Source: Dehalococcoidia bacterium (lineage in GTDB: Bacteria; Chloroflexota; Dehalococcoidia; Lucifugimonadales; JAGWBF01). From it: a stretch of DNA of 64,000 nucleotides. The first letter of the stretch is position 1, and each line of letters opens with the position of its first letter. The position numbers were made by a program, and so were the translations under genes. The notes beneath the pieces are model-generated. The model did not search any database, was not told where the DNA came from, and saw only the letters and a list, made by a program, of their open reading frames with translations. Positions 1-64,000 of this stretch are shown here, piece by piece. The DNA lies in the NCBI GenBank assembly GCA_965247295.1, contig CBDFGQ010000008.1, forward strand, positions 64,080 through 128,079. The letters are read 5' to 3'.

Positions 1-796
1 CGTCGGCAACGAAGAAGTTGTACAGGTGCCGGCCGATGAAGCGGGCCGTGGCCGGCTGACGGCATACGATGTCTATTATGTCCTCGCCGTTGAAGCTGCC
101 GCTGTGGCCCAGGAACGACTTCTCACCGTCGTCGTGGTCGTCCTCCCTGTACTGGAACTGCCAGTCGAGTCGGCCGTAGGGCCATACCGAGTCTCGTGAT
201 ACCCGGGAGGCGTGCAAGGCGGCGTTCTTGATGGTCCACCCGGTAAAGGCCTGGGAGCACTGCCTCACGTCGTCCTCGGTGTAGTTCCCCACCCCCATTG
301 AGAACAACTCTAGTAGCTCCCGCCCGTAGTTCTCGTTTACACCCGCCCTGTGGTTGTCCTTGTTGTCCAGCCAGAAGATCATCGCCGGGTCCTTGGACAG
401 CTGCAGCAGCAGGGTATGGTAGCTTCCCAACCCATAATGGCGGAACATATCCACCTGGTTGAGGATGGCCTTGGGTTGGTTGAGCTTGGTGTAACCGGTG
501 GCGAAGACGCCATGCCAGAAGAGGGCCAGCTTCTCCTCCAGTGGCCGATTGGTATTGATCATGCGGCATAGCCAGTAGGCCTGGCAGCTTACGTTCGAGA
601 GGAGGTTGTTCTGCCCGACGTGATAGCGCCTGCTGATATCCTCATCAAGGGCGAGAGGCACGTCCTCGGGGTGAAGTAGCTCCTCTACCGTCGCCTCGTA
701 GCCCTTGGCCAGGTAGCCCTCCAGCTCGTCGCGAGTGGCGCCGAACCCAGCCCGGCGCATCAGGTGGGCTATTAAGGCGATGCGCTCGGTTGTCAT
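1..796 (-). CDS. DUF1800 domain protein, partial (C-terminal part lies beyond the window edge; absent from the ORF track because no stop lies in the window)
   Basis: My own minus-strand translation from the ATG at 796-794 (AGGAGGG 6 nt upstream) gives MTTERIALIAHLMRRAGFGATRDELEGYLAKGYEATVEELLHPE...NENYGRELLELFSMGVGNYTEDDV. This is collinear with the DUF1800 protein at 16036-17445 (MAHLMRRAGFGATREELEGYVAQGYEATVEWLLHPE; NENYGRELLELFSIGVG). Confidence 0.8.
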   Translation of the reverse strand, partial: MTTERIALIAHLMRRAGFGATRDELEGYLAKGYEATVEELLHPEDVPLALDEDISRRYHVGQNNLLSNVSCQAYWLCRMINTNRPLEEKLALFWHGVFATGYTKLNQPKAILNQVDMFRHYGLGSYHTLLLQLSKDPAMIFWLDNKDNHRAGVNENYGRELLELFSMGVGNYTEDDVRQCSQAFTGWTIKNAALHASRVSRDSVWPYGRLDWQFQYREDDHDDGEKSFLGHSGSFNGEDIIDIVCRQPATARFIGRHLYNFFVAD

Positions 797-1049
797 GGCG
801 TCCCTCCTGCCTGTCTTTACGCCCCAACTCTTCCATGGGCCTCGGCTCCTCCACGACAGGAAACCGAGGCATCACACATTATAACCGATAGCCGAGCCCC
901 GCCGCCATTACAGACCTGGATTTGCACGGATCAGAAGGTGTGAAAAGCCGCCGCTCGGGGTGTTTCCGGAACGTGGGCAATTCCCGGAGGCCTCCTTTGC
1001 CGCTGTGCAGGCGGGTAATTTGAGGGCGTCGGTGCCTCATTGCTGGGCC

Positions 1050-1886
1050 CTACAGGAATTCGCGCACGGCCTCAAGGTAGCCCTCGGGATTATCCTCAAA
1101 GACCATGTGGCCTGCCTTCGCGACTTCCACCAGTCGGGAGTTGGGTATAACGTCCAGCATCTGCCCGGCCACTTCGGAGGGCAGCAGGTCTGTGTCCGCA
1201 CCCCGGACGATCAGGACCGGGCAGGTGATATTCTTAAGCATGGGCCACAGGTCCGGCGGAGAGGGCGCGGTGCGCTGCCGATTCTGCTCGCGGATTGCGA
1301 TGTCGTAGCGCCACCCCGTCTTGCCGTTGGGCAGCTCCTTTGTCGCGTACTTGAGACGCCTGCGGAGAACCCGGTCAGAGGCGTAACGGTTCTGCCCGCT
1401 CATGTGGGCCACTACAGCCTCGAAGGATTCGAACTCCTCGGGCACACCCAGTATCTCCCGGTGGATGCGCTCGGCGCCCCGGGGGTCGGAGGCGGGCCCC
1501 ACGTCCACCACAACCAGCTTTTGTACCTGTTCGGGATGTCGCGAGGCGTAGACCATGGCATTTCGGCCACCCATGGAGTGGCCCACCAGGACGTAGCTCT
1601 CCAGCGCCAGTGCCTTGGAAAAGCCGGCCAGGTCCGACACGTACGCGTCGGTGGAGTAGTCCTCATCCCCCGCCCAGTCGCTCTCTCCGCGGCCTCGCTG
1701 GTCCAGGGCCAGGACGCGGTACTCCTGGCACATGGCGGCGGAGAAGTCGTCCCACGAGTGGGCGTGGCCCCGCAGTCCGTGCAGCAGGACCATGGGCCGC
1801 CGGTCCGCCGCACCCCATTCCAGGTAGTGCAGCTTCAGCCTGTTCACGCTGACCGTCTTGTCGTGGGGCTGGACCAAAGTAGCCAC
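1050..1886 (-). CDS. alpha/beta-fold hydrolase
   Basis: 278 aa. HG motif (VLLHGLRGH) and nucleophile elbow GHSMGG. GTG start preceded by AGGAGGTG. Confidence 0.9.
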   Translation of the reverse strand: MATLVQPHDKTVSVNRLKLHYLEWGAADRRPMVLLHGLRGHAHSWDDFSAAMCQEYRVLALDQRGRGESDWAGDEDYSTDAYVSDLAGFSKALALESYVLVGHSMGGRNAMVYASRHPEQVQKLVVVDVGPASDPRGAERIHREILGVPEEFESFEAVVAHMSGQNRYASDRVLRRRLKYATKELPNGKTGWRYDIAIREQNRQRTAPSPPDLWPMLKNITCPVLIVRGADTDLLPSEVAGQMLDVIPNSRLVEVAKAGHMVFEDNPEGYLEAVREFL

Positions 1887-1945
1887 GTCGTCACCTCCTG
1901 TTCGTCTTTTGCTTTGTGGCTCACATCTTCAAGACGCAGTTGCTC

Positions 1946-3217
1946 TTAGCGGCCTGTGGGTGGGCCTTCAGGTGAGGCTGATCCTGCCGGCGGAAAGCCG
2001 GTAGGGGAGGAGCCATCCGTTGATGAGGCTTCGCTGGCGCTGGATGCGACTCCGATACCTGCGGCCCACTCTATAGCCTGAAGGAAGAGGTTTAGAGCAT
2101 CTGGGATAGAGCCGTCCAGTAAAGACTCAGTCGAATAGCCGCTGTAGGAGGAAAAGTAGCCAGGTGACAGGTAAACCGCCCTGCCCATCCCGTACTCCCA
2201 TACCGCTACGGCAGGGTTATTGCCGCCGTCTACCGCCAGGAGGGTAGCCCCTTGCTTTATTGGGCCGTAGTCGCTGAATTGGGGAGGCGTAAAGCTCGAG
2301 ATTCCATTCGTGACCGGATGGGAGGTGTCCCCGGTCATCGTAATGAGGCCGCCAAACTGGAGTGATGTCGACGGAGTAACTGGGAGGGTGGCGGCCAGGT
2401 CCCCACCGGCAAGTCCCTGCTTTACTATATTGTCTAAAGCCCAGCCCGTGACTACCACTCCGCCGCCGCTTTGCACCCATTGCTTCAGGGCGGTCTGGAA
2501 TTCGGCATAATCATTGTCGGAGGATCCACTTCCGCCGACGATAACGACGTCGTAGTTAGAAAGGTCTGCCGTGGTGGCTATGGCTGAACCGTCCACCACG
2601 GCGGCGGTGTGACCGCCGGTCTGTATTAACACGTCCCGAATCTTGAAGGCGGACTCGGAGGAAGTTTCGCAGTTCTGAGAGCCGGTGTCACACTCGACGG
2701 CAATATTCAGGGGCCCCGTCGGCGCTCCTCCAGTGGTCCTGGCGCTGAAGATGATGGTTGTCGTCTTGCTGCCCGACGTCGGCTGGGGCATGGTTAGCCC
2801 GAGCCAGCCGGCCGTCGTGTCCCCTGACAGCAGAGTGAAGACGTTATGAGGGTCCGCTGCCAGGGATCCAGTGGTGGGGCCAAACACCGGGATTATGCTA
2901 TCCTGGCCATCGCCCGTTACAATCACCTGCACCTCGCTAGCGGAAAGGTTCTTCACCACAACCGGATGGGTGGGCGTCGAGACGCTACCGAAGAAGTCTA
3001 TGTAGCTGACGCCGAAGTCTATCGAGGTCACCACCGTTGTGCCGTCGGCCTCGTATACCTGGATTGCGTCGCCACTTACGAGGATCGTCCAGGTGGCTGT
3101 GATGGTCCTCTGAAACAACTGTTGGGCGGCGACATAGGTTCCACCAACGGCGGCCGCAAGCACGATGAGTGCGGCCACCACTAATAAAGACCTTCTGAGG
3201 GTCAGGATGCGCTTCAT
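1946..3217 (-). CDS. membrane-anchored/secreted hypothetical protein
   Basis: I chose the ATG at 3217 (GAGGAGG upstream), giving MKRILTLRRSLLVVAALIVLAAAVGG, an N-terminal TM/signal segment. The tail is Ser/Pro-rich. A central stretch (YDVVIVGGSGSSDNDYAEFQTALKQWVQSGGGVVVTGWA) resembles a segment of the subtilase at ~46.5 kb. Function unknown. Confidence 0.6.
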   Translation of the reverse strand: MKRILTLRRSLLVVAALIVLAAAVGGTYVAAQQLFQRTITATWTILVSGDAIQVYEADGTTVVTSIDFGVSYIDFFGSVSTPTHPVVVKNLSASEVQVIVTGDGQDSIIPVFGPTTGSLAADPHNVFTLLSGDTTAGWLGLTMPQPTSGSKTTTIIFSARTTGGAPTGPLNIAVECDTGSQNCETSSESAFKIRDVLIQTGGHTAAVVDGSAIATTADLSNYDVVIVGGSGSSDNDYAEFQTALKQWVQSGGGVVVTGWALDNIVKQGLAGGDLAATLPVTPSTSLQFGGLITMTGDTSHPVTNGISSFTPPQFSDYGPIKQGATLLAVDGGNNPAVAVWEYGMGRAVYLSPGYFSSYSGYSTESLLDGSIPDALNLFLQAIEWAAGIGVASSASEASSTDGSSPTGFPPAGSASPEGPPTGR

Positions 3218-3437
3218 TCCTACCTCCTCGCCTCGCGGTCTCAGCCACCGCCCAGCCGCTCCCACTGCTCAGCCAGGCACGAATTCGCTGCTAGAGTAGC
3301 CGTGACGTGGAAGCCGTGGGCACATGCTAGCATGTCCCAACACCCACCACAATCGGGCCGTTTGACATGAGTGCGGCAGGGGGGTACCCTAACCGTGTTC
3401 TCGGCGACGAGGATGAGCTGCTGGAGAGGAGAGTGCA

Positions 3438-4988
3438 ATGGCTTCGTCGTTGGTGCGTGGTAAATACGTCATTTGCAAGATCACGGGCCCCAACTCGGCG
3501 GATGTAGTGTCCGATGGGGCGGTTTACCAGAGGGACGGGGAGATCGTTGAGGTCGGAGGTTACGACGATCTGAAGGCCAGGCACCCCGATGTGGAGGTGA
3601 TCGGCTCTTCCAGGTACGTGGTCATGCCCGGGCTGGTCAACGACCATTTTCACGTGGGCCTGACCCCCTTTCAGCTTGGTGCGCCGGACCTACCATTGGA
3701 GATGTGGGGCCTGGCAACAATGGGCAGGGTGTATAGCAGGCAGGTGGACCCCTATCTGGACCAGATATACGGCGCCGTCCAGATGATCGAGTCGGGGACT
3801 ACCACAGTCCAGGCGATCCACGGTGCAGCGCGGGGCGCCCCGCCCATGAACCCGGATACGGCGGACAGGGCAATCAAGGCTTTCCAAGAGTCGGGTATGC
3901 GGGTATCCTACTGTCCCGTCGTAGCCGACCAGAACTCCCTCGTCTCCCTGGGCACCGAGGCTGGGTTCGCGGCGACCCTGCCCGGAGAGCTGGCGGAGCG
4001 TTTTTCCTCGTTCATGGCCCGGGGGTATCGGCCCATCGAGGAGTCGATGGCGGGATTCGACGAGATTCATGCGAGGTGGGGAAACCGCGATGAGCGGGTT
4101 CGGCTGACTCTGGCGCCCAGCAACGTGCACCGCTGCTCCGATGCCCTCCTGGTTGCCTGCAAGGAGATGGCTACCAAGTACAATTTAGGCATTCACATCC
4201 ACCTCCAGGAAAGCGTCTACCAGAAGCTGGAGGGGCTGCGTGTTTGGAACAAGACCCCCTTGCAGCACCTCCACGACCTGGGCTTTTTGGGGTCCGACAT
4301 AGTGTGCGGCCACAGCGTCTGGGTGACCGATGAGGACATCGAGCTGATGGCGGCGACGGGGACCAACGTCTGCCACAACGCCAGCTCGAATCTGAGGCTT
4401 AAGAGTGGTATCGCCCCGGTGGGGCCGCTGCTCAAGAAGGGAATCAGGATAGCCATAGGTAGCGACGAGGCGGGGCTGAACGACGACAAGGACCTGTTCC
4501 AGGAGATGCGGCTGGTGCTGAAGATACACCGAGTGCCCGGCGTGGAGAACGTGCCGCCCACGTCCTACCAGGTGTTTCAGATGGCCACGGAGAACGGGGC
4601 CTATGCCAGCTGGTTCGGGGACCGGGTGGGTACGCTGGAGCCCGGGAAGCGTGCGGACATAGTGCTGATGGACCTGAGAAACATAGAGGAGCCGTACCTG
4701 GACCCCGAGGTTTCCGTGGTGGACGCGGTGGTGCACCGTGGGCGGAGCCTGGACGTGGACACGGTTCTGGTGGATGGCGAGGTGGTGATGAGGGATAGGA
4801 AGCTGACCAAGGTCGACAAGGAGGCCCTCTTCAAGGAGCTTAAAGAGGTCCTCAGCCGTCCTCCCTCCGCCCACCGAGTTGAGACGCGGGACATGGCGGA
4901 GCAGCTGGAGCCCTACCTGAGGCGCTTCTACGAAGGCACGATCCCCGCGGGCATGACGCCCCATTCGGTCTATAACGCCAGGTCCTGA
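3438..4988 (+). CDS. amidohydrolase-superfamily enzyme, paralog P1 (chlorohydrolase/deaminase-like)
   Basis: 516 aa. Metal-ligand motifs: HxH (PGLVNDHFHVGL), HIHLQES, CGHSVW and GSDEAGLNDD. RBS GGAGAGGAGAG. Collinear over its full length with the ORFs at 5886, 10029 and 20245. Confidence 0.9.
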   Translation: MASSLVRGKYVICKITGPNSADVVSDGAVYQRDGEIVEVGGYDDLKARHPDVEVIGSSRYVVMPGLVNDHFHVGLTPFQLGAPDLPLEMWGLATMGRVYSRQVDPYLDQIYGAVQMIESGTTTVQAIHGAARGAPPMNPDTADRAIKAFQESGMRVSYCPVVADQNSLVSLGTEAGFAATLPGELAERFSSFMARGYRPIEESMAGFDEIHARWGNRDERVRLTLAPSNVHRCSDALLVACKEMATKYNLGIHIHLQESVYQKLEGLRVWNKTPLQHLHDLGFLGSDIVCGHSVWVTDEDIELMAATGTNVCHNASSNLRLKSGIAPVGPLLKKGIRIAIGSDEAGLNDDKDLFQEMRLVLKIHRVPGVENVPPTSYQVFQMATENGAYASWFGDRVGTLEPGKRADIVLMDLRNIEEPYLDPEVSVVDAVVHRGRSLDVDTVLVDGEVVMRDRKLTKVDKEALFKELKEVLSRPPSAHRVETRDMAEQLEPYLRRFYEGTIPAGMTPHSVYNARS

Positions 4989-5066
4989 ACCAGTGAAATG
5001 ACCCTTCCACCAGACCCTGTGGTTACGTTAACGTCATGAAGCCGGATCGTAGCCGGGGGAGGTGCA

Positions 5067-5774
5067 GTGACTACAGAGATCGGCGTCAAATATACGACGA
5101 TGATTCGCGACTTGCCTCGGAGCGAGCGTCCGAGAGAACGGTTGCTGGAATACGGTCCAAGCTATCTGAGCAACGCCGAGCTCATCGCCATCCTCCTTCG
5201 CACTGGAGTGGCGGGAGAGAACGTCCTCAATCTGGCCGTGCGGCTCCTTTCGCAGTTCCAGGGGTTGCCTGGTCTCGCCCGTGCCGCATCTGCCGAGCTG
5301 TGTTCCCTTAAGGGCATCAGCGGGGCTAAGGCTGCCCAGCTTCTGGCCGCCTTTGAGCTAGGACGACGGCAGGTGTCCCTACAGCCCGAAGATGGGACGA
5401 CAATCACCTGTCCTCAAGACGTAGCCAACCTACTGGGCGCGGAGATGGCTCTCCTGGACCAGGAGCATCTGCGCGTGTTGCATCTGGATACTAAGAACCA
5501 TGTGACGCGGGTCAACGAGATCTATGTAGGTAACGTGAACTCCTCGGTGGTCCGTGCCGCGGAGGTATTCAGGCCCGCCATTCGCGACAACTCGGTGGCG
5601 ATAATCGTCGTGCATAACCATCCCTCCGGCGACCCCATGCCTAGCCGCGAGGACATTGACATAACATCGCAGCTGAAGGGCTCCGGCGAGCTCCTGGGAG
5701 TTGAGCTGCTGGACCATATCATTCTGGCGGGTCAGCGGCACGTGAGCCTGAAAGAACGAGGCCTGGGTTTTTAG
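5067..5774 (+). CDS. radC: RadC-family JAB/MPN domain protein
   Basis: 235 aa. N-terminal motif LPRSERPRERLLEYGPSYLSNAELIAILLRTG and JAMM motif HNHPSGDPMPSREDIDIT. Confidence 0.9.
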   Translation: MTTEIGVKYTTMIRDLPRSERPRERLLEYGPSYLSNAELIAILLRTGVAGENVLNLAVRLLSQFQGLPGLARAASAELCSLKGISGAKAAQLLAAFELGRRQVSLQPEDGTTITCPQDVANLLGAEMALLDQEHLRVLHLDTKNHVTRVNEIYVGNVNSSVVRAAEVFRPAIRDNSVAIIVVHNHPSGDPMPSREDIDITSQLKGSGELLGVELLDHIILAGQRHVSLKERGLGF

Positions 5775-5885
5775 GGACGTTACACGACCGCTCCATATGA
5801 TATTCACTTAATGAATAATAAATAACGGATAATGTAAAGCTGCCCTCTGTCGTCTGGGCCTGGACAACGATAGCGGAGGAGAGAG

Positions 5886-7436
5886 ATGAGCTCAAGTCTG
5901 ATCAGGGGAAAGTACCTCATATGCAAAATAACCGGCCCCGACTCTGCGGAGGTGGTCTACGATGGCGCCGTGTACCAGCGGGACGGGGAGATTATGGAGA
6001 TCGGCAAGTACGAGGACCTGAGGGCGCTGCACCCTGACGAGGAGGTTATAGGCTCCTCAAACCACTTGGTGATGCCTGGGCTGGTTAACGACCACTTCCA
6101 TGTCGGCCTTTCGCCCTTCCAGATGGGGGCTCCCGATCTTCCCCTGGAGCTGTGGGGACTCCACCTCATGGGTGCCAGGCGCGTGGACCCCTACCTGGAC
6201 CAGCTCTACGGGGCGGTGCAGATGATCGAGTCGGGGACAACCACCGTGCAGGCCATACACGCAGGCGGGCGAGGGCTGGAGCCCCTGACCACGGAGGTAG
6301 CCGACAAAGTGGTGAAGGCGTACATGGACTCGGGGATGCGCGTCTCCTACGCCCCCATCTCGGTCAACAAGAACTCGCTGGTGGCCGGTGCTGGCGGTGG
6401 GGAGGATGATTTCATCGCCCAGCTGCCCGAAGAGCTGGCCCGGAGAATGGGCACCTTCATGGCACGAAAGTACGAGCCCCTGGAAGAGACTTTGGGCAAG
6501 CTTGAGGATATTTCCGCCAAGTACGGCAACAACCGCTACGAGCGGGTTCGAGTCATCATGGCACCCAGCAATGTCACCAGGTGCACCGACGACCTTCTGG
6601 AGGCCTACAAGCGTATGGCCACACGGTACAACACGGGCATTCACATTAACATCACGGAAACGGTGTATCAGAAGCTCTACGGGCTCCACACGTGGGGTGT
6701 GACCCCCCTCCAGCACCTCCAGGACCTGGGCTTCCTCGGCCCGGAGGTGACATGCGGCCACAGCGTTTGGGTGACCGATGAGGACATAGAGCTGATGGCG
6801 GCGACAGGCGTAACCGTCTGCACCAACACCAGCTCGAACATTCGGATCAAGAGCGGAATCGCCCCGATAAGCGGGATTTTGGCCCGTGGCATCCCCATTG
6901 CGATGGGCAGCGACGAGGCCGGGCTAAACGATGACAAGGACCTGCTTCAAGAGATGCGGCTGGTGCTGAAGCTGCACCGCGTCCCCGGCGTGGAGAATGT
7001 CCCCCCTACGGCGCACCAGGTGTTTCAGATGGCCACGGTCAACGGTGCCCGCGCCAGCATGTTCGGTGACCGCATCGGCGCACTCGAACGGGGCAAGAGG
7101 GCGGACATAGTGCTGATGAACTTGAGAAACATCGAGGAACCCTACCTGGACCCCGAGGTGTCCATGGTAGACGCCCTGGTGCACCGGGGGCGAAGTATTG
7201 ACGTCGATACCGTCATAGTCGACGGCGAGGTGCTGATGCGGGACAGGAAGCTCACGCGGATCGACAAGGAGGGCCTGTTCAAGGAGCTGAGGGAGGCACT
7301 GGACCGCCCTCTGGAGCCCGATGAGTTGGAACGGCGGTCCTTGAACAGAGACGTTGCACCGCACTTGAGTCGCTATCTAGAGGGCACCATGCCCGCGGAC
7401 GTCACTCCACATACCATTTACAACGCCCGGACGTAA
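5886..7436 (+). CDS. amidohydrolase-superfamily enzyme, paralog P2
   Basis: 516 aa with the same motif set as P1 (PGLVNDHFHVGL, HINITETVYQ, CGHSVW, GSDEAGLNDD). It is the most diverged of the four at the DNA level. Confidence 0.9.
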   Translation: MSSSLIRGKYLICKITGPDSAEVVYDGAVYQRDGEIMEIGKYEDLRALHPDEEVIGSSNHLVMPGLVNDHFHVGLSPFQMGAPDLPLELWGLHLMGARRVDPYLDQLYGAVQMIESGTTTVQAIHAGGRGLEPLTTEVADKVVKAYMDSGMRVSYAPISVNKNSLVAGAGGGEDDFIAQLPEELARRMGTFMARKYEPLEETLGKLEDISAKYGNNRYERVRVIMAPSNVTRCTDDLLEAYKRMATRYNTGIHINITETVYQKLYGLHTWGVTPLQHLQDLGFLGPEVTCGHSVWVTDEDIELMAATGVTVCTNTSSNIRIKSGIAPISGILARGIPIAMGSDEAGLNDDKDLLQEMRLVLKLHRVPGVENVPPTAHQVFQMATVNGARASMFGDRIGALERGKRADIVLMNLRNIEEPYLDPEVSMVDALVHRGRSIDVDTVIVDGEVLMRDRKLTRIDKEGLFKELREALDRPLEPDELERRSLNRDVAPHLSRYLEGTMPADVTPHTIYNART

Positions 7437-7683
7437 CGGGCTTACGATAAACAAGAAGTGCAGAGGGGTGATTCCCATCTGCCGGGATTCTGAGATGTCC
7501 CTCAAATATAAATTGCCCATCCTGGCGAAGAGGAGTCCAAGGCCGATGATACCTCGCTCATCGAAAATCTGGGGTTAGTCGTAGGGGATGGTAGGAGGGG
7601 TTCTCGGTACCCTGCTACCCGGTATCCGAGCGGTGTGATGTCGAGTAACTCGAACCTGGCAATGGTGTTCCCGTCGGGACATG

Positions 7684-7713
7684 TTGACAGTCCCATATGA
7701 ACTGTGCTACTTT
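7684..7713 (+). promoter_or_regulatory. candidate sigma70-type promoter of SBP1 (TTGACAG ... TGTG-C-TACTTT)
   Basis: TTGACA at 7684-7689 and TGTG plus TACTTT at 7703-7713. The same layout (TTGACAG-N13-TGTG-n-TAnnnT) recurs upstream of the two other SBP paralogs, at 11989 and 21967. Confidence 0.4.
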
Positions 7714-7754
7714 GTCATGCGAACTCCCAAAGTAGGTAGTATGGAGGCGTGATC

Positions 7755-9740
7755 ATGGGCTATCGTAGTGCGCTAACATCGAAATGGCTTCTCCTGGTAC
7801 CACTACTGGCAGTGCTGATAATGGCGGTGGCGTGTGGGGAGGAGGGGACGCCCGTCATCATCGAGAAGCAGGTGGTGGTTGAGAAGGAGGTTATCAAAGA
7901 GGTACCTGTAATTAAGGAAGTGGTAGTAGAGAAGGAGATTATCAAAGAGGTTATCAAAGAGGTACCTGTGGAAGTGGAGAAGGAAGTGGTGGTGGTGAAG
8001 GAGATTATCGTAGAGGTGCCGGTCGAAAAGATTATCGAGATCGTGACGACCCCGATAGCGGCGCCCAGGGCGGCGATAAGGATACCCGCCTACGTGAAGA
8101 AAGCCAAGTACGGCGGGACCCCGGCCTTTGCGGCGACATCGGACCCCGGGTTCCTGGACCTCCATTTCTCCGCCAGCATTAACTCCGGGCTGGTCGTGGG
8201 TGGTCCCAGGTTCAACCAGCTCGTGGAGTTCAACCCGGTGAATTGGAGCGAGATACAGGGGGACCTGGCCACAACGTGGGACCTGCGCGCGGACGGGAGG
8301 ACCTACACCTTCTTCCTCCACCCAGACGCCAAGTGGACCGACGGCAAGCCCGTCACGGCCGAGGACGTGGTGTTTAGCCTGGACCGGGTGGTGGATCCGG
8401 ACGCGATAAGGCCGAGGGCCGGCGGGGCTCTGAGGCCCTTCTATACTGCCGGCAACGCCAGGGCAATAGACGCCAGTATCGTGGAGATGACCACCAAGTT
8501 TCCCTCGACGGCCTTCTTGTCGGGGCTGGCCTTTGACTACGTAAAGATATATCCCAAACACATAGCGGAACAGCTCAGCCAGGATGACATGAACTGCTGC
8601 TACGAGAACATGCTTGGGTCGGGCCCCTGGATGGTCAAAAAATTTGAGCGGGGAAGTGTCATAGAATGGGAGAAGAACCCCAACTACTTCAAGGAGGGCT
8701 TGCCCTTCTGGGATGGCTGGAACTCCTTCCTTATCAAGGACCGGGTCAGGGCTCTAGCCGGCATGAAGACCGAGCAGGTGATGGGGTGGACGGCAATCAT
8801 CCAGTCCAGCCCCACATTCGATTTGTACCAGCAGCTGGAAAAAGACACCGGCGGCAAGGTGAAGGCGATCCAGGTGCAGGGCTCTACTCACCTTGGTATC
8901 CACACCAACCATACCAAGCCGCCCTTCGACGACGTAAGGGTTCGGAAGGCACTTCAGATGGCGGTGGACAGGGTGGAGATAATCAAGACCGCCTACAAGG
9001 GGTTCGGGCGACAGGCGACCTACTTGCCTGGAGGTACATCCATAGCTGACGCCGAAGCCAACTGGGCTGGGTGGCGGTACGTGGACTCCAGCGGGAACCT
9101 AATAACCACGGACCCGGTGAAGGTAGTGGGGGCCCAAAAGCACCCCGACGACATAGCCGAGGCCAAAGCGCTGGTAAAAGCGGCGGGTGCCGAGAACTTC
9201 AAGGGCAGAATGATCAGTACTCAGGACCCCGCCGCTGGACAAGTTGCTGTCCTCCTCGCCAGGCAGCTAAAAGAGCTCTTCGGCTGGGACATGAGTGTCG
9301 ACGTTATGGACCTGCCTGCCTATTCCATTGAGCGAAACGAAGGCAGGTTTAATATGCACGGAGCGGGTCACGGTATGGAGCTTAACGACCCCAATGCCCT
9401 GCTGACGCAGATGCACCTGGAGGGTGGTGGCAGGAACCAGCAGAACTGGCACGACGAGCGGATCGACAAGCTCTTCGTGGAACAGAACCAGGCCCTGAAC
9501 GCCGATGCCCGGAAGGCAAAGATCCTGGAGATAGAAAAGATCATGGTGGATGAGGGGATTTCTCAGTGGACCCCCATTGCGTGGCTGCCAGTCAATGGGG
9601 CGATGAACGTCAAGATAAGGAACTACTTCCTGCCGGCTCCCACCGACGTGGCCAGCGCATGGAATATCCAGGCTAACAGCAAAAAGGAGCACATGTGGTT
9701 GGACCCTGACGCCAAGGCCGACTGGGGTCTGGGAAACTAG
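7755..9740 (+). CDS. ABC transporter substrate-binding lipoprotein, family 5 (peptide/nickel, DppA/OppA-like), SBP1
   Basis: I prefer the ATG at 7755 (GGAGGCGTGATC-ATG, identical context to SBP3). Lipobox-like IMAVAC-GEE, then an (V/I)EKEV tether, then a family-5 SBP core (DGKPVTAEDVVFSLDR, WEKNPNYFKEGLPFWDG). Confidence 0.9.
   Translation: MGYRSALTSKWLLLVPLLAVLIMAVACGEEGTPVIIEKQVVVEKEVIKEVPVIKEVVVEKEIIKEVIKEVPVEVEKEVVVVKEIIVEVPVEKIIEIVTTPIAAPRAAIRIPAYVKKAKYGGTPAFAATSDPGFLDLHFSASINSGLVVGGPRFNQLVEFNPVNWSEIQGDLATTWDLRADGRTYTFFLHPDAKWTDGKPVTAEDVVFSLDRVVDPDAIRPRAGGALRPFYTAGNARAIDASIVEMTTKFPSTAFLSGLAFDYVKIYPKHIAEQLSQDDMNCCYENMLGSGPWMVKKFERGSVIEWEKNPNYFKEGLPFWDGWNSFLIKDRVRALAGMKTEQVMGWTAIIQSSPTFDLYQQLEKDTGGKVKAIQVQGSTHLGIHTNHTKPPFDDVRVRKALQMAVDRVEIIKTAYKGFGRQATYLPGGTSIADAEANWAGWRYVDSSGNLITTDPVKVVGAQKHPDDIAEAKALVKAAGAENFKGRMISTQDPAAGQVAVLLARQLKELFGWDMSVDVMDLPAYSIERNEGRFNMHGAGHGMELNDPNALLTQMHLEGGGRNQQNWHDERIDKLFVEQNQALNADARKAKILEIEKIMVDEGISQWTPIAWLPVNGAMNVKIRNYFLPAPTDVASAWNIQANSKKEHMWLDPDAKADWGLGN
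7851..8045 (+). repeat. in-frame low-complexity (V/I)-E-K-E-V tether repeat inside SBP1 (~65 aa)
   Basis: PVIIEKQVVVEKEVIKEVPVIKEVVVEKEIIKEVIKEVPVEVEKEVVVVKEIIVEVPVEKIIEIV. Degenerate gagaaggaggttatcaaagaggtacct units are visible in the DNA. Confidence 0.85.
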
Positions 9741-9829
9741 CAGCGCCCACGACTTAGCTGGAGGCCCGGTGGGACCATGTCGCGGGTCAGACCCGGACGC
9801 TCCACCGATGTAGAGTGGTGAGTCAAACA

Positions 9830-9873
9830 CAGTTGGCTCTATGCGGGAAACGCATAGAGCCAACTGGTTTTCT
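9830..9873 (+). terminator. intrinsic terminator after SBP1
   Basis: Perfect 16-bp stem CAGTTGGCTCTATGCG / CGCATAGAGCCAACTG, loop GGAAA, followed by GTTTTCT. Confidence 0.8.
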
Positions 9874-9960
9874 CCGGGGTCCTCTCCGCGGAGACAAGCA
9901 GGTTCTCGCTGTCCTGTCGTGGCTATCCTGGGGAAGTCGCTACCTTTTGGCAGCCGAATC

Positions 9961-9989
9961 TTGACACCTGTACACCAGTGTGTGATGAT
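9961..9989 (+). promoter_or_regulatory. candidate promoter of P3 (TTGACA-17-GATGAT with upstream TGTG)
   Basis: ttgacacctgtacaccagtgtgtgatgat. The whole 70-bp upstream region is duplicated almost exactly in front of P4 (20177-20244). Confidence 0.4.
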
Positions 9990-10028
9990 GCGTCGCGTCC
10001 CACCCTTACCTATACATAGGAGGCGCCA

Positions 10029-11579
10029 ATGGCTTCGACACTGGTGCGGGGAAAGTACGTCATCTGCAAGGTCACGGGCCCCGACTCGGCTGAGGTTGTG
10101 TCCGATGGCGCGGTGTACCAGCGGGACGGCGAGATCATTGAGGTGGGGCGTTACGATGATCTACGGGCCAAGCACCCCAGCGAGGAGGTCATCGGCTCTT
10201 CGAAGTACGTGGTTATGCCGGGGCTGGTCAACGATCATTTCCACGTCGGCCTGACACCCGTCCAGATGGGGGCACTCGACCGTCCCCTGGAGCTCTGGGG
10301 TTTCGCGAGGATGGGTGCCAGACGCATCGACCCCTATCTGGACCAGCTTTATGGCGCCGTGCAGATGATCGAAACGGGGACCACCACCGTGCAGGCCATC
10401 CACGGGGGCGGACAGTGGTGGAGGCCCATGGACCCAGCGATAGCGGACAAGGCCATAAGTGCCTTTCTGGACTCGGGGATGCGCGTCTCCTACGCTCCCT
10501 CGGTACGTGACAAGGACGGTAGCGTTTCTGGAAGCCGCGGAGGGGAAGCGGAGCTGGCGGCTACCATGCCCGGTGACCTTGCCGAGCGGTTCCTGTCAAT
10601 GCACAGGCAGAGCTATGCTCCGGTTGATGAGCTGATGGGCAATCTGGAGCAGATCTGCTCCAAGTACGGTAACGATCGGTATGAGCGCATCAGGATCACC
10701 ATGGCCCCGAGCAACGTCCACCGCTGCTCCGACGCCCTGCTGGAGGCCTTCAGAAATATGGCCACCAAGTACAGCACGGGCATCCACATCCACCTCCAGG
10801 AGAGCGTTTACCAGAAGCTGTACGGGTTTCGTCTGTGGAACAAGACGCCCCTTCAGCACCTCCACGACCTGGGGTTTCTGGGCCCCGACGTGGTCTGCGG
10901 GCACAGCGTCTGGGTGACTGACGAGGACATCGAGGTGATGGCGGCGACGGGGACCAACGTCTGCCACAACGCCAGCTCCAATCTGAGGCTTCAGAGCGGT
11001 ATTGCCCCAGTGGGGCCGCTGCTCAAGAAGGGAATCAGGATAGCCATAGGTAGCGACGAGGCGGGGCTGAACGACGACAAGGACCTGTTCCAGGAGATGC
11101 GGCTGGTGCTGAAGATACACCGGGTGCCTGGAGTGGAGAACGTGCCGCCCACGTCCTACCAGGTGTTTCAGATGGCCACGGAGAACGGCGCCTATGCCAG
11201 CTGGTTCGGGGACAAGGTGGGTACGTTGGAGCCGGGGAAGCGTGCGGACATAGTGTTACTGAACCTTGAGAACATAGAGGAGCCGTACCTAGACCCGGAG
11301 GTGTCCATTGTGGACGCGGTGGTGCACCGTGGGCGGAGCCTGGACGTGGACACGGTGTTGGTGGACGGTGAGGTGGTGATGAGGGATAGGAAGCTTACCA
11401 AGGTTGACAAGGAAGACCTGTACAAGGAGATCAAAGCTGCCCTGGACCGGCCTCTGCAACCCGCAGAGGAAGACCGCAGGGATCTCGCGAAGAAGTTGGA
11501 GCCATATGCTTGGCGCTTCTACGAGGGTAACATTCCCCCGGACCCAACACCCCACAGCGTCTACAACGCCCGCTCCTGA
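10029..11579 (+). CDS. amidohydrolase-superfamily enzyme, paralog P3
   Basis: 516 aa with the same motifs as P1. The first ~195 nt and nt 10624-11462 are near-identical to P4. The central part is divergent. Confidence 0.9.
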   Translation: MASTLVRGKYVICKVTGPDSAEVVSDGAVYQRDGEIIEVGRYDDLRAKHPSEEVIGSSKYVVMPGLVNDHFHVGLTPVQMGALDRPLELWGFARMGARRIDPYLDQLYGAVQMIETGTTTVQAIHGGGQWWRPMDPAIADKAISAFLDSGMRVSYAPSVRDKDGSVSGSRGGEAELAATMPGDLAERFLSMHRQSYAPVDELMGNLEQICSKYGNDRYERIRITMAPSNVHRCSDALLEAFRNMATKYSTGIHIHLQESVYQKLYGFRLWNKTPLQHLHDLGFLGPDVVCGHSVWVTDEDIEVMAATGTNVCHNASSNLRLQSGIAPVGPLLKKGIRIAIGSDEAGLNDDKDLFQEMRLVLKIHRVPGVENVPPTSYQVFQMATENGAYASWFGDKVGTLEPGKRADIVLLNLENIEEPYLDPEVSIVDAVVHRGRSLDVDTVLVDGEVVMRDRKLTKVDKEDLYKEIKAALDRPLQPAEEDRRDLAKKLEPYAWRFYEGNIPPDPTPHSVYNARS

Positions 11580-11585
11580 CCGGAG

Positions 11586-11906
11586 TGTGGGCTGGGCACC
11601 GGCCGCTGGCGGATTATACTGCGCCGCATCCTCCCCAACTGCCTGTCCCTTTACATCGTCTTCTTCAGCATTACCGTGGGATTCGCCATCATAGGGGAGG
11701 CCTCCTTGAGCTTCCTGGGGCTGGGAGCGCCTCCGGATGTGCCATCGTGGGGCGGATTGCTTGCCCTGGTGTCCTTCAGATATATAGACCTGGCTCCGTG
11801 GATATCCATAGCCCCCGGCGCCCCCATAGCCATCGTGGTCTTCGCCTTCAACATGCTGGGGGATGCCCTGCGTGACGTGCTGGACCCCCGGCTAAGAGGA
11901 ACGTAA
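11586..11906 (+). pseudogene. 3' remnant of a DppC-like ABC permease gene (last ~105 codons only)
   Basis: Translation starting directly after the P3 stop gives GLGTGRWRIILRRILPNCLSLYIVFFSITVGFAIIGEASLSFLGLGAPPDVPSWGG...FNMLGDALRDVLDPRLRGT*. It aligns with the C-terminus of the intact permeases at 14889-15797 and 25262-26176. No N-terminal part or start context is present. Confidence 0.8.
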
Positions 11907-11988
11907 TAACTTGGATCAAGTGGGGGTACCCCTCGTGGCGTTGCTTTCCACTTGGTTTTTGTTGCTTTGATTTGGCCCTTCGACTAGG

Positions 11989-12018
11989 TTGACAGTCCCG
12001 TAACCGTTGTGATAGGCT
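11989..12018 (+). promoter_or_regulatory. candidate promoter of the SBP2 operon
   Basis: TTGACAGTCCC (same 11-mer as at 7684) ... TGTG-A-TAGGCT. Confidence 0.4.
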
Positions 12019-12071
12019 ATGGCCCGCGATCCACGGTTAGTGGATGAAATGCGTGTTACGGAGGCGAAACG

Positions 12072-13808
12072 ATGGCTAGTCGGTGGTTGCTGAAGACCCA
12101 TTGGTTGCTCATACTTCCTCTCATCGCGGTGATGATAATGGCGGTGGCTTGTGGAGAGGATGACACGCCAGTGCCCGTCGTCATCGAGAAGGAAGTGATT
12201 GTAGAGAAGGAAGTGATCGTGGAAGTGGTGGTAACCCCGACCGCTATGCCCGAGGTGAAGAAGGCACCCGACGCCATGATGGCACAGGATGGCGGTATTT
12301 TCGCCCTTCACAAGCACGGGGATGCGCGGCTACTGGACCCCCACGTGTCGTCTTCGGGCACGGAATCGGGGACCTTCGATTTCATGTATAGCCAGATCAC
12401 GGCGACCAGCAACCAGCCGCCCACGTCGGAGATAGTGGGAGACCTGGCCAAGAGCTGGGATGTAAGCGCCGATGGACTGGCCTACACCTTCAACCTGAAA
12501 GAGAACGTTAAGTGGTCCGACGGCGAGCCTCTGACTGCCGCGGACATCAAATTTAGCCTGGACCGCATAGTGATGGAGGGCGAGGTAAGGCCCAAGTCGG
12601 GGCTGCTGCGGACCTACTACGATAGTGCAGAGGTGGTGGACGACCTCACCGCGAAGGTAAACCTCAAGTTCGCGGCGGCGGCCTTCCTCCCCGGCCTCAG
12701 CTTCGTGAACATAAAGGTTCTCCCCAAGCACGTGCTTGACGCGGGGGTTGACATCGCCCTTAACCGGGAGAACATCGTCGGCTCGGGGCCCTACATCTTC
12801 ACTAAGCTCCGCAAAGGGGACAGCATCGAGCTGGAGAAGAACCCCAACTACCACAAGGATGGGCTGCCCCATCCGGATGGCGTCAAACAGTTCATCATCA
12901 CCGATACGGGGCGGACCATAGCGGCCTTCGAGGCCAAGCAGGTCATGGCGAGCAGCATAGCCTGGACCGGGCTGAGCACTCAAGACCATGTTGAGCTTGG
13001 CAAGAACAACGATCATATTACAACACACGTAGCGGCGGTGATGGGCTCAAACTCCATGTTCATCAACATCGAGGCGAAACCCCTGGACGACCCACGGGTC
13101 AGGAAGGCCCTCTTCCTCCTGATGGACCGCCGGCAGCACGTGAAGATATTCACCCTGGGTCAGGGTTTCCCCCATGGCGGACTGCCTTCCTGGCTGCCCT
13201 TTGGCAAGAGCCAGGAGGACTTGGCCGAGGTGCCCGGCTTCAGGTACACGGACGCCGGTGAGAAGCACCCCGACGACATAGCCGAGGCGAAGGCGCTCTT
13301 GGCCGATGCAGGACTCGGGGATGGCTTCGATCTTGAGATCACGGTAAGGCAGACGGGCCAGTACGCCGACCAGGCCGCCGTCGTCAAGGACCAGTGGGCT
13401 CCCTTCGGCATTAACGTGAAAATAAGGTCCATGGAGAGCGCCGCTGGGTTCGCCGCCTACGACGCCAGGGACTTCGAGGTTGGGATCATCAATACCGGGT
13501 TCCCTATCACCGACGCGGACGCGATCCTTGGCACCCTTTACATGCCCAACGGCGACATTAACTACGCCCACTGGGAAGACCCCAAGCTTAACGATTTCTT
13601 TACTAAGCAGGCGAACGAGCCGGACCCGGATAAGCGCATCCAGATCCTTGCGGAGGTGGATGATTTCCTTCTCAGCGGAGAGAACCACCTGATAGGGATC
13701 ATGTGGACGCCTTCCTTTTACACCGTGAGCAATAGTGTCATGGGCTGGCATAATCCCGGACCCACTGCCGCTGGCAACGTGTACGAGGCCATCTGGCTAG
13801 CGCAGTAA
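12072..13808 (+). CDS. ABC transporter substrate-binding lipoprotein, family 5, SBP2
   Basis: 578 aa. Lipobox-like IMAVAC-GEDD, a short EKEV tether (12168-12233) and an SBP_bac_5-like core (WSDGEPLTAADIKFSLDR, LEKNPNYHKDGLP). Confidence 0.9.
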   Translation: MASRWLLKTHWLLILPLIAVMIMAVACGEDDTPVPVVIEKEVIVEKEVIVEVVVTPTAMPEVKKAPDAMMAQDGGIFALHKHGDARLLDPHVSSSGTESGTFDFMYSQITATSNQPPTSEIVGDLAKSWDVSADGLAYTFNLKENVKWSDGEPLTAADIKFSLDRIVMEGEVRPKSGLLRTYYDSAEVVDDLTAKVNLKFAAAAFLPGLSFVNIKVLPKHVLDAGVDIALNRENIVGSGPYIFTKLRKGDSIELEKNPNYHKDGLPHPDGVKQFIITDTGRTIAAFEAKQVMASSIAWTGLSTQDHVELGKNNDHITTHVAAVMGSNSMFINIEAKPLDDPRVRKALFLLMDRRQHVKIFTLGQGFPHGGLPSWLPFGKSQEDLAEVPGFRYTDAGEKHPDDIAEAKALLADAGLGDGFDLEITVRQTGQYADQAAVVKDQWAPFGINVKIRSMESAAGFAAYDARDFEVGIINTGFPITDADAILGTLYMPNGDINYAHWEDPKLNDFFTKQANEPDPDKRIQILAEVDDFLLSGENHLIGIMWTPSFYTVSNSVMGWHNPGPTAAGNVYEAIWLAQ

Positions 13809-13834
13809 TCGCCTAGCTCTGAATGCGGGTATAC

Positions 13835-13880
13835 AACCGACCTGGGGCCTGAACTTACCACTTGGCCCCAGGTCGGTTGA
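13835..13880 (+). terminator. strong intra-operon hairpin (attenuator or mRNA-stabiliser candidate) between SBP2 and the permease
   Basis: Perfect 16-bp stem CAACCGACCTGGGGCC / GGCCCCAGGTCGGTTG with a 14-nt loop and only a weak T tract (ACTGTTTGTT). Confidence 0.6.
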
Positions 13881-13903
13881 CTGTTTGTTATAATGGAGTG
13901 GCG

Positions 13904-14863
13904 ATGACCACCTATGTGATGAAGCGGCTGTCACTCTTTGTCCCCACCCTTTTTCTTGTAACCGTCATACTGTTCCTACTCACCCGCATGGTCCCCGGCG
14001 ATCCCGCCCTACTTATCCTGCTGGGAGACATGGGTGAGGGCTCCTACACCCAGGAGGAGCTGGACAACCTGCGCCACGAGCTTGGAACGGATAGGCCCCT
14101 TGTCGTCCAGTACTACACGTGGGTATGGGACATGGGGCGGGGAGACTTTGGCCTGTCCATGTGGTACCGGGACCCGGTGTGGAACGAGATAAAGGACAAG
14201 TTCCCCACGACTCTGGAGCTGACCGTTTTAGCCTTCCTCATCAGCTTTGGGTTTGCCGTGCCCCTGGGCATCGTTTCCGCCATCAGGCAGGACTCGTGGT
14301 TTGACTATGCCGCCAGGATTTTCAGCATCACAGGGATAGCGCTTCCCACCTTCTGGGTCGCAATTTTGATTATATTTGTCCTGGTCAACTACTTCGATTG
14401 GCTACCGCCGATAGGTTATGCGGTGCTCTGGGAAGACCCCCTCACCAACCTTCAGCAGATGATCTTTCCCGCGGCTGTGCTGGGGTTTTACAATATGGCA
14501 TTTGTGGCCCGCGTGACCAGGTCCTCCATGCTGGACGTGATGCGGGAGGATTATATCCGCACCGCCAGAGCCAAGGGGCTGTGGGGGTTGGTGGTGATCA
14601 CCAGGCACGCCCTCAAAAACGCCTTCCTGCCGGTGCTTACCATCTCAGGCTGGCAGGTCGGACGTCTCATAGGTGGGACTATCATCATAGAGAGCATATT
14701 CCTGGTGCCGGGGATAGGAATAACGCTGATAGCGGGCGTAAATCATAGGGACTTCTCCATGATTCAGGCGATCGTCTTCCTGGTGGCGGTGGGGGTGCTC
14801 TTTCTGAATCTGGCAATAGACATGCTGTACGCCTGGATCGACCCGAGAATCCGGTACTCATGA
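13904..14863 (+). CDS. ABC transporter permease, DppB/OppB-like
   Basis: I prefer the ATG at 13904 (MTTYVMKRLSLFVPTLFLV). It has the typical N-terminal TM, a binding-protein-dependent transport signature region (YIRTARAKGL) and a C-terminal IDPRIRY. Confidence 0.9.
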   Translation: MTTYVMKRLSLFVPTLFLVTVILFLLTRMVPGDPALLILLGDMGEGSYTQEELDNLRHELGTDRPLVVQYYTWVWDMGRGDFGLSMWYRDPVWNEIKDKFPTTLELTVLAFLISFGFAVPLGIVSAIRQDSWFDYAARIFSITGIALPTFWVAILIIFVLVNYFDWLPPIGYAVLWEDPLTNLQQMIFPAAVLGFYNMAFVARVTRSSMLDVMREDYIRTARAKGLWGLVVITRHALKNAFLPVLTISGWQVGRLIGGTIIIESIFLVPGIGITLIAGVNHRDFSMIQAIVFLVAVGVLFLNLAIDMLYAWIDPRIRYS

Positions 14864-14888
14864 TCCTTTAGAGAGATAGGGAGCGATT

Positions 14889-15797
14889 TTGGGTAGTCAG
14901 AGGGGAATCGCCGAGGCCGTTCGGGGCAGCCCTTTAAGCATGCGGCGATTGTCCGCTTTTCTAGGCGTGATCGCCACCTTTTCCAGGCGCAAGCCCCTGG
15001 GAGCCATTGGTGCCGCTATAGTGGTGCTCCTCATACTGACGGCCATATTTGCGCCCTTTATCGCGCCCCATGACCCCGACAAAGTGAACTCCGATTTCAT
15101 CTACGCGCCGCCCAGCAGCACGTTCCTCGTGGGTACAGACCAGATAGGGCGCGACACCTTGAGCAGGCTCATCTATGGGGCACGCGTGTCGCTGTACGTG
15201 GGCATAGTCAGCGTGCTGATCGGGGCTACCATGGGTACCCTCCTGGGCATCATCAGCGCCTATTTCGGAGGACTGACGGACCTCTTCCTCCAGCGGATCC
15301 TGGACGCCCTCATAGCCTTTCCCAGCATTATCTTTGCTATGGCCATCATGGCCGCCCTGGGTGCCTCCCTGGAGAACGTGATCATCGCCCTGGTCATTAT
15401 TTTCATGCCGGGCGCCGCGCGGACCCTGCGGTCCCGCGCCCTGAGCTTGAAGGAGATGGACTTCGTTCTGGCGGCCAAGGCCGTGGGCGCTGGAGACTGG
15501 CGTATCATTCTCCGCCACATCCTCCCCAATTGCATGTCGCTCTACATCGTTTTCTTCACTATCACGGTGGGATTCGCGATTCTGGTGGAGGCCTCCCTGA
15601 GCTTCCTTGGGCTGGGTGCGCCGCCCGAGGTGCCCACCTGGGGCGGTATGCTTACCGATGCCGCGAGCAAGTACATCAAGCTGGCGCCCTGGTTGGCAAT
15701 ACTTCCGGGTGTCGCCGTAGCTTTGGTGGTGTTCGGGTTTAACCTGCTGGGTGACGCCCTGCGGGACGTGCTCGATCCCAGGCTGCGCGGCACATGA
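14889..15797 (+). CDS. ABC transporter permease, DppC/OppC-like
   Basis: 302 aa. The TTG start is kept because the N-terminus (SQRGIAEA) aligns with the paralog at 25262 (NQRGVAEEA). C-terminal motif LGDALRDVLDPRLRG. Confidence 0.85.
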   Translation: MGSQRGIAEAVRGSPLSMRRLSAFLGVIATFSRRKPLGAIGAAIVVLLILTAIFAPFIAPHDPDKVNSDFIYAPPSSTFLVGTDQIGRDTLSRLIYGARVSLYVGIVSVLIGATMGTLLGIISAYFGGLTDLFLQRILDALIAFPSIIFAMAIMAALGASLENVIIALVIIFMPGAARTLRSRALSLKEMDFVLAAKAVGAGDWRIILRHILPNCMSLYIVFFTITVGFAILVEASLSFLGLGAPPEVPTWGGMLTDAASKYIKLAPWLAILPGVAVALVVFGFNLLGDALRDVLDPRLRGT

Positions 15798-16035
15798 CCT
15801 TTGGGGTCAGGCGCCGCGCCCTGCCCGGTTATTCCGCTGCCCCTTGATTTCCAGTCCTCTTCCTATTACTATATGAGAATGTAATTGGGCTTCAGGGGCG
15901 GCTAACGGCGCTGCCCCACGAGGATAACGGGGTCTCCTTTAACTTAGCGCGTACATTGCCCAATCGGCGGCTAGCTGGTAAGGGTCTGGTTGGTCGACTC
16001 TTAAAAGATTCGTAACACCTAGTGAGGAGGGAAGC

Positions 16036-17445
16036 ATGGCTAAGAATGACATGGCTCTTATGGCCCACCTGATGCGGCGGGCCGGCTTCGGGGCCACCAG
16101 GGAGGAGCTGGAGGGGTACGTGGCCCAGGGGTACGAGGCCACGGTTGAGTGGCTGCTGCATCCCGAGAAGCAACCCGACTGGGACGAGGACCTGTACACC
16201 CGGATCTATCCCGAGTGCCAGGACCTGACGGCCCTGCCGGCAAATCAGATCATGTGGGTATACAGGATGATCAATACCAAGAGGCCTCTGCAAGAGAAGA
16301 TAGCCCTCTTCTGGCACGGGTTGCTGGTCACCGGGGACGCCAAGGTTAATATGGGGCCGACGACCCGGAAGCACCTGGAGATGTACCGTCGATGCGGTCT
16401 GGGAAGCTATCGGGACCTGCTGATGGAGATATCCACGGACCCGTCCATGCTCTACTTTCTGGACAATGTGGAGAGCCATAAGGGTACCGTTAACGAGAAC
16501 TACGGCAGGGAGCTGTTGGAGCTGTTCTCCATAGGCGTTGGGATGGATGGGAATATTAACTACACCGAGGACGACGTGAAGGCCTGCTCCCGGGCCTTCA
16601 CCGGGTGGAACATAGCTCCAACCATAGGATATGGGGGGATACCGTGGGAGTTCCAGTACGACCCGGCGGACCATGATGATGAGGAGAAGACCTTCCTTGG
16701 GGAGACTGGGCGGTGGAACGGGGAGGACATAGTCGACATCCTCGTGCGCCAGCCGTCCACGGCGCGGTTCATCTCCCGGCACCTGTACGATTTCTTTGTA
16801 GCCGACGAGGCGGAGGTGCCGGCATGGAAGGACACGCCACCCCGGGACATGGAGGCCGTCGTCATCCTGGAGAAGGCCTTTGTAGAGAGCAACTACGACA
16901 TGCGAGAGGTGATGAGGGTACTGTTCAACTCCGAGTTCTTCAAGGAGTCCCGCTTCCAGAAGATCAAGAGCCCCGCGGAGGTTGTGGTGGGGACCTTGAG
17001 GTTGGTGGGGGACTTCACCCAGCCCAAGCCAGGGCTGTTCGACATCGCCATGGAGGTCAACTACATGGGGCAGGAGTTGGGGAACCCGCCCACGGTGGAG
17101 GGGTGGCACACCGGGAAAGAGTGGATCAACAGTGGTACCCTGGTGGACCGCACCAACTTCGTGACGGGACAGCTCGAGAGGATCGACCAGCCCGGGGTGC
17201 GGGACATCGTAGACCGGGTGATGGCCCGTGGGGACGCCGTGACCCCCGAAGGTCTGGTGGAAGGATGCCTGGACATGCTGGGATCGGTGGAGGTAACGGA
17301 GAAGACTCGCAACTCCCTGTTGGAGCACGCCAAGAGTGGCGGGCCCTTGAGCAGGGAGACCGAGGATGAGAGGGCCAAGTTCGCCCGGAGAGTGGGGCAG
17401 ATGCTCCAGATGATCTCCGCTTCGGCCGAGTACCAGTACGGCTAG
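16036..17445 (+). CDS. DUF1800 domain protein
   Basis: 469 aa. MAHLMRRAGFGAT, NENYGRELLELFSIGVG and WHTGKEWINSGTL. RBS GAGGAGGGAAGC-ATG. Confidence 0.85.
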   Translation: MAKNDMALMAHLMRRAGFGATREELEGYVAQGYEATVEWLLHPEKQPDWDEDLYTRIYPECQDLTALPANQIMWVYRMINTKRPLQEKIALFWHGLLVTGDAKVNMGPTTRKHLEMYRRCGLGSYRDLLMEISTDPSMLYFLDNVESHKGTVNENYGRELLELFSIGVGMDGNINYTEDDVKACSRAFTGWNIAPTIGYGGIPWEFQYDPADHDDEEKTFLGETGRWNGEDIVDILVRQPSTARFISRHLYDFFVADEAEVPAWKDTPPRDMEAVVILEKAFVESNYDMREVMRVLFNSEFFKESRFQKIKSPAEVVVGTLRLVGDFTQPKPGLFDIAMEVNYMGQELGNPPTVEGWHTGKEWINSGTLVDRTNFVTGQLERIDQPGVRDIVDRVMARGDAVTPEGLVEGCLDMLGSVEVTEKTRNSLLEHAKSGGPLSRETEDERAKFARRVGQMLQMISASAEYQYG

Positions 17446-17628
17446 CCGCAAACGCTGAGATCCAATTTGGGGGCCGTGTTTACGGATGTACCAGTCCGAC
17501 GTGGTGCCAATGGAGGTCCAGCTAATCCAGGACGCCATGTGAGCAGGTTGTGTGGGTTGCTCCCCGGCTAAGCGCAGCTGGCAATGGGCTAAGAAAGCCC
17601 GCAAAAACGCGAGAGAGGCGAGGTAGAA

Positions 17629-18615
17629 ATGACCGTTAGGTGGTTCGGCGTAACGTCTCGAATATTTCACTACACCCATTCGATGGGCCGATTCTCCTTT
17701 GGTGGGTCCGGATTTATGCATCCCATGGACGTGGCCGTTGGGCAGAACGGCCTACTTTACGTGGCCAACAGCTCCCGGCAGGGCCGGCCCGATGGCGTGC
17801 GGATTACGATGTGCACCGTTGACCAGGACTACGTGTCGGAGTTTGGCTCCTTCGGCGAAGGGGACAGCCAGTTCATCTGGCCCATGGGCATTGCCCTCGA
17901 CGGGGATGAGAACGTATACGTCTCCGACCAGTGGCTGAACCGGATTTCCGTATTCAACAAAGACGGTGAGTTCCTGTCCAAGTGGGGAGTAGCAGGGATG
18001 GGCGATGGGGAGCTAGGTCAGCCTTCGGGTATCGCCTTTGATGGAGAGGACAATCTCCTCGTCGTCGACACCAATAACAACAGGGTCCAGAAGTTTACCA
18101 AGGACGGGAGACTGCTTGCCAATTGGGGAGAGGCAGGAAGCGGCCCGGGCCAGTTCAACCTTCCGTGGGGAATCGCCGTTGACGACAAGGGCGACGTTTA
18201 CGTGGCCGACTGGCGCAACGACCGGATACAGAAGTTCAGCGCGGAGGGCGAGTACCTGGCCGAGTTTGGCTCTTCGGGAAGCGGTGTGGGGCAGTTCAAT
18301 CGTCCTGCTGACGTGGCCGTCGACAAGGAGGGGGACATCTACGTCGTGGACGGGTGGAACAACAGGGTGCAGGTTCTTGCGCCTGACGGGCGCCACGTGA
18401 CCACCTTCATCGGAGATGCCACCGTGTCCAAGTGGTATCAGGAGTCGCTGGACGCCAACCCCGAACTGGTCAAGGTGCGCCAACTGGTGAGGAACAACGA
18501 ATCCGAGATGCGCTTCTGGAATCCGGTGGCGGTGGAGATCGACCCCGACGGGCGCGTACTGGTGGTTGACTGTCCACGGCATCGAATTCAGTTTTATCAG
18601 AAGGATAATTACTGA
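17629..18615 (+). CDS. NHL-repeat beta-propeller protein
   Basis: 328 aa with repeated units such as GQFNLPWGIAVDDKGDVYVADWRNDRIQKF and GQFNRPADVAVDKEGDIYVVDGWNNRVQVL. Confidence 0.85.
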   Translation: MTVRWFGVTSRIFHYTHSMGRFSFGGSGFMHPMDVAVGQNGLLYVANSSRQGRPDGVRITMCTVDQDYVSEFGSFGEGDSQFIWPMGIALDGDENVYVSDQWLNRISVFNKDGEFLSKWGVAGMGDGELGQPSGIAFDGEDNLLVVDTNNNRVQKFTKDGRLLANWGEAGSGPGQFNLPWGIAVDDKGDVYVADWRNDRIQKFSAEGEYLAEFGSSGSGVGQFNRPADVAVDKEGDIYVVDGWNNRVQVLAPDGRHVTTFIGDATVSKWYQESLDANPELVKVRQLVRNNESEMRFWNPVAVEIDPDGRVLVVDCPRHRIQFYQKDNY

Positions 18616-18673
18616 TTGCGGCTAGCGGGCTGATGGTGGTCGCCCTCAGACTGGTGGGTGGATCGACAAAAGG

Positions 18674-19549
18674 TCACCAGAGCGCGATCTCCATCAGCTC
18701 ATCTGCCAGAATGATCTCTCCGCTGTATATTTGCGAGACATTCCTTAGAGCCTCCTCTCTGAAGGCGGGCTCGTACACATGACCACCGCTGTGAGTGATT
18801 ATTAGCTTCCTGGCGCCGGCACGATGTGCCATAGTGGCGGCATCGGCAGTCCCCTGTTGGCACGCCGTCACGTTACTCTCCGATTTTTCTCCCACTCCAC
18901 CACCACAGTGGGCGCACGCATTCGCAACAAGGACATCGGTCCCCTGACCGAACTCGCTCACCGCATCGACATCATCCGTATCGCCGGCGAACACGATGGT
19001 CCCATCAGCGCATTCTACTCGGTAGGCCAGGGACTCCAGCCAGGGCTGCACGTGATGCACCGTGGCCGCGGTCACTGTCCATCCGTTGTGCGCCGTCACC
19101 TTTCCTGGGCCAACATCGGTTACCTCCACAGATGGGTATGATCGCGGTAAGGTGCCGCCTCTTCTGACGTGGGCGCGTTGGCTAAGGGGGTTTTCCACTC
19201 GAGTCTTCAGGTCATGGGCGAAGGCTCCGTTTGGCCCGATGAGCCGATCGGTGATCAGCTCGGTGAGGACCGGCCCGAAGACCTGCAGCTGATTGTCCTC
19301 ACCGATACTATGGTACCAGCGGGTCAGCAGGAAGCATGGATAGTCCGTGTCGTGGTCGGAGTGGTGGTGTGTGAAGAAAAGGAAGTCGATTTGATTAGGG
19401 AAGAGGCCGGCGTTTACAAGCTTGTAGGTGCTGGCCGGCCCGCAGTCAAACATCAGGAAATCGTTGTTTAGCTGTAAAATACTACAGCTTCCGAATCGGT
19501 TCTTTTGGGGCATCGGAGTGCCCGCGCCCACTATGTATAGCGTGCTCAT
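18674..19549 (-). CDS. MBL-fold metallo-hydrolase (RNase Z/BN-like)
   Basis: HxHxDH motif (FFTHHHSDHDTDY). I prefer the ATG at 19549 (GGAGAGGA about 10 nt upstream), which gives MSTLYIVGAGTPMP. Confidence 0.85.
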   Translation of the reverse strand: MSTLYIVGAGTPMPQKNRFGSCSILQLNNDFLMFDCGPASTYKLVNAGLFPNQIDFLFFTHHHSDHDTDYPCFLLTRWYHSIGEDNQLQVFGPVLTELITDRLIGPNGAFAHDLKTRVENPLSQRAHVRRGGTLPRSYPSVEVTDVGPGKVTAHNGWTVTAATVHHVQPWLESLAYRVECADGTIVFAGDTDDVDAVSEFGQGTDVLVANACAHCGGGVGEKSESNVTACQQGTADAATMAHRAGARKLIITHSGGHVYEPAFREEALRNVSQIYSGEIILADELMEIALW

Positions 19550-20176
19550 ACTCGTCATCCTCTCCACTTAGTCCTTGCGAAGTAAGCTCTCCCTCAGGAT
19601 GTTTAGGCCACCTTAGTTATATGATTCTGCACAACATCTTAATGTAATGTCATCGTTAGGTGTCCAGACCCGTCGGGACGACTCAGCATCTGGGGCGGGG
19701 GTTGCTTGGGACTCACTCGTGAGCTCGCCAGAATCCTCGCTTCACTGGGAATGACATCGGTCAAGGTCTCTGTGTCGAAGTACTTAGGACACCTCTGGGC
19801 CGGGATTTCCCTCTCCAGACTGCTTGGGCTTACGGATGGTGCGTCTGCGACGAGAGCCATGGTACTATCACTCACAAATGCCGTCAACCGTCCTATAAAC
19901 GACCAGTCATGCTCAGCCCCTGGGAGAGCCGACCGACCCAAAAAGTTGCCAAGGCTGTAGGCCAGAATGAGAATCTGGAGGCGCGCCTGGCTGGACAGGT
20001 TCCCCATGGTTGGCCGTTTCGATAGTTGTGGTCTCCATCATCTGGCTGGGCGACCCTCTGCGGGCGTACTGGACCAGCGGCTTTCGGGACCGTAGTAAGG
20101 GGCGCTACAGGTTCTAGACGCCTTTTGGGGTAACGGCACCGCTACCAGTGGTCCATCGCCCTACTGTTGACGCCTC

Positions 20177-20205
20177 TTGACACCTGTACACCAGTGTGTG
20201 ATGAT
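20177..20205 (+). promoter_or_regulatory. candidate promoter of P4 (duplicate of the P3 promoter)
   Basis: The same ttgacacctgtacaccagtgtgtgatgat sequence as at 9961. Confidence 0.4.
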
Positions 20206-20244
20206 GCGTCGCGTCCCACCCTTACCTATATATAGGAGGCGCCA

Positions 20245-21789
20245 ATGGCTTCGACACTGGTGAGAGGAAAGTACGTCATCTGCAAGGTCACGGGCCCCGA
20301 CTCGGCTGAGGTTGTGTCCGATGGCGCGGTGTACCAGCGGGACGGCGAGATCATTGAGGTGGGGCGTTACGATGATCTACGGGCCAAGCACCCCAGCGAG
20401 GAGGTCATCGGCTCTTCGAAGTACGTGGTTATGCCTGGGTTGGTGAACGACCATTTCCACGTAGGCCTGACTCCCTTTCAGCTTGGTGCGCCGGACCTGC
20501 CCCTGGAGATGTGGGGCCTGGCCAGGCTGGGCTGCAGACGCATCGACCCCTATCTGGACCAGCTTTATGGCGCCGTGCAGATGATCGAATCGGGGACTAC
20601 CACGGTGCAGGCCATGGTGAGCCCGGGACGGGGGGCACGGCCCATGAGTCTGGAGCACGCCGACAGGGTTGTTAAGGCTTATCTGGACTCCGGGATGCGG
20701 GCCTCCTACGCTCCTGGCGCCGTCGACCAGAACTCCCTGGTGTCGCTGGACGGAGAGGCTGCCTTCGCTTCCCAGCTGCCCGGCGACCTCGGGGAGCGCT
20801 TCAGTTCATTCATGGGACAGACCTACCGGCCAGTTGATGAACTGATGGGCAATCTGGAGCAGATCTGCTCCAAGTACGGTAACGATCGGTATGAGCGCAT
20901 CAGGATCACCATGGCCCCGAGCAACGTCCACCGCTGCTCCGACGCCCTGCTGGAGGCCTTCAGAAATATGGCCACCAAGTACAGCACGGGCATCCACATC
21001 CACCTCCAGGAGAGCGTTTACCAGAAGCTGTACGGGTTTCGTCTGTGGAACAAGACGCCCCTTCAGCACCTCCACGACCTGGGGTTTCTGGGCCCCGACG
21101 TGGTCTGCGGGCACAGCGTCTGGGTGACTGACGAGGACATCGAGGTGATGGCGGCGACGGGGACCAACGTCTGCCACAACGCCAGCTCCAATCTGAGGCT
21201 TCAGAGCGGTATTGCCCCAGTGGGGCCGCTGCTCAAGAAGGGAATCAGGATAGCCATAGGTAGCGACGAGGCGGGGCTGAACGACGACAAGGACCTGTTC
21301 CAGGAGATGCGGCTGGTGCTGAAGATACACCGGGTGCCTGGAGTGGAGAACGTGCCGCCCACGTCCTACCAGGTGTTTCAGATGGCCACGGAGAACGGCG
21401 CCTATGCCAGCTGGTTCGGGGACAAGGTGGGTACGTTGGAGCCCGGGAAGCGTGCGGACATAGTGTTACTGAACCTTGAGAACATAGAGGAGCCGTACCT
21501 CGACCCGGAGGTGTCCATTGTGGACGCGGTGGTGCACCGTGGGCGGAGCCTGGACGTGGACACGGTGTTGGTGGACGGTGAGGTGGTGATGAGGGATAGG
21601 AAGCTTACCAAGGTTGACAAGGAAGACCTGTACAAGGAGATCAAAGCTGCCCTGGACCGGCCTCTGCAACCCCAGGAGCTGGAGAGGAAGGCGCTGAGCA
21701 AAGAACTCGAACCCCACCTCAGGCGGTACTACACCGGCGCCCTCCCCCGCGACGCGACGCCCCACAGCGTCTACAATGCCCGGACCTAG
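20245..21789 (+). CDS. amidohydrolase-superfamily enzyme, paralog P4
   Basis: 514 aa with the same motifs as P1. Its 5' end and 3' two-thirds are near-identical to P3. A short block (TPFQLGAPDLPLEMWGLA) is shared with P1 instead. Confidence 0.9.
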   Translation: MASTLVRGKYVICKVTGPDSAEVVSDGAVYQRDGEIIEVGRYDDLRAKHPSEEVIGSSKYVVMPGLVNDHFHVGLTPFQLGAPDLPLEMWGLARLGCRRIDPYLDQLYGAVQMIESGTTTVQAMVSPGRGARPMSLEHADRVVKAYLDSGMRASYAPGAVDQNSLVSLDGEAAFASQLPGDLGERFSSFMGQTYRPVDELMGNLEQICSKYGNDRYERIRITMAPSNVHRCSDALLEAFRNMATKYSTGIHIHLQESVYQKLYGFRLWNKTPLQHLHDLGFLGPDVVCGHSVWVTDEDIEVMAATGTNVCHNASSNLRLQSGIAPVGPLLKKGIRIAIGSDEAGLNDDKDLFQEMRLVLKIHRVPGVENVPPTSYQVFQMATENGAYASWFGDKVGTLEPGKRADIVLLNLENIEEPYLDPEVSIVDAVVHRGRSLDVDTVLVDGEVVMRDRKLTKVDKEDLYKEIKAALDRPLQPQELERKALSKELEPHLRRYYTGALPRDATPHSVYNART

Positions 21790-21966
21790 GTCCCTAGCGA
21801 GCGGATCAAAATGGGGTGTGAAAAGGGGCTAAGCGACTTTGATGGGTATCTGAGGGCGTACCTCGGGCACAATGACCCCCGTACCTAGTCAGGAGGGGGA
21901 TAGCCGAGGGTTTTTTCAGTCCCTGCCAGGTGTAAAAGCGGTTTCCGGAAGGGACACGCAATACTG

Positions 21967-21996
21967 TTGACAGCTCAATGGCAAATGTGCTAAAGT
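21967..21996 (+). promoter_or_regulatory. candidate promoter of the SBP3 operon
   Basis: TTGACAG ... TGTG-C-TAAAGT, the same geometry as upstream of SBP1 and SBP2. Confidence 0.4.
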
Positions 21997-22048
21997 AACG
22001 CGACTTTTGACAGGGCGTATCTACCACATAGCTAAGGGAGGCGTGATC

Positions 22049-24130
22049 ATGGCTAACGGCTGGTTTCTCAAGCCCAAATGGCTCCTCTTCGTTCCCCTGC
22101 TCGCAGTGCTTGTACTTGCGATAGCGTGCGGTGACGAGGGGACACCTATCGTCATCGAGAAAGAGGTGATCGTCGAGAAAGAGGTCATCAAGGAAATACC
22201 TGTAGAGAAGCAGGTGATCGTCGAGAAAGAGGTCATTAAAGAGGTACCTAAGATCCAGATCGTGGAGAAAGAGGTCATCGTAGAGGTACCTGTAGAGAAA
22301 CAAGTGGTGGTCGAGAAAGAGGTCATCAAAGAGGTGATCAAAGAGGTACCGGTGGAGGTAGTGAAGGAAATAGAGGTTGAGAAAGAAGTGGTGGTGGTGG
22401 AGCAGGTTATCGTCACTCCCACCCCCCAGCCGAGGCTTCAGTATGTATCGCCGGTCTGGGTGAAGAATGGTAAGTATGGCGGGTCCCCCGATTTCGCCGC
22501 CGCCGGAAGCAACCCGGGCGCCATTGACCTTCACTACTCCAGCAGCTTCACCTCGGGCCTTGGCGTCCACGGGGCCAGGTTCAACAACCTGGTGATGTTC
22601 AACCCGGTCGACTCCTCGGAGGTGATCGGCGACCTGGCGGTTGGTTGGGACGTGAGCTCGGACGGCAGGACCTACACGTTCTACCTCGCCCCCAACGCCA
22701 ACTGGCACGACGGCAAGCCCGTGACCGCCGAGGATATCCGGTTCAGCATCAACAGGATAGGGGACCTCACGGCCAACAGGCCCAGGGCCGGCGCCGCGGT
22801 GAGGCCCTTCTACACCCCCGGGAACTCCAGGGCGATAGATGAGAAGACCTTCGAGATGACCCTCAAGTTCGCGTCGGCGGGCTTCATACCGTGGATGGCC
22901 TTCGACTACGCCAAGATGTACCCCAAGCACATCGTCGAGAAGCTGACCCAGGATGAGATGAACTCCTGCTACGAGTGCTACTTTGGCTCCGGGGCATGGA
23001 AGTTCGTGGAGCTTAAGCGGGACAGCCACATCATGTGGGAGAAGAACACCGACTACTTCAAAGACGGTTTGCCCTTCTGGGACGGCTACACCCAGTTCAT
23101 CATCAAGGACGACGCCAGGAGGCTGGCCTCTCTTACGACCGAGCAGGTGTTGGGGACGATGTACAACTCATCCACCCCATCATTAAGTTCCTTCCTGCAG
23201 GTGCAGGAGGACACCGGCGGCAGGGTGCTGGCCACAACATTGCCCAAGGCGTCCATTGGCGGCCTACAGCTCAATCACCTCAAGCCGCCCTTCGACGACG
23301 TCAGGGCGAGGCGTGCCGTCATGCTTGGCCTCGACCGGGTGGAGATCGCGAAGACCGTTTATAAGGCAGAGCCCTGGCAGTCCACCTTCTTCCCGCCAGG
23401 AGCCAGCGACAGGGGAACGGACTGGTACGACGCCAACATGCCCGGCTGGCGGTATGTCGACAGTGCCGGCAACATCGTGGTGGACCCGGTAAGGGTCGCG
23501 GGCGTCGTCAAGCACCCGGATGACATAGCGGAGGCGAAGCAACTGTTAATAGATGCCGGTGCTGTGGGAGCAAAGATCGAGGTGCGCACTGGATCGCCGG
23601 CGGGCTCGGTGAATGCCCAAGTTGCCGTCCTGATCGAACGGCAGATGGACGCTCTCGGTTTTGACGCGGATGCGGTCCTCACGGACATAGCCGCCTACCA
23701 CATAGAAGTGAACAAGGGCAACTTCTCCTTGGTCATCAACAGCACCTGGTTAGAGGAGTCGGACGCCAACAGCGTGCTGTTCCAGTATTACAATCCCGGC
23801 GGGGGCAGGAACACGCTGGGCTGGTCAGATCCCGTCATACTGGACGGTACCGAGGCGCAGCTCAGGGCAGCTACCCCTGCGGACCGGAAGACGATAGTGA
23901 TGGCGATGGAAGACTACCTGATGAAGGGGGAGAGCCACTTTGTGCCGTTGCATTTGGCGAGCCTGCAGGGGGCGCTAAACGTGAAGATCAGGAACTATCA
24001 CGACCGCACCCCCGGCGGAGCGTCCGTGTCCAGCAACAGCTCGTACTATCAGGAGCACCTGTGGTTGGATAACGACGCCACGGCCGCTGACGGCCTGGGC
24101 GCGGGCCATACGCTAGTGCCGCTAAAATGA
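22049..24130 (+). CDS. ABC transporter substrate-binding lipoprotein, family 5, SBP3
   Basis: I prefer the ATG at 22049 (AAGGGAGGCGTGATC-ATG). Lipobox-like LAIAC-GDEG, the longest EKEV tether of the three, and a core collinear with SBP1 (DGKPVTAEDIRFSINR, WEKNTDYFKDGLPFWDG). Confidence 0.9.
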   Translation: MANGWFLKPKWLLFVPLLAVLVLAIACGDEGTPIVIEKEVIVEKEVIKEIPVEKQVIVEKEVIKEVPKIQIVEKEVIVEVPVEKQVVVEKEVIKEVIKEVPVEVVKEIEVEKEVVVVEQVIVTPTPQPRLQYVSPVWVKNGKYGGSPDFAAAGSNPGAIDLHYSSSFTSGLGVHGARFNNLVMFNPVDSSEVIGDLAVGWDVSSDGRTYTFYLAPNANWHDGKPVTAEDIRFSINRIGDLTANRPRAGAAVRPFYTPGNSRAIDEKTFEMTLKFASAGFIPWMAFDYAKMYPKHIVEKLTQDEMNSCYECYFGSGAWKFVELKRDSHIMWEKNTDYFKDGLPFWDGYTQFIIKDDARRLASLTTEQVLGTMYNSSTPSLSSFLQVQEDTGGRVLATTLPKASIGGLQLNHLKPPFDDVRARRAVMLGLDRVEIAKTVYKAEPWQSTFFPPGASDRGTDWYDANMPGWRYVDSAGNIVVDPVRVAGVVKHPDDIAEAKQLLIDAGAVGAKIEVRTGSPAGSVNAQVAVLIERQMDALGFDADAVLTDIAAYHIEVNKGNFSLVINSTWLEESDANSVLFQYYNPGGGRNTLGWSDPVILDGTEAQLRAATPADRKTIVMAMEDYLMKGESHFVPLHLASLQGALNVKIRNYHDRTPGGASVSSNSSYYQEHLWLDNDATAADGLGAGHTLVPLK
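22145..22411 (+). repeat. in-frame (V/I)-E-K-E-V tether repeat inside SBP3 (~89 aa)
   Basis: PIVIEKEVIVEKEVIKEIPVEKQVIVEKEVIKEVPKIQIVEKEVIVEVPVEKQVVVEKEVIKEVIKEVPVEVVKEIEVEKEVVVVEQV. Confidence 0.85.
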
Positions 24131-24184
24131 TGTAGACAGTCCGGGGGACTTGAGTCTTTACCCCGGCGAGCGTAGAATAAAAGT

Positions 24185-24221
24185 GCTGGCTCTGTACAGA
24201 GGAAGCGTGTACAGAGCCAGC
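24185..24221 (+). terminator. intra-operon hairpin after SBP3 (no U tract)
   Basis: Perfect 14-bp stem GCTGGCTCTGTACA / TGTACAGAGCCAGC with a 9-nt loop. Confidence 0.5.
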
Positions 24222-24277
24222 TACTTAAATAAGGGGAATGGCCTTCTGTCTGTGGTGACCCGGCAGAAGGGGGTGTA

Positions 24278-25237
24278 GTGAGAGCGTACATCATCAAACG
24301 GATCGTCCTTTTTCCACCGACGGTGGTGATCGTTACCCTTCTCATATTCCTGATAATGTGGATCGTCCCCGGGGACGCGGCTATCATGATCCTGGCTGGG
24401 GATGAGGGGGAGAGCGGGGTCAGCCCGGAAGACCTGGCTAGACTGCGGCACGAGCTCGGCTTGGACAGGCCCGTGTACGTGCAGTATGGGGACTGGATAT
24501 GGGATATTGTGCGCGCGGACCTGGGTACGTCTATCTACTACAAGATCCCCGTCATAGACGAGCTGCAGGACAGGTTCCTGGTCACCATGCAGATGGCCAT
24601 TATGGCCATTCTGATGTCCTTTTCACTGGCCGTGCCCATCGGAGTCATCTCCGCCGTGAAGCAGGATTCCTTCATGGACTATGGTGTCCGGCTGTTCACT
24701 ATCGCCGGCATAGCGCTGCCCAGCTTCTGGGTCGGAATACTTGTGATATTTGGCCTGAGCTACGGGTTCGACTGGCTACCTCCCCTGGGATACGCATCTC
24801 TGTGGGAAGAGCCGTGGACCAACCTGCAGCAGCTCGTATTTCCGGCGATGGTTCTGGCGTTGCAGGAGCTGGCCTTTACCGCCAGGATAACCCGCTCCAC
24901 CATGCTGGAGGTCATGCGCGACGACTACATGAGGACGGCCCGGGCCAAAGGCCTGGCGGAGATGGTGGTCATTACCCGGCATGCCCTCAAGAACGCGCTG
25001 CTGCCCGTCATAACCGTGTCGGGCTGGCAGTTCGGCCGCCTCCTGGGTGGTGTGGTGATCATCGAAACCATCTTCGTGGTGCCGGGAATCGGCAGCTTCC
25101 TGATAGACGCCATCATTCACAGGGACTACACGATAATCCAGGCGATAATGCTGCTGGTGGCGGGGCTGGTCCTTGTCCTTAATCTGGTGATCGACCTCCT
25201 CTACGGTTGGTTGGACCCCAGGATCCGGTACGGCTAG
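24278..25237 (+). CDS. ABC transporter permease, DppB/OppB-like
   Basis: 319 aa, collinear with 13904-14863 (MRAYIIKRIV..., YMRTARAKGL, LDPRIRY). Confidence 0.9.
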   Translation: MRAYIIKRIVLFPPTVVIVTLLIFLIMWIVPGDAAIMILAGDEGESGVSPEDLARLRHELGLDRPVYVQYGDWIWDIVRADLGTSIYYKIPVIDELQDRFLVTMQMAIMAILMSFSLAVPIGVISAVKQDSFMDYGVRLFTIAGIALPSFWVGILVIFGLSYGFDWLPPLGYASLWEEPWTNLQQLVFPAMVLALQELAFTARITRSTMLEVMRDDYMRTARAKGLAEMVVITRHALKNALLPVITVSGWQFGRLLGGVVIIETIFVVPGIGSFLIDAIIHRDYTIIQAIMLLVAGLVLVLNLVIDLLYGWLDPRIRYG

Positions 25238-25261
25238 GCTACATTTGTAGCTGGAGTAAGC

Positions 25262-26176
25262 ATGTTTAACCAGAGAGGCGTTGCCGAAGAGGCCCTTCCC
25301 GAGATCCGGCGGGGTGGCCTCCGAGTCATGGGCCCGATACACGAGATAATCAAGTTCTCGTTGCGAAAGCCCCTGGGCGCGGTGGGCGGAGCGGGGCTAA
25401 TCTTCCTCATAATGGTTGCCCTGCTGGCGGATTTCATCTCACCTCATGATCCATACAAGGTTTACGTGGACGATGTGGAACAACCGCCCTCTAGGCAATT
25501 TCTCCTGGGCACCGATAACCTTGGCCAGGATGTGCTCAGCCGGTTATTCCATGGAGCCCGGATATCCCTGTACATCAGCGGGGTGGCCGTCCTAATAGGC
25601 ATAACGGGTGGGTTTGCCCTGGGCGTCATGACGGGCTATATGGGAGGGGTCGTTGACCTGATGTTCCAACGGCTCATTGACGCGATGATCGCCTTCCCCA
25701 GCATAATTCTTGCGCTGGCCATCATGGCTGTGCTTGGCGCCGCGCCGAAGAACGTGATCATTGCCCTGGTCTTCGTGCTCGTTCCTCCCACCGTGCGAAC
25801 CGTCAGGTCCCAGGTATTGAGTCTGAAGGAGATCGACTATGTCATGGCGGCCAGAGCCCTGGGTTGCTCGCCTATGCGCATCATGGTCCGCCATATCGTG
25901 CCAAACTGTACTGCAATATATATCATTATGGCCACCATCACTTTGGGGGGCGCGATCCTCACCGAAGCCTCCCTCAGCTTCCTGGGCATAGGCGTGCCCC
26001 CCGGTACCCCCACATGGGGCGGCATGCTGACCCTGGCTGCCCAGCAGCACATCAAGACGGCACCCTGGGTGGCCATATTCCCGGGTATCGCGATATCCAT
26101 GGTGGTGTTCTCGGTAAATATGCTGGGCGACGCCCTGCGGGACGTGCTTGACCCCCGGCTACGGGGAGCCAAGTAG
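25262..26176 (+). CDS. ABC transporter permease, DppC/OppC-like
   Basis: 304 aa, collinear with 14889-15797. C-terminal LGDALRDVLDPRLRG. Confidence 0.9.
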   Translation: MFNQRGVAEEALPEIRRGGLRVMGPIHEIIKFSLRKPLGAVGGAGLIFLIMVALLADFISPHDPYKVYVDDVEQPPSRQFLLGTDNLGQDVLSRLFHGARISLYISGVAVLIGITGGFALGVMTGYMGGVVDLMFQRLIDAMIAFPSIILALAIMAVLGAAPKNVIIALVFVLVPPTVRTVRSQVLSLKEIDYVMAARALGCSPMRIMVRHIVPNCTAIYIIMATITLGGAILTEASLSFLGIGVPPGTPTWGGMLTLAAQQHIKTAPWVAIFPGIAISMVVFSVNMLGDALRDVLDPRLRGAK

Positions 26177-26418
26177 GGATCCCCGCTGGGGCCGGTTAGG
26201 TACCTTAGTAGCAAGCACTCCTGAGAACCCCTAGCGCTGGCTGTGTGACTTCCCCTGCGAGACTGCTGCATATGACCAGTAGGGATTGGTGCCGTGATAG
26301 GTCGCTTCCCCAGATGTGCCCCTCCATCGCCGAGCTCCAGTGCTGTTATCCCAATCGAGTCGGGTTAACGTGAGGCTCAAGCTGCAGGCGATGGGGTTTT
26401 AAGGAGCCCAGGCACGCT

Positions 26419-27240
26419 ATGGGCACACTGTATGTTGTAGCTACTCCCATCGGTAACCTGGAAGATATCACCTTGCGGGCCCTGCGGGTGCTGGGAGAGG
26501 TTGACCTTATTGCCGCCGAAGATACCCGCACCACAAGGAAGCTCCTTACCAAGTACGATATCAAGACGCCCTTGACCAGCTACCACGAGCACAATAGAGG
26601 CATCAAGGTCGGCCGTTTGCTGGAAGCTCTTGAAACGAAAGACGTAGCCCTGGTCTCCGAGGCGGGAATGCCGGGCATCAGCGACCCGGGGCGCGAGCTG
26701 GTCCTGGCGGTCTCCGGCGCGGGGGTCAACGTGGTGCCAGTGCCAGGTGCCTCTGCGCTAACCACCTGTCTTGCGGCGTCTGGGCTTCCCGCCAATGGTA
26801 CCCTCTTTCTGGGGTTCCTGCCGCGACGGAAGGGAGACCGGCGGCGCCTGCTGGAGCAGCTAAAGCCTCAACCCCATACCCTTGTTGCATTCGAGGCCCC
26901 CCACAGGCTGCGTAGCTCCCTGGGGGATGTGCTGGAGGTGTTGGGGGACCGGGACATCGTCGCATGCAGGGAGCTTACCAAGGTTCACGAGGAGATTTTC
27001 CGGGGCAGCGTGTCCCAGGCCCTCTCTCATTTCATGGAACCCAGGGGAGAGTTCACACTGGCGATATCTGGGGCGTCGTCCCTACCTGCGCCGCGGGATC
27101 CGGATTGGGCCCGCCAGGAGCTGAAACGCCTAAAGGGCGAGGGTTTCAGGGCTCGGGAAGCAGTCGCTACAGTGGCGCAGGAGGCTGGCATACCCAGACG
27201 GGAGGCGTACACGCTCTGGTTGGCGATCGGCTCCGGTTGA
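26419..27240 (+). CDS. rsmI: 16S rRNA (cytidine1402-2'-O)-methyltransferase
   Basis: MGTLYVVATPIGNLEDITLRALRVLGEVDLIAAEDTRTTRKLL is the canonical RsmI N-terminus. 273 aa. Confidence 0.9.
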   Translation: MGTLYVVATPIGNLEDITLRALRVLGEVDLIAAEDTRTTRKLLTKYDIKTPLTSYHEHNRGIKVGRLLEALETKDVALVSEAGMPGISDPGRELVLAVSGAGVNVVPVPGASALTTCLAASGLPANGTLFLGFLPRRKGDRRRLLEQLKPQPHTLVAFEAPHRLRSSLGDVLEVLGDRDIVACRELTKVHEEIFRGSVSQALSHFMEPRGEFTLAISGASSLPAPRDPDWARQELKRLKGEGFRAREAVATVAQEAGIPRREAYTLWLAIGSG

Positions 27241-27390
27241 AGTCACGGTCCGGCTGCCCTGCTTTGCTGGAGGCTCGAGTCTGGCCTTGACAGCTTGTCG
27301 TATAGAGCTTAAATTACCTCGTAGTCGCTGCCTGCTAAAGAGCCGCTGGGAAAGACGGCCCTGATCCAACTACCCTTGAGGAGACACAAC

Positions 27391-28044
27391 ATGCTACTCA
27401 CCAGCGAGCGGTTCTTCCAAGGGATGACACCCCAAGAGCACATGGGCCAGATGAAGGTAAACCGTGAGCGCTTTTCCCAGGTGTTGGATGCTGTTGATAT
27501 TCCTGCCGAAGAGGTGGACTACTTCGCCGGCCTTCCATCACCCTTGCGTGTAGCGGTTCTCACCGAAGACTGGTGTGGCGACCATGTCACCACGACGCCG
27601 GTGCTGTACCGTCTGGCCGAGGCTTCAGGGAAACTGGACGTGAAGGTGTTCATGAGGGACCAGAATTGGGACCTGGCCCACGCCTTCCTGCCTCAACACC
27701 GTGTGGACACCGTCCCGGTATTCGTTTTCTTCACGGGCGAGGATATGCGGGAGATCAGCGTATTTGTCGAGACGGCCCCCGCATTGGTGCCCACGCTGGA
27801 TAGTATGGAGGAGACCATACGGAAGGGGCACCCCGAGATACCAGACATCAACGCCGACGTGAACGACATGAGCCAGAGCACTCGCGATCTTCTCCGGCAG
27901 GAACGGGGCATGTTCCGGGTCAACCATGCACGGGAGTGGGGGTGCGTCATATCCCGCGATTTTCGTGAGGTGGTGGCTGCCGGCCTGTCACGGAAGCCCG
28001 GGGAGGGCCCTGCGGAAGGTGGCACCGAGTGGCCGCCTCCCTAG
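27391..28044 (+). CDS. thioredoxin-fold protein (WCGD motif)
   Basis: ATG at 27391 after GAGGAGA. LTEDWCGDHV lies in the position of a thioredoxin-like active site. Function not assignable. Confidence 0.55.
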   Translation: MLLTSERFFQGMTPQEHMGQMKVNRERFSQVLDAVDIPAEEVDYFAGLPSPLRVAVLTEDWCGDHVTTTPVLYRLAEASGKLDVKVFMRDQNWDLAHAFLPQHRVDTVPVFVFFTGEDMREISVFVETAPALVPTLDSMEETIRKGHPEIPDINADVNDMSQSTRDLLRQERGMFRVNHAREWGCVISRDFREVVAAGLSRKPGEGPAEGGTEWPPP

Positions 28045-28189
28045 CAACCTGGTAGTCACGCTCCTCGACGGCGAAGCTCTCAGGTCTCACGGTCGGAGGG
28101 TGGTGAGTCCACGCCCCCCTCTTTCGCGTACCAAGGGAAGAAGCACGCGGAGGCATTCCAATTCCTCATCCAAGAAAAGGAACTTGCAG

Positions 28190-29875
28190 ATGGCCCAGCG
28201 TATACTCGTAGCGGTAGCCTGGCCCTATGCCAATGGCTACCTACACCTGGGCCACCTGGCCGGTTGCTACCTGCCTGCGGACATCTTCGCACGATACCAT
28301 CGCCTCAAGGGCAACGAAGTGCTGATGGTGTCTGGCAGCGACCAGCACGGCACGCCCATAACGCTGAGGGCAGAACAGGAAGGCGTCACCCCCCAGGAGG
28401 TGGTAGACAAGTACCACACTGAGTTTCTCCGCTCCTGGGAGCGGATGGGCATCAGGTTCGACGTGTTCACCACCACCGGTACCGAAAACCATCGGCGGGT
28501 CGTGCATGATATATTCCGGACGCTTTACGATAAGGGTTTCATCTACACGGACACCATGCTGCTGCCTTACTGTCCCAACTGTCAGCACTTCCGCCCCGAC
28601 AGGTACATAGAGGGAACTTGTCCCCACTGCAACAGCCCCGACGCCCGGGGCGACCAGTGTGACAGCTGCGGTAGAACCCTGAACCCCGAGGATCTCCACG
28701 AGCCCCGCTGTCGTGTCTGCGGAACGGCTCCCCAGTTTAGAGACTCGGAGCACTTCTTCCTACGCCTAAGCGCCGTCCAGGAGCCTCTGCTGGAGTGGGT
28801 ACAAAAACAGGACCATTGGAGGCCTAACGTCCTGAACTTCACCCGCAGCTACCTTGAGGGTGGCCTGAAAGACCGGGCCATATCCAGGGACATTACCTGG
28901 GGTGTCCCCTTGCCCATCGAGGGATACGACACCAAGCGCATCTACGTATGGTTCGAGGCCGTGATTGGGTATCTGTCGGCCACCAGGGAGTGGGCCCAAC
29001 GGGAAGGCGAGCCCGAAAAGTGGGTGGACTTCTGGCAGGACCCGGACGCCAGGGCCTACTACTTCATCGGCAAGGACAACATACCCTTCCACAGCATCAT
29101 CTGGCCTGCCATGCTCATGGGATATGGAGGTCTGAACCTACCCTACGACGTGCCAGCAAACGAGTTTCTGAGTCTGGAGAACCGCCAGTTCTCCACCAGC
29201 CGAAGTTGGGCCGTCTGGTTGCCCGACTATCTGGAGCGCTACGATCCCGACCCCCTTCGATACTATCTCTCCATCAACATGCCTGAAACAGGGGACTCGG
29301 ATTTCTCCTGGTCGGAGTTTGTCCGCCGAAACAACGACGAGCTTGTAGCGACCTATGGGAACCTGGTCCACCGCGTGCTCACTTTCACCTATCGCAATTT
29401 CCAGTGTGCGATCCCTGCACCAGGGACCCTGGATGCCGAGAGCCAGCACTTGCTTGACCAGGCGGCAGCTACCCTGGATTCTGTGGCCAAAAGCCTCGGT
29501 GATTGCAGGTTCAAGATGGCCATATGGCAGGCTATGGCCCTAGCCCGGCAGGCTAACAGGTACCTGGATCAGAAGGCCCCGTGGAGAAGCCTAAAGAACG
29601 ATCGGGAAGCTACTGCGACGGTGCTGTGGGTCGCGTTGGCCGTGATCAACTGTCTCAAGGTGGTGCTCTATCCCTTCGTTCCCTTTAGCTCTCGGAAGCT
29701 GCACGAGATGCTGGGCTTTCAGGACGACCTGGACCGATGGGGATGGAACTGGAAGGCTAATTCCGAATTTCTGCCGCCTGGGCAGACCCTGGCTGATCCC
29801 AAGCCGCTCTATACTAAGATGGACGAGGCTGTGGCGGAAGAAGAAAACCTGCGCCTTGGTGCCGGCGGTACGTAG
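28190..29875 (+). CDS. metG: methionine--tRNA ligase
   Basis: I use the internal ATG at 28190 (MAQRILVAVAWPYANGYLHLGHLAG, the HIGH region). Zinc knuckles CPNCQ...CPHCNSPDARGDQCDSCG and a KMSKS-like FSTSRS motif. The 88 codons upstream in the track ORF are low-complexity read-through. Confidence 0.9.
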   Translation: MAQRILVAVAWPYANGYLHLGHLAGCYLPADIFARYHRLKGNEVLMVSGSDQHGTPITLRAEQEGVTPQEVVDKYHTEFLRSWERMGIRFDVFTTTGTENHRRVVHDIFRTLYDKGFIYTDTMLLPYCPNCQHFRPDRYIEGTCPHCNSPDARGDQCDSCGRTLNPEDLHEPRCRVCGTAPQFRDSEHFFLRLSAVQEPLLEWVQKQDHWRPNVLNFTRSYLEGGLKDRAISRDITWGVPLPIEGYDTKRIYVWFEAVIGYLSATREWAQREGEPEKWVDFWQDPDARAYYFIGKDNIPFHSIIWPAMLMGYGGLNLPYDVPANEFLSLENRQFSTSRSWAVWLPDYLERYDPDPLRYYLSINMPETGDSDFSWSEFVRRNNDELVATYGNLVHRVLTFTYRNFQCAIPAPGTLDAESQHLLDQAAATLDSVAKSLGDCRFKMAIWQAMALARQANRYLDQKAPWRSLKNDREATATVLWVALAVINCLKVVLYPFVPFSSRKLHEMLGFQDDLDRWGWNWKANSEFLPPGQTLADPKPLYTKMDEAVAEEENLRLGAGGT

Positions 29876-29884
29876 GAGCTTCCC

Positions 29885-30874
29885 TTGCTTGACGGCGTGG
29901 ATGAGCGAACTCAACGGATCTACGAACCGATCCAGGAAGACCTACTGGAGGTCGAAAGGCGGCTTCGTAGTCTGTCCAGCGTGGGGACCTCTTACCTGCC
30001 AGCGCTCCTGGATTACGTGCTACACACGGGAGGGAAAAGGGTGCGCCCCGCCATTACCTCACTGTCGGCCAAGTTTCACCCCGGCGACCCGGAATTGCCC
30101 ATCGTCATGGCTATGGCGGTGGAGCTGCTTCACATCGCCACCCTTATCCACGATGACACCGTTGACAAGGCCGCCTTGCGCAGGGGAAAGGCGACGGTCA
30201 GCGACGTCTGGGGAAGGGACGTTGCGGTACTCTTGGGCGACTACGTTTTCGCTACCTCGGCTACTTTCGTGTGCGATACCGGGAATGTGCGGGTAATACG
30301 GCGTTTCTCAGAGACCATAATGGAGCTCTCCAGCGGGGAGCTGCATGAATGTTTCAATACCAACAACTGGAGGCAGAGTCGAGAAGACTACAACGAGAGG
30401 ATATTCCTCAAGACCGCCTCCTTGTTTCAGACTTCGGCGGAAACGGGGGCGATCCTCAGCGGGGCGTCCGAAGAGACTGTTCAGGCCTCGCGACTTTACG
30501 GTTACAACATTGGCATGGCTTTTCAGATAGTGGATGACATACTGGATGTGGAGGGGGACCCGAATGAGGTCGGGAAACCGGTGGGTCAGGACTTGCTTCA
30601 GGGAATCCTTACCCTACCGGCCATAATCCTGATGGAAAGGTGCCCAGGGGAGAACCCCATCGAGAAGCTGTTCCTCCAGGATGATCAAGAGAGGGCCGGT
30701 GGCCTGGAGCGAGTCCTGGAGATGGTCCACAACTCCAAGGTCATCGAGGACTGCTATCAGGTAGTGCAGGAGTATTGCCTCAAAGCCACCAACGCCATAA
30801 GCTCCCTTCCAGACAACCCCGCACGGCGATCGCTGCTGGACCTGGCCCGGTACGTAATGGAGAGACGGCGCTAG
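29885..30874 (+). CDS. polyprenyl diphosphate synthase (long-chain, IspB/HepT-like)
   Basis: Two Asp-rich motifs (LIHDDTVDKAALRRGK and FQIVDDILD). 329 aa. The TTG start lies 10 nt after the metG stop. Confidence 0.85.
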   Translation: MLDGVDERTQRIYEPIQEDLLEVERRLRSLSSVGTSYLPALLDYVLHTGGKRVRPAITSLSAKFHPGDPELPIVMAMAVELLHIATLIHDDTVDKAALRRGKATVSDVWGRDVAVLLGDYVFATSATFVCDTGNVRVIRRFSETIMELSSGELHECFNTNNWRQSREDYNERIFLKTASLFQTSAETGAILSGASEETVQASRLYGYNIGMAFQIVDDILDVEGDPNEVGKPVGQDLLQGILTLPAIILMERCPGENPIEKLFLQDDQERAGGLERVLEMVHNSKVIEDCYQVVQEYCLKATNAISSLPDNPARRSLLDLARYVMERRR

Positions 30875-32448
30875 CCCTCCCACACCACCATTCCCGATAC
30901 CAACGTCATCATCACCGCGATCTCCTTGATCGCCTCTGGCTCCACGGCCGCTGGGTCTGCGTCCAGCAAAACGAGGTCTGCCCTCTTGCCAGGTGCGATA
31001 GAGCCTTTTCCCTTCTCCCCGAAGGAGGCGTAGGCGGCGTCAAGGGTATGCATCCTGAGGGCTGTGTCCGTTGGTATGGCCTGGGACGGGGAGAGCGCAG
31101 GGCCGTCTCTGGTGTTGCGGGTGACCGCTGAGTAAACGCTGAGAAGGGGATCGGGCCATGTGACGGGTGCGTCGGAGCTGGCGGCCACCCGTATCCCGGC
31201 GCGGACGAGGGAGGCCAGTGGGTACAGATGGGGCAAAAGGCTGGGCTTAACATCCGATAGGTATTTTCCCCCATTTTGGTAGACGAAGGATGGCTGGGTC
31301 ACCACCAGGGCCTGGCTCAGCTTGAGTCTGTCCAGAAGGTGTGGCGGGCACTCTGAACAGTGCTCTATCCGGTGGCGAGCGTCGGGTCGAGGCAATGCCG
31401 CCTGGGTCTGGGCCAGAGTGTCCACTGCCGCCTCCACGGCCTCCTCCTCCACCGCGTGAATGGCCAGCTGTAGCCCCCTCCTGTGGCAGTCCAGCACCAC
31501 CTCATTCAACTCCTCCCTCGAGGGCTGAAGGGTCCCCGTAGTGAGTCCCAGGACGATCTTGACCGCTCCCAGCTTGGGGTCGCTGCCTGCGGAGCCTGGG
31601 GTCAGACCATGGTCGAGGAAAGAACGAAGGCGGAGTGAGCCTGCCATCATGGTGACGTGTGGAGTCAAGAGGCCCTCGCCTTTGAGCCTTTGAAAAGTCT
31701 GCCAGCGATGGACGTCGTTGGTCAAGCTGGCGTCCTGGATGGACGTTACGCCTCTGGAGAGGAGCAATCTGTCGGCCCGCCTGATGCCCTCGAGGAAGCC
31801 CTTCTCCCGCTGTGGCCTGCCGTCATGGCAGGCCTGTGGGGCCCTTTTAATATACTCGCCCATCTCGTAAAGGACGCCTGTTGGCTCGCCTGTGGCGCCA
31901 TCCCGCTCGATAACTCCCCCTGGAGGGTCGGGCGTATCCCGAGTTATGCCCAGGGTTTGCAGGGCTTGGCTGTTGAGTACAGAGGCGTGCCCCGTTCGGT
32001 GGTCCAACCGCACAGGATGAAGGGGGGTCGCTCTGTCAAGGTCTTGCCTGGTGGGGTGGCGTTTCTCCGCCAGATAGAACTCGTCGTAGCCGAAGGCCCT
32101 CAGCCAGCTCCCCGGTTGCGTACCGTCAGCCTGCCGGCTTATGGCCGCCAGGATCTGGGCTATAGAGCCGACCTTATCGGGCCGACAATCCACGCCTCGC
32201 AGGTTGGAAGCCAGCGCGAAGAGGTGGCAGTGGGCGTCAACGAACCCGGGAAGGAGGGCCATGCCGTGGCAGTCCAGTGACCTGGTGCCCGGCCCTCTGT
32301 AGTGTGCAGACCCCGCCATATCTCCCACGGCCAAGATCTTGCCGTCCTTGACGGCCACATACCAGGCTAGAGGGTTGCCCGGTTCCAACGTTAGGACGCG
32401 GGCGTTCTGGAGGATCAAGTCGGCATGGTAGTCGGGCGACATGCTCAC
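30871..32448 (-). CDS. amidohydrolase-3 family metal-dependent hydrolase (YtcJ-like)
   Basis: 525 aa. LLPGFVDAHCHLF (HxH), SSDAPV and GSIAPGKRADLVLLD. Not related to P1-P4 beyond the superfamily level. Confidence 0.85.
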   Translation of the reverse strand: MSMSPDYHADLILQNARVLTLEPGNPLAWYVAVKDGKILAVGDMAGSAHYRGPGTRSLDCHGMALLPGFVDAHCHLFALASNLRGVDCRPDKVGSIAQILAAISRQADGTQPGSWLRAFGYDEFYLAEKRHPTRQDLDRATPLHPVRLDHRTGHASVLNSQALQTLGITRDTPDPPGGVIERDGATGEPTGVLYEMGEYIKRAPQACHDGRPQREKGFLEGIRRADRLLLSRGVTSIQDASLTNDVHRWQTFQRLKGEGLLTPHVTMMAGSLRLRSFLDHGLTPGSAGSDPKLGAVKIVLGLTTGTLQPSREELNEVVLDCHRRGLQLAIHAVEEEAVEAAVDTLAQTQAALPRPDARHRIEHCSECPPHLLDRLKLSQALVVTQPSFVYQNGGKYLSDVKPSLLPHLYPLASLVRAGIRVAASSDAPVTWPDPLLSVYSAVTRNTRDGPALSPSQAIPTDTALRMHTLDAAYASFGEKGKGSIAPGKRADLVLLDADPAAVEPEAIKEIAVMMTLVSGMVVWEG

Positions 32449-32493
32449 ACCTTTCCACTGAGAGGCGCCGTGAGACTGCTATAATAATAATAC

Positions 32494-33138
32494 ATGAAGC
32501 TCGTTGCCTTTGACTGGGACCAGACCCTCTGGAATAGCTGGGACGTTCACGTGGCGGCGGCGCAGTACGCAGCCGGGGTGCTCGGATTAGTCCCACCGTC
32601 GAACAAGTGCATCGCCGCCAACTTCTCGGTGCCATTCTCCCAGCACATGGAGCTGCTGTTTCCCGAGAACACGCGGGAGGCCAGGGAGCACTACCTGGAG
32701 TTCTACCACTCCAGGGTAAGAGTTCTGGGCAGCCTCTTCGAGGGAGTTCCCGAGATGCTGCGGGCCCTGAGGGACAAGGGCCTTCTCCTGGCCCTGCTGT
32801 CGGACAAGCGTGAGGTCTATGGGAGCCAGGAGCTGGAGTCGACCGGAATCGGAGGGCTCTTTCACTGCGTCCTCTTCCTAGAGGATGGCCGCGCGTACAA
32901 GCCGGATCCCGCGGGGCTGCGCCAGGTAATGGCCTCTCTGGGCGTGCCCAGGGATCGTGTGCTATACGTGGGGGACAGCTATGTGGATGTCCTCTGCGCC
33001 CGCAGGGCGGGGGCGGCCAGCGGCGCCGCCATGTGGGGCTCCGTCGACGGGGAGGCGGCTCTGAACGAGCGCCCGGACTACGTGCTACACAGCGTTGCCG
33101 ACGTGGCTGCCCTGACCCCAGGCATGGGGGAATATTAA
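32494..33138 (+). CDS. HAD-superfamily hydrolase (phosphatase-like)
   Basis: Motif I FDWDQTLW (DxD) and motif IV VGDSYVD. 214 aa. Confidence 0.8.
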   Translation: MKLVAFDWDQTLWNSWDVHVAAAQYAAGVLGLVPPSNKCIAANFSVPFSQHMELLFPENTREAREHYLEFYHSRVRVLGSLFEGVPEMLRALRDKGLLLALLSDKREVYGSQELESTGIGGLFHCVLFLEDGRAYKPDPAGLRQVMASLGVPRDRVLYVGDSYVDVLCARRAGAASGAAMWGSVDGEAALNERPDYVLHSVADVAALTPGMGEY

Positions 33139-33684
33139 CGCGCCGACGATCTGTACCACGTGTATTCTGGGAGAGTCCTACTCGCCGGCGGCATTCATCT
33201 GTTCTACCAGATCATTTAGTTCATCCACTTGGTTGTTGAGCTCCTGACCTAGGTCGTTAAGGCTTGTTCGAGCGTCTTCTAGTTTTGTATAGGCTTTATC
33301 AACCTCTGAATATGGCACCGTATTCATTACGTGTTGGTCTTCCATCTCTTTGTATTCAGCTTCCAGCTTCTGGTAATCTTCCTTGATCCTCTCGTAATCG
33401 GCAGCAAGACTGTCATGTATTGCTTCAGCTTCTTGATGCTGGTCACGCAGCTTGTTATATTCAGTCATATCCCTACATAGCAAATGTGTCACATAAATAT
33501 CGAACCGCCTTGGTCTTGCATCCCCAAATATAATCTTTGGTTTGACAAATACCCCGATGCCGCCTGTGTCATAGCTTTTCTTTATCATGTTTTTATAGTG
33601 TCCTGGACTATTAAGCCACCCAGTAAATGTGGTGGATGAGATGTAATCGGCGTCGTCCTCGATTTCATCCCTGAAACTAAATAT

Positions 33685-34098
33685 GTTTTCGCCACATAGC
33701 AAAGTAGTCTCTGAGTCCTGCAGACTCCACACGATCCTTGAGGTTCCAGCCCTTCTGGATTGACATGGTCGAAGAAGTCTCGATTCGCTTTTCATATCCT
33801 CTGAGTGTGATATCGCAAGCCTCCCAGACAATGGGTGAATTAGGCGTGAGTATCGGTAAATCGTCCTGTTTACCCTCATTTCATTAATATCGTTTTCGCC
33901 ACAGGAGTACACTTCTGAGTCCTGCAGACTCCACACGATCCTGAGGTTCCAGCCCTTCTGGATTGACATGGTCGAAGAAGTCTCGATTCGCCATATCCTC
34001 TGAGTGTGATATCGCAACTCTCGACAAGGGTGAATTAGGCGTGAGTATCGGTAAATCTCTGTTTACCCTCATTTCATTAATTCGGTTCGCAAGGAACA
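33685..34098. repeat. ~207-bp tandem direct duplication inside the CAP-domain gene (two units plus the homologous start of a third)
   Basis: Unit 1 is 33685-33891 and unit 2 starts at 33892; both begin gttttcgccaca. Both contain ctgagtcctgcagactccacacgatcct(t)gaggttccagcccttctggattgacatggtcgaagaagtctcgattcgc. They differ by small indels (aaaa, a). Confidence 0.85.
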
Positions 34099-34444
34099 CT
34101 TCTGCGTGGCGATACCGCTGACTGTTGGAGGCCATTGGTGATGGGGTAGGAGCAGGTACCGGTATAGACGTTGGAATGGGTTCAGGCGTCGCGGTGGGTG
34201 TGGGTACCAGCGTAAGGGTTGGGGCAGGATTCGATACAGGGGTTAGCTGGCGAGAAGTTGTTGGTGAGAAGGTGGGCCTAGGTACCGGCCTGGGCGTTGG
34301 AGTGGGTGTAGCTGTTGGAGCAGGCGAAGACGACGGTGTGGCAGTGGGTAAGGCATCTAGAGTTGCCCTGACACCCGCGGCAATGGCGGTCCCGGTGTCC
34401 AGCGTTGGTGCAGAGGTTTGAGTAGGTAATAAGGTGAATGCAGG

Positions 34445-34471
34445 CGTTGGAGTGGGAGTAGATGAGGAATC
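34445..34471. repeat. donor copy of the 27-nt repeat (inside the PT-linker of the CAP lipoprotein gene)
   Basis: cgttggagtgggagtagatgaggaatc, identical to 34682-34708. Confidence 0.9.
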
Positions 34472-34644
34472 TGGTGCCGGAGTAGGACTAGGTCCAGATT
34501 GGGCGCACGCAACCCCGATAATTGCCAGCAGGGCAAGTAGGCTAAGGGCGAAGTACTGGAGCACGTTCCTCTCTTCGCCTTGCCGTGAGCTAAGCGCCGA
34601 GCCTCCCGACAGCCGCCGCGTGCTGAAGGTCGGCACGGTAGGAG

Positions 34645-35511
34645 CTACGGACCAGGGGACCAGAGGCCACGTGGGCGAATCCGTTGGAGTGGGAGTAGAT
34701 GAGGAATCAGCGACTCCCCGAGGCGTCTGAGCTCGTCGAACTCGGCGGGGGTATAGAACCGGTCCACGGGTATGTGCTTCTCGGTAGGGCGGAGATACTG
34801 CCCGATGGTGAGCAGGTCGCAGCCCACGCCCCGCAGGTCCTCCATGGTCTCCACGACCTCGTTCCACTCCTCGCCCATCCCGAGGATGATCCCCGACTTG
34901 GTGGGAATGCTGGGGTCCAGCTCCTTAACCCTGGCCAGCAGCTCCAGGGAGCGCTCGTAGTCCCCTCTGGGCCGTACCCGGGGGAAGACCCTGCGCGCGG
35001 ACTCGATGTTGTGGTTGAGGACTTCGGGCCGGGCAGCAACCACTTTCTTTAGACCGGGCAGGGAGCCGTCGAAATCGGGGATGAGGACCTCTACTTTGCA
35101 GCCGGGCACCTCCTGGTTGATTTTGCGGATGCACATGGCGAAGATTAAGGCCCCTCCGTCGGCCAGGTCGTCCCTGTTCACCGAGGTGATGACGCAGTAA
35201 TTGAGGCCCAGGCGCTTCACCGTGCGGGCCAGCCGATCCGGCTCCATCAGGTCGATACCGGCGGGCCTCCCTGTGGTGACAGCGCAGTAGTGGCAGCGGC
35301 GGGTGCATATATCTCCCAGGATCATGAAGGTGGCGCTGAGCCGCTCCCAGCACTCGCCGATGTTGGGGCAGCGGGCCTCTTCACATACGGTGTGCAGCTC
35401 CGAGTCGCGCAGCAGGTTCTTGAGTCCGATGAAGTTGGGCCCCCCGGGCATCCGCACCTTCATCCAGTCCGGGAGCCTGCGGCCTGGCTGAGCCGCGTGA
35501 ACCTGAACCAA
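34645..35511 (-). CDS. lipA: lipoyl synthase (as assembled, with an aberrant frameshifted C-terminus)
   Basis: CEEARCPNIGECW (auxiliary cluster) and CTRRCHYCAV (radical-SAM CxxxCxxC). The last ~25 aa (IPHLLPLQRIRPRGLWSPGP) are non-LipA. The conserved tail GFAHVASGPLVRSSYRA... is present in the +1 frame and ends at 34590. Confidence 0.9.
   Translation of the reverse strand: MVQVHAAQPGRRLPDWMKVRMPGGPNFIGLKNLLRDSELHTVCEEARCPNIGECWERLSATFMILGDICTRRCHYCAVTTGRPAGIDLMEPDRLARTVKRLGLNYCVITSVNRDDLADGGALIFAMCIRKINQEVPGCKVEVLIPDFDGSLPGLKKVVAARPEVLNHNIESARRVFPRVRPRGDYERSLELLARVKELDPSIPTKSGIILGMGEEWNEVVETMEDLRGVGCDLLTIGQYLRPTEKHIPVDRFYTPAEFDELRRLGESLIPHLLPLQRIRPRGLWSPGP
34682..34708. repeat. second copy of the 27-nt repeat; its core 25 nt (34683-34707) is an insertion in the lipA 3' end
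   Basis: Identical 27-mer. Removing the 25 nt restores the conserved LipA C-terminus. Confidence 0.9.
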
Positions 35512-35587
35512 CGCATTCTCCTTAGTCGATCCCAGAGGCGCTGAGTCACAGAGCTATCCGATTGACCCTACCTCGGTGTCTCCTTGG

Positions 35588-36217
35588 CTACTCAATCGAA
35601 ACGCGACGCGGCGGTATGCGGCACTTCTCCGCCACCATGATGGCGTCTATGCAGGCCACCGCGTCATCCAGGCGGCCGTCCCTGTTCACCACCACGTAGT
35701 CGAAGGAGGGCAGCTGCTCCATCTCCTGACTGGCGATGCGAGTACGGAGCTCCAGGTCCACGGCTGAGTCGGTGGCCCGGTCCTTCAGGCGCCGCTGTAG
35801 CTCCTCCATGGACCCGGGGGCCAGGAAGATGAATATCGCCTCGGGCGCCAGAGTCTTAATCGTGGCGGCGCCCTGTACATCTACCTTCACTATAACATCC
35901 AGCCCCCTGGCCATGGCCTCGCTCACCTGCCGCTTTGGTACGCCGTACCAGTTACCATATACCTGGGCGTGCTCCAGGAACTCGCCCCTCTCCACCATCG
36001 AGGGGAACTCTCCGGGCTCAAGGTAGATGTAGTCAACCCCGTGGGTCTCACCGGAGCGCCTCGCGCGCGCGGTGGCGGTAACGGCGAAGTGCCAGGGCCG
36101 GTCCAACCTTCTAAGTTGTACCAGTGCCGCGTCCTTCCCCACGCCCGAGGGGCCCGACAGCACTACCAGAAGCGGGCCCGCCGTTGGTTGGGAGTGGGGC
36201 ACGGATCGGTCTCTCAA
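35588..36217 (-). CDS. gmk: guanylate kinase
   Basis: P-loop VLSGPSGVGKDA. 209 aa. Its ATG overlaps the aroA stop (ATGA). Confidence 0.9.
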   Translation of the reverse strand: MRDRSVPHSQPTAGPLLVVLSGPSGVGKDAALVQLRRLDRPWHFAVTATARARRSGETHGVDYIYLEPGEFPSMVERGEFLEHAQVYGNWYGVPKRQVSEAMARGLDVIVKVDVQGAATIKTLAPEAIFIFLAPGSMEELQRRLKDRATDSAVDLELRTRIASQEMEQLPSFDYVVVNRDGRLDDAVACIDAIMVAEKCRIPPRRVSIE

Positions 36218-37539
36218 GGCTCACGGTCGCCCATGGTCTGCTGTCCTTCGGATGAATGGACCAGGTCCTCCATTTGCGCCCAAAACCGCGGATAGGATAC
36301 GGCGGCTACATCCTCCCCCTCTACCTCGGTCTCGCCATCCGCCAGCAGCCCGGCCACTCCGAGTGCCATCGCGAGTCGGTGGTCGCCGTGGCTCTGGCAC
36401 AGCGCCCCATTCAGGCGACCCGTACCGTGAATCGCCATGCCGTCGGGCCGCTCCTCTATGTTGGCCCCCAGGCGGGAGAGTTCCATGACCGTGGAGAGGA
36501 TCCGGTCGGACTCTTTGACCCTAAGCTCCTGGGCGTCCTTTATGACTGTGGTACCACTGGCAAAGCAGGCGGCCACGGCCAGTACGGGAATCTCGTCTAT
36601 GATCCTGGGTATAGCGTCGCCTCCCAGTTCTATAGCTGTAAGGTCGCTGGACTCCACTATCAGGTCTGCCACCGGTTCCCCTCCCTCATGGCGAGGGTTC
36701 TCCTGGGTGATCCTGGCGCCCATGTGGGAGAGGGCTTCGAGGATGCCGGTCCGAGTTGGGTTGACCCCGACTGCCCTGATCACTATCCTGGCCTCGGGGT
36801 GGCACACGCCCGCCACCATCCAGAAGGCGGCGCTGCTGATGTCTCCCGGTATGTTGACGTTTACGGCCGAAAGCTGGCTGGGACTCAGCCGAACCGTGAG
36901 CCCATCCTCTTCGACGTCTCCTCCCATGGCCCTGACCATGCGCTCCGTGTGGTCCCGAGAACGGGCGGGCTGGTGGATCACTGTCTCACCCTGGGCAGAC
37001 AGCCCCGCCAGCATAACGGCTGACTTAACCTGGGCACTGGCCACAGGCATCGCGTACTCGATGCCCTTCAGGCGTTTGCCCCTTATCACCAGGGGAGCGT
37101 GGGCGTCGTTATCTCTACCCAGAATCTGGGCGCCCATCAGCTTCAGGGGCTGCACGACTCGGCCCATGGGGCGGGAGCGCAGGGAAGAATCGCCGCTCAG
37201 TACCGACAGGAAAGGCTGGCCGGCAAGCAGCCCGGCGAGGAGGCGCAGTGAGGTGCCGCTGTTGCCCGCGTCCAGGACATCATCAGGCTCTTGAAGACGA
37301 TCATGGGGGCCGTACACGGTAACGGCGCCCCCGCCACCCTCGTCCTCTATTTGGACACCCAGTCCCCTCAGACAACCGATAGTGGAGACAACATCCTCGC
37401 CGTTGGAGATGCCTGTGATCCTGGCTACCCCGGAGGTCATGGAGTTGAGGATGAGGGCGCGATGAGAGATGGACTTGTCCCCTGGCAGTGCCACAGAACC
37501 GCGCAACGCCGGGGGCCTCCGGAGAACTCGCCTCGACAC
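36214..37539 (-). CDS. aroA: 3-phosphoshikimate 1-carboxyvinyltransferase (EPSP synthase)
   Basis: LPGDKSISHRALIL motif. I prefer the GTG at 37539 (GGAGAGGG upstream, 11 nt after the tyrA stop) over the track start at 37626, which would overlap tyrA by 77 nt. Confidence 0.85.
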   Translation of the reverse strand: MSRRVLRRPPALRGSVALPGDKSISHRALILNSMTSGVARITGISNGEDVVSTIGCLRGLGVQIEDEGGGGAVTVYGPHDRLQEPDDVLDAGNSGTSLRLLAGLLAGQPFLSVLSGDSSLRSRPMGRVVQPLKLMGAQILGRDNDAHAPLVIRGKRLKGIEYAMPVASAQVKSAVMLAGLSAQGETVIHQPARSRDHTERMVRAMGGDVEEDGLTVRLSPSQLSAVNVNIPGDISSAAFWMVAGVCHPEARIVIRAVGVNPTRTGILEALSHMGARITQENPRHEGGEPVADLIVESSDLTAIELGGDAIPRIIDEIPVLAVAACFASGTTVIKDAQELRVKESDRILSTVMELSRLGANIEERPDGMAIHGTGRLNGALCQSHGDHRLAMALGVAGLLADGETEVEGEDVAAVSYPRFWAQMEDLVHSSEGQQTMGDREP

Positions 37540-37549
37540 CCCTCTCCGC

Positions 37550-38587
37550 CTACTTTTTCTCTTTGCTGTCCCTGCCGCCTCTGTCTCTCCAGCCAAAGAG
37601 GCGGCTACGGGCACCGGGGTCGCCAAAGACTAGGGCAGACATGCTTTCAGTGGCCGACGGGACCCGAGAGTCCGGGGCGCCGTGCCGCGACGAATGCGTC
37701 ACCATGCCGGCAAGCCACCTGTTCCGGGCCACGACTGCGTCGGTGAAGATCTTATCCAGAGCTTCCAATTTGCCGTCGTCGTCGCCGGTCAGGATGCGGC
37801 GAATCTCGTATAGCTCGCGAATGAAGGTATCTATCCAGTGCACCAGCCCCGGATTGTCGCCGGCGAACACGTCTCGCTGGATGGTAGGGTCGCCCGAGGT
37901 CAGGCTGGTCTGGTCCCTGAACTGGGTGGAAGCCAGCTTGGCGATGTCATCCCAGGAAGGACTTTTGGAGGTGCAATTGACCAGGGCCACCGATAGCAGC
38001 AGCGGTAGGTGACTTACTGCGGATACGAAGCTGTCGTGCTCCTTCACGTCCATGAAGTAGGGCTTGGCGCCTATGGCCCGAATCACGTCCGTCAGCAGTC
38101 TTACGGCCTCCTGGCGAGTTCCGGTGGCTGGAATTATGCAATATGGCTTGTCCTTGAAGAGCGAGCCATCGGCTGCCTCCGGGCCGGAGCTCTCCTTGCT
38201 TACCATGGGATTTCCTCCCACGAAGCTCACGCTCCGGGGGAGGTACTGCTGGGCCCAGTCCAGGACGACAGACTTTGAGCCGCCCGTATCGGTTACCAGG
38301 CAGCCCTCGCGAAGACGGGAACTCATGGCCTGGAACACGTCTTTCATTGCCATTACAGGGGTAGCCACGATCACTAACTCGGCATCTTCCACCGCACTCG
38401 CCAGGCTTCCCACCGCCCTATCCACCGCTCCCATCCGATGTGCCTTCCCGGCATGGCCCCGCTCTCGGTCCGTGCCGACGATCTGGATATCTTTGATGCC
38501 GGCCTGCTTTATCGCAAGCCCCAGTGACGTACCGATGAGGCCCGTGCCGACTATCGCTACGTTATACAACCTGACCTCCTTAGACAT
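37550..38587 (-). CDS. tyrA: prephenate (arogenate) dehydrogenase
   Basis: Rossmann motif VAIVGTGLIGTSLGLAIKQAG and a catalytic-region FVGGNPMV (GGHPM-like). 345 aa. Confidence 0.85.
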   Translation of the reverse strand: MSKEVRLYNVAIVGTGLIGTSLGLAIKQAGIKDIQIVGTDRERGHAGKAHRMGAVDRAVGSLASAVEDAELVIVATPVMAMKDVFQAMSSRLREGCLVTDTGGSKSVVLDWAQQYLPRSVSFVGGNPMVSKESSGPEAADGSLFKDKPYCIIPATGTRQEAVRLLTDVIRAIGAKPYFMDVKEHDSFVSAVSHLPLLLSVALVNCTSKSPSWDDIAKLASTQFRDQTSLTSGDPTIQRDVFAGDNPGLVHWIDTFIRELYEIRRILTGDDDGKLEALDKIFTDAVVARNRWLAGMVTHSSRHGAPDSRVPSATESMSALVFGDPGARSRLFGWRDRGGRDSKEKK

Positions 38588-38617
38588 ACCGCCGGACTTA
38601 CCATCCGGTACAGCCAG

Positions 38618-39403
38618 CTAGAACTCATCCTCTTCTTCCTCCGGGGATGACTCTCCCGGTGGCGAATACGCTGAGTGTGGCAGGGTGACGTTCGGTTTCT
38701 TGGACTTGGTGCGCTGGCGTCTTGAGAGGGCCATGAGGCGCTCTTTCAGCGCCGCAAGCTCCTTGCGGGTGAGTGAGGTGGCGTCCACAACCAGCCCGTC
38801 GACTCCGATGTCCCTCAGAGCCTCCAGTTCGGCCGCCGTGGGGGCTCCGGATAGCTCCAGCAAGAGATATTTGCTGAACGCGCTCCGTACCGATCCTATG
38901 GTCATGAGATGTTCGACGGTCAGGGGCAGCTCCGCAGACTTGAGGGGCAGCAGTACGGCGTCCACGGGCAAGTCTTCTATAGCCCGGAGGTACCGTTCGT
39001 CCATGTCGGGCTCAATACACAGAACGTAGGCCGTATCGCCGTCTTCCAGAGCACTCAGCTGGGTCCCACCCGGTCCAAAGGCCAGGAAATCGCATTCCTT
39101 GTCCCTATATTGGGTTGCCTGTTCGGCGGTCAGTTCCCCGACTTTAATGCCCCAGGGGACGTCATTCAGTTTCGATGCCAGCTCCTTGACTACGGCTTCG
39201 ATATCCATTCCTTCAATGATCGCGCCATCGGCGCCGATCTTTGCCAGGGAGGTGGCCCCCTCGGAACGCCTCTTTGGCCCCGATATTGAGCCCAGTAGGG
39301 CCATGGGCGCCACTTTCTCGGGCCGTGCTGAGGCAGTACCGAACCCGAGGGAGTTGGTGGCTCCGCGATCGATCCTATCCAGCCTGTCTAGAAGCCTGCT
39401 CAC
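38618..39403 (-). CDS. hypothetical protein with an acidic C-terminal tail, first gene of the tyrA-aroA-gmk string
   Basis: 261-aa clean ORF with coding-like composition. I recognise no motif. It ends in SPEEEEDEF. Confidence 0.6.
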   Translation of the reverse strand: MSRLLDRLDRIDRGATNSLGFGTASARPEKVAPMALLGSISGPKRRSEGATSLAKIGADGAIIEGMDIEAVVKELASKLNDVPWGIKVGELTAEQATQYRDKECDFLAFGPGGTQLSALEDGDTAYVLCIEPDMDERYLRAIEDLPVDAVLLPLKSAELPLTVEHLMTIGSVRSAFSKYLLLELSGAPTAAELEALRDIGVDGLVVDATSLTRKELAALKERLMALSRRQRTKSKKPNVTLPHSAYSPPGESSPEEEEDEF

Positions 39404-39873
39404 TCGCTCCTTTTCAACGGGAGACTGGCCGGGCGAGACGCCTCTGTGACACGCCTCGCCGTGTATACGCCGTCAGTCCTGACTGGTTACATTATATCTG
39501 ACCTCGTGTTGCCCTGTCCAACGGCGCGCGATCGAGTGCGCTCACCGCAATCTTGTGCTCAGAGTCGCACCCATCGCGTGCCGAATGCAACGGGTATCCC
39601 GTGATGCCTATTACGGTACCAAGGCGGCATCAGGAATATGCTAATAGTTTAGTGAGTGATGATACACGGATGTGGGCTCACATGTTGGCGAAGGAGGCAG
39701 AGGAACGATACGGCAACTTTTGGGCGAGGTTGCGCCGGCCCTTGGGGAATTGGTGAAATGTGTTTCCATGGGGATCATAGCCGGGGTACTTCTCATTTCA
39801 CCGTGGGTGTAGCTTAAAAAGACATCGTTCTAGACCACCAGGGAGATGTCGTACCAGCGTATTGGGTGAGGGG

Positions 39874-39902
39874 TGTACAGGCCATTAAAGGGCGGGTATA
39901 AT
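39874..39902 (+). promoter_or_regulatory. candidate promoter (TGTACA-17-TATAAT) preceding a ~135-nt leader
   Basis: tgtacaggccattaaagggcgggtataat, with a perfect TATAAT at 39897-39902. Confidence 0.4.
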
Positions 39903-40037
39903 GCCGCTCGTGATGGGGCTCCCTGAAGCTGGTGAACGGTCGGGGGCGTCCGCAAGCCAGTAGGCCTGCCGCCAACAAGACTAGCTCTGGGACCACCGCT
40001 GGGTCCAGTACAGGAGGCCAAGCTGTCCTATCGCCAC

Positions 40038-40964
40038 GTGGCACTTCGCGGAAAGCTCACCTCGCTCAATCTGCCTCCCGCTCATGGGACCCTGGGGCTG
40101 ACTCTGATCGCGGTGGCCTGGCCCATTTCCTGGCTTCAGGTCTATCCCCTTAGCGAGTACTCTTTCTTTCCCCTCTGGCTGGGGTACATCCTCGTCGTCG
40201 ATTCCCTCGTTCTGTGGCGCAAAGGCACCTCACTACTGGTCCGTAATCCTCTGGGCTTCGTGGGGATGTTCCTGGCGTCGGTCCCTGCCTGGTGGGCCTT
40301 CGAGGGGATGAACTACTTTACTCAGAACTGGCACTATGTGGGCGCCGAGGAGTACTCTGCCCTCGAGTATGTCCTGGTAGCTTCGTGGCACTTCTCCGTA
40401 GTCGTGCCAGCCGTGCTGGAGACCGCGGAACTAGTGGGCTCCTTTAGCTTCGTGAGCCGGTTGCGACGAGGACCCGGCGTGCCGGTAACTCCTCGTTTCC
40501 TTAATGTCTTCATGGCGCTCGGGCTCCTGTTCATTTTCGTGGGGGCCCTCTGGCCCGACTATGCCTTCCCGGGTATCTGGGTATCGCTGTTCATAGTGCT
40601 CGACCCGATAAACTACCTTCGGGGCCGACCCAGCGTCCTGTCGTGGGTCGGTCGTGGGGACTGGAGGCTGGTGCTAGCACTGGGAATGGGGGCGCTGCTC
40701 TGTGGGTTGTTTTGGGAGATGTGGAACTACTGGGCCTTCCCGAAGTGGCACTACACCATCGCCTTTGTGGATTTCGCCCACATATTCGAGATGCCCTTGC
40801 TGGGTTATGGGGGCTATGTGCCGTTCGGGCTGGAGGTCTACGCTATTTACCACTTCCTGAGGGGCCTGGTAGGAGGGACTCCCGACGACTACGTGCGAAT
40901 CGTTGAGGTCCGTCACGTGCAACGGACTTCGGCTGGGGCCGTGGAGGTCGGTCCAGAGGATTGA
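40038..40964 (+). CDS. polytopic integral membrane protein, function unknown
   Basis: 308 aa with many hydrophobic segments (LTLIAVAWPISWL, FFPLWLGYILVV, FVGMFLASVPAWWAF...). The start codon is uncertain because AGGAGG lies 22 nt upstream of the GTG. Confidence 0.65.
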   Translation: MALRGKLTSLNLPPAHGTLGLTLIAVAWPISWLQVYPLSEYSFFPLWLGYILVVDSLVLWRKGTSLLVRNPLGFVGMFLASVPAWWAFEGMNYFTQNWHYVGAEEYSALEYVLVASWHFSVVVPAVLETAELVGSFSFVSRLRRGPGVPVTPRFLNVFMALGLLFIFVGALWPDYAFPGIWVSLFIVLDPINYLRGRPSVLSWVGRGDWRLVLALGMGALLCGLFWEMWNYWAFPKWHYTIAFVDFAHIFEMPLLGYGGYVPFGLEVYAIYHFLRGLVGGTPDDYVRIVEVRHVQRTSAGAVEVGPED

Positions 40965-41122
40965 CGCCGCCGGATGCCCACGGTCGCGTAAGTGTTGGAG
41001 TCCAAAGTGTGACTGGGGTCACTGACCCATGGACCGGCATGGGGTAAGATGGACTTTAAGAGGACCGATGTCGGGTGGGGGCCAGCGGCATCAGTAGGGC
41101 GAATTCGTCCTACTGACGCGAG

Positions 41123-41162
41123 CCGCGCAAAGGTCCAAGGTAGCCTTTGTGCGGCGGTTTTG
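41123..41162 (+). terminator. intrinsic terminator
   Basis: Stem CCGCGCAAAGG / CCTTTGTGCGG (one G-U pair), 10-nt loop, then CGGTTTTGTGT. It overlaps the track start of ORF 41147, which argues for a later start of the subtilase gene. Confidence 0.65.
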
Positions 41163-41215
41163 TGTCTATGAGGTTGCGCGAAATAAACAGAGACCTACGG
41201 GAAAGGCTGTCGACT

Positions 41216-44200
41216 ATGTCCGTCAGGTATGTCCTGGCTCTGGCCCTTTTCGCGCTGCTTTTATCGGTTTCTCCAGCTGTCCAAGGCCTTCTGGCCAGTA
41301 CCGGCTCCGCATCGCATGTTCAGGATGGACAGCTGGAGCCGCCGGAGGCACCAGCATCCAGTCCGTCCGTGGAGGCTTCGGCTCCCACTTGGCCCGAGTC
41401 CAGTCAACAGGTCCCCCAGCCGGCTGATCCGCCGTCCAGCCTCAATTTCCTGCTCAAGAGCGCCGGACAGGGTGCCGATGCCCCAAATGAAGAGACCCTC
41501 TTCTCGTACCGAATCCCGCTGAGCGGCAGCTCTCCTTCCTTTTGGGACGATCCCCCCAGCAGCCCGACGGTGGCCGTGGCCGAAGTAGATGGCGAGAGGT
41601 TCATTTCCATCTCACCGGGTCCCGAGGACCGGGTCAACGTCATAGTGCAGCTCAAAGACGAGCCGGTAGCGGTCAAGAAGGCACGGACGGCCGTGGTCCA
41701 GGTGAGTCAGGGCGCGGTCCATGCCCGCCAGGTTGTCCGCGACCACCAACAGAAAGTGCTTGAGACACAAGCCAGTGTGATGGCGTCCATGGCCGAAGAG
41801 GGTTTGTCATTCGCCATGAAGCAGTACTACTCCTACGCCTTTAACGGCGTTGCGGGTTCCGTGAAGGCAAAGGACATCCCGGCCCTCACCCAGCTTGCCC
41901 AGGTGCAGAAGGTGTATCGGGATTACGAGGTACACGTGACCCTCGACGATAGCGTCCCTCTAACAGGCTGCTGAAAAACTCTGAGGTCTACTCAGGACTC
42001 AAAGCGGGTCGACGATAAGCGACGCCACATTGCGCTTCCTGCACCAATAGCTCTAAACAAACTATGATATGACGGATATCGTTGGACTACTTGACGCTCC
42101 ACCCACCACGTCTGTACGCCTTGCCCTTTTTCCGCAGCCTGCTAATAGGTGCGCCGAACGTCTGGCAGCTCGATGACTCCCAAGGCCAGTCTGTAACCGG
42201 TAAGGGGACCGTCGTGGCCATCATAGACACCGGCGTGGACTATACCCACCCTGACCTGGGAGGATGCCTGGGACCCTCCTGCAGGGTCATAGGCGGGTAC
42301 GACTTCGTCAATAACGACGCCGATCCCATGGATGACATGGGCCATGGCACCCACGTGGCCGGCATCGTGGGCGCGCGAGGAGCCAGCACGGGCGTAGCCC
42401 CCGAGGTGAGCTTTCTGGCTTATAAGGTCCTGAGCAGCTCTGGCAGCGGGAGCTTTTCATCCGTCATCGCCGGCATAGAGCGGGCCACCGATCCCGATGG
42501 AGATCCAAACACGGACGATGCGGCAGATGTCATCAACCTCAGCCTGGGTGGTGCGGGCGACCCGGACGATCCCGTGAGTCAGGCGGTGGACGCCGCAACG
42601 GGCCTGGGAGTTACCGTGGTGATATCCGCGGGGAACAGCGGTTCCGGATACCAGACCATCGGCTCGCCTGGGGTAGCCCGCAGGGCAATTACGGTGGCTG
42701 CCACCACCAAGTCGGATGTCATCGCAGGGTTCAGCTCTCGGGGCCCGGTCCCCGGCGAGTGGGCCATGAAGCCCGATATCTGCGCTCCCGGGGTAAGCAT
42801 AGTCTCGGCGGTGCCTGCGGCGGGGGTACTGGGACATCCCTCCCGCTACCTGAGCCTCAGCGGGACCAGCATGTCCGCGCCCCACGTTGCGGGAGCGGCG
42901 GCGCTCCTGAAGCAGCTCCATCCTGCGTGGACGCCCGAGATGATCAAGGCCAACCTGATGAACACTGCCCTGGACCTGAGCTACGACGCATTCACCCAGG
43001 GTGCGGGGCGTATGCGCGTGTACAAGGCGACACAGGCGGGGGCTACCCTATCTCCCGGAAGCCTCAGCCTGGGCATGGACGACCTGACCCAGGAGATCTG
43101 GCAGGTCGACAGGACCCTGACCATCACCAACGTCTCTGACTCCGCACGGACCTACGCTATCTCGGTGGAACATGCCCTTCCCACTGGGGCCCTGGCCACG
43201 GCCGATACGGACTCGGTTACCCTGACTCCGGGCCAGTCCAAGCAGCTGCTGTTCCGACTCTCGGTGGACAACGGCGTCGTCCCCAACGCCCCCTCGGAGC
43301 CCTTCTCCTTCGAGGGTGCCGTGGTGGCCCGGTCCGGCGACGAGGCCCTGCGGGTCCCCTTCGCCTTCATCAAGAGCCCGGTGATCAACTTCACCTTCGA
43401 CGAGAATCCCTGGATCGTGTGGGTCCACGACAGGGCCGGAAAGTCCTACTTCAACGCTTTCCCTGGGACATCCCTCCAGCTTCCCGTGTCGACGGGCGGC
43501 ACCTACGCCGCGGTGGTCACCTACCGCGGCGTGGACACCCGGGTCTTTAAGGAAGGTATAGTGGTCCAGACCGGGGCCAACGTGACGGTGAGCAAGGCCG
43601 ACGCCATCCACGACGTCGCCATCTCCCCGGTGGATATCGAGGGCAAAGCCCTGTCCATTAGGTACGGTGGAGAGCTGGTGGAACACAAGGAGTCGGGACT
43701 GGGCCTGTACTTTATCTTCGGTTTTCCAACCCAGCGGCGTTTCTCCAACATCAGCAACGCCTATTCGTGGGAGTGGGGCGTGACCCGGAGCGCCATGAGC
43801 GTGGACCCGGTCTACGACTTCAACGGGTTCGCCAATGATGGCGTCACGGGCGACCTGCTCTTCCAGTTCCAGCCCGAGGACCTGAAGCACCTTGCCTTCG
43901 ACTACATCACTCCTCCGGGCCTCGAGAATCTCCTGGTACGCCATTGGCTCAGCAGCGGCCCCGTGGGTGCGGTTTCCTTCACCCTGTATCACACTCAAGA
44001 GACTAGTACACTTAAGGCGCCCTTCGTGCGAGACGTGTACTTCACGCCCAACCCCTATCCTGACTTTCCCTTTGGGTATTTCTATGAGGATGCATACCCC
44101 TTCGATGCGGCGACGGGCCAGGTTCTCTGGGACTCCCAGATGACGCAGACGCCCCACTTCGCGGCCAGGGACACCACCACCGTCGATGCCTACCTGTCGG

Positions 44201-47200
44201 GGGCACCCGATGACCCGGTGCTGACCACAGACTCCTCTCGTATGCCGGTGGCCCTGCCGCCACCTCACTGGTTCGGCCGCTTTACCAATACTGAGTCCAG
44301 TATAGACCTGCGTGCGTCCATAGGCTGGCAGGACTGGTTCTTCCTCAATCAGATGCAGGACTTGACCCCCGACCCGGACCTGCCCTTCGAGCTGCGCTTG
44401 GGTACCGGCGACCTGATCGCGTCCGGGGACCTCTATACCATGGGTGTCGTCTCGGCGGCTTCGGGGGACTACACCTTCAAAGCCACCTTCGACCAGTACT
44501 ATCTGGCGGGAACGGGGGGCCGGGCTACCGTCACGGCCGGATTTGATACTCGAGGCGTGGACAAGGACCCCCCGGCCATGCGTGACCTGAAGGTGCTGCT
44601 GGCTGGAGAGGCGTCCGATACGGTGGCTCCCACGGCCTCCGGCGAGGTCCGCGTGGCCTTCACCGAGGTCCTTCCGGCGCCGCCGAGCCTACGCTACAGC
44701 ACCGGCGATGGCGACGAGCTGAGCATTACCTGGAACGCGCTGCCGGTGAGCGACCTGGGCTCGGGAGATTACAGCGCCACCCTCCCGGTCCTGCCCAACA
44801 ACACCAACGTGTCCTTGAGTATCTATGCCGAGGATGCTTCGGGGAACTACCTACACTATCGCGTGCTCCCCGCCTTCGCCGTCGCCCTGAGCGTCCCCAG
44901 GCTTCTGTCGCCCCCCGACGGCTACCTTACGGGAGACCTTGACATAACCTTTAAATGGGAAGCGGTGCCGGGCGCCATAGCCTACCGCATTCAGATCGAC
45001 ACGGGTGGCGCCTTCAGCTCACCCAACCTGATAGACGCTGTCGTGACGGGCGACACCAGGTACACGGCCAGCCTTTCCAAAGGGGCCCACTACTGGTGGG
45101 TGCTGGCCCGGGACAGCCAGGACAACGAGAGCGCCTGGTCCACCGTGTGGCGGCTGACCGTAGCCGACACCGTGGTGCAGGTCACTGCCCATTCGGGATA
45201 CGACGCCAACCCCTCTATCATGCAGGCCAGCGATAGCACACTGTGGCTAGCTTGGATGGCCTGCAGGCCCCAGTGCGGGATCTGGTACAAGACCGGCGAC
45301 GCCTCTGGACTTGCGTGGTCTCCCGCGACCGAGCTCACGGCGGGCAGTACCTACGGCAATGATTCCCCATCCATTGCCCAGAGCACGGGGGGACGCATCT
45401 GGGTGGCGTGGCGCGCCCGGCGCGATACCAACCCTGGAGGCATCTGGAACAGAGACATCTTCCTGAAGACCAGCGACGACAACGGCGCCACCTGGTCCGC
45501 CGAGACCCAGCTCACCGTGCATACCGCCGATGACCACAGCCCCGCCATAACTGAAACCAACGACGGGAAGATCTGGCTGGTGTGGCACTCCGACCGGGAC
45601 GAAAATGATGACCTGTTCAATGATGACCTGTTCTACAGCACCAGCGACGATGGGGGCCTTACCTGGTCCGCCGATACTCAACTCACCGTCCACACCGGCA
45701 ATGACCGGTACCCCGCCATCGCCCAGATGGCCGATGGGAAGGTCTGGGTGGTGTGGTATGGCTGCCGCCCCCACTGCCAGGTGTGGTATAAGACGAGCTC
45801 CGACGGCGGCACCACCTGGTCCCAGGAGGCCAGGCTCACCCAGGGTTTCAGTATCGCGTACCCCGCCATCGCCCAGACCCCCGATGGGCGCGTCTGGGTG
45901 GCGTGGTACTCATATCAGGATACCAATCCCGCCGGCATTGGCAACTCCGACGTCTTCTACAAGTTCAGCGACGACAATGGGGCCAACTGGTCCCAGGACA
46001 TCCGGTTCACCCACCACCTTGGCGATGACTGGGACCCAGGTATCACACCCCTCTCCCCCGGTAACCTTGGCCTGATTTGGAGCTCCTCTCGGGCCGGCAA
46101 CTACGACATCTGGTACGGCATACCCGGCGTGCGGGAGGACGTGAGCCCCCCACCCGTAGTCCAGGCGGCCACCCACCTGCCCGCTCCCAACCCCGACGCC
46201 AACGATGTGGTCACCGTCACCGCCCGCGTTCTGGACGAGTCCGGTGTCGCCGGTGCGGCATTGGTCTGGACCGTGAATGATGTTGCCACGGCGGACCGCC
46301 CCATGTACGACGATGGCGCTAACGGGGACGGCCTGGCCGGAGATGGGACTTTCGCTGTCCAGATCGGCCCCTTCCCCGCCGGGACCCGGGTCTCCTACCA
46401 GGTACGGGGAACTGATATTGAGGGCAACTCCGTGGTGGATCCTCAGACGCCTAAGTCATTTGTGTCCCTGGAGCCCTTCGTAGGGACATCAAACATCCTG
46501 CTGGTGCTGGATGACAGTTCCCCTGGCATCGGCGATAGGTTCTACAAGGATGCGCTTGCAGACCTGGGGCTGCCCTTCGACTTCTGGGATGGGACTCTCA
46601 GGGGCTTTACAGATCTGACCACCCTGAACCAGTACCTGGGTGGAGTGGTGATATGGTCCATGCCCGACTTCGCCTTCCGGCTGAACGACGAATTCCCGGG
46701 GGTTGTGGCCGCTTACCTGGACGGCGGGGGGAGGCTGTTTGTCAGCGGGCAGAACGTGGACTTTTACATGAGATACAGCGGATTCTACCTGGACTACCTG
46801 CATGCAAACTTCGTTCAGGACGACACCAACGTCCTCGCCTTGAAGGGAGTAACGGGGGACCCCATCAGCGACGGCCTTAGATTCAACATCGCCGCGGGAG
46901 ACGGGGCCAACAACCAATTCGGGCCCAGCGAGATCGACCCCATCTCCCCTGCGGTGCCCGTGCTCCTCTATGATGAGACCGTCGTCCTAGCCGAGGGGGT
47001 GGCGCCCCAATCCCCTGACCACGAAAAGGAGGGAGTGACGGCCCCCTCCGACAACTCCGAGGGTGGGGTGGAGGCCTCCGCGATCCTCTCCAGCGGCACC
47101 GCCGCACTGCGGGTAGACACCGGCGTGTACAAGGTGGTGTATTTCGCCTTTGGCTTCGAGGCCATCAGCTCCCGGCAGCAGCGGGCCCTGGTGATGCAGG

Positions 47201-47649
47201 GTGTCCTGGACTGGCTTATCCAGGCGCCCACCAGTTCCATATCCGGCCGCGTGGACCTACAGTGGCGGTCCGACGACGCTGGGGCCCTGGTCTCCCTGGT
47301 GGGCACTGGGACCGGCGCGCTCACCAGTGCGAATGGGACCTTTGTGCTGGAGGGAGTTGCGGCGGGGACTTACAGTGTGGAGGTGACGCTACCCACCTAT
47401 CTCCCGGCCACAAGGACCGGTATAATCGTATCTGGCGGACAGGTGACGCAGCTGCCCACTGTGGTCCTGACGGGTGGTGACGTGACTCTGGATGGACGGG
47501 TTGATCAGGGCGACCTCGCCAGTCTGGTCCGCGACTTAAATGTGGTCGGAAGCGGGCCGGGTCGAGACCTGAACCAGGATGGGATGGTGGACCTCCTTGA
47601 CCTTGGCCGGGTAGGGCTCAACTTTGGCCTGGCGGAGAGCAGGTGGTAG
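41216..47649 (+). pseudogene. giant secreted subtilase (signal peptide, inhibitor-I9 propeptide, S8 catalytic domain, BNR/Asp-box propeller, regulatory-like beta domain, dockerin-like tail) interrupted by a MITE
   Basis: Signal peptide MSVRYVLALALFALLLSVSPAVQG. I9-like segment VNVIVQLKDEP...YSYAFNGVAGSV...VQKVYRDYEVHV. Catalytic triad blocks VAIIDTGVD, HGTHVAGIV and GTSMSAPHVAG. Asp-boxes SDDNGATWS, SDDGGLTWS, SSDGGTTWS and SDDNGANWS (45.2-46.1 kb). C-terminal DVTLDGRVDQGD...DLNQDGMVDLLD. The reading frame is broken at 41964-42145. Confidence 0.85.
41964..42141. mobile_element. 178-bp MITE (non-autonomous relative of the IS5-like element at 56949-58316)
   Basis: Ends CAGGCTGCTGAAAAACTCT... 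and ...TTTTTCCGCAGCCTG. CTAA target-site duplication at 41960-41963 and 42142-42145. No coding capacity. Confidence 0.85.
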
Positions 47650-48338
47650 CGAGCGCGGTGCCTGTCCCGCCCGTGGCCGCGGTACTTCTAGGCATCGTGG
47701 CCGTGTTTTTGATGGTATCGGCCTGTGGCCAGGATGCTACGCCTGCATCGTCGGCCGAACCTGAGGGTCAACTGACAACCCAGCCGGCAGCTACCCCCAC
47801 CCCTTCCCCCTCTCCTACGCCGACCCCGGCGCGTATGCCCACACCGACGGCCACCAGCACACCATCTCCCACGCCAACGGCTTCCCCGACCCCTGCTGTG
47901 ACGGTTACGCCCGTGCCCAGCCCCACGGATACGCCCTCCCCCCTCCCCCCTCCCGCCGTCACCCCATTCCCCATCTATGCCCCGGACATTTCTCCAACTC
48001 CACCCGCACCGGAGCCAACACCTGACACGGGAACCGTCACTCCGGGGCCCAGGCCAGCCGATGGCACGGAGGAGGTAGGCATGGAGGTACCAGAGGGGGC
48101 GCGTACGATCGTCGATCTGGCCAAAGAGAACCTGGCCAACAGGCTGGGGATCGAGCCGGAGCAGGTGAGTGTGGTGAGCGTCGAGTCTGTCAGCTGGCCG
48201 GATACGAGCCTGGGCAACCCCGAGCCCGGCATGATGTATGCTCAGGTGATCACTCCAGGGTACCTGCTGTTCCTCTCAGCCCAGGGGAAGCGCTACGAGT
48301 ACCATACCTCCACCAGCCATGCGATACCGATAAAGTAG
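47643..48338 (+). CDS. hypothetical lipoprotein with a Pro/Thr-rich linker
   Basis: LLGIVAVFLMVSAC-GQD lipobox-like signal, a TPTPSPSPTPTP linker and a ~90-aa C-terminal globular part. The exact start is uncertain. Confidence 0.6.
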   Translation: MVASAVPVPPVAAVLLGIVAVFLMVSACGQDATPASSAEPEGQLTTQPAATPTPSPSPTPTPARMPTPTATSTPSPTPTASPTPAVTVTPVPSPTDTPSPLPPPAVTPFPIYAPDISPTPPAPEPTPDTGTVTPGPRPADGTEEVGMEVPEGARTIVDLAKENLANRLGIEPEQVSVVSVESVSWPDTSLGNPEPGMMYAQVITPGYLLFLSAQGKRYEYHTSTSHAIPIK

Positions 48339-48553
48339 GCGGGTCTGCCTGCTGCCCGGAGACACTTTACTACTGCATCCCACTAGTCCACTGCAGACGA
48401 CGTTCACGGCCTTAACCCATCCCCGGGTTCCTAGACTTTGGGTGTGGTCACATTGAGTAGCGGCCTGCAAGGACCTATGATATCCTTCGTGATGTACGTC
48501 AGAGCCGGTCGGGCTGGCTTTGGTCGAGGCATTGAAGGAGGTGGACCGGGCCC

Positions 48554-51500
48554 ATGGCTGGAGGGACCCCAATCTACTACGTCGGATGCGATATCGGCGG
48601 CACCTTCACCGACCTCGTCCTGTATGACTCCAGCTCCGGAGAGATAGTCATCACGAAGGTGGTCACCGATCCCGGCGACCCCTCGGAGGGCGTGATCAAC
48701 GGGGCCCGCGCTCTCAAGAGCAGAGTCCATGACTACTTGAGCGCCACCCGCGAGTTTATCCATGCCACCACCCTCGTCGCTAACGCCGTCGTAGAGAGGA
48801 GGGGCAGCAAGACGGCCCTCCTGGCCACCAGGGGCTTTCGCGACGTGCTGGAGCTGCGCCGCCACGTTCGAATAAAGAACACCGAAATGTGGAACGACCC
48901 GCCTGAGCCCCTGGTGCCCCGGCACCTGCGCCTGCCGGTAACCGAAAGGGCCTACGCCGATGGCCGCATCCTGGCGCCGGTTGACGAGGACGAGGTACGG
49001 CGGAACGTCGAGTACTTTCTAGAACAGGGGATAGAGTCTGTCGCGGTCGCGTTTTTACACTCGTACGCCAACGGTACCAATGAGCAATGCGTCGGGCGTA
49101 TCATACGGGAGCTGGCACCCGATATGGCAGTCTCCCTCTCCTCACAGGTGCTGCCCGAGTACCAGGAATATGAACGTACCGCGACGACAGTGGTCAACGC
49201 CTACGTAAAGCCCATCACCCAGGGGTACCTTCGCCGCCTCGAGGGTCGCCTGGCCGACGAGGGTTTCCAGAGTAAGCTGTTCGTCACCCTCTCCAACGGT
49301 GGCCTGGCCTCTCTGGAGACGGCGAGCGAGTTCCCGGTGCGGGCCATCGAGTCCGGCCCTGTGGCGGGGGCCGTGGCGGCCCAGCTCTTCGCCAGGCTAT
49401 CTGGCCTGGATGAGGTCCTTTCCCTGGATATGGGTGGCACCACCGCAAAGACCTGCCTGATTAAGAGCGGAGCTCTGCCCCTTACCTCCGAGCTGGAAGT
49501 GGCCCGCTCGGAGCGACTGCAGAGGGGCAGCGGCTATCCGGTGGCCATCCCCTCCGTGGACCTCATCGAGATAGGAGCAGGTGGGGGGAGCCTTGCCCGC
49601 GTCAACGACCTGGGTCTGGTGCAGGTAGGGCCGGAGAGCGCCGGCGCCGACCCTGGGCCCATCTGTTACGGGTTCGGTGGAGAAGACACTACTGTGACCG
49701 ATGCCGATCTCGTCCTGGGATACCTCGATCCCGACTACTTCCTCGGCGGCGAGATGAAGCTGGACATCGATAGTGCCGCCCGGGGACTCCAGAAGCGGCT
49801 GGCGGAGCCCCTGGGCCGTGAGCTGCTGGACGTAGCCTGGACGGTGCACCAGGTGGTGAACGAGAACATGGCGGCTGCCGTGAAGATGCACGTGATAGAA
49901 AGGGGCGGCGACCCGGCTCGGTCCAGCCTGGTCGCCTTCGGTGGAGCCGGCCCTGTGCATGCCTACGACGTGGCTCACAAACTGGGTATCCAGAAGGTCC
50001 TGGTACCTCCCCTGGCGGGGGTGACCTCGGCGCTGGGTCTCCTGGCGGCGCCTCCCGCATTCGATATGTCGCGCACGTACAAGGTACCCTTTCAGCGCCT
50101 CGACTTTGCCGCGCTGCAGGCGGGCTTCCAGGAAATGGAAAGAGAGGTGGAGGGGCTTCTGAGGGGAGTGGACCCGGACGGGCCGGCCCAGTTCTCCCGT
50201 TCGGTGGACGTCTGCTATATCGGCCAGGGGTACCAGGTCCCTATTGAGCTTCCAGAGGGAGACCTCACCACCATGAACCGGGAGACGTTGTGGGACCGCT
50301 TTGCCAAGGAGTACGAGGCCAAGTACGGATATTTTTACGACGATATCCCGGCCCAGGTGGTCAACCTGAGGGTACGTGGGAGCATCGCGGGCCGCGAGCT
50401 GGTCCTTAAAACCCTACCCCGAAAAGCGAGTTCCAATGTATCGGAGGCCCTAAAGGGCGAGCGGCCCGTCTATTCTGTATCCAAAGGTGGGATGGTCCCC
50501 CACCTGGTTTACGACCGGTATCGCCTTGGCCCGGGTATGTCCATCCGGGGCCCGGCCATCATCGAGGAGAAGGAATCTACTACTGTGGTGGCGGAGGGAG
50601 GAAGTGTGGAGGTAGACGACTATGGCACCCTGGTCATATCGGTGGGACAGGCCGGGACTGGCGCTGCCAAGCCGGATTCTCTGAACCTTGACATGATCTG
50701 GCCCCGCCTTATCTCCATCGCCGACGAAATGGCCACCACTCAGATACGGACCGCCTTCTCCCACGATGTCATAGAGGTCCACGATATGTCCACGGGCATC
50801 TGCGATCCCCGGGGGTACCTCGTTGCCCAGACCAACCTTGGCGCCACTGGCCACACGGGGACCATGCCTCCGCTGGTGAAAAACATCCTGCAGAAGGTCC
50901 CCCGGGAGTGTATGCACCCAGGGGATGCTTACATCACCAACGATCCCTGGGTACAGTCGGGTCATACGGCCGACATCTTCGTGGTCACACCCGCCTTCCT
51001 CGGTCCCCGGCTTATCGGCTTCGCGGTAACCAGCATCCACCATCTGGACATCGGAGGAAGGGCCGGCTCGGGTCTTACCGAGGAGGTGTACGAGGAAGGG
51101 CTCATCTTGCCTATTTTGCCCCTTATGCGCGAAGGAAAGCCGAACGAGGAGCTCTTCAGCATCATACGGCGTAACGTGAGGTTCAGCGAGAGGGTGATTG
51201 GGGACCTGCGGTCCCAGGTGGCCACGGGCTACGTTGGGGCCCAGCGCCTGGCCCAGCTGCTGGAGGAGCAGGATCTCAGCTCGATCGAAGGAGTTGCCGA
51301 CGAAATCATCGCGCGGAGCGAAACTGTCATGCGTCAGGGCATCGGCGCCCTTAGAGACGGTACCTATCGCTCGCGTTTCGCCCTTGACATGGCTGACCAG
51401 TCGGGCAACCCCCTGCAGCTATGCCTGGCCCTGACGGTGCGCGGCGATGAGCTGTACGCTGATTTTACGGGCACCTCTCCCCAGGTCCGCCGCCCCATCA

Positions 51501-52348
51501 ACGACCCCTTGAATCACGTGCGCGCCTTCATGGTGGAAGCGATAAAGATGATCTGCGCTCCCCACGCTCCCAACAACGAAGGCTCCCACCGGCCCATTTT
51601 CACTTATGCCCCTGAGGGGTGCCTGCTAAACCCGACGTATCCGGCGCCGGTGTTCTGGCGCATAGTGGGTACGCTGTCCTCGGACCTGGCTCTGGCTGCA
51701 TTGAGCCAGGCTGCTCCAGAGCTGGTGCCGGCAGGAACGGGCTCCCTCCCAATCTTCCAGTTCTATATATCGGGACTGCGGCGGTCGGGGCAGCCCTTTT
51801 CGCTGCATCAGCACGCATTCGGTGGCATGGGCGGTCGTCCGGGCAGAGACGGGCTGGCTTCGGTCAGCTTCCCCTATAGCGTGCGGGAGGTTTCCACCGA
51901 GGGCTCCGAGATGGAAACGCCCCTGCTCTACGAGAAACGGGAAATCCCCTGTGACTCGGGGGGCGCGGGCCAGTGGCGAGGCGGATCTGGCGAGGAGCTG
52001 GTCATACGGGCCCTTCCAGATGGGGACGTGGGCCCCGAGAAGCTAATCGTCTTCTCGGGCGCCGGTGGACGCTTTACGGAGCCTCCCCACGGTATAAGTG
52101 GGGGCCGCCCTGGTGCCAGAGCGGAGATTCTGGTGGATGGGGTGCCCCAGGACCCGGCTACCCTGGGTAACTCGCCCGAGGTGCACCTGCGCAGCGACCA
52201 GGTCCTGACCATAAGGCTGGCGGGTGGTGGCGGCTATGGCGACCCTAGGAAGAGGAATCCCAGGCTCATCCAGGCCGATCTGGACAACGGCTACATCTCC
52301 AAAGAGACGGCCATCCGCGACTACGGGTACGACCCCGATTCCATCTAA
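48554..52348 (+). CDS. fused hydantoinase/oxoprolinase family enzyme (HyuA-like plus HyuB-like halves; 5-oxoprolinase/acetone-carboxylase-type)
   Basis: 1264 aa. The N-terminus YYVGCDIGGTFTDLVLYD matches hydantoinase A. The second half, from ~aa 700 (LDMIWPRLISIADEMATTQIRTAFSHDVIEVHDMSTGICD), matches hydantoinase B. Confidence 0.85.
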   Translation: MAGGTPIYYVGCDIGGTFTDLVLYDSSSGEIVITKVVTDPGDPSEGVINGARALKSRVHDYLSATREFIHATTLVANAVVERRGSKTALLATRGFRDVLELRRHVRIKNTEMWNDPPEPLVPRHLRLPVTERAYADGRILAPVDEDEVRRNVEYFLEQGIESVAVAFLHSYANGTNEQCVGRIIRELAPDMAVSLSSQVLPEYQEYERTATTVVNAYVKPITQGYLRRLEGRLADEGFQSKLFVTLSNGGLASLETASEFPVRAIESGPVAGAVAAQLFARLSGLDEVLSLDMGGTTAKTCLIKSGALPLTSELEVARSERLQRGSGYPVAIPSVDLIEIGAGGGSLARVNDLGLVQVGPESAGADPGPICYGFGGEDTTVTDADLVLGYLDPDYFLGGEMKLDIDSAARGLQKRLAEPLGRELLDVAWTVHQVVNENMAAAVKMHVIERGGDPARSSLVAFGGAGPVHAYDVAHKLGIQKVLVPPLAGVTSALGLLAAPPAFDMSRTYKVPFQRLDFAALQAGFQEMEREVEGLLRGVDPDGPAQFSRSVDVCYIGQGYQVPIELPEGDLTTMNRETLWDRFAKEYEAKYGYFYDDIPAQVVNLRVRGSIAGRELVLKTLPRKASSNVSEALKGERPVYSVSKGGMVPHLVYDRYRLGPGMSIRGPAIIEEKESTTVVAEGGSVEVDDYGTLVISVGQAGTGAAKPDSLNLDMIWPRLISIADEMATTQIRTAFSHDVIEVHDMSTGICDPRGYLVAQTNLGATGHTGTMPPLVKNILQKVPRECMHPGDAYITNDPWVQSGHTADIFVVTPAFLGPRLIGFAVTSIHHLDIGGRAGSGLTEEVYEEGLILPILPLMREGKPNEELFSIIRRNVRFSERVIGDLRSQVATGYVGAQRLAQLLEEQDLSSIEGVADEIIARSETVMRQGIGALRDGTYRSRFALDMADQSGNPLQLCLALTVRGDELYADFTGTSPQVRRPINDPLNHVRAFMVEAIKMICAPHAPNNEGSHRPIFTYAPEGCLLNPTYPAPVFWRIVGTLSSDLALAALSQAAPELVPAGTGSLPIFQFYISGLRRSGQPFSLHQHAFGGMGGRPGRDGLASVSFPYSVREVSTEGSEMETPLLYEKREIPCDSGGAGQWRGGSGEELVIRALPDGDVGPEKLIVFSGAGGRFTEPPHGISGGRPGARAEILVDGVPQDPATLGNSPEVHLRSDQVLTIRLAGGGGYGDPRKRNPRLIQADLDNGYISKETAIRDYGYDPDSI

Positions 52349-52473
52349 TCCTCTAGAAGCTGGCGGCTCCCGGAACACGTATATTGACACCTCTTGCCCC
52401 ATGAGTTACCGTATGCGTGCGTACCTGGCCGAGCGCCCCCGGTACTGCAGATGGAGGCGTTCAGGAGGATAGC

Positions 52474-53769
52474 GTGTCTGTTGTCGTTCCTCACTCTCCG
52501 GACATTGACCCCGTACTCGGTTATGCCCCCGGCACGATCATACGGGACGACGTGACCGAGTACCGAAGTGTGCGCGCGGCACAGCGGGTAATGGCGCACC
52601 GGTACCGCACCCATGGGATCGATGGGGTCCACAACCTGATGGGCCTGGTGGACGACTGCACCGTCCCATCCTTCTTCCAAGGCCCCGCCTACCAGGAGCG
52701 TTACCTGGGCACCGCCCTGATGGAGGAGGAGGTAACGGAACTGGCCCGACGCCACCTGGGTGGGGAAGAGGACTTCACGTCCCTTGTCTTCAACCGGGTG
52801 ACGGCAGGGACGCTGACCGTGACCCAGGCCCTGGTGACGCAAGGCTCCCTGGTGCCCTATGTGGTGCCACCCTACCCGGGGATCGGGGGGCATGGCCATC
52901 CCTCTGTGCCCCGGACGGTGGAGCTGGCCCAGGCACGTTGGCAGGAGGTCACCACCGCTCAGGAGCTCGATGCCCTCCTCGATGGGGAGCAGCACGTGCC
53001 TCTGGTGGTGGTCTGCTCGGCCTACCGTGGGGCGTTGAAGGAGGAGGAGCTGCGGCTGGTCTGCGAGGTGGCCCACGCCCACGGCGTGCCCGTCTACGTG
53101 GACGACGCCTCTGGGGCCCGCACCCGCACCGCCGTCTATGGGCAGCGGCCGGCAGGGGAACTTGGGGCCGACCTGATCATTACTAGCTGCGAGAAGGCGG
53201 CCTTCTTTGGGCCGCGGGCGGGTATCCTCCTGGGACGGCCTGACCTCATGGAACGGATCGGCGCGAAGGCGAACATACTTGGCACTGAGGCAAGGCCTTC
53301 GGTCGTGGCGTCCGTCCTCCAGACCCTCCGGGAGTATACGCCCGACGAGGGCCGACGACTCTTCGACGGATGGCTGGAGCGAAACCGCCGCCTGTGGGAA
53401 TTGGCCAAGCCCTTCCTGGGGGAGAACCTTCAGTACGGGGCCTACGACGGTATCTACCTTTCCTTGAGAGACTTTTACGATCTGGTGCTGGAGCGGGCGG
53501 GGATGGCGGAGACAGACCTGGCCCCGGTTGACCTAAGCGTGGCCCATGCCATGCTCATGCTCCGGGGCTATGGGTTCCTAACTGTGGCCGCCCTCCACTA
53601 TCCCGGCGCGTCCAAGCTTGCAAGTGTCAAAGTCAACTCTCTGCGTCCTGGGGACGGTATCAGCGACGAGGAGATCATCGATGGGGTCAGGGGGTCCATG
53701 GACGCCCTGGTCCGCGTGCTGCCCGACAGGTCTGGACTGGAGCGGGTGCTCTTCGGTCCTCCGGGGTAG
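52474..53769 (+). CDS. SelA-like fold-type-I PLP-dependent enzyme (function unknown)
   Basis: I prefer the GTG at 52474 (AGGAGG 5 nt upstream). ADLIITSCEKAAFFGPRAGILLGRPDLMERI aligns with the SelA lysine region ([23 protein letters not shown]) as I recall it. No SelA N-terminal domain is evident. Confidence 0.6.
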   Translation: MSVVVPHSPDIDPVLGYAPGTIIRDDVTEYRSVRAAQRVMAHRYRTHGIDGVHNLMGLVDDCTVPSFFQGPAYQERYLGTALMEEEVTELARRHLGGEEDFTSLVFNRVTAGTLTVTQALVTQGSLVPYVVPPYPGIGGHGHPSVPRTVELAQARWQEVTTAQELDALLDGEQHVPLVVVCSAYRGALKEEELRLVCEVAHAHGVPVYVDDASGARTRTAVYGQRPAGELGADLIITSCEKAAFFGPRAGILLGRPDLMERIGAKANILGTEARPSVVASVLQTLREYTPDEGRRLFDGWLERNRRLWELAKPFLGENLQYGAYDGIYLSLRDFYDLVLERAGMAETDLAPVDLSVAHAMLMLRGYGFLTVAALHYPGASKLASVKVNSLRPGDGISDEEIIDGVRGSMDALVRVLPDRSGLERVLFGPPG

Positions 53770-53828
53770 GGACTTGGGCTCCTCGTAAGGCCGGCTTCCA
53801 TCGCTGGAGGAAGACCAGGAGGTGAAGA

Positions 53829-54869
53829 ATGCGCTTCGGGACCTACGTTTTCCGGATTAGTCCCGAGCTCAAGGCCGACCATCAGATCATCGAAAACACC
53901 CTCCGGGAAGTCGAGCTGGCCGAAGAGATTGGTCTGGATGCGGTGTGGCTGACGGAGCATCATTTCGATGGGGCCGTTGCTTACGCCGACCCTGTCGTGT
54001 TCGCCGCAGCCGTCGCCGCCAAAACCAAAAAGGTTCGCATCGGATTTGCGGTGGTGGAGATGGCGCTGCATCATCCCGTGCGACTGGCGGCCCAGACCGC
54101 ACTGCTGGACAACCTCAGCCATGGACGACTTATCATGGGTACGGGACGGGGGTCCGCCTATAACGAGTACGAATACCTTGGCTTCGGCCTGCCCATGGAG
54201 GACAGTCGCGACATGCTGCCCGAGGCCGAGGAACTGCTGATCAAGGCCTGGACCTGTGAGAATGTGCGACATGAAGGACGGTTCTGGAAGGTGTCGTTTC
54301 CAGCAGTCCGCCCTCAGCCATACCAAAAACCCCACCCGCCCCTGGTGAGGGCCTGTATTTCGGAAGGGTCGGTAGCTGAAATGGCGAAGATCGGGCGGCC
54401 GATCCTCATGGGCATCCAGACAATCGATACGTGGCGTCAAAGACTCCAGCTATACGGTGGCACGATGCTGGGGGCAGGTTTTGAAGAGCCCGCGGCAGAG
54501 AACGCTCTTGACGAGAACTGGGTGCAGCGGGGCCTGTTCATGGCGGATAGCTACGAAGCTGCCGCAGAAGTGGCCGCGCCTTGCCTTGAGCGATACCACC
54601 ACCATCTGGTTGATGCCCGAAGGAAATACAACCCGGGAGGCGAGCCAGCACAGCCGCCGAGCCAGCCTCTCAACCCCAACCAGGTCCTGGATACGGCGTT
54701 TTTGCTGGGCCCACCTAAGAGGGTGGTGGAGCAAATAGCCGAGATGAGAGAGGCCGGGGTCCGCAATATTATGCTCAACGTCAATATGGGGAACATACCC
54801 CAGGAGCAGGTAGAGCGGTCCATGCGGCTATTTGGGGAACAGGTACTGCCCAAGGTCCGCAGCCTGTAA
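53829..54869 (+). CDS. luciferase-like (LLM class) flavin-dependent oxidoreductase
   Basis: MRFGTYVF...EEIGLDAVWLTEHHF...GRLIMGTGRGS is a typical LLM N-terminal half. 346 aa. Confidence 0.85.
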   Translation: MRFGTYVFRISPELKADHQIIENTLREVELAEEIGLDAVWLTEHHFDGAVAYADPVVFAAAVAAKTKKVRIGFAVVEMALHHPVRLAAQTALLDNLSHGRLIMGTGRGSAYNEYEYLGFGLPMEDSRDMLPEAEELLIKAWTCENVRHEGRFWKVSFPAVRPQPYQKPHPPLVRACISEGSVAEMAKIGRPILMGIQTIDTWRQRLQLYGGTMLGAGFEEPAAENALDENWVQRGLFMADSYEAAAEVAAPCLERYHHHLVDARRKYNPGGEPAQPPSQPLNPNQVLDTAFLLGPPKRVVEQIAEMREAGVRNIMLNVNMGNIPQEQVERSMRLFGEQVLPKVRSL

Positions 54870-54974
54870 TCCCTAGGGGCGGGCGTGCCCTCGGACCCCG
54901 GTCTGTCAGTATGTTACTGTACCTCGACAGGACCAGCCCACGCCGCTGCATGCCGGCAAGGGCCGTGGGTGGCC

Positions 54975-55003
54975 TTGACACCACTTTGGGGCTTATCTAG
55001 ACT
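54975..55003 (+). promoter_or_regulatory. candidate promoter (TTGACA-17-TAGACT) upstream of the cyclase gene
   Basis: ttgacaccactttggggcttatctagact. Confidence 0.35.
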
Positions 55004-55117
55004 ACGTAGTGGTCTACGCCGACATGGGTCGGAGTGGAGGTCCCGTCGGGATCTGGGTCGTGTGCTGGAGTCGAACGCCATCAGCATGGGTGCCGGAGAG
55101 GATAGCTAGGAGGGGCC

Positions 55118-56068
55118 ATGGAAGGCAGGATTCCCACTGAAGAACAGGTCCTAGGCTACTTTAAGTCCCTCTCCAACTGGGGCCGCTGGGGCGACGATGA
55201 CCAGCTTGGTACCCTTAACCTCATCACACCCGAGAACACAAGGAAAGCCGTGGAACTTGTAAAGGAAGGGGTCACCATTAGCTGCTCCCGCACCATCCGC
55301 TACGAGGCGGCGCCGGATGTAAGTGTTGTTCCGCTGCACTACATGGTGGAGAGCGGAGAGGGCTGGGCCAGCGGCGACAAGGTTACGAGCAGGTCCACGG
55401 CGGCTTCTAGCGACTTCATCGGCCTCGTGTTTCATGGGCATACCATCACCCACATGGACAGCCTGGCCCACTTCTTCTGGGAAGGCAAGATGTACAATGG
55501 CCACCCCGCCCACCTGGTATCAACCAGCCTTGGTGCGACGGCGGAGTCCATTGAGCTGGTCAAGGATAGCATCGTTACCCGGGGCGTCCTGGTAGACGTT
55601 CCCATGATTCGAGGCTTGGACTGGGTGGAACGTGGAGAAGGGGTGATGCCCGAGGATATCGAGGCGGCGGAAGACAGGTGCGGCTTTAGTGTGGGAGATG
55701 GTGACGTGATGCTTGTGCGTACTGGGCAGCTCCGGCGTCGCGATGTGGAAGGACCTGTGAACCCTGCGGTGTCTGGCTCGTCGGCCTGTCAGGCTGCCTG
55801 CCTACCCCTGTTCTACCAGCGGGGCATCGCGGTTATCGGCTCGGATACCGGGAATGATGTGATGCCCAGCTCCTATTCCAAGCTTTCCCATCCCATCCAC
55901 CAGGTGGGCATCGTGGCCATGGGGCTGTGGATCCTGGACAACGCCAACCTGGAGGAGCTGGCCCAGGCCTGCCGGGAGAGAGGGCGGTGGGAGTTTCTCC
56001 TCTCGATAAGCCCCCTCAGGTTACACAACGCCACCGGCTCGCCCGTGAACCCCGTGGCAGTGTTCTAG
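55118..56068 (+). CDS. putative cyclase / arylformamidase (kynurenine formamidase-like) family protein
   Basis: FHGHTITHMDSLAHFF matches the HxGTHxDxPxH-type metal motif of the cyclase family. 316 aa. Confidence 0.8.
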   Translation: MEGRIPTEEQVLGYFKSLSNWGRWGDDDQLGTLNLITPENTRKAVELVKEGVTISCSRTIRYEAAPDVSVVPLHYMVESGEGWASGDKVTSRSTAASSDFIGLVFHGHTITHMDSLAHFFWEGKMYNGHPAHLVSTSLGATAESIELVKDSIVTRGVLVDVPMIRGLDWVERGEGVMPEDIEAAEDRCGFSVGDGDVMLVRTGQLRRRDVEGPVNPAVSGSSACQAACLPLFYQRGIAVIGSDTGNDVMPSSYSKLSHPIHQVGIVAMGLWILDNANLEELAQACRERGRWEFLLSISPLRLHNATGSPVNPVAVF

Positions 56069-56161
56069 GGCCACCGCCTAGAGCACGGCCGTCTACGGCA
56101 ACGTTCCACGTTAGAGGCCACTGCACAATAAAGTCGCTGAGCTCCATCGGGAGGATGGGCC

Positions 56162-56746
56162 ATGGCCAAATGCCCGAAATGTCAATCGGAAAACGGCGTA
56201 GGCGCCTCCCTATGTGCCCAGTGCGGTCAGCCACTCAGGGGCGGATGGTGGCGGTGGATCCTGAGGCTATTTGGGATAGGGATGGGTAGGCGGGTTCCGT
56301 CACCGGAGGTCGAGTCTGAATCTGACGCACACCTGAGGGAGGCCGTGGCTGAATACGACGAGGCCATCCGGCTCAACCCCCAGGATGCTGCGGTGTACAA
56401 GAACCGTGCCGCCGCCTACGAGGCGATGGCCCAGTATCAGCGGGCCCTGGAGGACCTGGACGAGGCCATTCGTCTGGACCCCCAGTTCGCGGGGGCGTAC
56501 AACAGCCGGGCCTCGGTGTACTACAACTTGGGGCAGTACCAGAGGTCAATAGAGGACGTGGGCGAGGCCATCCGCCTCGACTCCAATCTCGCGGGCGCCT
56601 ATGCCGGCCGTGCCCTGGCCTACACGCACCTGGGCAGCGACGAAGAGGCCCGGAAGGATGTTGAGCGGGCGGTCGAATTGGGCTTTGAACGTGGTAAGCT
56701 TGAAGCCGAGATCGAGGAACTGGCCAAGCGGCGCTGGATGGGTTGA
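56162..56746 (+). CDS. zinc-ribbon plus TPR-repeat protein
   Basis: N-terminal CPKCQSENGVGASLCAQCG, then three to four 34-aa TPR units (AVYKNRAAAYEAMAQYQRALEDLDEAIRLDP...). Confidence 0.8.
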   Translation: MAKCPKCQSENGVGASLCAQCGQPLRGGWWRWILRLFGIGMGRRVPSPEVESESDAHLREAVAEYDEAIRLNPQDAAVYKNRAAAYEAMAQYQRALEDLDEAIRLDPQFAGAYNSRASVYYNLGQYQRSIEDVGEAIRLDSNLAGAYAGRALAYTHLGSDEEARKDVERAVELGFERGKLEAEIEELAKRRWMG

Positions 56747-56749
56747 CGG

Positions 56750-56948
56750 GCGGCAGGGTATCTGGATCATTGGCTTCGCGACCTATGCCACACGCATGCG
56801 TCTCTCATGCTGAGGCAGGGTGTCCACCCCAAGATCGTCCAGGAACGCTTGGGACATGCGACGATCTCCACAATATTGGATACCTACAGGCACGTTCTGC
56901 TGGGCCTTGAGGAGGCCATGGCACTGCGGTTCGAGGAAGGGCTTCTAG
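56750..56948 (+). pseudogene. tyrosine-recombinase (integrase) 3' remnant, 5'-truncated and disrupted near its 3' end by the IS5-like element
   Basis: The frame directly following the TPR gene stop reads ...LRDLCHTHASLMLRQGVHPKIVQERLGHATISTILDTYRHVLLGLEEAMALRFEEGLL. This includes the catalytic-region R..H..Y blocks. It continues after the IS as EFPRPVALPKPV* (58321-58358). Confidence 0.75.
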
Positions 56949-58316
56949 CAGGCTGCTGAAGAAAGGGTTCTATGGTCGCGAAACGACCTGGTAATAGCTC
57001 ATATCGTTGCTCGATGAGTGCTTTGGGAAGGTCTGAAGCCACTTTCCTGGGTTGCAGGAGTTCCCTTTTCGCCCCTGTCAGGGCGTTGAGGGCAGACTCC
57101 GTCCTTGGGAAGTCATGCTGCCTGCAGGACCGGAGCCTCCTGTAGCTGGGTCATGAGCAGCTTGGCCATCCGCACCAGGTTATACGCAGTGGCCACCAGG
57201 TAGCCTGCTAGTCCCGTCTTGTCCACCCCTCGATACCTGGTCTTCCGAAACCCACCGACCGTCTTCATCCACCCGAAGATCTCCTCCACCCGCTTTCGTA
57301 TTCGCTGGCTCACCCGGTAGCCCGGATGCCGGGTTGTCCGCCCGTCGATGGCGCTGCGCCGGCCACTGGTGTTCTGGGCCACGTGAGCCGTGACCCTTCG
57401 GTTGCGCATCGCTTCCACACAATCCCGCGTGTCGTAGTTCTTGTCCCCACCCAGGGTCCTGGGGTGGAAGCCCCGCTCCTTCGCCCCCTCCAGGAGCTTC
57501 GGGACCGCATCTCGCTCCGCCGTCCCGCTCGCCTCGCTCACCTGGAAGTCCGTCAGCAGCCCGTTCCGGTTCTCCATCAGGGCGTGGGCCATGAACACCA
57601 GCTTGGCTTCCTTCCCTTTGCCTTTCCGAAACAATCGGGCTTCCGGGTCCGTGGTGCTTTGGTGGGTCTTATTGCGCCGTTTCTCCCCGTGAAAGTCCAC
57701 CGACGGGTTGCCGGGGTCCCCGTCGTCCGAGGCCGGCTCTCCCCCTTTGGACTTGAAACTTTTCAGACTGGCCGCCGCCTCAATCAGCGTCCCATCCACG
57801 GTGAAGTGCTCGTCCGAGAGCAAGCCGTGCCGGTCGGCCCCCACCAGGACCGTGGCAAACAGCTGTTGCCCCACTGCGTGCTCCAGCAGCCGCTGCCGGT
57901 TCTTGGTGAACACCGTCGGGTCAAAGCTGGACTCCAGGAGGTTCATATCCAGGAACCAACGATACAGCATGTTGTAGTCCAACTCCTCGCAGAACGCCCG
58001 CTCGCTGCGCACGGAAAACAGGGCGATGAGCAGCGAGGCCTTGAGTAGGCGCTCCGGTGGGATGGAGGGCCGCCCTACCTCGGCATACATCCGGTCAAAC
58101 TCGGAGGACAGCTCCCGGAGGGCCTCATCCGCCAGCGCCTTGATAGTCCGCAAGGGATGGTCCGGCGGCACCCGCCCGTCCATATCCACGAAGGTCAACA
58201 TGGGGACCTGGGGCTCCTGGCATCCGCGCATTGGGGCACCTCCAAAGATGGTCTGCCCCTATTTTATCCCAGAAGAGCCTCGGATACACCGTGAACAAGA
58301 GTTTTTCCGCAGCCTG
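56949..58316 (-). mobile_element. IS5-family insertion sequence (1368 bp)
   Basis: Imperfect ~15-bp terminal inverted repeats CAGGCTGCTGAAGAA / TTTTCCGCAGCCTG. CTAG/CTAG 4-bp duplication at 56945-48 and 58317-20, fitting the YTAR targets of IS5-group elements. A single DDE transposase ORF. Confidence 0.85.
57113..58231 (-). CDS. IS5-family DDE transposase
   Basis: 372 aa. The N-terminal region FVDMDGRVPPDHPLRTIKALADEAL...RPSIPPERLLKASLLIALFSVRSERAFCEELDYNMLYRWFL is typical of IS5/IS1182-type transposases. FTVDGTLIEAAAS also matches. Confidence 0.85.
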   Translation of the reverse strand: MRGCQEPQVPMLTFVDMDGRVPPDHPLRTIKALADEALRELSSEFDRMYAEVGRPSIPPERLLKASLLIALFSVRSERAFCEELDYNMLYRWFLDMNLLESSFDPTVFTKNRQRLLEHAVGQQLFATVLVGADRHGLLSDEHFTVDGTLIEAAASLKSFKSKGGEPASDDGDPGNPSVDFHGEKRRNKTHQSTTDPEARLFRKGKGKEAKLVFMAHALMENRNGLLTDFQVSEASGTAERDAVPKLLEGAKERGFHPRTLGGDKNYDTRDCVEAMRNRRVTAHVAQNTSGRRSAIDGRTTRHPGYRVSQRIRKRVEEIFGWMKTVGGFRKTRYRGVDKTGLAGYLVATAYNLVRMAKLLMTQLQEAPVLQAA

Positions 58317-58366
58317 CTAGAGTTCCCCCGGCCGGTGGCTCTTCCCAAACCCGTGTGAGCAAATTG

Positions 58367-58404
58367 AATAGGCCCCTGGACATTAGCGCGTCCAGGGGCC
58401 TATT
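58367..58404. terminator. bidirectional hairpin terminator between the integrase remnant and tRNA-Thr
   Basis: Stem AATAGGCCCCTGGAC / GTCCAGGGGCCTATT, 8-nt loop, T tract on the plus strand (TTTTGTAT). Confidence 0.6.
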
Positions 58405-58417
58405 TTGTATCTAATTA

Positions 58418-58492
58418 TGGAGCCGGCGAGGGGATTCGAACCCTTGACCTGCGGTTTACGAAACCGCTGCTCTACCACTGAGCTACGCCGGC
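58418..58492 (-). tRNA. tRNA-Thr (anticodon CGU), CCA encoded
   Basis: Reverse complement GCCGGCG-TA-GCTC-AGTGGTA-GAGC-A-GCGGT-TTCGTAA-ACCGC-AGGTC-AAGGG-TTCGAAT-CCCCT-CGCCGGC-T-CCA. It folds as a full cloverleaf by hand. Confidence 0.9.
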
Positions 58493-58504
58493 ATCAAAGC
58501 TAAA

Positions 58505-59701
58505 TTAAGCCTTTTGCGGGTCTGATATCTCGGTCATGTAAATCTTTTGTAAATCTGACCCCATAAAATTCTCGAAACTTTCACCCCATTGCATTACAGC
58601 TTCCCTTTGGAGACCAGGCAGGACATGAGAGTAAAGGTCTCCAGTAATTCCTATCCCCGAGTGCCCCAGCCGCTCGCTAACTACCTTGAGGTGTATTCCT
58701 TCCGCCAGCATGAGGCTGGCATGGGTATGGCGTAGGTCATGGAAGCGTATCCTACCCTTGAGTCTAGCCTTTGCAGCCAGCTTGCCGAAGATATGAGAGA
58801 TGGAGTCTGGTAGAAGAGCCGATCCGTCCAGGCGGGAGAATACTAAGCTCTCGCGCAAGAGTGTCTGTCCGAGACGGAGGGCATCCGCCTCCCTTCTCTC
58901 CCTCACTCTCTTCAAGCAGGCTACTGCTCCCAAGGGTAAATGGATCACTCGGGGCCTACCAGACTTGGGGGGTGCCATAATCAACTCCCCGGTCCTGAGC
59001 TTCACTAGACTGCGGTTAACCGACAGGGTTCCCATCTCCATATCCACATCTTGCCATCTTAAGGCCAGCAGCTCCGAGCGCCTGAGCCCGGTGAGAAGAG
59101 CCATAAGGAACAAAGGATAATAGCTGCTGCTCTGGACTACCTCAAGGAACTTCCGTACTCCTTCCCAGTCCAGAGTCTGCGACTCCCTACGCTGTGGCCT
59201 GGGCGGCTCCACGGCCTCAGCCACGTTACGGCTCAGAGCACCCATCTTAACACCCCAGCGGAGGACCTGAAATATGATCCTGTGGCAGTGTAGAACTGTC
59301 TGAGCTGATAGGCCACGGCGAAGGCAGTCGGACTCGAAGGACTGGATATGCCGGGCCGCGAGCTTCTCAAGGGCGATGCTCCCCAGGGCAGGGATAATGT
59401 ATCGATCCAAGTTGCCCCGGTAACCCTCAAGGGTGCGCTGCCTGACGTGAGTCTCGGCGTAGTCCCTAAGCCACTGGCGCAGGAAGCTCTCTACTGTTTC
59501 CCTGGAGGGCTCTACGTAGGTGCCCGTGTCAAGTTGCCCCAGCAGTTCGGTAAGACGCTTCTGAGCGTCTCTTTTGGTGCCTCGGATCACCTCGGTCTTG
59601 TACCGCTTCTTACCTGAGTCCGGGTCCACTCCGAGATATAGGTAGACTGTCCAGGAGTCCTTGTACTTGCTGGAACGTTGGCGTATGTGTCCACGGGGCA
59701 T
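58505..59701 (-). CDS. tyrosine recombinase / phage-type integrase
   Basis: 398 aa. SAM-like N-domain (VESFLRQWLRDY), catalytic blocks LTGLRRSELLAL, HDLRHTHASLML and LGHSGIGITGDLYSHV. AGGAGG RBS. Confidence 0.9.
   Translation of the reverse strand: MPRGHIRQRSSKYKDSWTVYLYLGVDPDSGKKRYKTEVIRGTKRDAQKRLTELLGQLDTGTYVEPSRETVESFLRQWLRDYAETHVRQRTLEGYRGNLDRYIIPALGSIALEKLAARHIQSFESDCLRRGLSAQTVLHCHRIIFQVLRWGVKMGALSRNVAEAVEPPRPQRRESQTLDWEGVRKFLEVVQSSSYYPLFLMALLTGLRRSELLALRWQDVDMEMGTLSVNRSLVKLRTGELIMAPPKSGRPRVIHLPLGAVACLKRVRERREADALRLGQTLLRESLVFSRLDGSALLPDSISHIFGKLAAKARLKGRIRFHDLRHTHASLMLAEGIHLKVVSERLGHSGIGITGDLYSHVLPGLQREAVMQWGESFENFMGSDLQKIYMTEISDPQKA
58537..58556 (+). repeat. TGTAAATCT x2 doublet (candidate arm-type integrase-binding sites), inside the int 3' end
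   Basis: tgtaaatct-tt-tgtaaatct. The same doublet occurs in the same orientation at 63472-63492. Confidence 0.6.
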
Positions 59702-59724
59702 AAGTCTAACCTCCTTGCTGCCCG

Positions 59725-60084
59725 CTACTCCCAGCCCTCGTGGCGTGGAACGTTTCCTAGACGAACGTGAAACACCGGCTCGCCATACTCCCCTATGAAC
59801 GGGTTTCCCGTCACGGTGTAGGCATCTATCCCGGTATAGCTCCCCGTCTCAAACATCCTCTCCGCCCGCTCCCTGGCTGCTTCCTCGCTCACTACCGATA
59901 GCGGGTCTACTGGAGTGAGGACGCTCTTATTTCGATTGTTCTTCGTCCTGACCGGCATCATGCGGAACGGCTGGACGATGTGCTTTGTCAGCTCACCTAG
60001 AGGGGCAGCCTCGGAGGTGTCTTCATCGGGCAGCGGGGTTGACTCCCCGACGATCTTAGACTTCTTGTGTCTCCGTTTAGCCAT
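59725..60084 (-). CDS. hypothetical protein (island cargo)
   Basis: 119-aa ORF immediately upstream of int on the same strand. It has a basic N-terminus. I recognise no motif. Confidence 0.5.
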   Translation of the reverse strand: MAKRRHKKSKIVGESTPLPDEDTSEAAPLGELTKHIVQPFRMMPVRTKNNRNKSVLTPVDPLSVVSEEAARERAERMFETGSYTGIDAYTVTGNPFIGEYGEPVFHVRLGNVPRHEGWE

Positions 60085-60318
60085 TTGCTCAGCCTCGTAT
60101 GAGAATCCCTCTGTGTGGTCTTACAACGCCTCTTGAGTATACAGAACGTCAGTTCTCATTCGCTACTGGCTACTGTCACTCCGTCTCACCACAACCTCCC
60201 CTGCACTGGTCGCGGTGGTATGATAGAAAGCGAGGCCAGTGAAATGGGCTTGTCGGATCGGCTCCTTAAAGGGAATTGCATACTATGTCCACCCGGAGGA
60301 ACTGAGTGATGTCTTCAA

Positions 60319-60591
60319 CTAAAGATCAAAATCAGGACGGCTGTTCCAAGCCTCTACGTTTAGAGCAAGTTGAGCGTGCAGAAAACGAAAAGAGGCGATA
60401 TCTGATGGAGCTAAATGTCCGCTTCTTTGCAGGGGGCCCAACTCGTCTATCATTCGATTCAATATCCACTGAGAAGTCCGATCTTGTGCCGGAAGCCGAT
60501 TAAGTTCTGACAGGGCGCACCCCAGCGCCGTATACAAGGCTGCCAGTGCCCCAGCAGTAAAGTCTGGATGCATCATGCCTGACCCTTCCAA
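60319..60591 (-). CDS. hypothetical protein (island cargo)
   Basis: 90-aa ORF co-oriented with its neighbours. No motif recognised. Confidence 0.35.
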   Translation of the reverse strand: MEGSGMMHPDFTAGALAALYTALGCALSELNRLPAQDRTSQWILNRMIDELGPLQRSGHLAPSDIASFRFLHAQLALNVEAWNSRPDFDL

Positions 60592-60636
60592 CCTCTATCT
60601 GCGAGCCTGTGTCCTTCCGTCTCTCACTCCTAGCCC

Positions 60637-60705
60637 CTAAAACGTCCTCGCCGTCCACCGCACCTCGCCGATGATGTCGGTCCCGTAGGACATGTCAGTC
60701 ATCAT
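60637..60705 (-). pseudogene. remnant of a second S24-peptidase repressor gene (last ~20 codons)
   Basis: It encodes MMTDMSYGTDIIGEVRWTARTF*. The 39-nt block 60643-60681 matches the 3' end of the S24 gene (61250-61288, ...TEIIGEVRWAARTL*) with 2 mismatches. Confidence 0.6.
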
Positions 60706-60823
60706 TCACTCCTGGTATCACTGCGATGTAGACGCAACGGCAGACTGGGACACATCTGCTCTTTTCCTTGGGTACTCTACCCTCAGTCCAGGAGCCCACA
60801 CCACCTCCAAGCTCTCGGGTTTT

Positions 60824-61168
60824 CTATACCTCAGATGTGTCCCTTTCGCTGACGGCCTGCGCCCGTTTGTTCAACTCTGTCTGAGTAATAAACCAGACAG
60901 CAGGAGAGAAGACAAGCCACAGGATGAATATGACCCACCTGTTGATGCTTCCGTCCGTGAGAGCCTCTACTGCCTCACCTTGCTTATATTCAGCATATAA
61001 ATTGACGAAAGGGATGAGAGAAAGTAGAGTCCATAAACCAGGGCTGCCATCCAGACCTTTGTACTCGACCATCTCCTTTGAGGTGACATAGAACCAATAG
61101 ATGCCGTAGATACCCAAGGTAATTATCATCAGTAAAACCTGCATCCCCATGCTACGCTGCTTGATCAT
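60824..61168 (-). CDS. DUF4234-type small membrane protein
   Basis: 114 aa. TLGIYGIYWFY motif, two to three TM segments, AAGGAGAG RBS. Confidence 0.75.
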   Translation of the reverse strand: MIKQRSMGMQVLLMIITLGIYGIYWFYVTSKEMVEYKGLDGSPGLWTLLSLIPFVNLYAEYKQGEAVEALTDGSINRWVIFILWLVFSPAVWFITQTELNKRAQAVSERDTSEV

Positions 61169-61243
61169 GCTCTCTCCTTACCAAGTATCCTATCAATTCG
61201 CCCTATGGCGCGGGCCTTATTCATTGTCATAGCTTCTACTCCC

Positions 61244-61620
61244 CTATAGCGTCCTCGCCGCCCACCGCACCTCGCCGATGATCTCGGTGTCGTTGGCCCA
61301 GGGCACAGGCTCCCAATCTTCATTGTCACTCTCGATCCGCCAGTTCCCCTCTTCGTCTCTGCCCACCCGCTTGACCACCAGGCCGTCCTCGGTACGCATG
61401 ACGAAGATGCGCCCAGCCCTCCGCTGCCGCCGCCTCTGGCTACGGTCCACCAGGACCGAGCATCCGTTTGGAAGGGTTGGTTCCATCGAATTGCCGCGGA
61501 CGCTAATGACGTTGCACTGAGTGGGGTCAATGGCGTGGCGATCTAGCCAGTCATTGCGGAACCATAGGCGTCCAACCACCGTCTCGTCGTATACTTCCGC
61601 TCCACCTCCAGCCGCAGCAG
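61244..61620 (-). pseudogene. LexA/CI-like S24 peptidase repressor, C-terminal domain only (N-terminal DNA-binding part cut off by the IS3 element)
   Basis: GNSMEPTL (Ser) and LVVKRV (Lys) catalytic dyad. The frame stays open upstream (AAAGGGAEVYDETVV...) right up to the IS end at 61621. Confidence 0.75.
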
Positions 61621-61629
61621 TGTTGGGTG

Positions 61630-62649
61630 TCAGCGGTTTTGGACAGTTCTGGGTCCGAGAGATTGGGGTGAAGAAGCTCCTGGTTTGAGGGTTTCTCTGA
61701 CCTCCTGATTGTACCGCCTCCGCCGGTCAAAAGTCTCTCGCTGTACCTCCTTCCTCTGGGCTAGAATTGCCTCCAGACGGCCTTCCAGCACGTCAGCCGG
61801 AGTTACAACCCTGAGCGCCTGATGATATCTTCGGTAGTTGTAGAACTCGACGAAGTCCCGGATGGCCGCCTCCAGGTCTTCCACCACCTCGTATGGCACC
61901 TGGTTAATGTCGTCTTTGAGGGTTCGGTGATATCTCTCCAGCTTCCCGTTGGTCTGAGGGTGATAGGGTGCTGCCAGGACGTGGCGAATGCCCACCACCC
62001 GCATGTACTCGCGGAAGGCCCGCGATACATAACCTGAGCCATTATCTGAGAGGAGCTTGGTCCGATCCTCCAGAGGTACATCAGTCATACCAGTAGAGTC
62101 AACAGCTTGCTGGACCACCTCTATGAGGGAGTCGGCCGTCATGTCCCGTTGCACCTTCCAGGCCAAGATGAACCGGGAGTAGTCGTCCATCACCGTCACG
62201 AGGTAGTAGTAGCCCCATCCCACTACACGGAAGTAGGAGGCATCGGTGGCCCACAGCTGGTGGGGCCCTGTGGTCTTGTGCTGGTACTCTTTGCCCGCTG
62301 CCAACTGGTATTCGATCCGTTTCACCAGACCCTCCCGTCTCAGGATACGATAGACTGTGGAGGCGGAGACCGATAGGCCTCTGTGGTCGGTGAGCCAAGC
62401 CGCCAACTGCCGGCTTCGCCAGGTCGGCATCTCACGGGCTGCCGCCAGCACTACTGCCTCCTCTTCTAGTCGCAGGCGATTCCAGGGCCTCTCAGTTCCT
62501 TCCGTACCCTCCCAACTACCCTGCCGGTGCCTCCACCTCCACCAATAATACGTGCTCCTGGAAATGCCAAGCTCCCTGAGTCGCCTGTTCTTCCCTCTAC
62601 CATGTCGCTCCACCTCAGCCACGACCTTCGATTGTTCCACTACGCTCAT
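61630..62649 (-). CDS. IS3-family transposase OrfB (DDE integrase core)
   Basis: 339 aa. WATDASYF, DDYSRFILAW, LSDNGSGYVSRAF and HPQTNGKLERYHRTLK. Confidence 0.85.
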   Translation of the reverse strand: MSVVEQSKVVAEVERHGRGKNRRLRELGISRSTYYWWRWRHRQGSWEGTEGTERPWNRLRLEEEAVVLAAAREMPTWRSRQLAAWLTDHRGLSVSASTVYRILRREGLVKRIEYQLAAGKEYQHKTTGPHQLWATDASYFRVVGWGYYYLVTVMDDYSRFILAWKVQRDMTADSLIEVVQQAVDSTGMTDVPLEDRTKLLSDNGSGYVSRAFREYMRVVGIRHVLAAPYHPQTNGKLERYHRTLKDDINQVPYEVVEDLEAAIRDFVEFYNYRRYHQALRVVTPADVLEGRLEAILAQRKEVQRETFDRRRRYNQEVRETLKPGASSPQSLGPRTVQNR

Positions 62650-63047
62650 GCGCCGGTGCCGTTGTCGTGTAGGGGCGGCAGAGCTGTTTTTTTGAAGCGG
62701 TGCAACTCCAGGGACAACTCACCCACCAGCTGCTTCAGTTCACTGTTCTCCCGCTTGAGCTGCTCTATCTCTTGCCGGGTCGCATCACGCACACTGTCCC
62801 GAGTCAACCTCTCCTTCCCAGCTTCCATAAACCCCTTCGTCCAGGCGTAGTAGGAGTGGGGTTTGATTCCTTCCCGTCGGCACAGGTCATTAACGGTAGT
62901 CTCCCGTCTGAACCCCTCCAAGACGATGCGAATCTTCTCTTCAGGGGTATACTTACGGCGGGTCGCTGCACGGACCTGACGCACGAAGCTTCGTGTCTCC
63001 TGGCTTCGCTCCTCAGCTTGACTGGCCTGATCCCCTACCTGGGTCAT
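62646..63047 (-). CDS. IS3-family transposase OrfA (HTH)
   Basis: 133 aa. RKYTPEEKIRIVLEGFRRETTVNDLCRREGIKPHSYYAWTKGF. Its TGA overlaps the orfB ATG (ATGA). Confidence 0.85.
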   Translation of the reverse strand: MTQVGDQASQAEERSQETRSFVRQVRAATRRKYTPEEKIRIVLEGFRRETTVNDLCRREGIKPHSYYAWTKGFMEAGKERLTRDSVRDATRQEIEQLKRENSELKQLVGELSLELHRFKKTALPPLHDNGTGA

Positions 63048-63180
63048 CTATGACTCCTTTCACTTAGGGTTAATCTACCCCTCTGAAGGAGCCTCTACCA
63101 CCCCCAACCTCCTCGGTTTTCTAGGCCTCAATAGTGTCCAATTGCGCTGACACCCTACACTATGTAGGTTAGTCTTTCAC

Positions 63181-63459
63181 ATGACTACGATAGAAGAACG
63201 GGTAGCCTCCCTCGAGAATCTTTTCCAGCAGGGACGACAGGAACACAAGGACATCGCCGCCACACTGGAGAGGCTGGCAGCCCAGGTCTCCAAGCTTGAG
63301 GTCTACCTGGCCAACAGCAACGGTGGCCTGACGCTCTCGGTACGGGACAAACGGGTGAAGTTCGCCGGGTCTATGGCACTGCCCTGGTCGCTGACCCTGG
63401 TCGGTGGTGGCAGCGGTGGTGTAGGCTGGCTCCTGGGACGGGTGTTCGGGGCCTGGTAG
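63181..63459 (+). CDS. hypothetical small protein with an N-terminal coiled coil and a C-terminal TM segment
   Basis: 92 aa. ...ALPWSLTLVGGGSGGVGWLLGRVFGAW. No clear RBS. Confidence 0.35.
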   Translation: MTTIEERVASLENLFQQGRQEHKDIAATLERLAAQVSKLEVYLANSNGGLTLSVRDKRVKFAGSMALPWSLTLVGGGSGGVGWLLGRVFGAW

Positions 63460-63471
63460 TTCACGCAAACT

Positions 63472-63492
63472 TGTAAATCTATTTGTAAATCT
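63472..63492 (+). repeat. TGTAAATCT x2 doublet (second copy)
   Basis: tgtaaatct-att-tgtaaatct. Confidence 0.6.
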
Positions 63493-63589
63493 ACTCCGTT
63501 ACACCCTGTTTTACTTAACCCACTTTTAGCTTTGGAGAGGACGGGGCGGGGTATGCGGTTTGTAGCTAATTGCGCTCAGTTGTTCTACG

Positions 63590-63641
63590 GCTAACGGTTT
63601 TTGAGACCGCCGCGTCTACCATTCCGCTGAGCTACGCCGGC
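63590..63641 (-). pseudogene. tRNA-like 5' fragment (acceptor, D arm and anticodon arm only; no T arm or 3' acceptor strand)
   Basis: Reverse complement GCCGGCGTAGCTCAG-CGGAATGGTAGA-CGC-G-GCGGT-CTCAAAA-ACCGT... The first 15 nt are identical to tRNA-Thr and the anticodon stem is nearly identical. The loop reads CAA. Nothing downstream can form a T arm. Confidence 0.6.
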
Positions 63642-63753
63642 CCGCACCCGAATGGCGGGACAAGAGGTTAGCGAAACGGGTCTCCACGTTCAGGTTCGCC
63701 GAAGAGTATTTTATCACGGGCCACGCCGAAGGGGAAACGCCGCGGACCCACCC

Positions 63754-63799
63754 AAAAAACCGCCCCGGACCCTTCCTAGCATGGAATCCGGGGCGGTTT
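63754..63799 (-). terminator. intrinsic terminator of the minus-strand gene ending at 63822
   Basis: Stem AAACCGCCCCGGA / TCCGGGGCGGTTT. On the minus strand it is followed by TTTTTTGGG. Confidence 0.7.
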
Positions 63800-63821
63800 A
63801 TTCCAGATCGCTACGTGTACT

Positions 63822-64000
63822 CTACTTGATGTGCCCAGCCACCTCGACTACCAGGTTGGCCGCCGTGCTGATCCCGTGGTGTTGTGGGACCTTTAGCATG
63901 GCGTTTCTGTACTTGGGGTGCTTGGCGACGTAGTCCCTCACCTGCTCCATGGTGACGTTCTGCTCCTCTAGCACGTCCTTGATCTCCTGACGAGCCTTCA
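63822..64000 (-). CDS. hypothetical protein, C-terminal part only (N-terminus beyond the window edge)
   Basis: My own translation gives ...KARQEIKDVLEEQNVTMEQVRDYVAKHPKYRNAMLKVPQHHGISTAANLVVEVAGHIK*, followed by a terminator. It is not in the ORF track because it has no in-window start. Confidence 0.45.
   Translation of the reverse strand, partial: KARQEIKDVLEEQNVTMEQVRDYVAKHPKYRNAMLKVPQHHGISTAANLVVEVAGHIK

Follow-up and report, generated by a model that had tools for sequence, protein, structure and literature searches.

Ongoing interlocus gene conversion as the probable origin of mosaic amidohydrolase paralogs in a Dehalococcoidia bacterium

Segmental concerted evolution is known from the outer-membrane protein (OMP) paralogs babA/babB, sabA/sabB and hopM/hopN of Helicobacter pylori, in which RecA-type gene conversion homogenises the 5′ and 3′ parts of genes located far apart. 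In tufA/tufB and the rRNA operons, whole bacterial duplicates evolve in concert. Neisseria pilE/pilS, Borrelia vlsE and the diversity-generating retroelements (DGRs) transfer variable segments from silent donor copies to a gene that is expressed. The four amidohydrolase paralogs described here (P1–P4) lie in a stretch of 64,000 nt from a Dehalococcoidia bacterium (the window; GCA_965247295.1 CBDFGQ010000008.1:64080-128079). As in the H. pylori OMPs, homogenised ends flank a persistently divergent middle (there the seat of ligand specificity) and the tracts vary between strains. Conversely, host-driven selection acts on the OMPs, which serve as surface adhesins and whose specificity region is also swapped between loci, whereas P1–P4 are cytoplasmic-type enzymes with no exchange of that region. 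With tufA/tufB and the rRNA operons the locus shares near-identity maintained by intragenomic non-reciprocal recombination, but here only segments of anciently diverged paralogs are affected instead of whole redundant genes. Gene conversion or templated exchange among repeated gene segments is also common to pilE/pilS, vlsE and DGRs; a programmed cassette system of the pilE/pilS or DGR kind was rejected, as P1–P4 are all full-length ORFs with catalytic residues and it is the conserved segments that move. Against a DGR, moreover, the mismatch spectrum involves all bases and is not adenine-specific. A preprint on HMA4 tandem paralogues describes mosaic divergence under interlocus gene conversion with “islands of divergence” (10.1101/2025.10.29.685298), and gene conversion has been reported from a M. 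tuberculosis outbreak (PMC12046097). Both resemble the present locus in having homogenised and divergent segments in paralogs, with long-read data showing conversion as strain-level variation; they differ in organism and gene family, and the divergent islands of P1–P4 predate the species. The P3/P4/P1 mosaic is a fresh example of an already known phenomenon and involves no novel mechanism.

The four amidohydrolase ORFs proposed by the first-pass annotation were found where it had placed them, all on the plus strand (Table 1). The copies in the window are spaced by 2–17 kb in direct orientation, and a fifth paralog is located elsewhere on the same 961-kb contig; together, the five are old paralogs within an uncharacterised Dehalococcoidia family of 516-aa enzymes. 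P2, P3 and P4 are each directly upstream of Opp/Dpp-type ABC importer genes and, judging from these neighbours, probably process imported nitrogenous solutes. The adjacent solute-binding proteins (SBPs) are pairwise 29–49% identical, the one downstream of P2 showing 49% aa identity to SBP4 and 32% to SBP3. As the P3 and P4 transporter modules share only 29–59% aa identity, a recent segmental duplication is ruled out.

Table 1. Positions of the paralogs, their neighbours and the putative conversion tracts in the window.
Feature	Position	Strand	Description
P1	3438-4988	+	ORF; 516 aa; cog0402-type amidohydrolase paralog; Pfam Amidohydro_1 1.8e-50; “P1 type” cassette
Putative conversion tract in P1	4311-4822	+	512 nt, 93% identical to P3 10902-11413 and P4 21112-21623
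P2	5886-7436	+	ORF; 516-aa paralog
SBP_bac_5 solute-binding protein gene	7749-9740	+	downstream of P2
5′ putative conversion tract, P3 copy	9959-10219	+	261 nt; promoter, leader, codons 1-63; 3 mismatches vs 20175-20435
P3	10029-11579	+	ORF; 516-aa paralog
Divergent cassette, P3	10220-10622	+	aa 64-198; barrel b1 to a3 (AF2 secondary structure); near-identical island inside
3′ putative conversion tract, P3 copy	10623-11462	+	840 nt; b4-b8, C-terminal beta-sandwich, first C-terminal helix
Divergent C-terminal tail and stop, P3	11463-11579	+	aa 479-516; dS saturated
SBP_bac_5 gene and two Opp-type permease genes	12072-15797	+	downstream of P3
5′ putative conversion tract, P4 copy	20175-20435	+	counterpart of 9959-10219
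P4	20245-21789	+	ORF; 514-aa mosaic paralog: own cassette and tail, P3-type scaffold
Divergent cassette, P4	20436-20832	+	island at 20535-20615
3′ putative conversion tract, P4 copy	20833-21672	+	840 nt; polymorphic among strains
Divergent C-terminal tail and stop, P4	21673-21789	+	identical in L078
SBP_bac_5 gene and two Opp-type permease genes	22007-26176	+	downstream of P4

Judged by sequence, P1–P4 are uncharacterised mononuclear-metal amidohydrolases of the cog0402 deaminase/chlorohydrolase type, with Pfam matches to Amidohydro_1 and HUTI_composite_bact and more than 1500 database relatives at E ≤ 1e-50. The AF2 model of P3 (pLDDT 89, pTM 0.92) features a (beta/alpha)8 barrel and a composite N-/C-terminal beta-sandwich; its best Foldseek matches are 3lnp, 4f0r, 4dzh, 4v1x and 3ls9 (probability 1.00), with AtzA and TrzN also at the top. 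Resemblance to cog0402 enzymes (4f0r, 4dzh, 4gbd and Tm0936, grouped as MTA/SAH and adenosine deaminases, as well as AtzA, TrzN and isocytosine/guanine deaminases) comprises the fold (Foldseek E 1e-32 to 1e-23, TM to target 0.75–0.88) and identical HxH / H / HxxE / H / D metal and proton-shuttle residues. This pattern of HxH (b1), His (b5), the HxxE proton shuttle, His (b6) and Asp (b8) is complete in P1–P4; across 118 homologues H70, H72, H253, E258, H292 and D343 are invariant and H255 is conserved in at least 90%. Still, P1–P4 are just 16–25% identical to the cog0402 enzymes and exceed them in length by about 70 aa; b3 is followed by an insertion, and two helices extend the C-terminus. No NCBIfam equivalog cut-off was reached among those for MTA/SAH, 5′-deoxyadenosine, 8-oxoguanine and guanine deaminases, N-ethylammeline chlorohydrolase and HutF (best 231–247 bits versus 522–609), and with all scores this far under the cut-offs no specific activity is assignable. 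From the topology of the model, the divergent cassette likely corresponds to barrel strands b1–b3 and the following loops, which form the substrate side in the superfamily.

P3 and P4 were aligned base by base, and the tract limits were read from the mismatches. The two genes are ~99–100% identical over a 5′ tract, an internal island and a 3′ tract, compared to ~55–75% in the cassette and the last 38 codons. The common promoter/leader and early coding sequence recognised in the first-pass annotation is the 5′ tract of Table 1. It begins 2 nt ahead of the TTGACA −35 hexamer of a promoter-like TTGACA-17-(TG)GATGAT (9961–9989 in the P3 copy), and an imperfect palindrome, ACACCTGTACACCAGTGT, is present at the P3 and P4 promoters only. 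Given this shared promoter, P3 and P4 are probably co-regulated. The middle of ~400 nt described earlier is heavily divergent (aa 64–201; ~133 mismatches in ~420 columns between the tracts), but not uniformly so, as it encloses an 81-nt near-identical island (10319–10399 = 20535–20615, 3 mismatches). A 3′ block at 10624–11462 with a constant offset of 10210 had been reported with two mismatches; block and offset are correct, but it holds three mismatches, as does the 840-nt tract of Table 1, two being the count over 831 nt (10632–11462 = 20842–21672). The last ~40 codons do diverge as claimed (47 mismatches in the final 114 nt), and beyond the stop codons, as well as 5′ of −70, no P3–P4 similarity is left.

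Divergence between P3 and P4 is not uniform: dS changes stepwise, from 0.044 and 0.010 (3′ block) in the identical blocks to 1.01 in the cassette and saturation in the tail. The longest run of matching polymorphic sites amounts to 200 (permutation p ≤ 1e-4, also for third codon positions alone). Because dS jumps from 0.01–0.04 to ~1 or saturation, the identity is attributed to recombination and not to constraint. A scaffold kept identical by extreme purifying selection or by codon constraint, in place of recombination, would fit the family-wide block entropy, which marks block C as the most conserved part (0.67, versus 0.85 for the cassette and 1.05 for block A, aa 1–63). Yet this explanation is refuted by the synonymous identity, with a dS of 0.01 versus 0.5–1.2 in block C of other paralog pairs; furthermore, P3 and P4 agree in block A despite its greater family-wide variability than the cassette, the non-coding leader is identical as well, and relatives’ paralogs are just 70–90% identical there. 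We give it practically no credence. What had been described as homogenisation of the catalytic scaffold applies to the 3′ scaffold, but the term is too narrow, since the promoter and the N-terminal beta-sandwich (aa 1–63) are included.

To place each segment in a lineage, the paralogs were compared block by block with 85 homologues encoded in other Dehalococcoidia genomes. The P1 cassette shows 85–86% aa identity to L001_19265, L002_16025 and L003_16729. P3 is 70–72% identical in the cassette and 86% in block C to L001/2/3_10001 and L021_10191. For P4, the nearest cassettes are those of L004/L075/L017-type genes (75% aa; dN 0.18–0.19), and in block C the P3-type genes come closest (dN 0.097 versus 0.15–0.19). 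In block C, P3 and P4 share 100% aa identity, compared to 86% with P3-type and ~76–82% with P4-type orthologues; the two are thus more alike than either is to its own orthologue, as expected under interlocus conversion. As the P4 3′ scaffold is of P3 type, and the P3 cassette and 3′ scaffold belong to one orthologous lineage, P3 is identified as the donor; between P3 and P4, this polarity is assigned for the 3′ tract alone. By scaffold, P4 groups with P3, though its substrate-side half is of another, widespread lineage. Based on their orthologues in other species, the cassettes are old lineages predating this species, and they are under purifying selection (omega 0.1–0.3). The suggestion of a diversification mechanism is therefore not upheld, as conversion merely removes differences; the net effect is homogenisation, with no diversity generated. 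Among paralogs of the related genomes L001–L003 no such tracts were found (60–92% identity throughout).

P1 carries a shorter tract. An exact run of 112 nt at 4419–4530 had been noted; the run is real, measures 113 nt (4419–4531 = 11010–11122) and forms the core of the longer P1 segment in Table 1. Matching polymorphic sites form runs of up to 32 for both P1–P3 and P1–P4 (permutation p ≤ 1e-4, third positions too), and aa 301–440 of P1 are nearer to P3-type than to P1-type orthologues; P1 has acquired ~0.5 kb of P3-type sequence. Conversely, the peptide TPFQLGAPDLPLEMWGLA, previously considered a block of P1 and P4 only, is the family consensus; its DNA is 92.6% identical between P1 and P4 over 54 nt, which alone is not significant. 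P2 of the window contains no high-scoring segment indicative of a recent tract, and is 42–87% identical to the other paralogs throughout.

Conspecific sequences allow for a comparison at strain level. Contig L078 (from ERZ25067264; ~3x coverage per its name) is 99.3% identical to 15016–30418 of the window, with 107 differences. P4 together with its 70-nt leader accounts for 33 of these; the P4 cassette and tail are free of them. Some 25 sites differ in the P4 3′ tract, which is 97% identical to P3 in L078 and 99.8% in the window, and in block C of L078, 12 of the 16 sites that could be scored carry a state common to P1 or P2. The older (L078) and newer (window) tracts have the same 5′ boundary. 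The 3′ junction is located ~40 nt further 5′ in other strains than in the window: strain proteins P0121 and P0122 retain the native KELRA.LNV junction, and window P4 has the KEIKAALDR of P3. Three different states of the P4 3′ tract are found with L078, P0121 and P0122. P4 was converted in at least two rounds, with L078 keeping an older tract with ancestral states and the window copy being re-converted. In addition, P0131, the P2 of another strain, has P3-like residues at 411, 427 and 431.

The strain data also bear on a possible assembly artefact, in which the identical blocks arise from paralogs that metagenome assembly has joined into chimeras or collapsed into one consensus. The source is indeed a MAG-type contig, but both copies are resolved with 2–3 private mismatches per tract, the contig spans 961 kb, and the tracts (≤ 840 nt) are below long-read length. 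Moreover, mosaic P4 is present in three assemblies (the window, a 614-kb contig and L078), from different strains (99.3% identity) and with different junctions. As the mosaic recurs in conspecifics whose tracts are in differing states, conversion is considered ongoing, as first proposed, and a chimera very improbable.

A reverse polarity was weighed as well: P4 could be a recent copy of P3 (gene and 70-nt promoter) in a second transporter locus; another paralog or a foreign allele would then have supplied the present cassette and tail of P4. The abrupt start of the common sequence at the −35 box and its extension over most of the gene would agree with this, as would a permease-gene remnant adjoining P3, which indicates rearrangement of the region. 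However, cassette and tail would require two separate imports from one lineage, and it is these segments that are stable across strains while the scaffold varies. The L078 scaffold is an older, 97% version with ancestral states, and P4-type genes beside SBP/permease genes are widespread among other genomes. Reverse polarity is accordingly regarded as unlikely.

In summary, the mosaic is attributed, with a probability of about 85%, to repeated short non-reciprocal interlocus gene conversion among old paralogs. A P3-type 3′ scaffold of ~840 nt has overwritten that of P4, with the 261-nt promoter/5′ tract and the 81-nt island likewise common to both. Cassette and tail may have stayed lineage-specific because they are too diverged for strand exchange, because selection removes converted variants, or both. 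Exact runs in unconverted paralog pairs are 20–38 nt in block C, 9–17 nt in the cassette core (one exception of 28 nt, P2–P3) and 7–18 nt in the tail; with longer runs in block C, a homology threshold alone could set the boundaries. At the 5′ tract end (−70), no homology to other paralogs or orthologue promoters is visible. Since the ends of a classical conversion tract are expected to lie within homologous sequence, the 5′ tract may stem from a different event, e.g. homology-facilitated illegitimate recombination, or represent an old shared promoter.

Alternatively, selection may maintain the modules, conversion being tolerated or favoured in scaffold and promoter (for co-regulation or hetero-oligomer compatibility) and purged from cassette and tail, which would adapt every enzyme to whatever substrate its own SBP binds. 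In each of P1, P3 and P4, cassette and tail have remained lineage-specific despite flanking tracts, the 5′ boundary recurs in old and new P4 tracts, P2, P3 and P4 each precede a different SBP_bac_5 gene, and of the seven strain-level replacements that the 614-kb strain has in P2 and P3, six lie within the cassette. On the other hand, lack of homology predicts the same boundaries, and none of the 13 replacements in P0131 is in the cassette; selection of this kind is a possible but not the expected cause. More tentative still, and rather doubtful, is the notion of modular isozymes, in which selection holds cassette and co-adapted tail distinct and matched to the solute of the neighbouring SBP, and recurrent conversion keeps the catalytic half, the N-terminal domain and the promoter identical. 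If true, P1–P4 would include co-regulated enzymes of different specificities, possibly forming hetero-oligomers, and the natural cassette boundaries would provide a map for engineering specificity swaps in cog0402 enzymes.

The interlocus conversion favoured here represents a clean, ongoing instance among enzyme paralogs of uncultured Dehalococcoidia, at strain-level resolution. Whole-gene trees and clustering at 90% identity will misplace genes converted in this manner. The conversion boundaries delineate a natural module border, b1–a3 and tail versus the remainder, that enzymologists may use to test specificity determinants in a large uncharacterised amidohydrolase family.

The four paralogs P1–P4 (see Table) all match Pfam Amidohydro_1, and their top NCBIfam matches are TRZ/ATZ-type deaminase/chlorohydrolase models, at 231–247 bits against cut-offs of 522–609. 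Overall pairwise protein identity is lowest for P2–P3 (69%) and highest for P3–P4 (87.5%). The closest structures to the AlphaFold model of P3 (pLDDT 89, pTM 0.92), also compared by sequence, are the cog0402 deaminases/chlorohydrolases 3lnp, 4f0r, 4dzh, AtzA and TrzN. The amidohydrolase family shows no variation at H70, H72, H253, E258, H292 and D343, and almost none at H255. Searches of the published literature on SAR202/amidohydrolase, Tm0936 and cog0402 returned nothing relevant to the P1–P4 family. Another amidohydrolase of the window (30871–32448, minus strand; Amidohydro_3, 5.8e-90) belongs to a different family, outside the P1–P4 set.

Table. Open reading frames of the four paralogs and near-identical tracts shared by P3 and P4
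Feature	Position	Counterpart in P4	Strand	Length	Mismatches
P1 ORF	3438–4988		+	516 aa	
P2 ORF	5886–7436		+	516 aa	
P3 ORF	10029–11579		+	516 aa	
P4 ORF	20245–21789		+	514 aa	
5' tract	P3 9959–10219	20175–20435		261 nt	3
Island within cassette	P3 10319–10399	20535–20615		81 nt	3
3' tract	P3 10632–11462	20842–21672		831 nt	2
3' tract, extended	P3 10623–11462	20833–21672		840 nt	3

In a codon alignment of 1557 columns, P3 and P4 differ at 2 positions in columns 1–191, at about 133 in columns 192–612, at 2 in columns 613–1443 and at 47 in columns 1444–1557. These steps delimit a 5' coding part (block A, aa 1–63), a divergent cassette (aa 64–201), a 3' scaffold (block C) and a tail of 38 codons. 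No similarity between the two loci was found 3' of the stop codons or 5' of the shared leader. Base-by-base comparison at fixed offsets reproduced the tract figures of the first-pass annotation, with deviations of no more than a few bases and a single mismatch. P1 contains an exact 113-nt run common to P3 and P4 (4419–4531), enclosed in a 512-nt segment (4311–4822) with 93% identity to both. A separate tract proposed between P1 and P4 over TPFQLGAPDLPLEMWGLA was rejected, since its peptide represents the family consensus and the run lacks significance.

Purifying selection was rejected as the cause of the P3/P4 identity on the basis of synonymous divergence. Nei–Gojobori dS between P3 and P4 is 0.044 in block A and 0.010 in block C, compared to 1.01 in the cassette and saturation in the tail; other paralog pairs show 0.5–2 in the same blocks. 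Across 118 family members, mean entropy is higher in block A (1.05) than in the cassette (0.85), yet it is block A, with the non-coding leader, that is identical between P3 and P4 apart from the tabulated mismatches. The longest matching run of polymorphic sites spans 200 sites in P3–P4 and 32 in both P1–P3 and P1–P4 (permutation p ≤ 1e-4 for each), which holds with third codon positions alone. DGR-like mutagenesis was rejected from the mismatch spectrum. On these sequence data, the P3/P4 mosaic is attributed to recombination rather than constraint, and gene conversion between the paralogs is well supported by the dS steps, the permutation runs and the block-wise affinities described below.

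The assignment of blocks to lineages is based on 89 homologues, P1–P4 included, drawn from the window and 77 fetched loci. Among GTDB species genomes, nearly all that encode relatives of P3 are Dehalococcoidia/SAR202-type MAGs, and aa identity to P3 reaches at most 79%. Block-wise nearest neighbours, clade-wise identities in 13 segments and block-wise dN gave agreeing results. The P3 cassette and P3 3' scaffold fall in one lineage (L001/2/3_10001 and L021_10191), the P1 cassette in a second (L001_19265 and similar, 85–86% aa) and the P4 cassette in a third, widespread one (L004, L075, L017 and others). Block C of P4 is of the P3 type, with a dN of 0.097 to L001_10001 versus 0.15–0.19 to P4-type genes, and aa 301–440 of P1 are likewise P3-type. 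Conversely, aa 251–300 of P3 and P4 appear P1-type, suggestive of an older exchange. P0003, a fifth paralog encoded outside the window but on its contig, shares 94–96% identity with P1, P3 and P4 in aa 301–400, and its cassette and tail are its own. No tracts of this kind were found among the three paralogs in each of L001–L003 (60–92% identity throughout); thus, the recent events are specific to the species of the window. The database proteins P0124 and P0125 differ from their relative P0003 chiefly in aa 1–203 (78–90% identical, 95–98% after aa 204).

Comparison of strains bears on whether conversion continues, as the first-pass annotation had proposed. According to the protein database, the window is part of a contig of 961 kb, and a 614-kb contig of a close strain carries orthologues of all four genes. 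The P4 orthologue of this strain, P0121, shows the same mosaic but retains KELRAGLNV at the 3' junction, versus KEIKAALDR in P4 of the window, which is that of P3. L078, a 15.4-kb contig of a conspecific strain from a third assembly (ERZ25067264), is 99.3% identical to window positions 15016–30418; 33 of the 107 differences fall in P4 and its 70-nt leader, about 25 of them in the 3' tract and none in the cassette or tail. The 3' tract of P4 in L078 shares 97% identity with P3, and 12 of its 16 scorable sites show a base that P1 or P2 also has. L078 thus keeps an older P3-derived tract, and P4 of the window was re-converted after the strains split. In P0131, the P2 of another strain, positions 411, 427 and 431 resemble P3. 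Chimeric assembly of paralogs is very unlikely, because three assemblies carry three junction states and each tract contains private mismatches. Ongoing conversion is therefore well supported, judging from the different P4 tract states of the strains. In the DUF1800 gene at 16036–17445 (+), a patch of about 200 nt (16674–16869) differs at about 40 positions from L078, which is 99.3% identical otherwise; most differences are at third codon positions, and several 1–2-nt indels occur. Gene calling split this gene in two in L078. A DUF1800 paralog of 66% identity lies at 1–413 (−), and the patch is probably another recombination patch.

The cassette was placed on the fold of the P3 model by secondary-structure order alone. 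Residues 1–63 form the N-terminal portion of the sandwich of beta strands, the cassette runs from b1 to a3, block C comprises b4–b8 and the C-terminal sandwich, and the tail consists of the last helix and a low-confidence C-terminus. The P3–P4 differences cluster at aa 76–97 (after b1), 124–146 (after b2) and 157–197 (after b3, with an insertion). In the amidohydrolase superfamily the pocket lies at the C-terminal strand ends, and the distal portion of the substrate is bound by loops that follow the early strands; a substrate-facing cassette is plausible from this placement. The longest exact run per unconverted pair of paralogs measures 20–38 nt in block C, compared to 9–17 nt in the cassette core (single exception 28 nt, P2–P3) and 7–18 nt in the tail. 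RecA-type recombination in E. coli has a minimal homology of about 20–30 nt, which these lengths straddle; hence a homology barrier by itself can explain the tract boundaries without selection. After a first conversion, a block is also more readily converted anew. The data would equally allow selection for distinct specificities.

A promoter-like TTGACA-17-TG-GATGAT starts 2 nt into the shared upstream part. The 5' tract stops at −70, within sequence lacking visible homology to other paralogs or orthologue promoters, and this end does not fit a simple conversion tract. The shared promoter has a palindrome-like motif that is absent from the rest of the window and, among the fetched loci, occurs only in L078; orthologue promoters are unrelated to it. 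A strong terminator-like hairpin (9830–9866, +; 16 bp stem, then a T-run) separates the solute-binding gene downstream of P2 from the P3 promoter, thus P3 probably has transcription of its own, starting at this promoter. The P3-type and P4-type orthologues have short tandem repeats immediately 5' of the gene: GCGGGTATTCACA, three to four times, in L001 (9930–10000; same region in L002 and L003), GGGCGGGTATTCCACC in L003, and AGGTTGGTTTAGGTATA twice in L017 (~9940–9990). These may be operator arrays, and they are unrelated to the shared promoter of the window.

An SBP_bac_5 gene directly follows each of P2, P3 and P4, with two Opp-type permease genes further downstream of P3 and of P4. An origin of the entire transporter module by recent segmental duplication was rejected, as the solute-binding proteins and permeases are 29–59% identical between modules; the modules are therefore old and sequence exchange is limited to the amidohydrolase genes. 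Between the P3 stop codon and its SBP gene lies an OppC-type permease remnant (11589–11897, +; C-terminal 103 aa), 73% aa identical to the permease at 14889–15797; this remnant suggests that the P3 locus once underwent a deletion or rearrangement. At their start (window 7874–8023 and 22168–22407), the SBP_bac_5 proteins carry a lipoprotein-like signal (..AVACG) and, after it, long Glu/Lys/Val/Ile-rich repeats (EKEVIVEKEVIKEVP...) whose length varies by paralog and strain (693 aa in L078 versus a 707-aa ORF in the window). A RadC-like JAB-domain gene with a UPF0758 N-terminal domain (5067–5774, +) lies between P1 and P2. Elsewhere, an exact 50-nt direct repeat (33739–33788 and 33942–33991, 203 nt apart) lies in two overlapping minus-strand ORFs with weak CAP-domain matches (33178–34017, 33884–34867), which could reflect a frameshift in, or a duplication of, one gene; no tandem repeat or array was found by TRF around 33.5–34.3 kb. 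The 1855-aa ORF at 42082–47649 (+) contains diverged internal repeats of about 150–175 nt at 45363–46080.

Omega is 0.05–0.4 in all blocks and comparisons, with no sign of diversifying selection in any of them. The process had also been proposed as a diversification mechanism; this is not borne out, because conversion homogenises anciently diverged paralogs. The mosaic is a fresh instance of an already known phenomenon, and its practical value lies in annotation and in a natural map of the modules of an enzyme family that is uncharacterised.

Follow-up and report, generated by a model that had tools for sequence, protein, structure and literature searches.

The auxiliary [4Fe-4S] cluster of LipA has as its fourth ligand the serine of the C-terminal RSSY motif, and Arg306 and Ser308 of this motif in E. 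coli LipA are absolutely required for formation of the lipoyl cofactor (PMC13232139). We compared the lipA gene in the window (the whole 64-kb stretch of DNA that was analysed) with known bacterial enzymes, both as assembled and after removal of a 25-nt insertion near its 3' end. The repaired protein aligns end to end with M. tuberculosis LipA (5EXI/5EXJ/5EXK; E = 6e-90 with 5EXI), including LGFxxVxxGPLVRSSYRA, and was aligned through the same stretch with 4U0O of T. elongatus LipA (4U0O/4U0P). Unlike these proteins, the assembled allele is without its last 30 residues, RSSY among them, and carries 19 unrelated residues instead.

Insertions produced by template switching, Pol-theta or alternative end joining are short exact copies of nearby sequence, and the known bacterial cases are mostly quasipalindrome (inverted) events. 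The lipA insert resembles such templated insertions in being a short, exact, ectopic copy of a nearby sequence in direct orientation, but differs in having only 1 nt of junction identity per side and in being seen in one assembly. Spurious local duplications occur at contig joins and ends in long-read assemblies. A duplication within the adjacent CAP-domain gene fits this description, since it is tandem, has insertion-dominated errors in its second copy and contains the end of a sister contig, whereas the lipA insert is non-tandem and error-free and is not of the textbook form.

The lipA reading frame and the 25-nt insertion

The gene is a member of the LipA family, and the assembled allele is a disrupted copy. 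The radical-SAM motif CX3CX2C is present in the assembled protein as CTRRCHYC (Pfam Radical_SAM, E = 3.5e-20), as is the N-terminal auxiliary-cluster motif CX4CX5C (CEEARCPNIGEC; LIAS_N, E = 2.5e-12), and both are intact in the repaired protein as well. The C-terminal RSSY, however, is missing from the assembled 288-aa frame, with LVRSSY being present after repair and in P0002, the only other member of the 90% cluster of the frameshifted protein. This loss is reflected in the match to TIGR00510, which ends at profile position 273 of 302 with 338.7 bits for the assembled protein and extends to position 296 of 302 with 378.8 bits after repair; both scores lie above the NCBIfam equivalog cut-off of 310.25 bits.

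The assembled protein ends in ELRRLGESLIPHLLPLQRIRPRGLWSPGP followed by a stop, the insertion having added IPHLLPLQ and shifted the frame. An earlier note on this DNA, made from the letters alone, had claimed that removal of the inserted nucleotides rejoins the canonical LipA tail. Computed deletion of these nucleotides bore this out, giving a 298-aa ORF with the C-terminus GESLGFAHVASGPLVRSSYRADLQHAAAVGRLGA and a TAG stop at 34590-34592. The boundaries of the insertion were set exactly by alignment to a sister contig, L001 (described below). The same note had traced the insertion to a 27-nt copy of the Pro/Thr linker of the downstream CAP gene, and here too it was right: both copies read CGTTGGAGTGGGAGTAGATGAGGAATC (identity 27/27), and translation in the CAP gene frame gives DSSSTPTPT with a P just before. 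Only the spacing of 238 bp that it gave needs a small correction, as the copies lie 237 nt apart from start to start, with 210 nt in between. The 27-mer has two matches only in the 64-kb window, even with 3 mismatches allowed, and none in 100 shuffles. The bases flanking the two copies are unlike (G vs C before, T vs A after), and the copy therefore comprises 25 nt plus one identical base per side, an identity at the junctions that is expected by chance in about 1 in 16 cases.

Having lost the RSSY motif, whose Arg and Ser are needed for activity, the assembled allele should be inactive; this loss of function, already proposed in the earlier note, is backed by the literature on the motif (PMC13232139). 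No lipB, lplA, lipM, gcvH or E2 genes were found in the 64-kb window.

Table 1. Coordinates of lipA, the two copies of the repeat and the parts of the neighbouring CAP-domain gene in the window.
Feature	Coordinates	Strand	Remarks
lipA as assembled	34645..35511	-	288 aa; CX4CX5C and CX3CX2C kept, no RSSY
25-nt insertion in lipA	34683..34707	-	ATTCCTCATCTACTCCCACTCCAAC in gene orientation; absent from L001 lipA; deletion restores the canonical tail
Target copy of the 27-nt exact direct repeat	34682..34708		25 nt plus one identical base per side
Donor copy of the 27-mer	34445..34471	-	Read in frame as part of the CAP-gene Pro/Thr linker; in the window and in L001
Displaced canonical lipA 3' end	34590..34682	-	GFAHVASGPLVRSSYRADLQHAAAVGRLGA and stop; not in frame with upstream lipA as assembled
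CAP-domain putative lipoprotein gene, 5' fragment	33884..34564	-	GTG start at 34564 after GAGAGGAA ribosome-binding site
Duplication copy A, inside the CAP domain	33889..34081	-	Equals L001 exactly until the end of L001 at 33951
Duplication copy B	33680..33888	-	Against copy A, 4 substitutions and 11 indel events, most of the latter being extra bases in B
Remainder of the CAP gene	33178..33679	-	Second half of the CAP domain and C-terminal coiled coil; collinear with homologues

Sister contigs and orthologues of lipA

An exact-sequence look-up placed the frameshifted LipA on one contig only, the window's own contig of 961,061 bp. P0002 (298 aa) is the predicted repaired LipA residue for residue, and is encoded by two ENA contigs, one of 614,618 bp and one of 89,935 bp. 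The shorter of these, L001 (ERZ25072076), aligns to window positions 33951-43703 with ~99.6% identity over ~9.75 kb, with 35 substitutions and 6 indel events. Its lipA is identical to that of the window base for base save for the missing 25 nt, so that no other decay is seen in the window gene, and the donor copy is present in its CAP linker. Since L001 has the donor without the lipA insert, the CAP gene is the donor and lipA the recipient.

We then examined the C-terminus of LipA in more distant relatives. Among the best 80 lipA loci from GTDB species representatives (Dehalococcoidia, SAR202 and sponge MAGs, at ≤83% identity), LVRSSY is kept in 77 of the 77 with a readable C-terminus, all ending in GF.HVA.GPLVRSSY. 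It is likewise kept in all 78 readable C-termini among the best 80 metagenome loci. None of these 155 readable Dehalococcoidia/SAR202 orthologues has the IPHLL tail (0/155), and none has the 25-mer. The alignment to orthologues that the earlier note had suggested as a check has thus left its insertion reading standing, and the ancestral state is seen in L001 and P0002, which are without the insert, and in the canonical tail of the orthologues. The repaired protein on other contigs, together with the motif in 155 orthologues, shows that the insertion is derived and private to this assembly. As lipA is otherwise unchanged, and is strongly conserved in all relatives examined, the insertion must be extremely young if it is real at all.

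The exact junction pattern of the insertion (0-30 nt gap) had no match in GTDB genomes or JGI metagenomes. Same-species DNA was not found in GTDB representative genomes or JGI metagenomes, and a protein-based scan of the latter found no same-species contig, the best match being 79% identical.

Comparison of the window with L001 also revealed a stretch of 1.6 kb (33951-35573), covering lipA and the 5' half of the CAP gene, with no SNPs where ~5.8 were expected (p ~0.001-0.003), the DNA on its flanks having ~3.6-4.3 SNPs per kb. The pattern points to recombination or a sweep in the recent past, linked to the low-GC CAP island. Two small differences would affect genes of L001 itself. An extra A in an AA run at L001 9267-9269 (window 34221) would frameshift its CAP linker, and a 2-bp TA insertion at window position 42314 splits its subtilase gene. 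Both may be real variants, or else errors of L001 that arose from low coverage.

The CAP-domain gene and other elements of the window

A CAP gene downstream of lipA was absent in 80 of 80 GTDB relatives (best 80 loci), and the gene appears to be a species-specific island. Its body is low in GC (42-47% vs about 62%), forming a low-GC island at 33.2-34.1 kb. The 5' fragment, which encodes a signal peptide (...IIGVAC) followed by the Pro/Thr linker and the first half of the CAP domain, is truncated by frameshift or duplication. An imperfect tandem duplication of ~205 nt (33680 to 34081-34095) splits the gene into two ORFs, 33884-34564 and 33178-34017. The indels between copies A and B amount to 17 columns, and the ratio of indels to substitutions (11:4) contrasts with that between the window and L001 (6:35; Fisher p = 7e-5). 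Such indel-dominated divergence looks like the pattern of unpolished long-read sequence and not like evolution.

The duplication consists of five collinear identical blocks at 33710-33888 and 33914-34081, 600-900 bp from the lipA 27-mer. These blocks and the 27-mer are the only short-range direct repeats of at least 20 nt and 100% identity in the 64 kb; Tandem Repeats Finder misses the duplication because of its indels. Sister contig L001 terminates inside copy A, at 33951, which suggests a spot prone to breaks in assembly. Between the two anomalies (33951-34682), 730 nt of window sequence equal those of L001 except for one AA/AAA homopolymer at 34221, at which the CAP frame is preserved in the window.

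CAP homologues carry Pfam CAP (PF00188), and those of ~50% identity have a single-copy domain followed by a coiled coil. A single-copy reconstruction of the window gene scored 49.5 bits against PF00188, compared with 23-25 bits for the two fragments, and a 1-nt frameshift between ...ESAGLR and CGEN persisted after copies A and B were collapsed. A search for an intact, near-identical CAP protein found none closer than about 50% identity, and a look-up of cluster members for ten candidate CAP fragments returned only the window's own singleton.

Further along the window, a 182-bp MITE-like element (41964-42145) with 18-nt terminal inverted repeats and CTAA flanks is absent from L001. Its removal puts an I9-propeptide ORF (41147-41974) in frame with an ORF for an S8 subtilase of 1855 aa (42082-47649), and the element thus splits the subtilase gene in this strain. 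The terminal inverted repeats of an IS5-family insertion sequence at 56944-58321 (TCTAGCAGGCTGCTGAAGAA / TTTTTCCGCAGCCTGCTAGA), which encodes a DUF772 and DDE_Tnp_1 transposase on the minus strand (57113-58231), match those of the MITE, and this element is probably its autonomous parent. It is followed by a tyrosine integrase (58505-59701) and an rve-type transposase (61630-62649). At the other end of the window (3438-26176), four paralogous amidohydrolase genes of ~516 aa (at 3438, 5886, 10029 and 20245) are interleaved with genes for three SBP_bac_5 solute-binding proteins and two ABC permease pairs, the binding proteins having KEVIKEVPV-like N-terminal repeats (7884-8023, 22178-22353).

Origin of the insertion

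More likely than not, the insertion is a feature of this one assembly that does not represent the population; the local consensus would be weakly supported, and the insertion an artefact or a variant of a single molecule. An artefact should not recur in other, independent assemblies of the species, and two other contigs indeed carry the intact protein. It should also lie among other signs of poor consensus; the 11 indels against 4 substitutions in the CAP duplication, the occurrence here of the only perfect short-range repeats of the window and the end of L001 are such signs. We infer from naming and size that the assembly is of the long-read type and that '2x' in the name of the L001 contig denotes its coverage. 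The insertion would have been taken up into the consensus of a long-read metagenome assembly where support was weak, either through an error of consensus calling or polishing or because one aberrant molecule or read passed into the contig. The lipA insertion and the CAP duplication may both reflect poor read support in this region, as with two contig ends joined imperfectly near 33.7-34.1 kb, with the duplication resembling an imperfectly merged join that retains an unpolished second copy. Because of this adjacent, indel-ridden duplication, the weight shifts towards a local assembly or consensus problem over a templated mutation or a population variant.

Several observations speak against an artefact. 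The inserted 25 nt are error-free and the sequence between the two anomalies is near-perfect, so one low-quality read cannot explain everything. No standard error mode of long-read sequencing is known to us that would place such a clean 25-nt copy at an ectopic site, and artefact routes such as a split-aligned read misplaced during polishing are speculative. A real private indel is also not implausible, since the strains differ by real indels such as the MITE. A short-read de Bruijn mis-join was rejected as a mechanism, because both flanks of the insert are contiguous lipA and the junction k-mers would therefore have to exist in reads.

An alternative that we regard as unlikely, though it deserves serious attention, is that the insertion is a genuine and very recent loss-of-function mutation, fixed or dominant in the strain. 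Its origin would lie in two template switches or in repair synthesis that was primed on the CAP linker at a distance of 237 nt, and the strain would rely on scavenged lipoate or live without lipoylated enzymes. An identical donor (27/27) lies nearby in direct orientation, with one identical base at each junction, and L001 has this donor and not the insert; the flanking sequence is of high quality, and the MITE in the I9-S8 subtilase gene is another real private disruption in the strain. The closest relatives include sponge-derived MAGs, and a host-associated life, if the organism leads one, could relax selection on cofactor synthesis. However, the junction identity is near chance expectation, and the insertion adjoins an anomaly that resembles sequencing error. 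The allele did not recur in independent samples: one contig is frameshifted against two intact ones, the insertion is missing from both other assemblies of the species, and the junction scans were empty. A lipA gene otherwise free of mutations, with its motif in 155 of 155 readable relatives, implies strong constraint until very recently, and the lack of lplA, lipB and lipM within the 64 kb gives no support for salvage.

It is quite doubtful that the insertion is a real minority allele, present in a subpopulation or a single cell, which reached the consensus through low coverage while the dominant allele is intact. The observations in its favour are those that also favour a consensus fault, namely an insertion that is private, clean and in a locally weak region, and deleterious variants can persist briefly at low frequency, but very low local coverage would be needed within a 961-kb contig. 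More elaborate, and very improbable, is a single complex event of error-prone repair or replication, with several template switches within 1 kb beside the recently acquired low-GC island, that would have produced both the lipA insertion and the CAP duplication and knocked out lipA in a possibly sponge-associated strain in need of external lipoate.

That the extended frame is real coding sequence, as a new LipA C-terminus or through rescue by programmed frameshifting, is scarcely credible: beyond the existence of the open frame nothing favours it, the tail is in no orthologue, the TIGR00510 match stops early with a score 40 bits lower, the missing Arg and Ser are required for activity, and a rescue would depend on a +1 shift at CTC CAA C GGA, not a known slippery site, and would leave an 8-residue insert in place. 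Programmed frameshifting, a novel C-terminus and copying of the kind seen with diversity-generating retroelements were rejected, the copy being exact, only 25 nt long and in no relative; no reverse transcriptase was detected among ~40 window ORFs scanned against Pfam.

Returning to the reading of a local consensus fault, the best explanation of the sequence data would be that the organism has an ordinary lipA gene, encoding a functional lipoyl synthase. If the insertion is real, it would represent one very young loss-of-function allele of a housekeeping gene, relevant to the decay of symbiont genomes, and still no new kind of system. The finding matters mainly for quality control: annotation of the deposited MAG would yield a truncated or pseudogenised lipA together with a CAP-domain gene split in two, and metabolic reconstructions could wrongly infer lipoate auxotrophy in this Dehalococcoidia lineage.

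Follow-up and report, generated by a model that had tools for sequence, protein, structure and literature searches.

The gene for a large secreted subtilase is interrupted by a 178-bp MITE in the 64-kb stretch of Dehalococcoidia DNA analysed here (the window), and the same site is empty in a closely related strain. Our preferred reading, to which we assign a probability of roughly 0.93, is that the MITE was recently inserted into a protease gene of ~2,100 residues after being mobilised in trans by a transposase of an IS5 clade, and that the resulting null allele is polymorphic among strains.

The interrupted subtilase gene

As predicted mechanically, the protease is read as two open reading frames. 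The upstream ORF (41147-41974) terminates ...DDSVPLTGC* at a TGA (41972-41974) located three codons into the MITE, and the downstream ORF (42082-47649) begins within the MITE and reads ...SLLIGAPNVWQLDD. An earlier reading, made by a model from the letters of the window only (the sequence-only reading), ascribed this split to a 178-bp element flanked by a CTAA/CTAA duplication, and its coordinates and sequences for the site proved accurate to the base. The features of the occupied site are as follows:

41216..41963, plus strand: 5' part of the subtilase gene, with a signal peptide (MSVRYVLALALFALLLSVSPAVQG) and an I9 propeptide (Pfam Inhibitor_I9, 30 bits, cut-off 21.2)
41960..41963, no strand: left copy of the 4-bp target-site duplication (TSD), CTAA; the empty allele (L113, below) has one CTAA here
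41964..42141, no strand: 178-bp non-coding MITE, 52% GC compared with 60% for the window
41964..41978, plus strand: left terminal inverted repeat, CAGGCTGCTGAAAAA; likeness to the right end of the insertion sequence (IS) described below runs to 19 nt
42127..42141, minus strand: right terminal inverted repeat, CAGGCTGCGGAAAAA (given as on the minus strand)
42142..42145, no strand: right copy of the 4-bp TSD, CTAA, by direct reading
42146..47649, plus strand: 3' part of the subtilase gene, with the S8 domain, BNR/sialidase-like repeats and CarboxypepD_reg (Pfam), otherwise intact

The MITE and one copy of CTAA together add 182 bp, a length that is not divisible by 3. When 41964-42145 or 41960-42141 was deleted in silico, the two ORFs fused into one frame, 2107 codons long and open up to its terminal stop, and its joint translated as ...DDSVPLIGAPNVW..., in agreement with the earlier proposal that removal of the first of these intervals rejoins the reading frame. 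The restored protein contains, in order, a signal peptide, the I9 propeptide, the S8 domain, BNR repeats and CarboxypepD_reg. Scores for the domains in the downstream ORF were 219 bits for Peptidase_S8, 55.5 bits for BNR_2 and 39.9 bits for CarboxypepD_reg, and both Peptidase_S8 and Inhibitor_I9 exceed their Pfam cut-offs, as expected of a subtilase with an I9 propeptide. The S8 Asp, His and Ser motifs (DTGVD, HGTHVAG and GTSMSAPHVAG) all lie 3' of the MITE and are intact.

The start of the gene is probably the ATG at 41216, since a terminator-like hairpin (41122-41155) overlaps the TTG at which the upstream ORF was mechanically started. This ATG opens a typical signal peptide and is preceded by GGAAAGG, and its use would give a restored protein of ~2,083 residues; the gene call in L113 begins at the ATG equivalent to 41168. 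In the occupied allele, the product would be truncated after the propeptide, and the signal peptide and propeptide would be cut off from the catalytic and C-terminal domains. The catalytic part could be produced solely from the internal TTG at 42082, without an evident ribosome binding site and without a signal peptide, so the occupied allele is most likely null for the secreted protease, a loss of function that we read from the sequence. No Shine-Dalgarno motif was evident on reading the sequence before this TTG, and re-initiation there is therefore judged unlikely. Look-ups of exact proteins returned no record for the truncated N-terminal product (with either of two alternative starts) or for two genes near the IS.

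As read in the window, the left end of the MITE is CAGGCTGCTGAAAAACTCT and the right end is ...TTTTTCCGCAGCCTG. Its terminal inverted repeats are 15 nt long, are complementary at 14 of the 15 positions, and are unchanged in an alignment of 15 copies. Coding capacity does not exceed 59 codons, and the sole ORF that starts inside is the one running on into the subtilase frame. The window holds a single copy. A search of the window with the 15-mer CAGGCTGCKGAARAA at no more than 2 mismatches found four sites, which are exactly the four ends of the MITE and of the IS; 0.33 sites were expected by chance, and none of 100 shuffles gave 4. We conclude that the 178-bp element qualifies as a standard MITE whose partner is an IS5-group element: it is short, has terminal inverted repeats and a TSD, exists in dispersed copies, has ends that match an IS, and is found at a site known in both occupied and empty states.

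Pairing of the inverted ends accounts for most of the fold of the MITE (z = -2.7). Over the 15 aligned copies, 1 of 41 pairs was compensatory and the covariation term was -0.39, and the idea of a selected RNA or DNA structure in the element is unsupported. A scan of 40900-42400 for sigma-70 promoters revealed no outward promoter, and no Rfam match, intron families included, was detected in 41000-43000 at E≤1. A weak 5-bp hairpin followed by a T-run is present on the minus strand at 41995-41981.

The empty allele and the orthologues

The best match to the protease, protein P0001 at 99% identity, is carried by a contig from another sample (L113; ena:ERZ25072076:ctg238242_2x_l). L113 aligns to window positions 38000-41971 at 99.5% identity and to 42138-50000 at 99.4%, and the two blocks abut. 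At the joint (GACGATAGCGTCCCTCTAATAGGTGCGCC) there is a single CTAA and the MITE is absent; the sequence is exactly that predicted (GATAGCGTCCCTCTAATAGGTGCGCC), the empty-site joint being GCGTCCCTCTAATAGGTGCG, and its translation over the joint is DDSVPLIGAPNVWQLDD. Over 11.8 kb, 42 substitutions (~0.35%) and some indels separate L113 from the window. Coverage of L113 is just 2x, which accounts for the frameshifts found further downstream in it. L113 represents a sister strain, and the MITE insertion is polymorphic within a species-level population. The sequence-only reading had called the insertion recent and precise, and the single CTAA in L113 bears out its precision. The insertion is recent because the remaining 6.3-kb frame is undamaged and because the sister strain, ~0.35% divergent, has an unoccupied site.

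It had also been pointed out that the insertion reading would fail if orthologous subtilases carried the segment natively. A protein search with the restored N-terminal 1092 residues as query identified Chloroflexota relatives at 50-68% identity, among which five orthologues span the joint (P0002, P0005, P0006, P0007 and P0008; 50-60% identity). All five are uninterrupted and read (E/Q/H)S(V/A)PLIGAP(D/E/Q)VW at this position, a motif that the restored window sequence fits exactly, and the orthologues have the same domain architecture as the restored subtilase. The subtilase has no close orthologue among GTDB representative genomes, where the best match was 51% identical. The gene upstream of the protease was matched solely on a 1.2-kb contig, and neither a 28-mer of the target site nor a 31-mer of the MITE family was found in JGI metagenomes. 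From the orthologues and the sister strain, we infer that the empty allele is ancestral and not a revertant.

The MITE family and the IS5 clade

Copies of the MITE in other genomes were recovered in two steps, first by scanning GTDB representative genomes and then with a family-specific 31-mer. The search for copies that had been proposed from the sequence yielded 14 further copies, 70-93% identical, in 7 MAGs, all Dehalococcoidia. Exact-seed matches of the family numbered 12, in 4 MAGs, and one MAG contains six nearly identical copies. Perfect 4-bp TSDs (CTAG, CTAA, TTAA or CTAT) flank 13 of the 14, and the remaining copy is flanked by CTAG/CTAA. Excision of three other copies in silico restores ORFs in which a Pfam match spans the joint, namely those for a SAM methyltransferase, an IS1380-type transposase and a nitroreductase. 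The restored ORF at a further locus (L257, C5 DNA methylase) was left out of this tally of split genes, because its Pfam match ends before the joint. Insertions of this family into genes are fairly frequent, whereas ~90% of prokaryotic MITEs were intergenic in a published census (PMC11602168). No name for either the MITE or the IS was found in the searchable literature, and a literature search with the IS terminal sequence returned nothing relevant.

The IS that shares these ends is located 14.8 kb downstream of the MITE, and is the only member of its clade seen in the 64 kb. Its features are as follows:

56945..56948, no strand: left CTAG TSD of the IS, by direct reading
56949..58316, minus strand: 1368-bp IS5-family IS, candidate autonomous partner of the MITE, with termini CAGGCTGCTGAAGAA and CAGGCTGCGGAAAAA
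57113..58231, minus strand: intact transposase gene, 372 aa (Pfam DUF772 and DDE_Tnp_1)
58317..58320, no strand: right CTAG TSD of the IS, by direct reading

The limits of this IS, its CTAG/CTAG duplication and the identity of its termini to those of the MITE had all been described in the sequence-only reading and stand as given. Its transposase scores 256.1 bits against the NCBIfam equivalog NF033581 transpos_IS5_4 (cut-off 140) and 219.5 bits against the IS1182 model, below the threshold of 270. The transposase model, the 4-bp YTAR TSD, and the length with a single ORF and terminal inverted repeats all place the element in the IS5 family and IS5 group, for which a 4-bp YTAR duplication is a documented signature (PMC5009759). 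The two ends of the IS match each other at 13 of 15 positions. Further copies of 1368 bp at other loci, L001 (99.93% identical) from another metagenome and L177 (99.56%) from a Dehalococcoidia MAG, each have a CTAG TSD, and the identical transposase protein is encoded on at least six contig blocks; these near-identical copies at other loci point to recent activity of the IS.

As first noted from the sequence, the first 19 nt of the MITE agree at 18 positions with the reverse-complemented right end of the IS. The right end of the MITE agrees with this IS end at all 15 positions compared, and the left end of the IS is matched at 14 of 15. TSD length and target motif are also common to both elements. 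When the 140-bp interior of the MITE was compared with the window IS and with 80 related IS loci, by local alignment and blastn-short, nothing was found past 20 nt at the ends. The earlier description of the MITE as a non-autonomous derivative of the IS therefore holds for the ends, the TSD length and the target motif but not for the interior: because the interior is unrelated, and the common sequence amounts to 15-19 nt per end, the MITE is not a simple internal-deletion derivative. The link between the two, as judged by comparison of their sequences, would consist in these 15-19-nt ends and the type of TSD, and the interior does not support descent from the window IS.

Relatives of the transposase are encoded at more than 599 places in GTDB representatives. 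Among 37 related ISs with located boundaries, 35 start with CAGGCTG or CAGGGTG; most of the 37 have CTAG TSDs, and most fall within CTAG, CTAA, TTAG or TTAA. Related ISs with transposases 53-78% identical are found across phyla, and have ends of the form CAGGCTGC.GAA.AA with mostly CTAG TSDs. Another lineage of the clade, also from Dehalococcoidia (L178 and L179, transposases 77% identical), has an end identical to the first 18 nt of the MITE. Since such termini are common to the whole IS5-family clade, the IS at 56949 is a plausible and good candidate for the source of the transposase, but not the sole possible one.

Elements of 165-195 bp with the same 15-nt ends, a length range that was set by the search pattern and says nothing about a preferred size, were found at more than 111 places, mostly with YTAR TSDs. 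They span Acidobacteriota, Alphaproteobacteria, Dehalococcoidia, NC10, Myxococcota, Bdellovibrionota, Verrucomicrobiota and others, and their interiors form 47 unrelated, lineage-specific clusters. This pattern suggests that small non-autonomous partners arise repeatedly from the IS5 clade. On viral contigs, no element with these ends was found at 165-226 bp; three viral contigs carry variants of 149-160 bp.

Competing explanations and implications

In the course of events that we favour, a DDE transposase of the IS5 clade, acting in trans, would have bound the ~15-19-nt ends shared with the MITE, which would then have integrated at a 4-bp staggered cut in the YTAR target CTAA, and repair of the cut would have produced the CTAA duplication. 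The window IS is the candidate for the transposase copy that acted. It is also possible, although we regard it as unlikely, that a different clade member in the genome mobilised the MITE and that the nearness of the copy at 56949-58316 is coincidental. The clade-wide distribution of the CAGGCTG/CAGGGTG starts is compatible with such a source, as is the 18-nt identity of the L178/L179 end, set against 18 of 19 nt for the window IS, and a MAG with a 99% identical transposase also has a 58% identical paralogue (L211). The window IS, in contrast, has an intact transposase gene and no fellow clade member in sight within the 64 kb, its ends match those of the MITE in 14-15 of 15 positions, and its copies elsewhere, 99.6-99.9% identical, point to recent movement.

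Whichever transposase acted, insertion into an ancestral empty site has to be weighed against readings in which the two alleles have another origin. The MITE might be a reversible switch, with insertion and precise excision toggling a costly secreted protease and L113 being a revertant. The empty site in L113 is free of any scar, which fits precise excision as well as it fits the ancestral state, the rest of the protease gene is undamaged, and YTAR-targeting ISs have been reported to show precise excision and phase variation in Xanthomonas oryzae (bioRxiv 10.1101/2023.04.27.538605). However, it is simpler to assume that the empty site is ancestral, because the empty allele lies on a different strain background, diverged across the whole region rather than being that of a revertant clone, and because all orthologues are empty; moreover, the other copies of the MITE are found in unrelated genes and in intergenic DNA, with no consistent association, and the element has neither a conserved structure nor a promoter. 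We consider a switch improbable, and give equally little credence to its extension, in which an ON/OFF switch for a large, costly protease would be one instance of an IS5 clade spawning ~165-195-bp elements, with unrelated interiors and the same 15-18-nt ends in at least 8 phyla, for reversible inactivation in soil bacteria. An assembly artefact, in which a misassembled repeat placed the 178 bp in the gene, is very unlikely, since a misjoin creates no TSD and the predicted empty site exists in L113. Repeats can cause chimeric joins, and related contigs derive from long-read assemblies of which some, including L113 at 2x, have low coverage; yet the MITE is complete from end to end and has an exact 4-bp TSD at a YTAR site, as do 13 of the 14 other copies. 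That the segment is natural to the gene, whether as intron, recoding site or variable linker, can be practically dismissed: nothing beyond its position between two domains speaks for it, and against it stand the addition of 182 bp with an immediate in-frame TGA, the absence of Rfam matches and of covariation, the orthologues and sister strain that do without it, and the presence of the same sequence at unrelated loci with TSDs of their own.

Insertion of a mobilised MITE, as preferred here, has well-described counterparts. IS5-related MITEs of bacteria, such as that of Porphyromonas gingivalis (PMC4596501) and MITEAba12 of Acinetobacter (PMC6382973), are likewise short and non-coding, share their terminal inverted repeats with an autonomous IS, have TSDs of the length made by that IS, occur in several copies per genome, are polymorphic for occupied and empty sites, and can interrupt genes. 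Unlike these, the MITE in the window was found in no more than a few Dehalococcoidia MAGs, at up to 6 copies per MAG, and has an interior unrelated to that of its partner IS. The window IS resembles E. coli IS5 and the IS5 group in its single ORF for a DDE transposase, its size in the range of 1.2-1.4 kb, its short terminal inverted repeats and its 4-bp YTAR TSD (PMC5009759). It differs from E. coli IS5 in that its transposase, of 372 aa, has an N-terminal DUF772 region and its ends begin CAGGCTGC, and its clade is spread through soil phyla, not enterobacteria. The ends of E. coli IS5 itself begin GGAAGGTGCG. In IS492 (Pseudoalteromonas atlantica epsG) and ISXo1 (Xanthomonas oryzae, bioRxiv 10.1101/2023.04.27.538605), as here, an element interrupts the coding sequence for an extracellular product, and the population includes an empty allele free of any scar; in contrast to these, the MITE has no transposase of its own and there is no sign of reversion on the same strain background, so that the likeness is a possible one.

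The disruption of a gene by a mobile element seen here is clean but ordinary, and involves no new mechanism. It constitutes an unusually well-documented natural MITE knockout in an uncultured Dehalococcoidia population from soil for which both the occupied and the empty allele are known, and because both alleles are in hand, a simple junction marker can be used in metagenomes to follow the loss of an extracellular protease at strain level. For annotation, the two ORFs should be merged as one disrupted gene and not recorded as two proteins. The finding also indicates activity, in these genomes, of the IS5 clade and of the small elements related to it.

Genes interrupted by related MITEs

Copies of the MITE family were also found inside genes of related Dehalococcoidia MAGs, at three loci on other contigs retrieved by sequence searches:

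L045:1139-1316, within a gene for an IS1380-type transposase
L061:1572-1751, within a gene for a putative SAM methyltransferase
L048:4527-4704, within a nitroreductase gene

At each of these loci, excision of the copy restored the ORF, and a Pfam match extended across the joint.

Small elements with the same ends across phyla and in viral contigs

A search of GTDB representative genomes yielded more than 111 places (loci L002-L112), spread over at least 8 phyla, with elements 165-195 bp long that have the inverted ends CAGGCTGCKGAAAAA; the modal length within this searched range is 173 bp. Most of the elements are flanked by duplications of the 4-bp target motif YTAR. Conservation among them is limited to the first ∼18 nt, and their interiors form 47 clusters that are unrelated to each other and lineage-specific. 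When the viral contigs of IMG/VR were examined, elements of 149-160 bp with the same 15-nt ends were present on three (L264, L265 and L266), one of which carries two copies, and no element with these ends was found there at 165-226 bp.

In Acidobacteriaceae and Terriglobia MAGs, small elements (L020, L021, L028, L059, L069, L095, L099, L100, L102 and others) are bordered not by YTAR but by repeats of the TAAA or TTTA type, which are embedded in inverted flanks, e.g., GGGCTAAA...TAAAGCCC. Either the real ends of these elements lie further out, or their target is a palindrome or some other repeat.

Repeated cassettes and mobile elements in the window

Repeated gene cassettes in the window contain four paralogous amidohydrolase genes (Amidohydro_1, 514-516 aa), with DNA identities of 63-97% in 300-nt blocks:

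3438-4988, amidohydrolase
5886-7436, amidohydrolase
10029-11579, amidohydrolase
20245-21789, amidohydrolase

Their neighbors, at ∼7.8-8.9, 12.1-12.9 and 22.1-23.2 kb, are likewise paralogous. Three paralogous genes located after the amidohydrolases show, close to the 5' end, short and imperfect repeats in the coding sequence (7848-8023, 12171-12232 and 22142-22407) that are rich in GAGAAGGAGGT and give EKEV/IKEV-like tandem motifs. Inverted repeats of 56-175 nt, 71-88% complementary and spaced ∼16 kb apart (1-782 and 16050-16807), probably correspond to oppositely oriented paralogous genes.

Three further features lie in the stretch that contains the IS5-family element:

56807-56959, C-terminal tyrosine recombinase remnant of 50 codons (...LGHATISTILDTYRHV...), adjoining the left end of the IS
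58505-59701, minus strand, full-length phage-type integrase of 398 aa, immediately right of the IS
61630-62649, minus strand, rve-type transposase

With the recombinase remnant, the integrase and the rve-type transposase, the region from 56.8 to 63 kb looks like a mobile-element hotspot or island.

What the first reader, a model, noticed from the sequence alone, without database searches (positions are those of the whole stretch)
58418..63641. An integrase island sits on the 5' side of tRNA-Thr, bounded by a 15-nt repeat of the tRNA 5' end and a diverged tRNA-like fragment
tRNA-Thr(CGU) is on the minus strand, with its 5' end at 58492. The intact integrase ends 12 nt beyond it, so the element lies upstream of the tRNA rather than at the usual 3' end. 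The 15 nt CTGAGCTACGCCGGC (tRNA positions 1-15) recur at 63627-63641. There they head a tRNA-like 5' fragment whose D loop and anticodon loop differ (CTCAAAA, anticodon CAA, against TTCGTAA) and which lacks a T arm. Just inside both borders are co-oriented doublets of TGTAAATCT (58537-58556, within the last codons of int, and 63472-63492). These are placed as lambda-type arm sites would be around an attP core. CAAAGCTAAA (58495-58504) and its inverse TTTAGCTTTG (63525-63534) also flank the region. This fits site-specific recombination within the first 15 nt of the tRNA gene. That would make the element supply the tRNA's upstream (promoter) region, which is an uncommon integration geometry.
Basis: partly seen in the sequence, partly recalled or inferred. 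Interest (0 to 1): 0.65.

Follow-up and report, generated by a model that had tools for sequence, protein, structure and literature searches.

The report
Decayed prophage upstream of tRNA-Thr
This is the 5-kb wreck of a prophage that inserted on the upstream (5') side of a threonine tRNA gene by recombining in the anticodon loop, an uncommon but documented geometry, and the 15-base repeat is what is left of the displaced tRNA half, not the crossover site.

Summary
The geometry is also right. The element lies upstream of the tRNA and supplies its 5' half and upstream region.

The proposed mechanism, crossover within tRNA nt 1-15, is not supported. In relatives of this integrase the duplicated block ends or starts exactly at the anticodon loop. 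A homologous distal junction (L369, P' arm about 92% identical) carries tRNA-Thr nt 1-39 fused to the same P' arm.

The window's distal piece is a hybrid. It joins Thr nt 1-14 to nt 10-44 of a tRNA-Leu(CAA)-type half, the target of a 75%-identical sister integrase, and then to P'. Its loop (CTCAAAA) differs from the tRNA's (TTCGTAA), so the two ends are not a matched att pair.

The island keeps int, ORF119, a DUF4234 gene, a truncated repressor, an IS3 deletion scar and a lysis-end ORF. Islands with 5' tRNA fragments are documented (159 of 3919 in Islander). I rate it a new member of a known kind, of moderate-to-low interest.

The parts
58418..58492 (-). Functional tRNA-Thr(CGU). Inferred chimera: element-supplied 5' half (nt 1 to about 37) plus host 3' half. 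The anticodon loop TTCGTAA lies at 58456-58462 and is the inferred crossover (overlap) region.
   Evidence: ARAGORN; Rfam 70.6 bits; family crossover position
58493..58504 (-). 12-nt spacer between the int stop and tRNA +1. It holds the box TTTAGCTTTG (58495-58504). Similar boxes (TTTAGCTWTG) sit 2 nt upstream of the tRNA in Thr-, Ser- and Leu-type relatives. The function of the box is unknown.
   Evidence: The sigma-70 scan found no promoter on the tRNA strand (one weak + strand match only).
58505..59701 (-). Intact lambda-type tyrosine integrase, 398 aa, with arm-binding, core-binding (SAM-like) and catalytic domains.
   Evidence: Pfam and PHROG hits. 95% identical to L081's integrase, dN/dS 0.16.
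58537..58556 (+). P-arm arm-type site doublet TGTAAATCT-tt-TGTAAATCT, lying inside the last codons of int.
   Evidence: Exact copies only here and at 63472-63492. Conserved as RGATTTACAAAAGATKTACA in 6 relatives in two different reading frames.
59725..60084 (-). ORF119, a conserved partner gene directly upstream of int. No known domain; it could be a directionality factor, which was not tested.
   Evidence: 91% identical to the ORF upstream of the Leu-type int in L284. No Pfam or PHROG hit.
60824..61168 (-). DUF4234 membrane protein of the lysogeny module.
   Evidence: Pfam. 97% identical to the gene next to int in L368.
61244..61579 (-). C-terminal S24 peptidase domain of a CI/LexA-like repressor. 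The N-terminal DNA-binding part was lost at the IS3 junction.
   Evidence: Pfam PF00717, PHROG_4 repressor
61619..63161 (-). IS3-family insertion sequence (orfA 62646-63047, orfB 61630-62649; 42-nt imperfect inverted ends) without a target duplication. It marks the deletion of the prophage interior.
   Evidence: flanks read
63181..63459 (+). ORF92, coiled coil plus C-terminal membrane helix. It is the last gene after the tail/baseplate module in related prophages.
   Evidence: 18 homologues. In L369 and L370 it follows baseplate genes.
63460..63592 (-). P' arm of the phage attachment site. It includes the arm-type doublet 63472-63492 and the inverted TTTAGCTTTG box 63525-63534.
   Evidence: About 92% identical to the P' arm in L369
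63593..63627 (-). tRNA-Leu(CAA)-type D arm and anticodon arm (Leu nt 10-44), with loop CTCAAAA at 63599-63605.
   Evidence: 34 of 35 identical to L284 tRNA-Leu(CAA). In each of four metagenome runs, 10-13 contigs share 63593-63627 and continue as GCCGAAGTG, the true Leu 5' end.
63628..63641 (-). Stump (nt 1-14; nt 15 is shared with the Leu part) of the displaced host tRNA-Thr 5' half. The native upstream flank begins at 63642.
   Evidence: In runs X3 and X5 the same flank continues into normal Thr ...GCTCAG|TGGTAGAGCAG.
56780..58358 (+). Not part of the island. Remnant of a second family integrase in the conventional 3'-side geometry (56780-56943 and 58322-58358), split by an IS5/IS1182-like IS (56944-58321). 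The hairpin 58367-58404 follows.
   Evidence: tblastn 51% identity to int residues 322-376; inverted repeats; Pfam hits of the transposase

Best explanation
**What it is.** The region 58493-63641 is the remnant of a temperate phage of a Dehalococcoidia-like host.

**How it integrated.** Its lambda-type tyrosine integrase recombines in the 7-nt anticodon loop of a tRNA gene, but in the less usual orientation. The phage attP carries the tRNA's 5' half plus its upstream region, next to the 3' end of int. The layout is P arm: arm-type doublet, TTTAGCTTTG box, tRNA nt 1-37. After integration the working tRNA-Thr(CGU) is a chimera with a phage-supplied 5' half. The host's original 5' half is displaced to the far end, next to the phage P' arm (second arm-type doublet) and the lysis-end gene ORF92.

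**What happened afterwards.**
- An IS3-associated deletion removed the roughly 30-kb interior, from the repressor N-terminus to just before ORF92.
- The displaced Thr half was rearranged. Only nt 1-14/15 remain, joined out of register to nt 10-44 of a tRNA-Leu(CAA)-type half. The junction has 1 nt of microhomology (G), or GCGG if the Thr copy had C16.

**Origin of the hybrid (inferred).** The Leu-type piece most likely came from a sister phage whose integrase (75% identical, same arm sites) targets tRNA-Leu(CAA). Two routes are possible:
- recombination anchored in the shared P' arm and ORF92 homology, ending at microhomology inside the tRNA half;
- tandem or secondary-site integration followed by deletion.

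**Consequence (inferred).** The distal loop is CTCAAAA and the proximal loop is TTCGTAA, so the two ends no longer share an overlap sequence. The remnant is probably locked in place.

**Shown versus inferred.** Shown: the anatomy, the family geometry, the position of the duplicated block in relatives, and the L369 junction. Inferred: the crossover position in this particular element, the origin of the hybrid, and the loss of excision.
For: **Integrase and arm sites**
- The integrase has an arm-binding domain.
- The arm doublet is kept at the DNA level in two different reading frames across Thr-, Ser-, Trp- and Leu-type relatives.

**Geometry in relatives**
- Of 83 family loci with a tRNA directly after int (two of them are the same contig held in two collections), 56 are convergent and 27 co-oriented. 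The co-oriented set includes the three closest in that set.
- Four more close relatives fetched separately are also co-oriented: Ser, Trp, Leu and Thr.
- Phage terminase and portal genes lie upstream of int, and host genes follow the tRNA, in L282 and L284.

**Crossover position**
- The duplicated block covers the upstream flank to the last loop base in 5'-side loci L028/L244 and L042.
- It starts at the first loop base in 3'-side loci L014, L058 and L066, and six bases earlier in L016.
- L369 reads Thr nt 1-39 | P' arm | ORF92, with P' about 92% identical to the window's.

**The hybrid**
- The Leu identity of 63593-63627 is shown.
- The upstream flank is the native Thr flank (X3 and X5 contigs).
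- The exact hybrid junction is present in independent runs X1 and X4.

**Decay**
- IS3 lacks a target duplication and sits between the truncated repressor and ORF92.
Against: - No attP, empty attB or excision junction for this element was recovered. No contig skipped 58492 to 63642 among the joints listed, though 19 further joints were not shown.
- Only one homologous P' arm (L369) was found. The pattern scan of reference genomes found none.
- The origin of the Thr/Leu hybrid needs at least one extra, unobserved event.
- An 89-nt metagenome contig joins a Thr D arm to a CTCAAAA loop and P'. This shows heterogeneity that I cannot phase.
- L368 shows int, a full tRNA-Thr and then ORF92. So some relatives may carry or duplicate a whole tRNA.
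Confidence: 0.75

Rival explanations
1. The integrase crosses over within tRNA nt 1-15 (acceptor/D-arm sublocation). The 15-nt repeat is the att core, and the Leu-like stretch is simply phage P' DNA.
For: - The only exact identity between the two ends is the 15 nt (17 of 18).
- A D-loop sublocation with upstream integration has been reported for some Klebsiella islands (preprint 10.1101/2020.11.02.365908).
Against: - L369 has the same P' arm preceded by Thr nt 1-39, not nt 1-15.
- Family members duplicate up to, or from, the anticodon loop.
- The stretch after nt 15 is 34 of 35 identical to a real tRNA-Leu(CAA) 5' half. A P' arm has no reason to be that.
- The junction is out of register by 4-5 nt.
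- Other samples carry the same flank with longer normal Thr sequence.
Confidence: 0.08
2. The tRNA-Thr is phage cargo or lies wholly inside attP. The true element boundary would then be beyond the tRNA 3' end, and the distal fragment would be unrelated to this integration.
For: - L368 shows int, a complete tRNA-Thr, 75 nt and then the ORF92 end, an attP-like order with a whole tRNA.
- An integrase remnant and an IS lie just beyond the tRNA 3' end in the window.
Against: - In L081, L282 and L284 ordinary host genes follow the tRNA directly.
- L369 has a half tRNA at the distal end.
- The integrase remnant left of the tRNA is in the conventional convergent geometry of a separate element.
- Nothing else in the 64 kb matches the tRNA 3' part.
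Confidence: 0.07
3. The distal piece is a decaying second tRNA gene, or a chance resemblance, and there is no att relationship.
For: tRNA 5' ends share TAGCTCAG-type sequence. The Rfam hit is below threshold.
Against: - A 15-mer that includes the Thr-specific acceptor strand occurs only twice in the window.
- The piece abuts a P' arm with arm-type sites identical to those in int.
- The piece mixes Thr-type and Leu-type features in a way no tRNA gene does, and it lacks a T arm.
Confidence: 0.02

Closest known systems
Genomic islands and prophages with a displaced 5' tDNA fragment (Islander database class; anticodon-centred 'A' attP sites)
   Same: A tyrosine integrase is involved. The island lies between a regenerated tRNA gene and a displaced same-orientation 5' fragment upstream. 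The crossover is at the anticodon loop. Tandem arrays occur (L369).
   Different: This class is a small minority: 159 of 3919 islands in Islander (PMC4383910). Here the displaced fragment is a Thr/Leu hybrid, the interior is deleted, and the host is an uncultured Dehalococcoidia-like bacterium. The closest cultured-phage integrases are no more than 36% identical.
Classical anticodon-loop tRNA integration from the 3' side (for example P22 at thrW and HP1 at a tRNA-Leu gene, recalled from my own knowledge of Williams 2002, which I could not read here)
   Same: The sublocation is the same (the 7-nt anticodon loop flanked by the symmetric stem). Both use a lambda-type Int with arm sites. Most relatives of this integrase, 56 of 83, use this geometry.
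   Different: Those elements carry the tRNA 3' portion and sit downstream. This clade carries the 5' half plus the upstream region and sits upstream, so the element controls the sequences that drive the tRNA.
Klebsiella islands integrating upstream of arg2 with a D-loop sublocation (bioRxiv 10.1101/2020.11.02.365908)
   Same: Integration is upstream (5' side) of a tRNA gene.
   Different: The evidence here places the crossover at the anticodon loop, not the D loop.
Lambda attP architecture (core flanked by arm-type Int sites)
   Same: The integrase has an N-terminal arm-binding domain. Repeated 9-mers lie on both sides of the core. In a reconstructed attP they would sit about 75-95 nt before and about 105-125 nt after the anticodon loop.
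   Different: The P-arm sites lie inside the integrase coding sequence, and the core is a tRNA half. Binding was not tested.

Membership tests
Lambda-type (arm-binding) tyrosine integrase | Phage_integrase catalytic domain with a SAM-like core-binding domain and an N-terminal arm-binding domain | tested here: met
   PF00589 1.8e-25, PF14659 3.3e-11, PF14657 5.2e-5 (above its cut-off). PHROG_1 integrase 2.8e-71.
Lambda-type (arm-binding) tyrosine integrase | Repeated arm-type sites on both sides of the core in attP | tested here: met
   The four exact TGTAAATCT copies are confined to the two ends. The proximal doublet is conserved in two reading frames and the distal doublet is conserved in L369. 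Binding itself was not tested.
tRNA-gene island with displaced 5' tDNA fragment (Islander signature) | An intact tRNA gene, a same-orientation 5' end fragment upstream, and an integrase gene between them | tested here: met
   The fragment is on the same strand, 5149 nt upstream.
tRNA-gene island with displaced 5' tDNA fragment (Islander signature) | The fragment is identical to the tRNA from its end up to the crossover sublocation | tested here: not met
   In the window, identity stops at nt 15 (17 of 18) and Leu-type sequence follows. The feature is met in the homologous junction L369, with nt 1-39. The window's distal end is therefore a rearranged att site.
Anticodon-loop sublocation integrase subfamily | The att identity block begins or ends at the anticodon loop | tested here: met
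   Met for relatives: L028/L244 and L042 end at the last loop base, L014, L058 and L066 start at the first loop base (L016 starts six bases earlier), and L369 ends 2 nt past the loop. For the window's own element it is inferred, not shown.
Functional (excision-competent) prophage | Complete structural, replication and lysis modules, and matched attL/attR overlap sequences | tested here: not met
   Only int, ORF119, DUF4234, half a repressor, an IS3 and ORF92 remain. The loops are CTCAAAA and TTCGTAA.
Genuine second tRNA gene at 63573-63641 | A cloverleaf with a T arm, called by tRNA finders | tested here: not met
   ARAGORN makes no call. Rfam tRNA scores 20.7 bits against a threshold of 29, with no T arm.

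The most novel reading that the evidence does not exclude
This integrase clade may change tRNA targets by swapping a cassette made of the 3' half of int (catalytic residues about 225-320 plus the tail) together with the adjacent tRNA 5' half, while the arm-binding and core-binding domains and the arm sites stay fixed. On this reading the window's Thr/Leu hybrid half is a direct footprint of cross-recombination between a Thr-specific and a Leu-specific sister phage, that is, a captured intermediate of att-site switching. A corollary follows: the working tRNA-Thr here may be built from two element-supplied halves, and its expression may depend on prophage DNA. That dependence could explain why int stays intact in otherwise dead remnants.
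Probability: 0.25. Interest if true: 0.55.

Novelty: new member of a known kind. Interest (0 to 1): 0.35.

Why it matters
The finding is mostly housekeeping. It correctly marks a decayed prophage and its ends in an uncultured, IS-rich Dehalococcoidia-like genome, and it corrects the inferred crossover site.

The wider value is comparative. Here is a compact integrase clade that always sits upstream of its tRNA target. It has moved between four tRNA identities (Thr, Ser, Trp, Leu) with nearly unchanged arm-binding and core-binding domains. It keeps its arm sites inside its own coding sequence.

Such a clade would be a convenient natural series for asking two questions:
- which integrase residues read the anticodon stem-loop;
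- what it costs a host to have a tRNA's 5' half and upstream region supplied by a phage.

Tried and rejected
- **Arm-doublet scans.** The IMG/VR scan for the doublet gave three chance hits, none next to an integrase homologue.
- **IMG/VR and JGI metagenome relatives of int.** All are 51% identical or less. They were useful only for geometry statistics.
- **Distal ends of close relatives.** L001's apparent 5'-half match at 1563 lies inside a coding gene and is chance. Within the flanks I could fetch, no distal half turned up for L081, L001 or L003; for L282 and L284 the 10 kb above int is still phage DNA.
- **ORF92 as bait.** It found nothing in reference genomes. Among ENA homologues only L369 keeps this P' arm. 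L370 to L375 have other integration modules or neighbours. The P' pattern scan of reference genomes found nothing.
- **Excision and transcription evidence.** Metagenome contigs showed neither an empty site nor a circular junction among the joints listed (19 more were not shown). The unitigs are too short to phase. The metatranscriptome run covered only the tRNA.
- **Promoter.** The sigma-70-type scan found no promoter on the tRNA strand between int and the tRNA.
- **Literature.** Williams 2002 could not be opened.
- **Look-ups that failed.** The window's own integrase, P0121 and P0125 were not on record.


Full report
**1. The observation**

- ARAGORN finds one tRNA in the 64 kb, tRNA-Thr(CGU) at 58418-58492 on the minus strand. 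Rfam scores it 70.6 bits.
- The ORF 58505-59701(-) is an intact 398-aa tyrosine integrase with an arm-binding domain, a SAM-like core-binding domain and a catalytic domain. Twelve bases separate its stop codon from tRNA position 1.
- CTGAGCTACGCCGGC occurs only at 58478-58492 and 63627-63641, even with two mismatches allowed. The match is 17 of 18 when extended.
- TGTAAATCT occurs exactly four times, all in the doublets at 58537/58548 and 63472/63484.
- TTTAGCTTTG occurs twice, inverted, at 58495-58504 and 63525-63534, against 0.02 expected.
- The distal piece is tRNA-like but not a gene. ARAGORN makes no call, and Rfam gives 20.7 bits against a threshold of 29, with no T arm.

**2. What lies between the two ends**

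Reading the minus strand from the tRNA upward:
- int;
- a 119-aa ORF with no known domain;
- a DUF4234 membrane protein;
- the C-terminal S24 peptidase domain of a CI/LexA-type repressor whose N-terminus is missing;
- an IS3-family element (61619-63161) with 42-nt imperfect inverted ends and no target duplication;
- on the other strand, a 92-aa coiled-coil and membrane-helix ORF (63181-63459).

In relatives, ORF92 homologues close the tail/baseplate module of prophages (L369, L370). ORF119 and the DUF4234 gene sit next to int (L284, L368). The island therefore holds the two ends of one prophage, and the IS3 marks the loss of the interior.

**3. Geometry in relatives**

The integrase has thousands of homologues. 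I scored 83 loci in which a tRNA directly follows int; two of them are the same contig held in two collections. Of these, 56 have the conventional convergent arrangement and 27 are co-oriented like the window.

The closest relatives are all co-oriented:

| Locus | Identity to window int | tRNA |
|---|---|---|
| L081 | 95% | Thr(CGU) |
| L001, L282 | about 80% | Ser(UGA) |
| L283 | 78% | Trp(CCA) |
| L284 | 75% | Leu(CAA) |
| L003 | 65% | Thr(CGU) |
| L368 | 57% | Thr(CGU) |

In L282 and L284, terminase and portal genes lie upstream of int, and ordinary host genes follow the tRNA. So the element does sit on the 5' side of the tRNA.

**4. Where the crossover is**

Where both ends of a relative fall inside the fetched DNA, the duplicated block is informative.
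- In co-oriented loci (L028/L244 Ser-CGA, L042 Mesorhizobium Ser-UGA) it runs from the upstream flank to the last base of the anticodon loop.
- In convergent loci it runs from the first base of the loop (L014, L058, L066), or from six bases earlier (L016), to beyond the 3' end.
- The part common to both is the 7-nt loop. This is the classical anticodon-loop sublocation, flanked by the symmetric stem.

The decisive locus is L369, reached through an ORF92 homologue. It reads, in tRNA sense: an integrase pseudogene of another element, about 105 nt, GCCGGCGCAGCTCAGTGGTAGAGCAGCGGTTTCGTAAAC (Thr nt 1-39), then TGTTAGCCGCAGAACAACTGAGCG...CCAAAGCTAAAAGTGGG...AGATTTACAAATAGATTTACA, then the ORF92 end.

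From GTTAGCC onward this is about 92% identical to window 63460-63590 (blastn gives 89% over 202 nt including the tRNA part). A phage with the same P' arm has therefore recombined at the Thr anticodon loop, not within nt 1-15.

**5. What the window's distal piece is**

In sense it reads GCCGGCGTAGCTCA-GCGGAATGGTAGACGCGGCGGTCTCAAAAACCGTT-AGCCGTAG... (P').
- The middle 35 nt (63593-63627) match L284's tRNA-Leu(CAA) at 34 of 35 positions.
- In each of four metagenome runs, 10-13 contigs share exactly 63593-63627 and then continue as GCCGAAGTG. That is the true 5' end of tRNA-Leu(CAA) in this community.

The piece is therefore Thr nt 1-14, joined out of register to Leu nt 10-44, joined to P'. The junction shares one base (G), or GCGG if the Thr copy carried C16. 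An X3 contig does carry C16.

The flank beyond 63641 is the native Thr upstream flank. In runs X3 and X5 the same flank (63627-63915 and 63627-63949) continues into normal Thr sequence...GCTCAG|TGGTAGAGCAG. Runs X1 and X4 carry the window's hybrid junction exactly, so it is not an assembly artefact.

The distal loop is CTCAAAA and the proximal loop is TTCGTAA. The two ends are thus not a matched pair. If the loop is the overlap region, Int-mediated excision should be blocked (inference).

**6. How the hybrid may have arisen (inference)**

A Leu-specific sister phage exists (L284). Its neighbouring ORF119 is 91% identical to the window's, and its arm doublet differs only at the first base (G for A). 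Two routes fit.
- Recombination of a Leu-type attP with the resident prophage end, anchored in the shared P' and ORF92 homology and ending at microhomology inside the tRNA half.
- Secondary-site or tandem integration followed by deletion between the two 5' halves.

Two observations show that such mixed and tandem states occur. An 89-nt X3 contig joins a Thr D arm to GCGGT-CTCAAAA-ACCGTT-P'. L369 has a tandem arrangement of an integrase pseudogene, a Thr half and P'. I cannot choose between the two routes.

**7. Arm sites and the upstream box**

The int-proximal doublet is conserved as RGATTTACAAAAGATKTACA in six relatives.
- In the window and L081 it is read as ...SDLQKIY...
- In the others it is read one base out of phase as ...(R/G)FTKD(L/V)Q....

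Conservation across reading frames points to a DNA-level function, as expected for arm-type sites of an integrase with an arm-binding domain.

TTTAGCTWTG lies 2 nt upstream of tRNA +1 in Thr-, Ser- and Leu-type elements. It recurs inverted in both known P' arms. Its role is unknown. The sigma-70 scan found no promoter on the tRNA strand between int and the tRNA, so the tRNA may be transcribed from within or through int (inference).

**8. Integrase mosaicism**

Across the Thr-, Ser-, Trp- and Leu-type enzymes, identity varies sharply along the protein.
- The arm-binding and core-binding domains are 92-97% identical.
- Catalytic-domain residues about 225-320 fall to 33-43%.
- The C-terminal tail differs.

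Target choice thus travels with the 3' half of int and the adjacent tRNA half. The window and L081 integrases differ at 56 of 1194 nt, with dN/dS 0.16.

**9. Comparison with what is known**

- Islands with a displaced 5' tDNA fragment are recorded: 159 of 3919 in Islander, which also classes attP sites as anticodon-centred or T-stem (PMC4383910).
- Upstream integration with a D-loop sublocation has been reported for some Klebsiella islands (preprint 10.1101/2020.11.02.365908).
- The nearest cultured-phage integrases are Bacillus phage enzymes at 36% identity or less.

I file this as a new member of a known kind: a decayed 5'-side, anticodon-loop tRNA prophage with a rearranged distal att site.

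**10. Limits**

- No attP, empty site or excision junction of this element was recovered.
- Only one homologous P' arm is available.
- The crossover position in this element rests on relatives.
- The origin of the hybrid and the loss of excision are inferences.

Noticed in passing
window 56780-56943 and 58322-58358 (+), with an IS at 56944-58321: A second integrase of the same family (51% identical to residues 322-376) survives as a C-terminal remnant. It is in the conventional convergent geometry and stops 60 nt from the tRNA 3' end. An IS5/IS1182-like element with 20-nt inverted ends and CTAG flanks splits it. The tRNA-Thr is therefore bracketed by family integrases on both sides, and both of its halves may be element-supplied.
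   Followed up: partly
window 58505-59701, and the integrases of L081, L282, L283, L284: The integrases are mosaic. The arm-binding and core-binding domains are 92-97% identical across the Thr, Ser, Trp and Leu specificities, but catalytic residues about 225-320 are only 33-43% identical. The arm-site doublet is kept in two different reading frames.
   Followed up: partly
window 61619-63161: The IS3-family element has no target-site duplication. It sits between a repressor gene that has lost its N-terminus and the start of ORF92. This is the signature of an IS-associated deletion of the prophage interior.
   Followed up: partly
window 60634-60689 and 60790-60842: There is a 56-nt copy (88% identical) of the 3' end of the S24 repressor gene (61241-61296). 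There is also a 53-nt stretch 75% identical to the inner right end of the IS3 (63087-63139). These look like debris of a second repressor/IS junction.
   Followed up: no
L369 10455-11230 (minus strand): In the related genome the displaced Thr 5' half is itself preceded by a co-oriented integrase pseudogene (43% identical). This suggests tandem accretion of elements on the 5' side of tRNA-Thr.
   Followed up: partly
L368 10394-10590: A 57%-identical integrase is followed by a complete tRNA-Thr(CGU), and 75 nt later by the 3' end of an ORF92 homologue. No AGATTTACA sites are present. This is either an attP-like arrangement with a whole tRNA or another array, and it remains unexplained.
   Followed up: no
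metagenome runs X1, X3, X4, X5 laid on window 63440-63720: The distal junction is polymorphic between samples. X1 and X4 carry the window's Thr/Leu hybrid. X3 and X5 carry the same flank with normal Thr sequence. X3 also has an 89-nt contig that joins a Thr D arm (C16) to a CTCAAAA loop and P'.
   Followed up: partly
window 58367-58404: A perfect 15-bp hairpin (AATAGGCCCCTGGAC / GTCCAGGGGCCTATT) lies between the tRNA 3' end and the stop codon of the integrase remnant. It is likely a bidirectional terminator, although the simple terminator scan did not call it.
   Followed up: no
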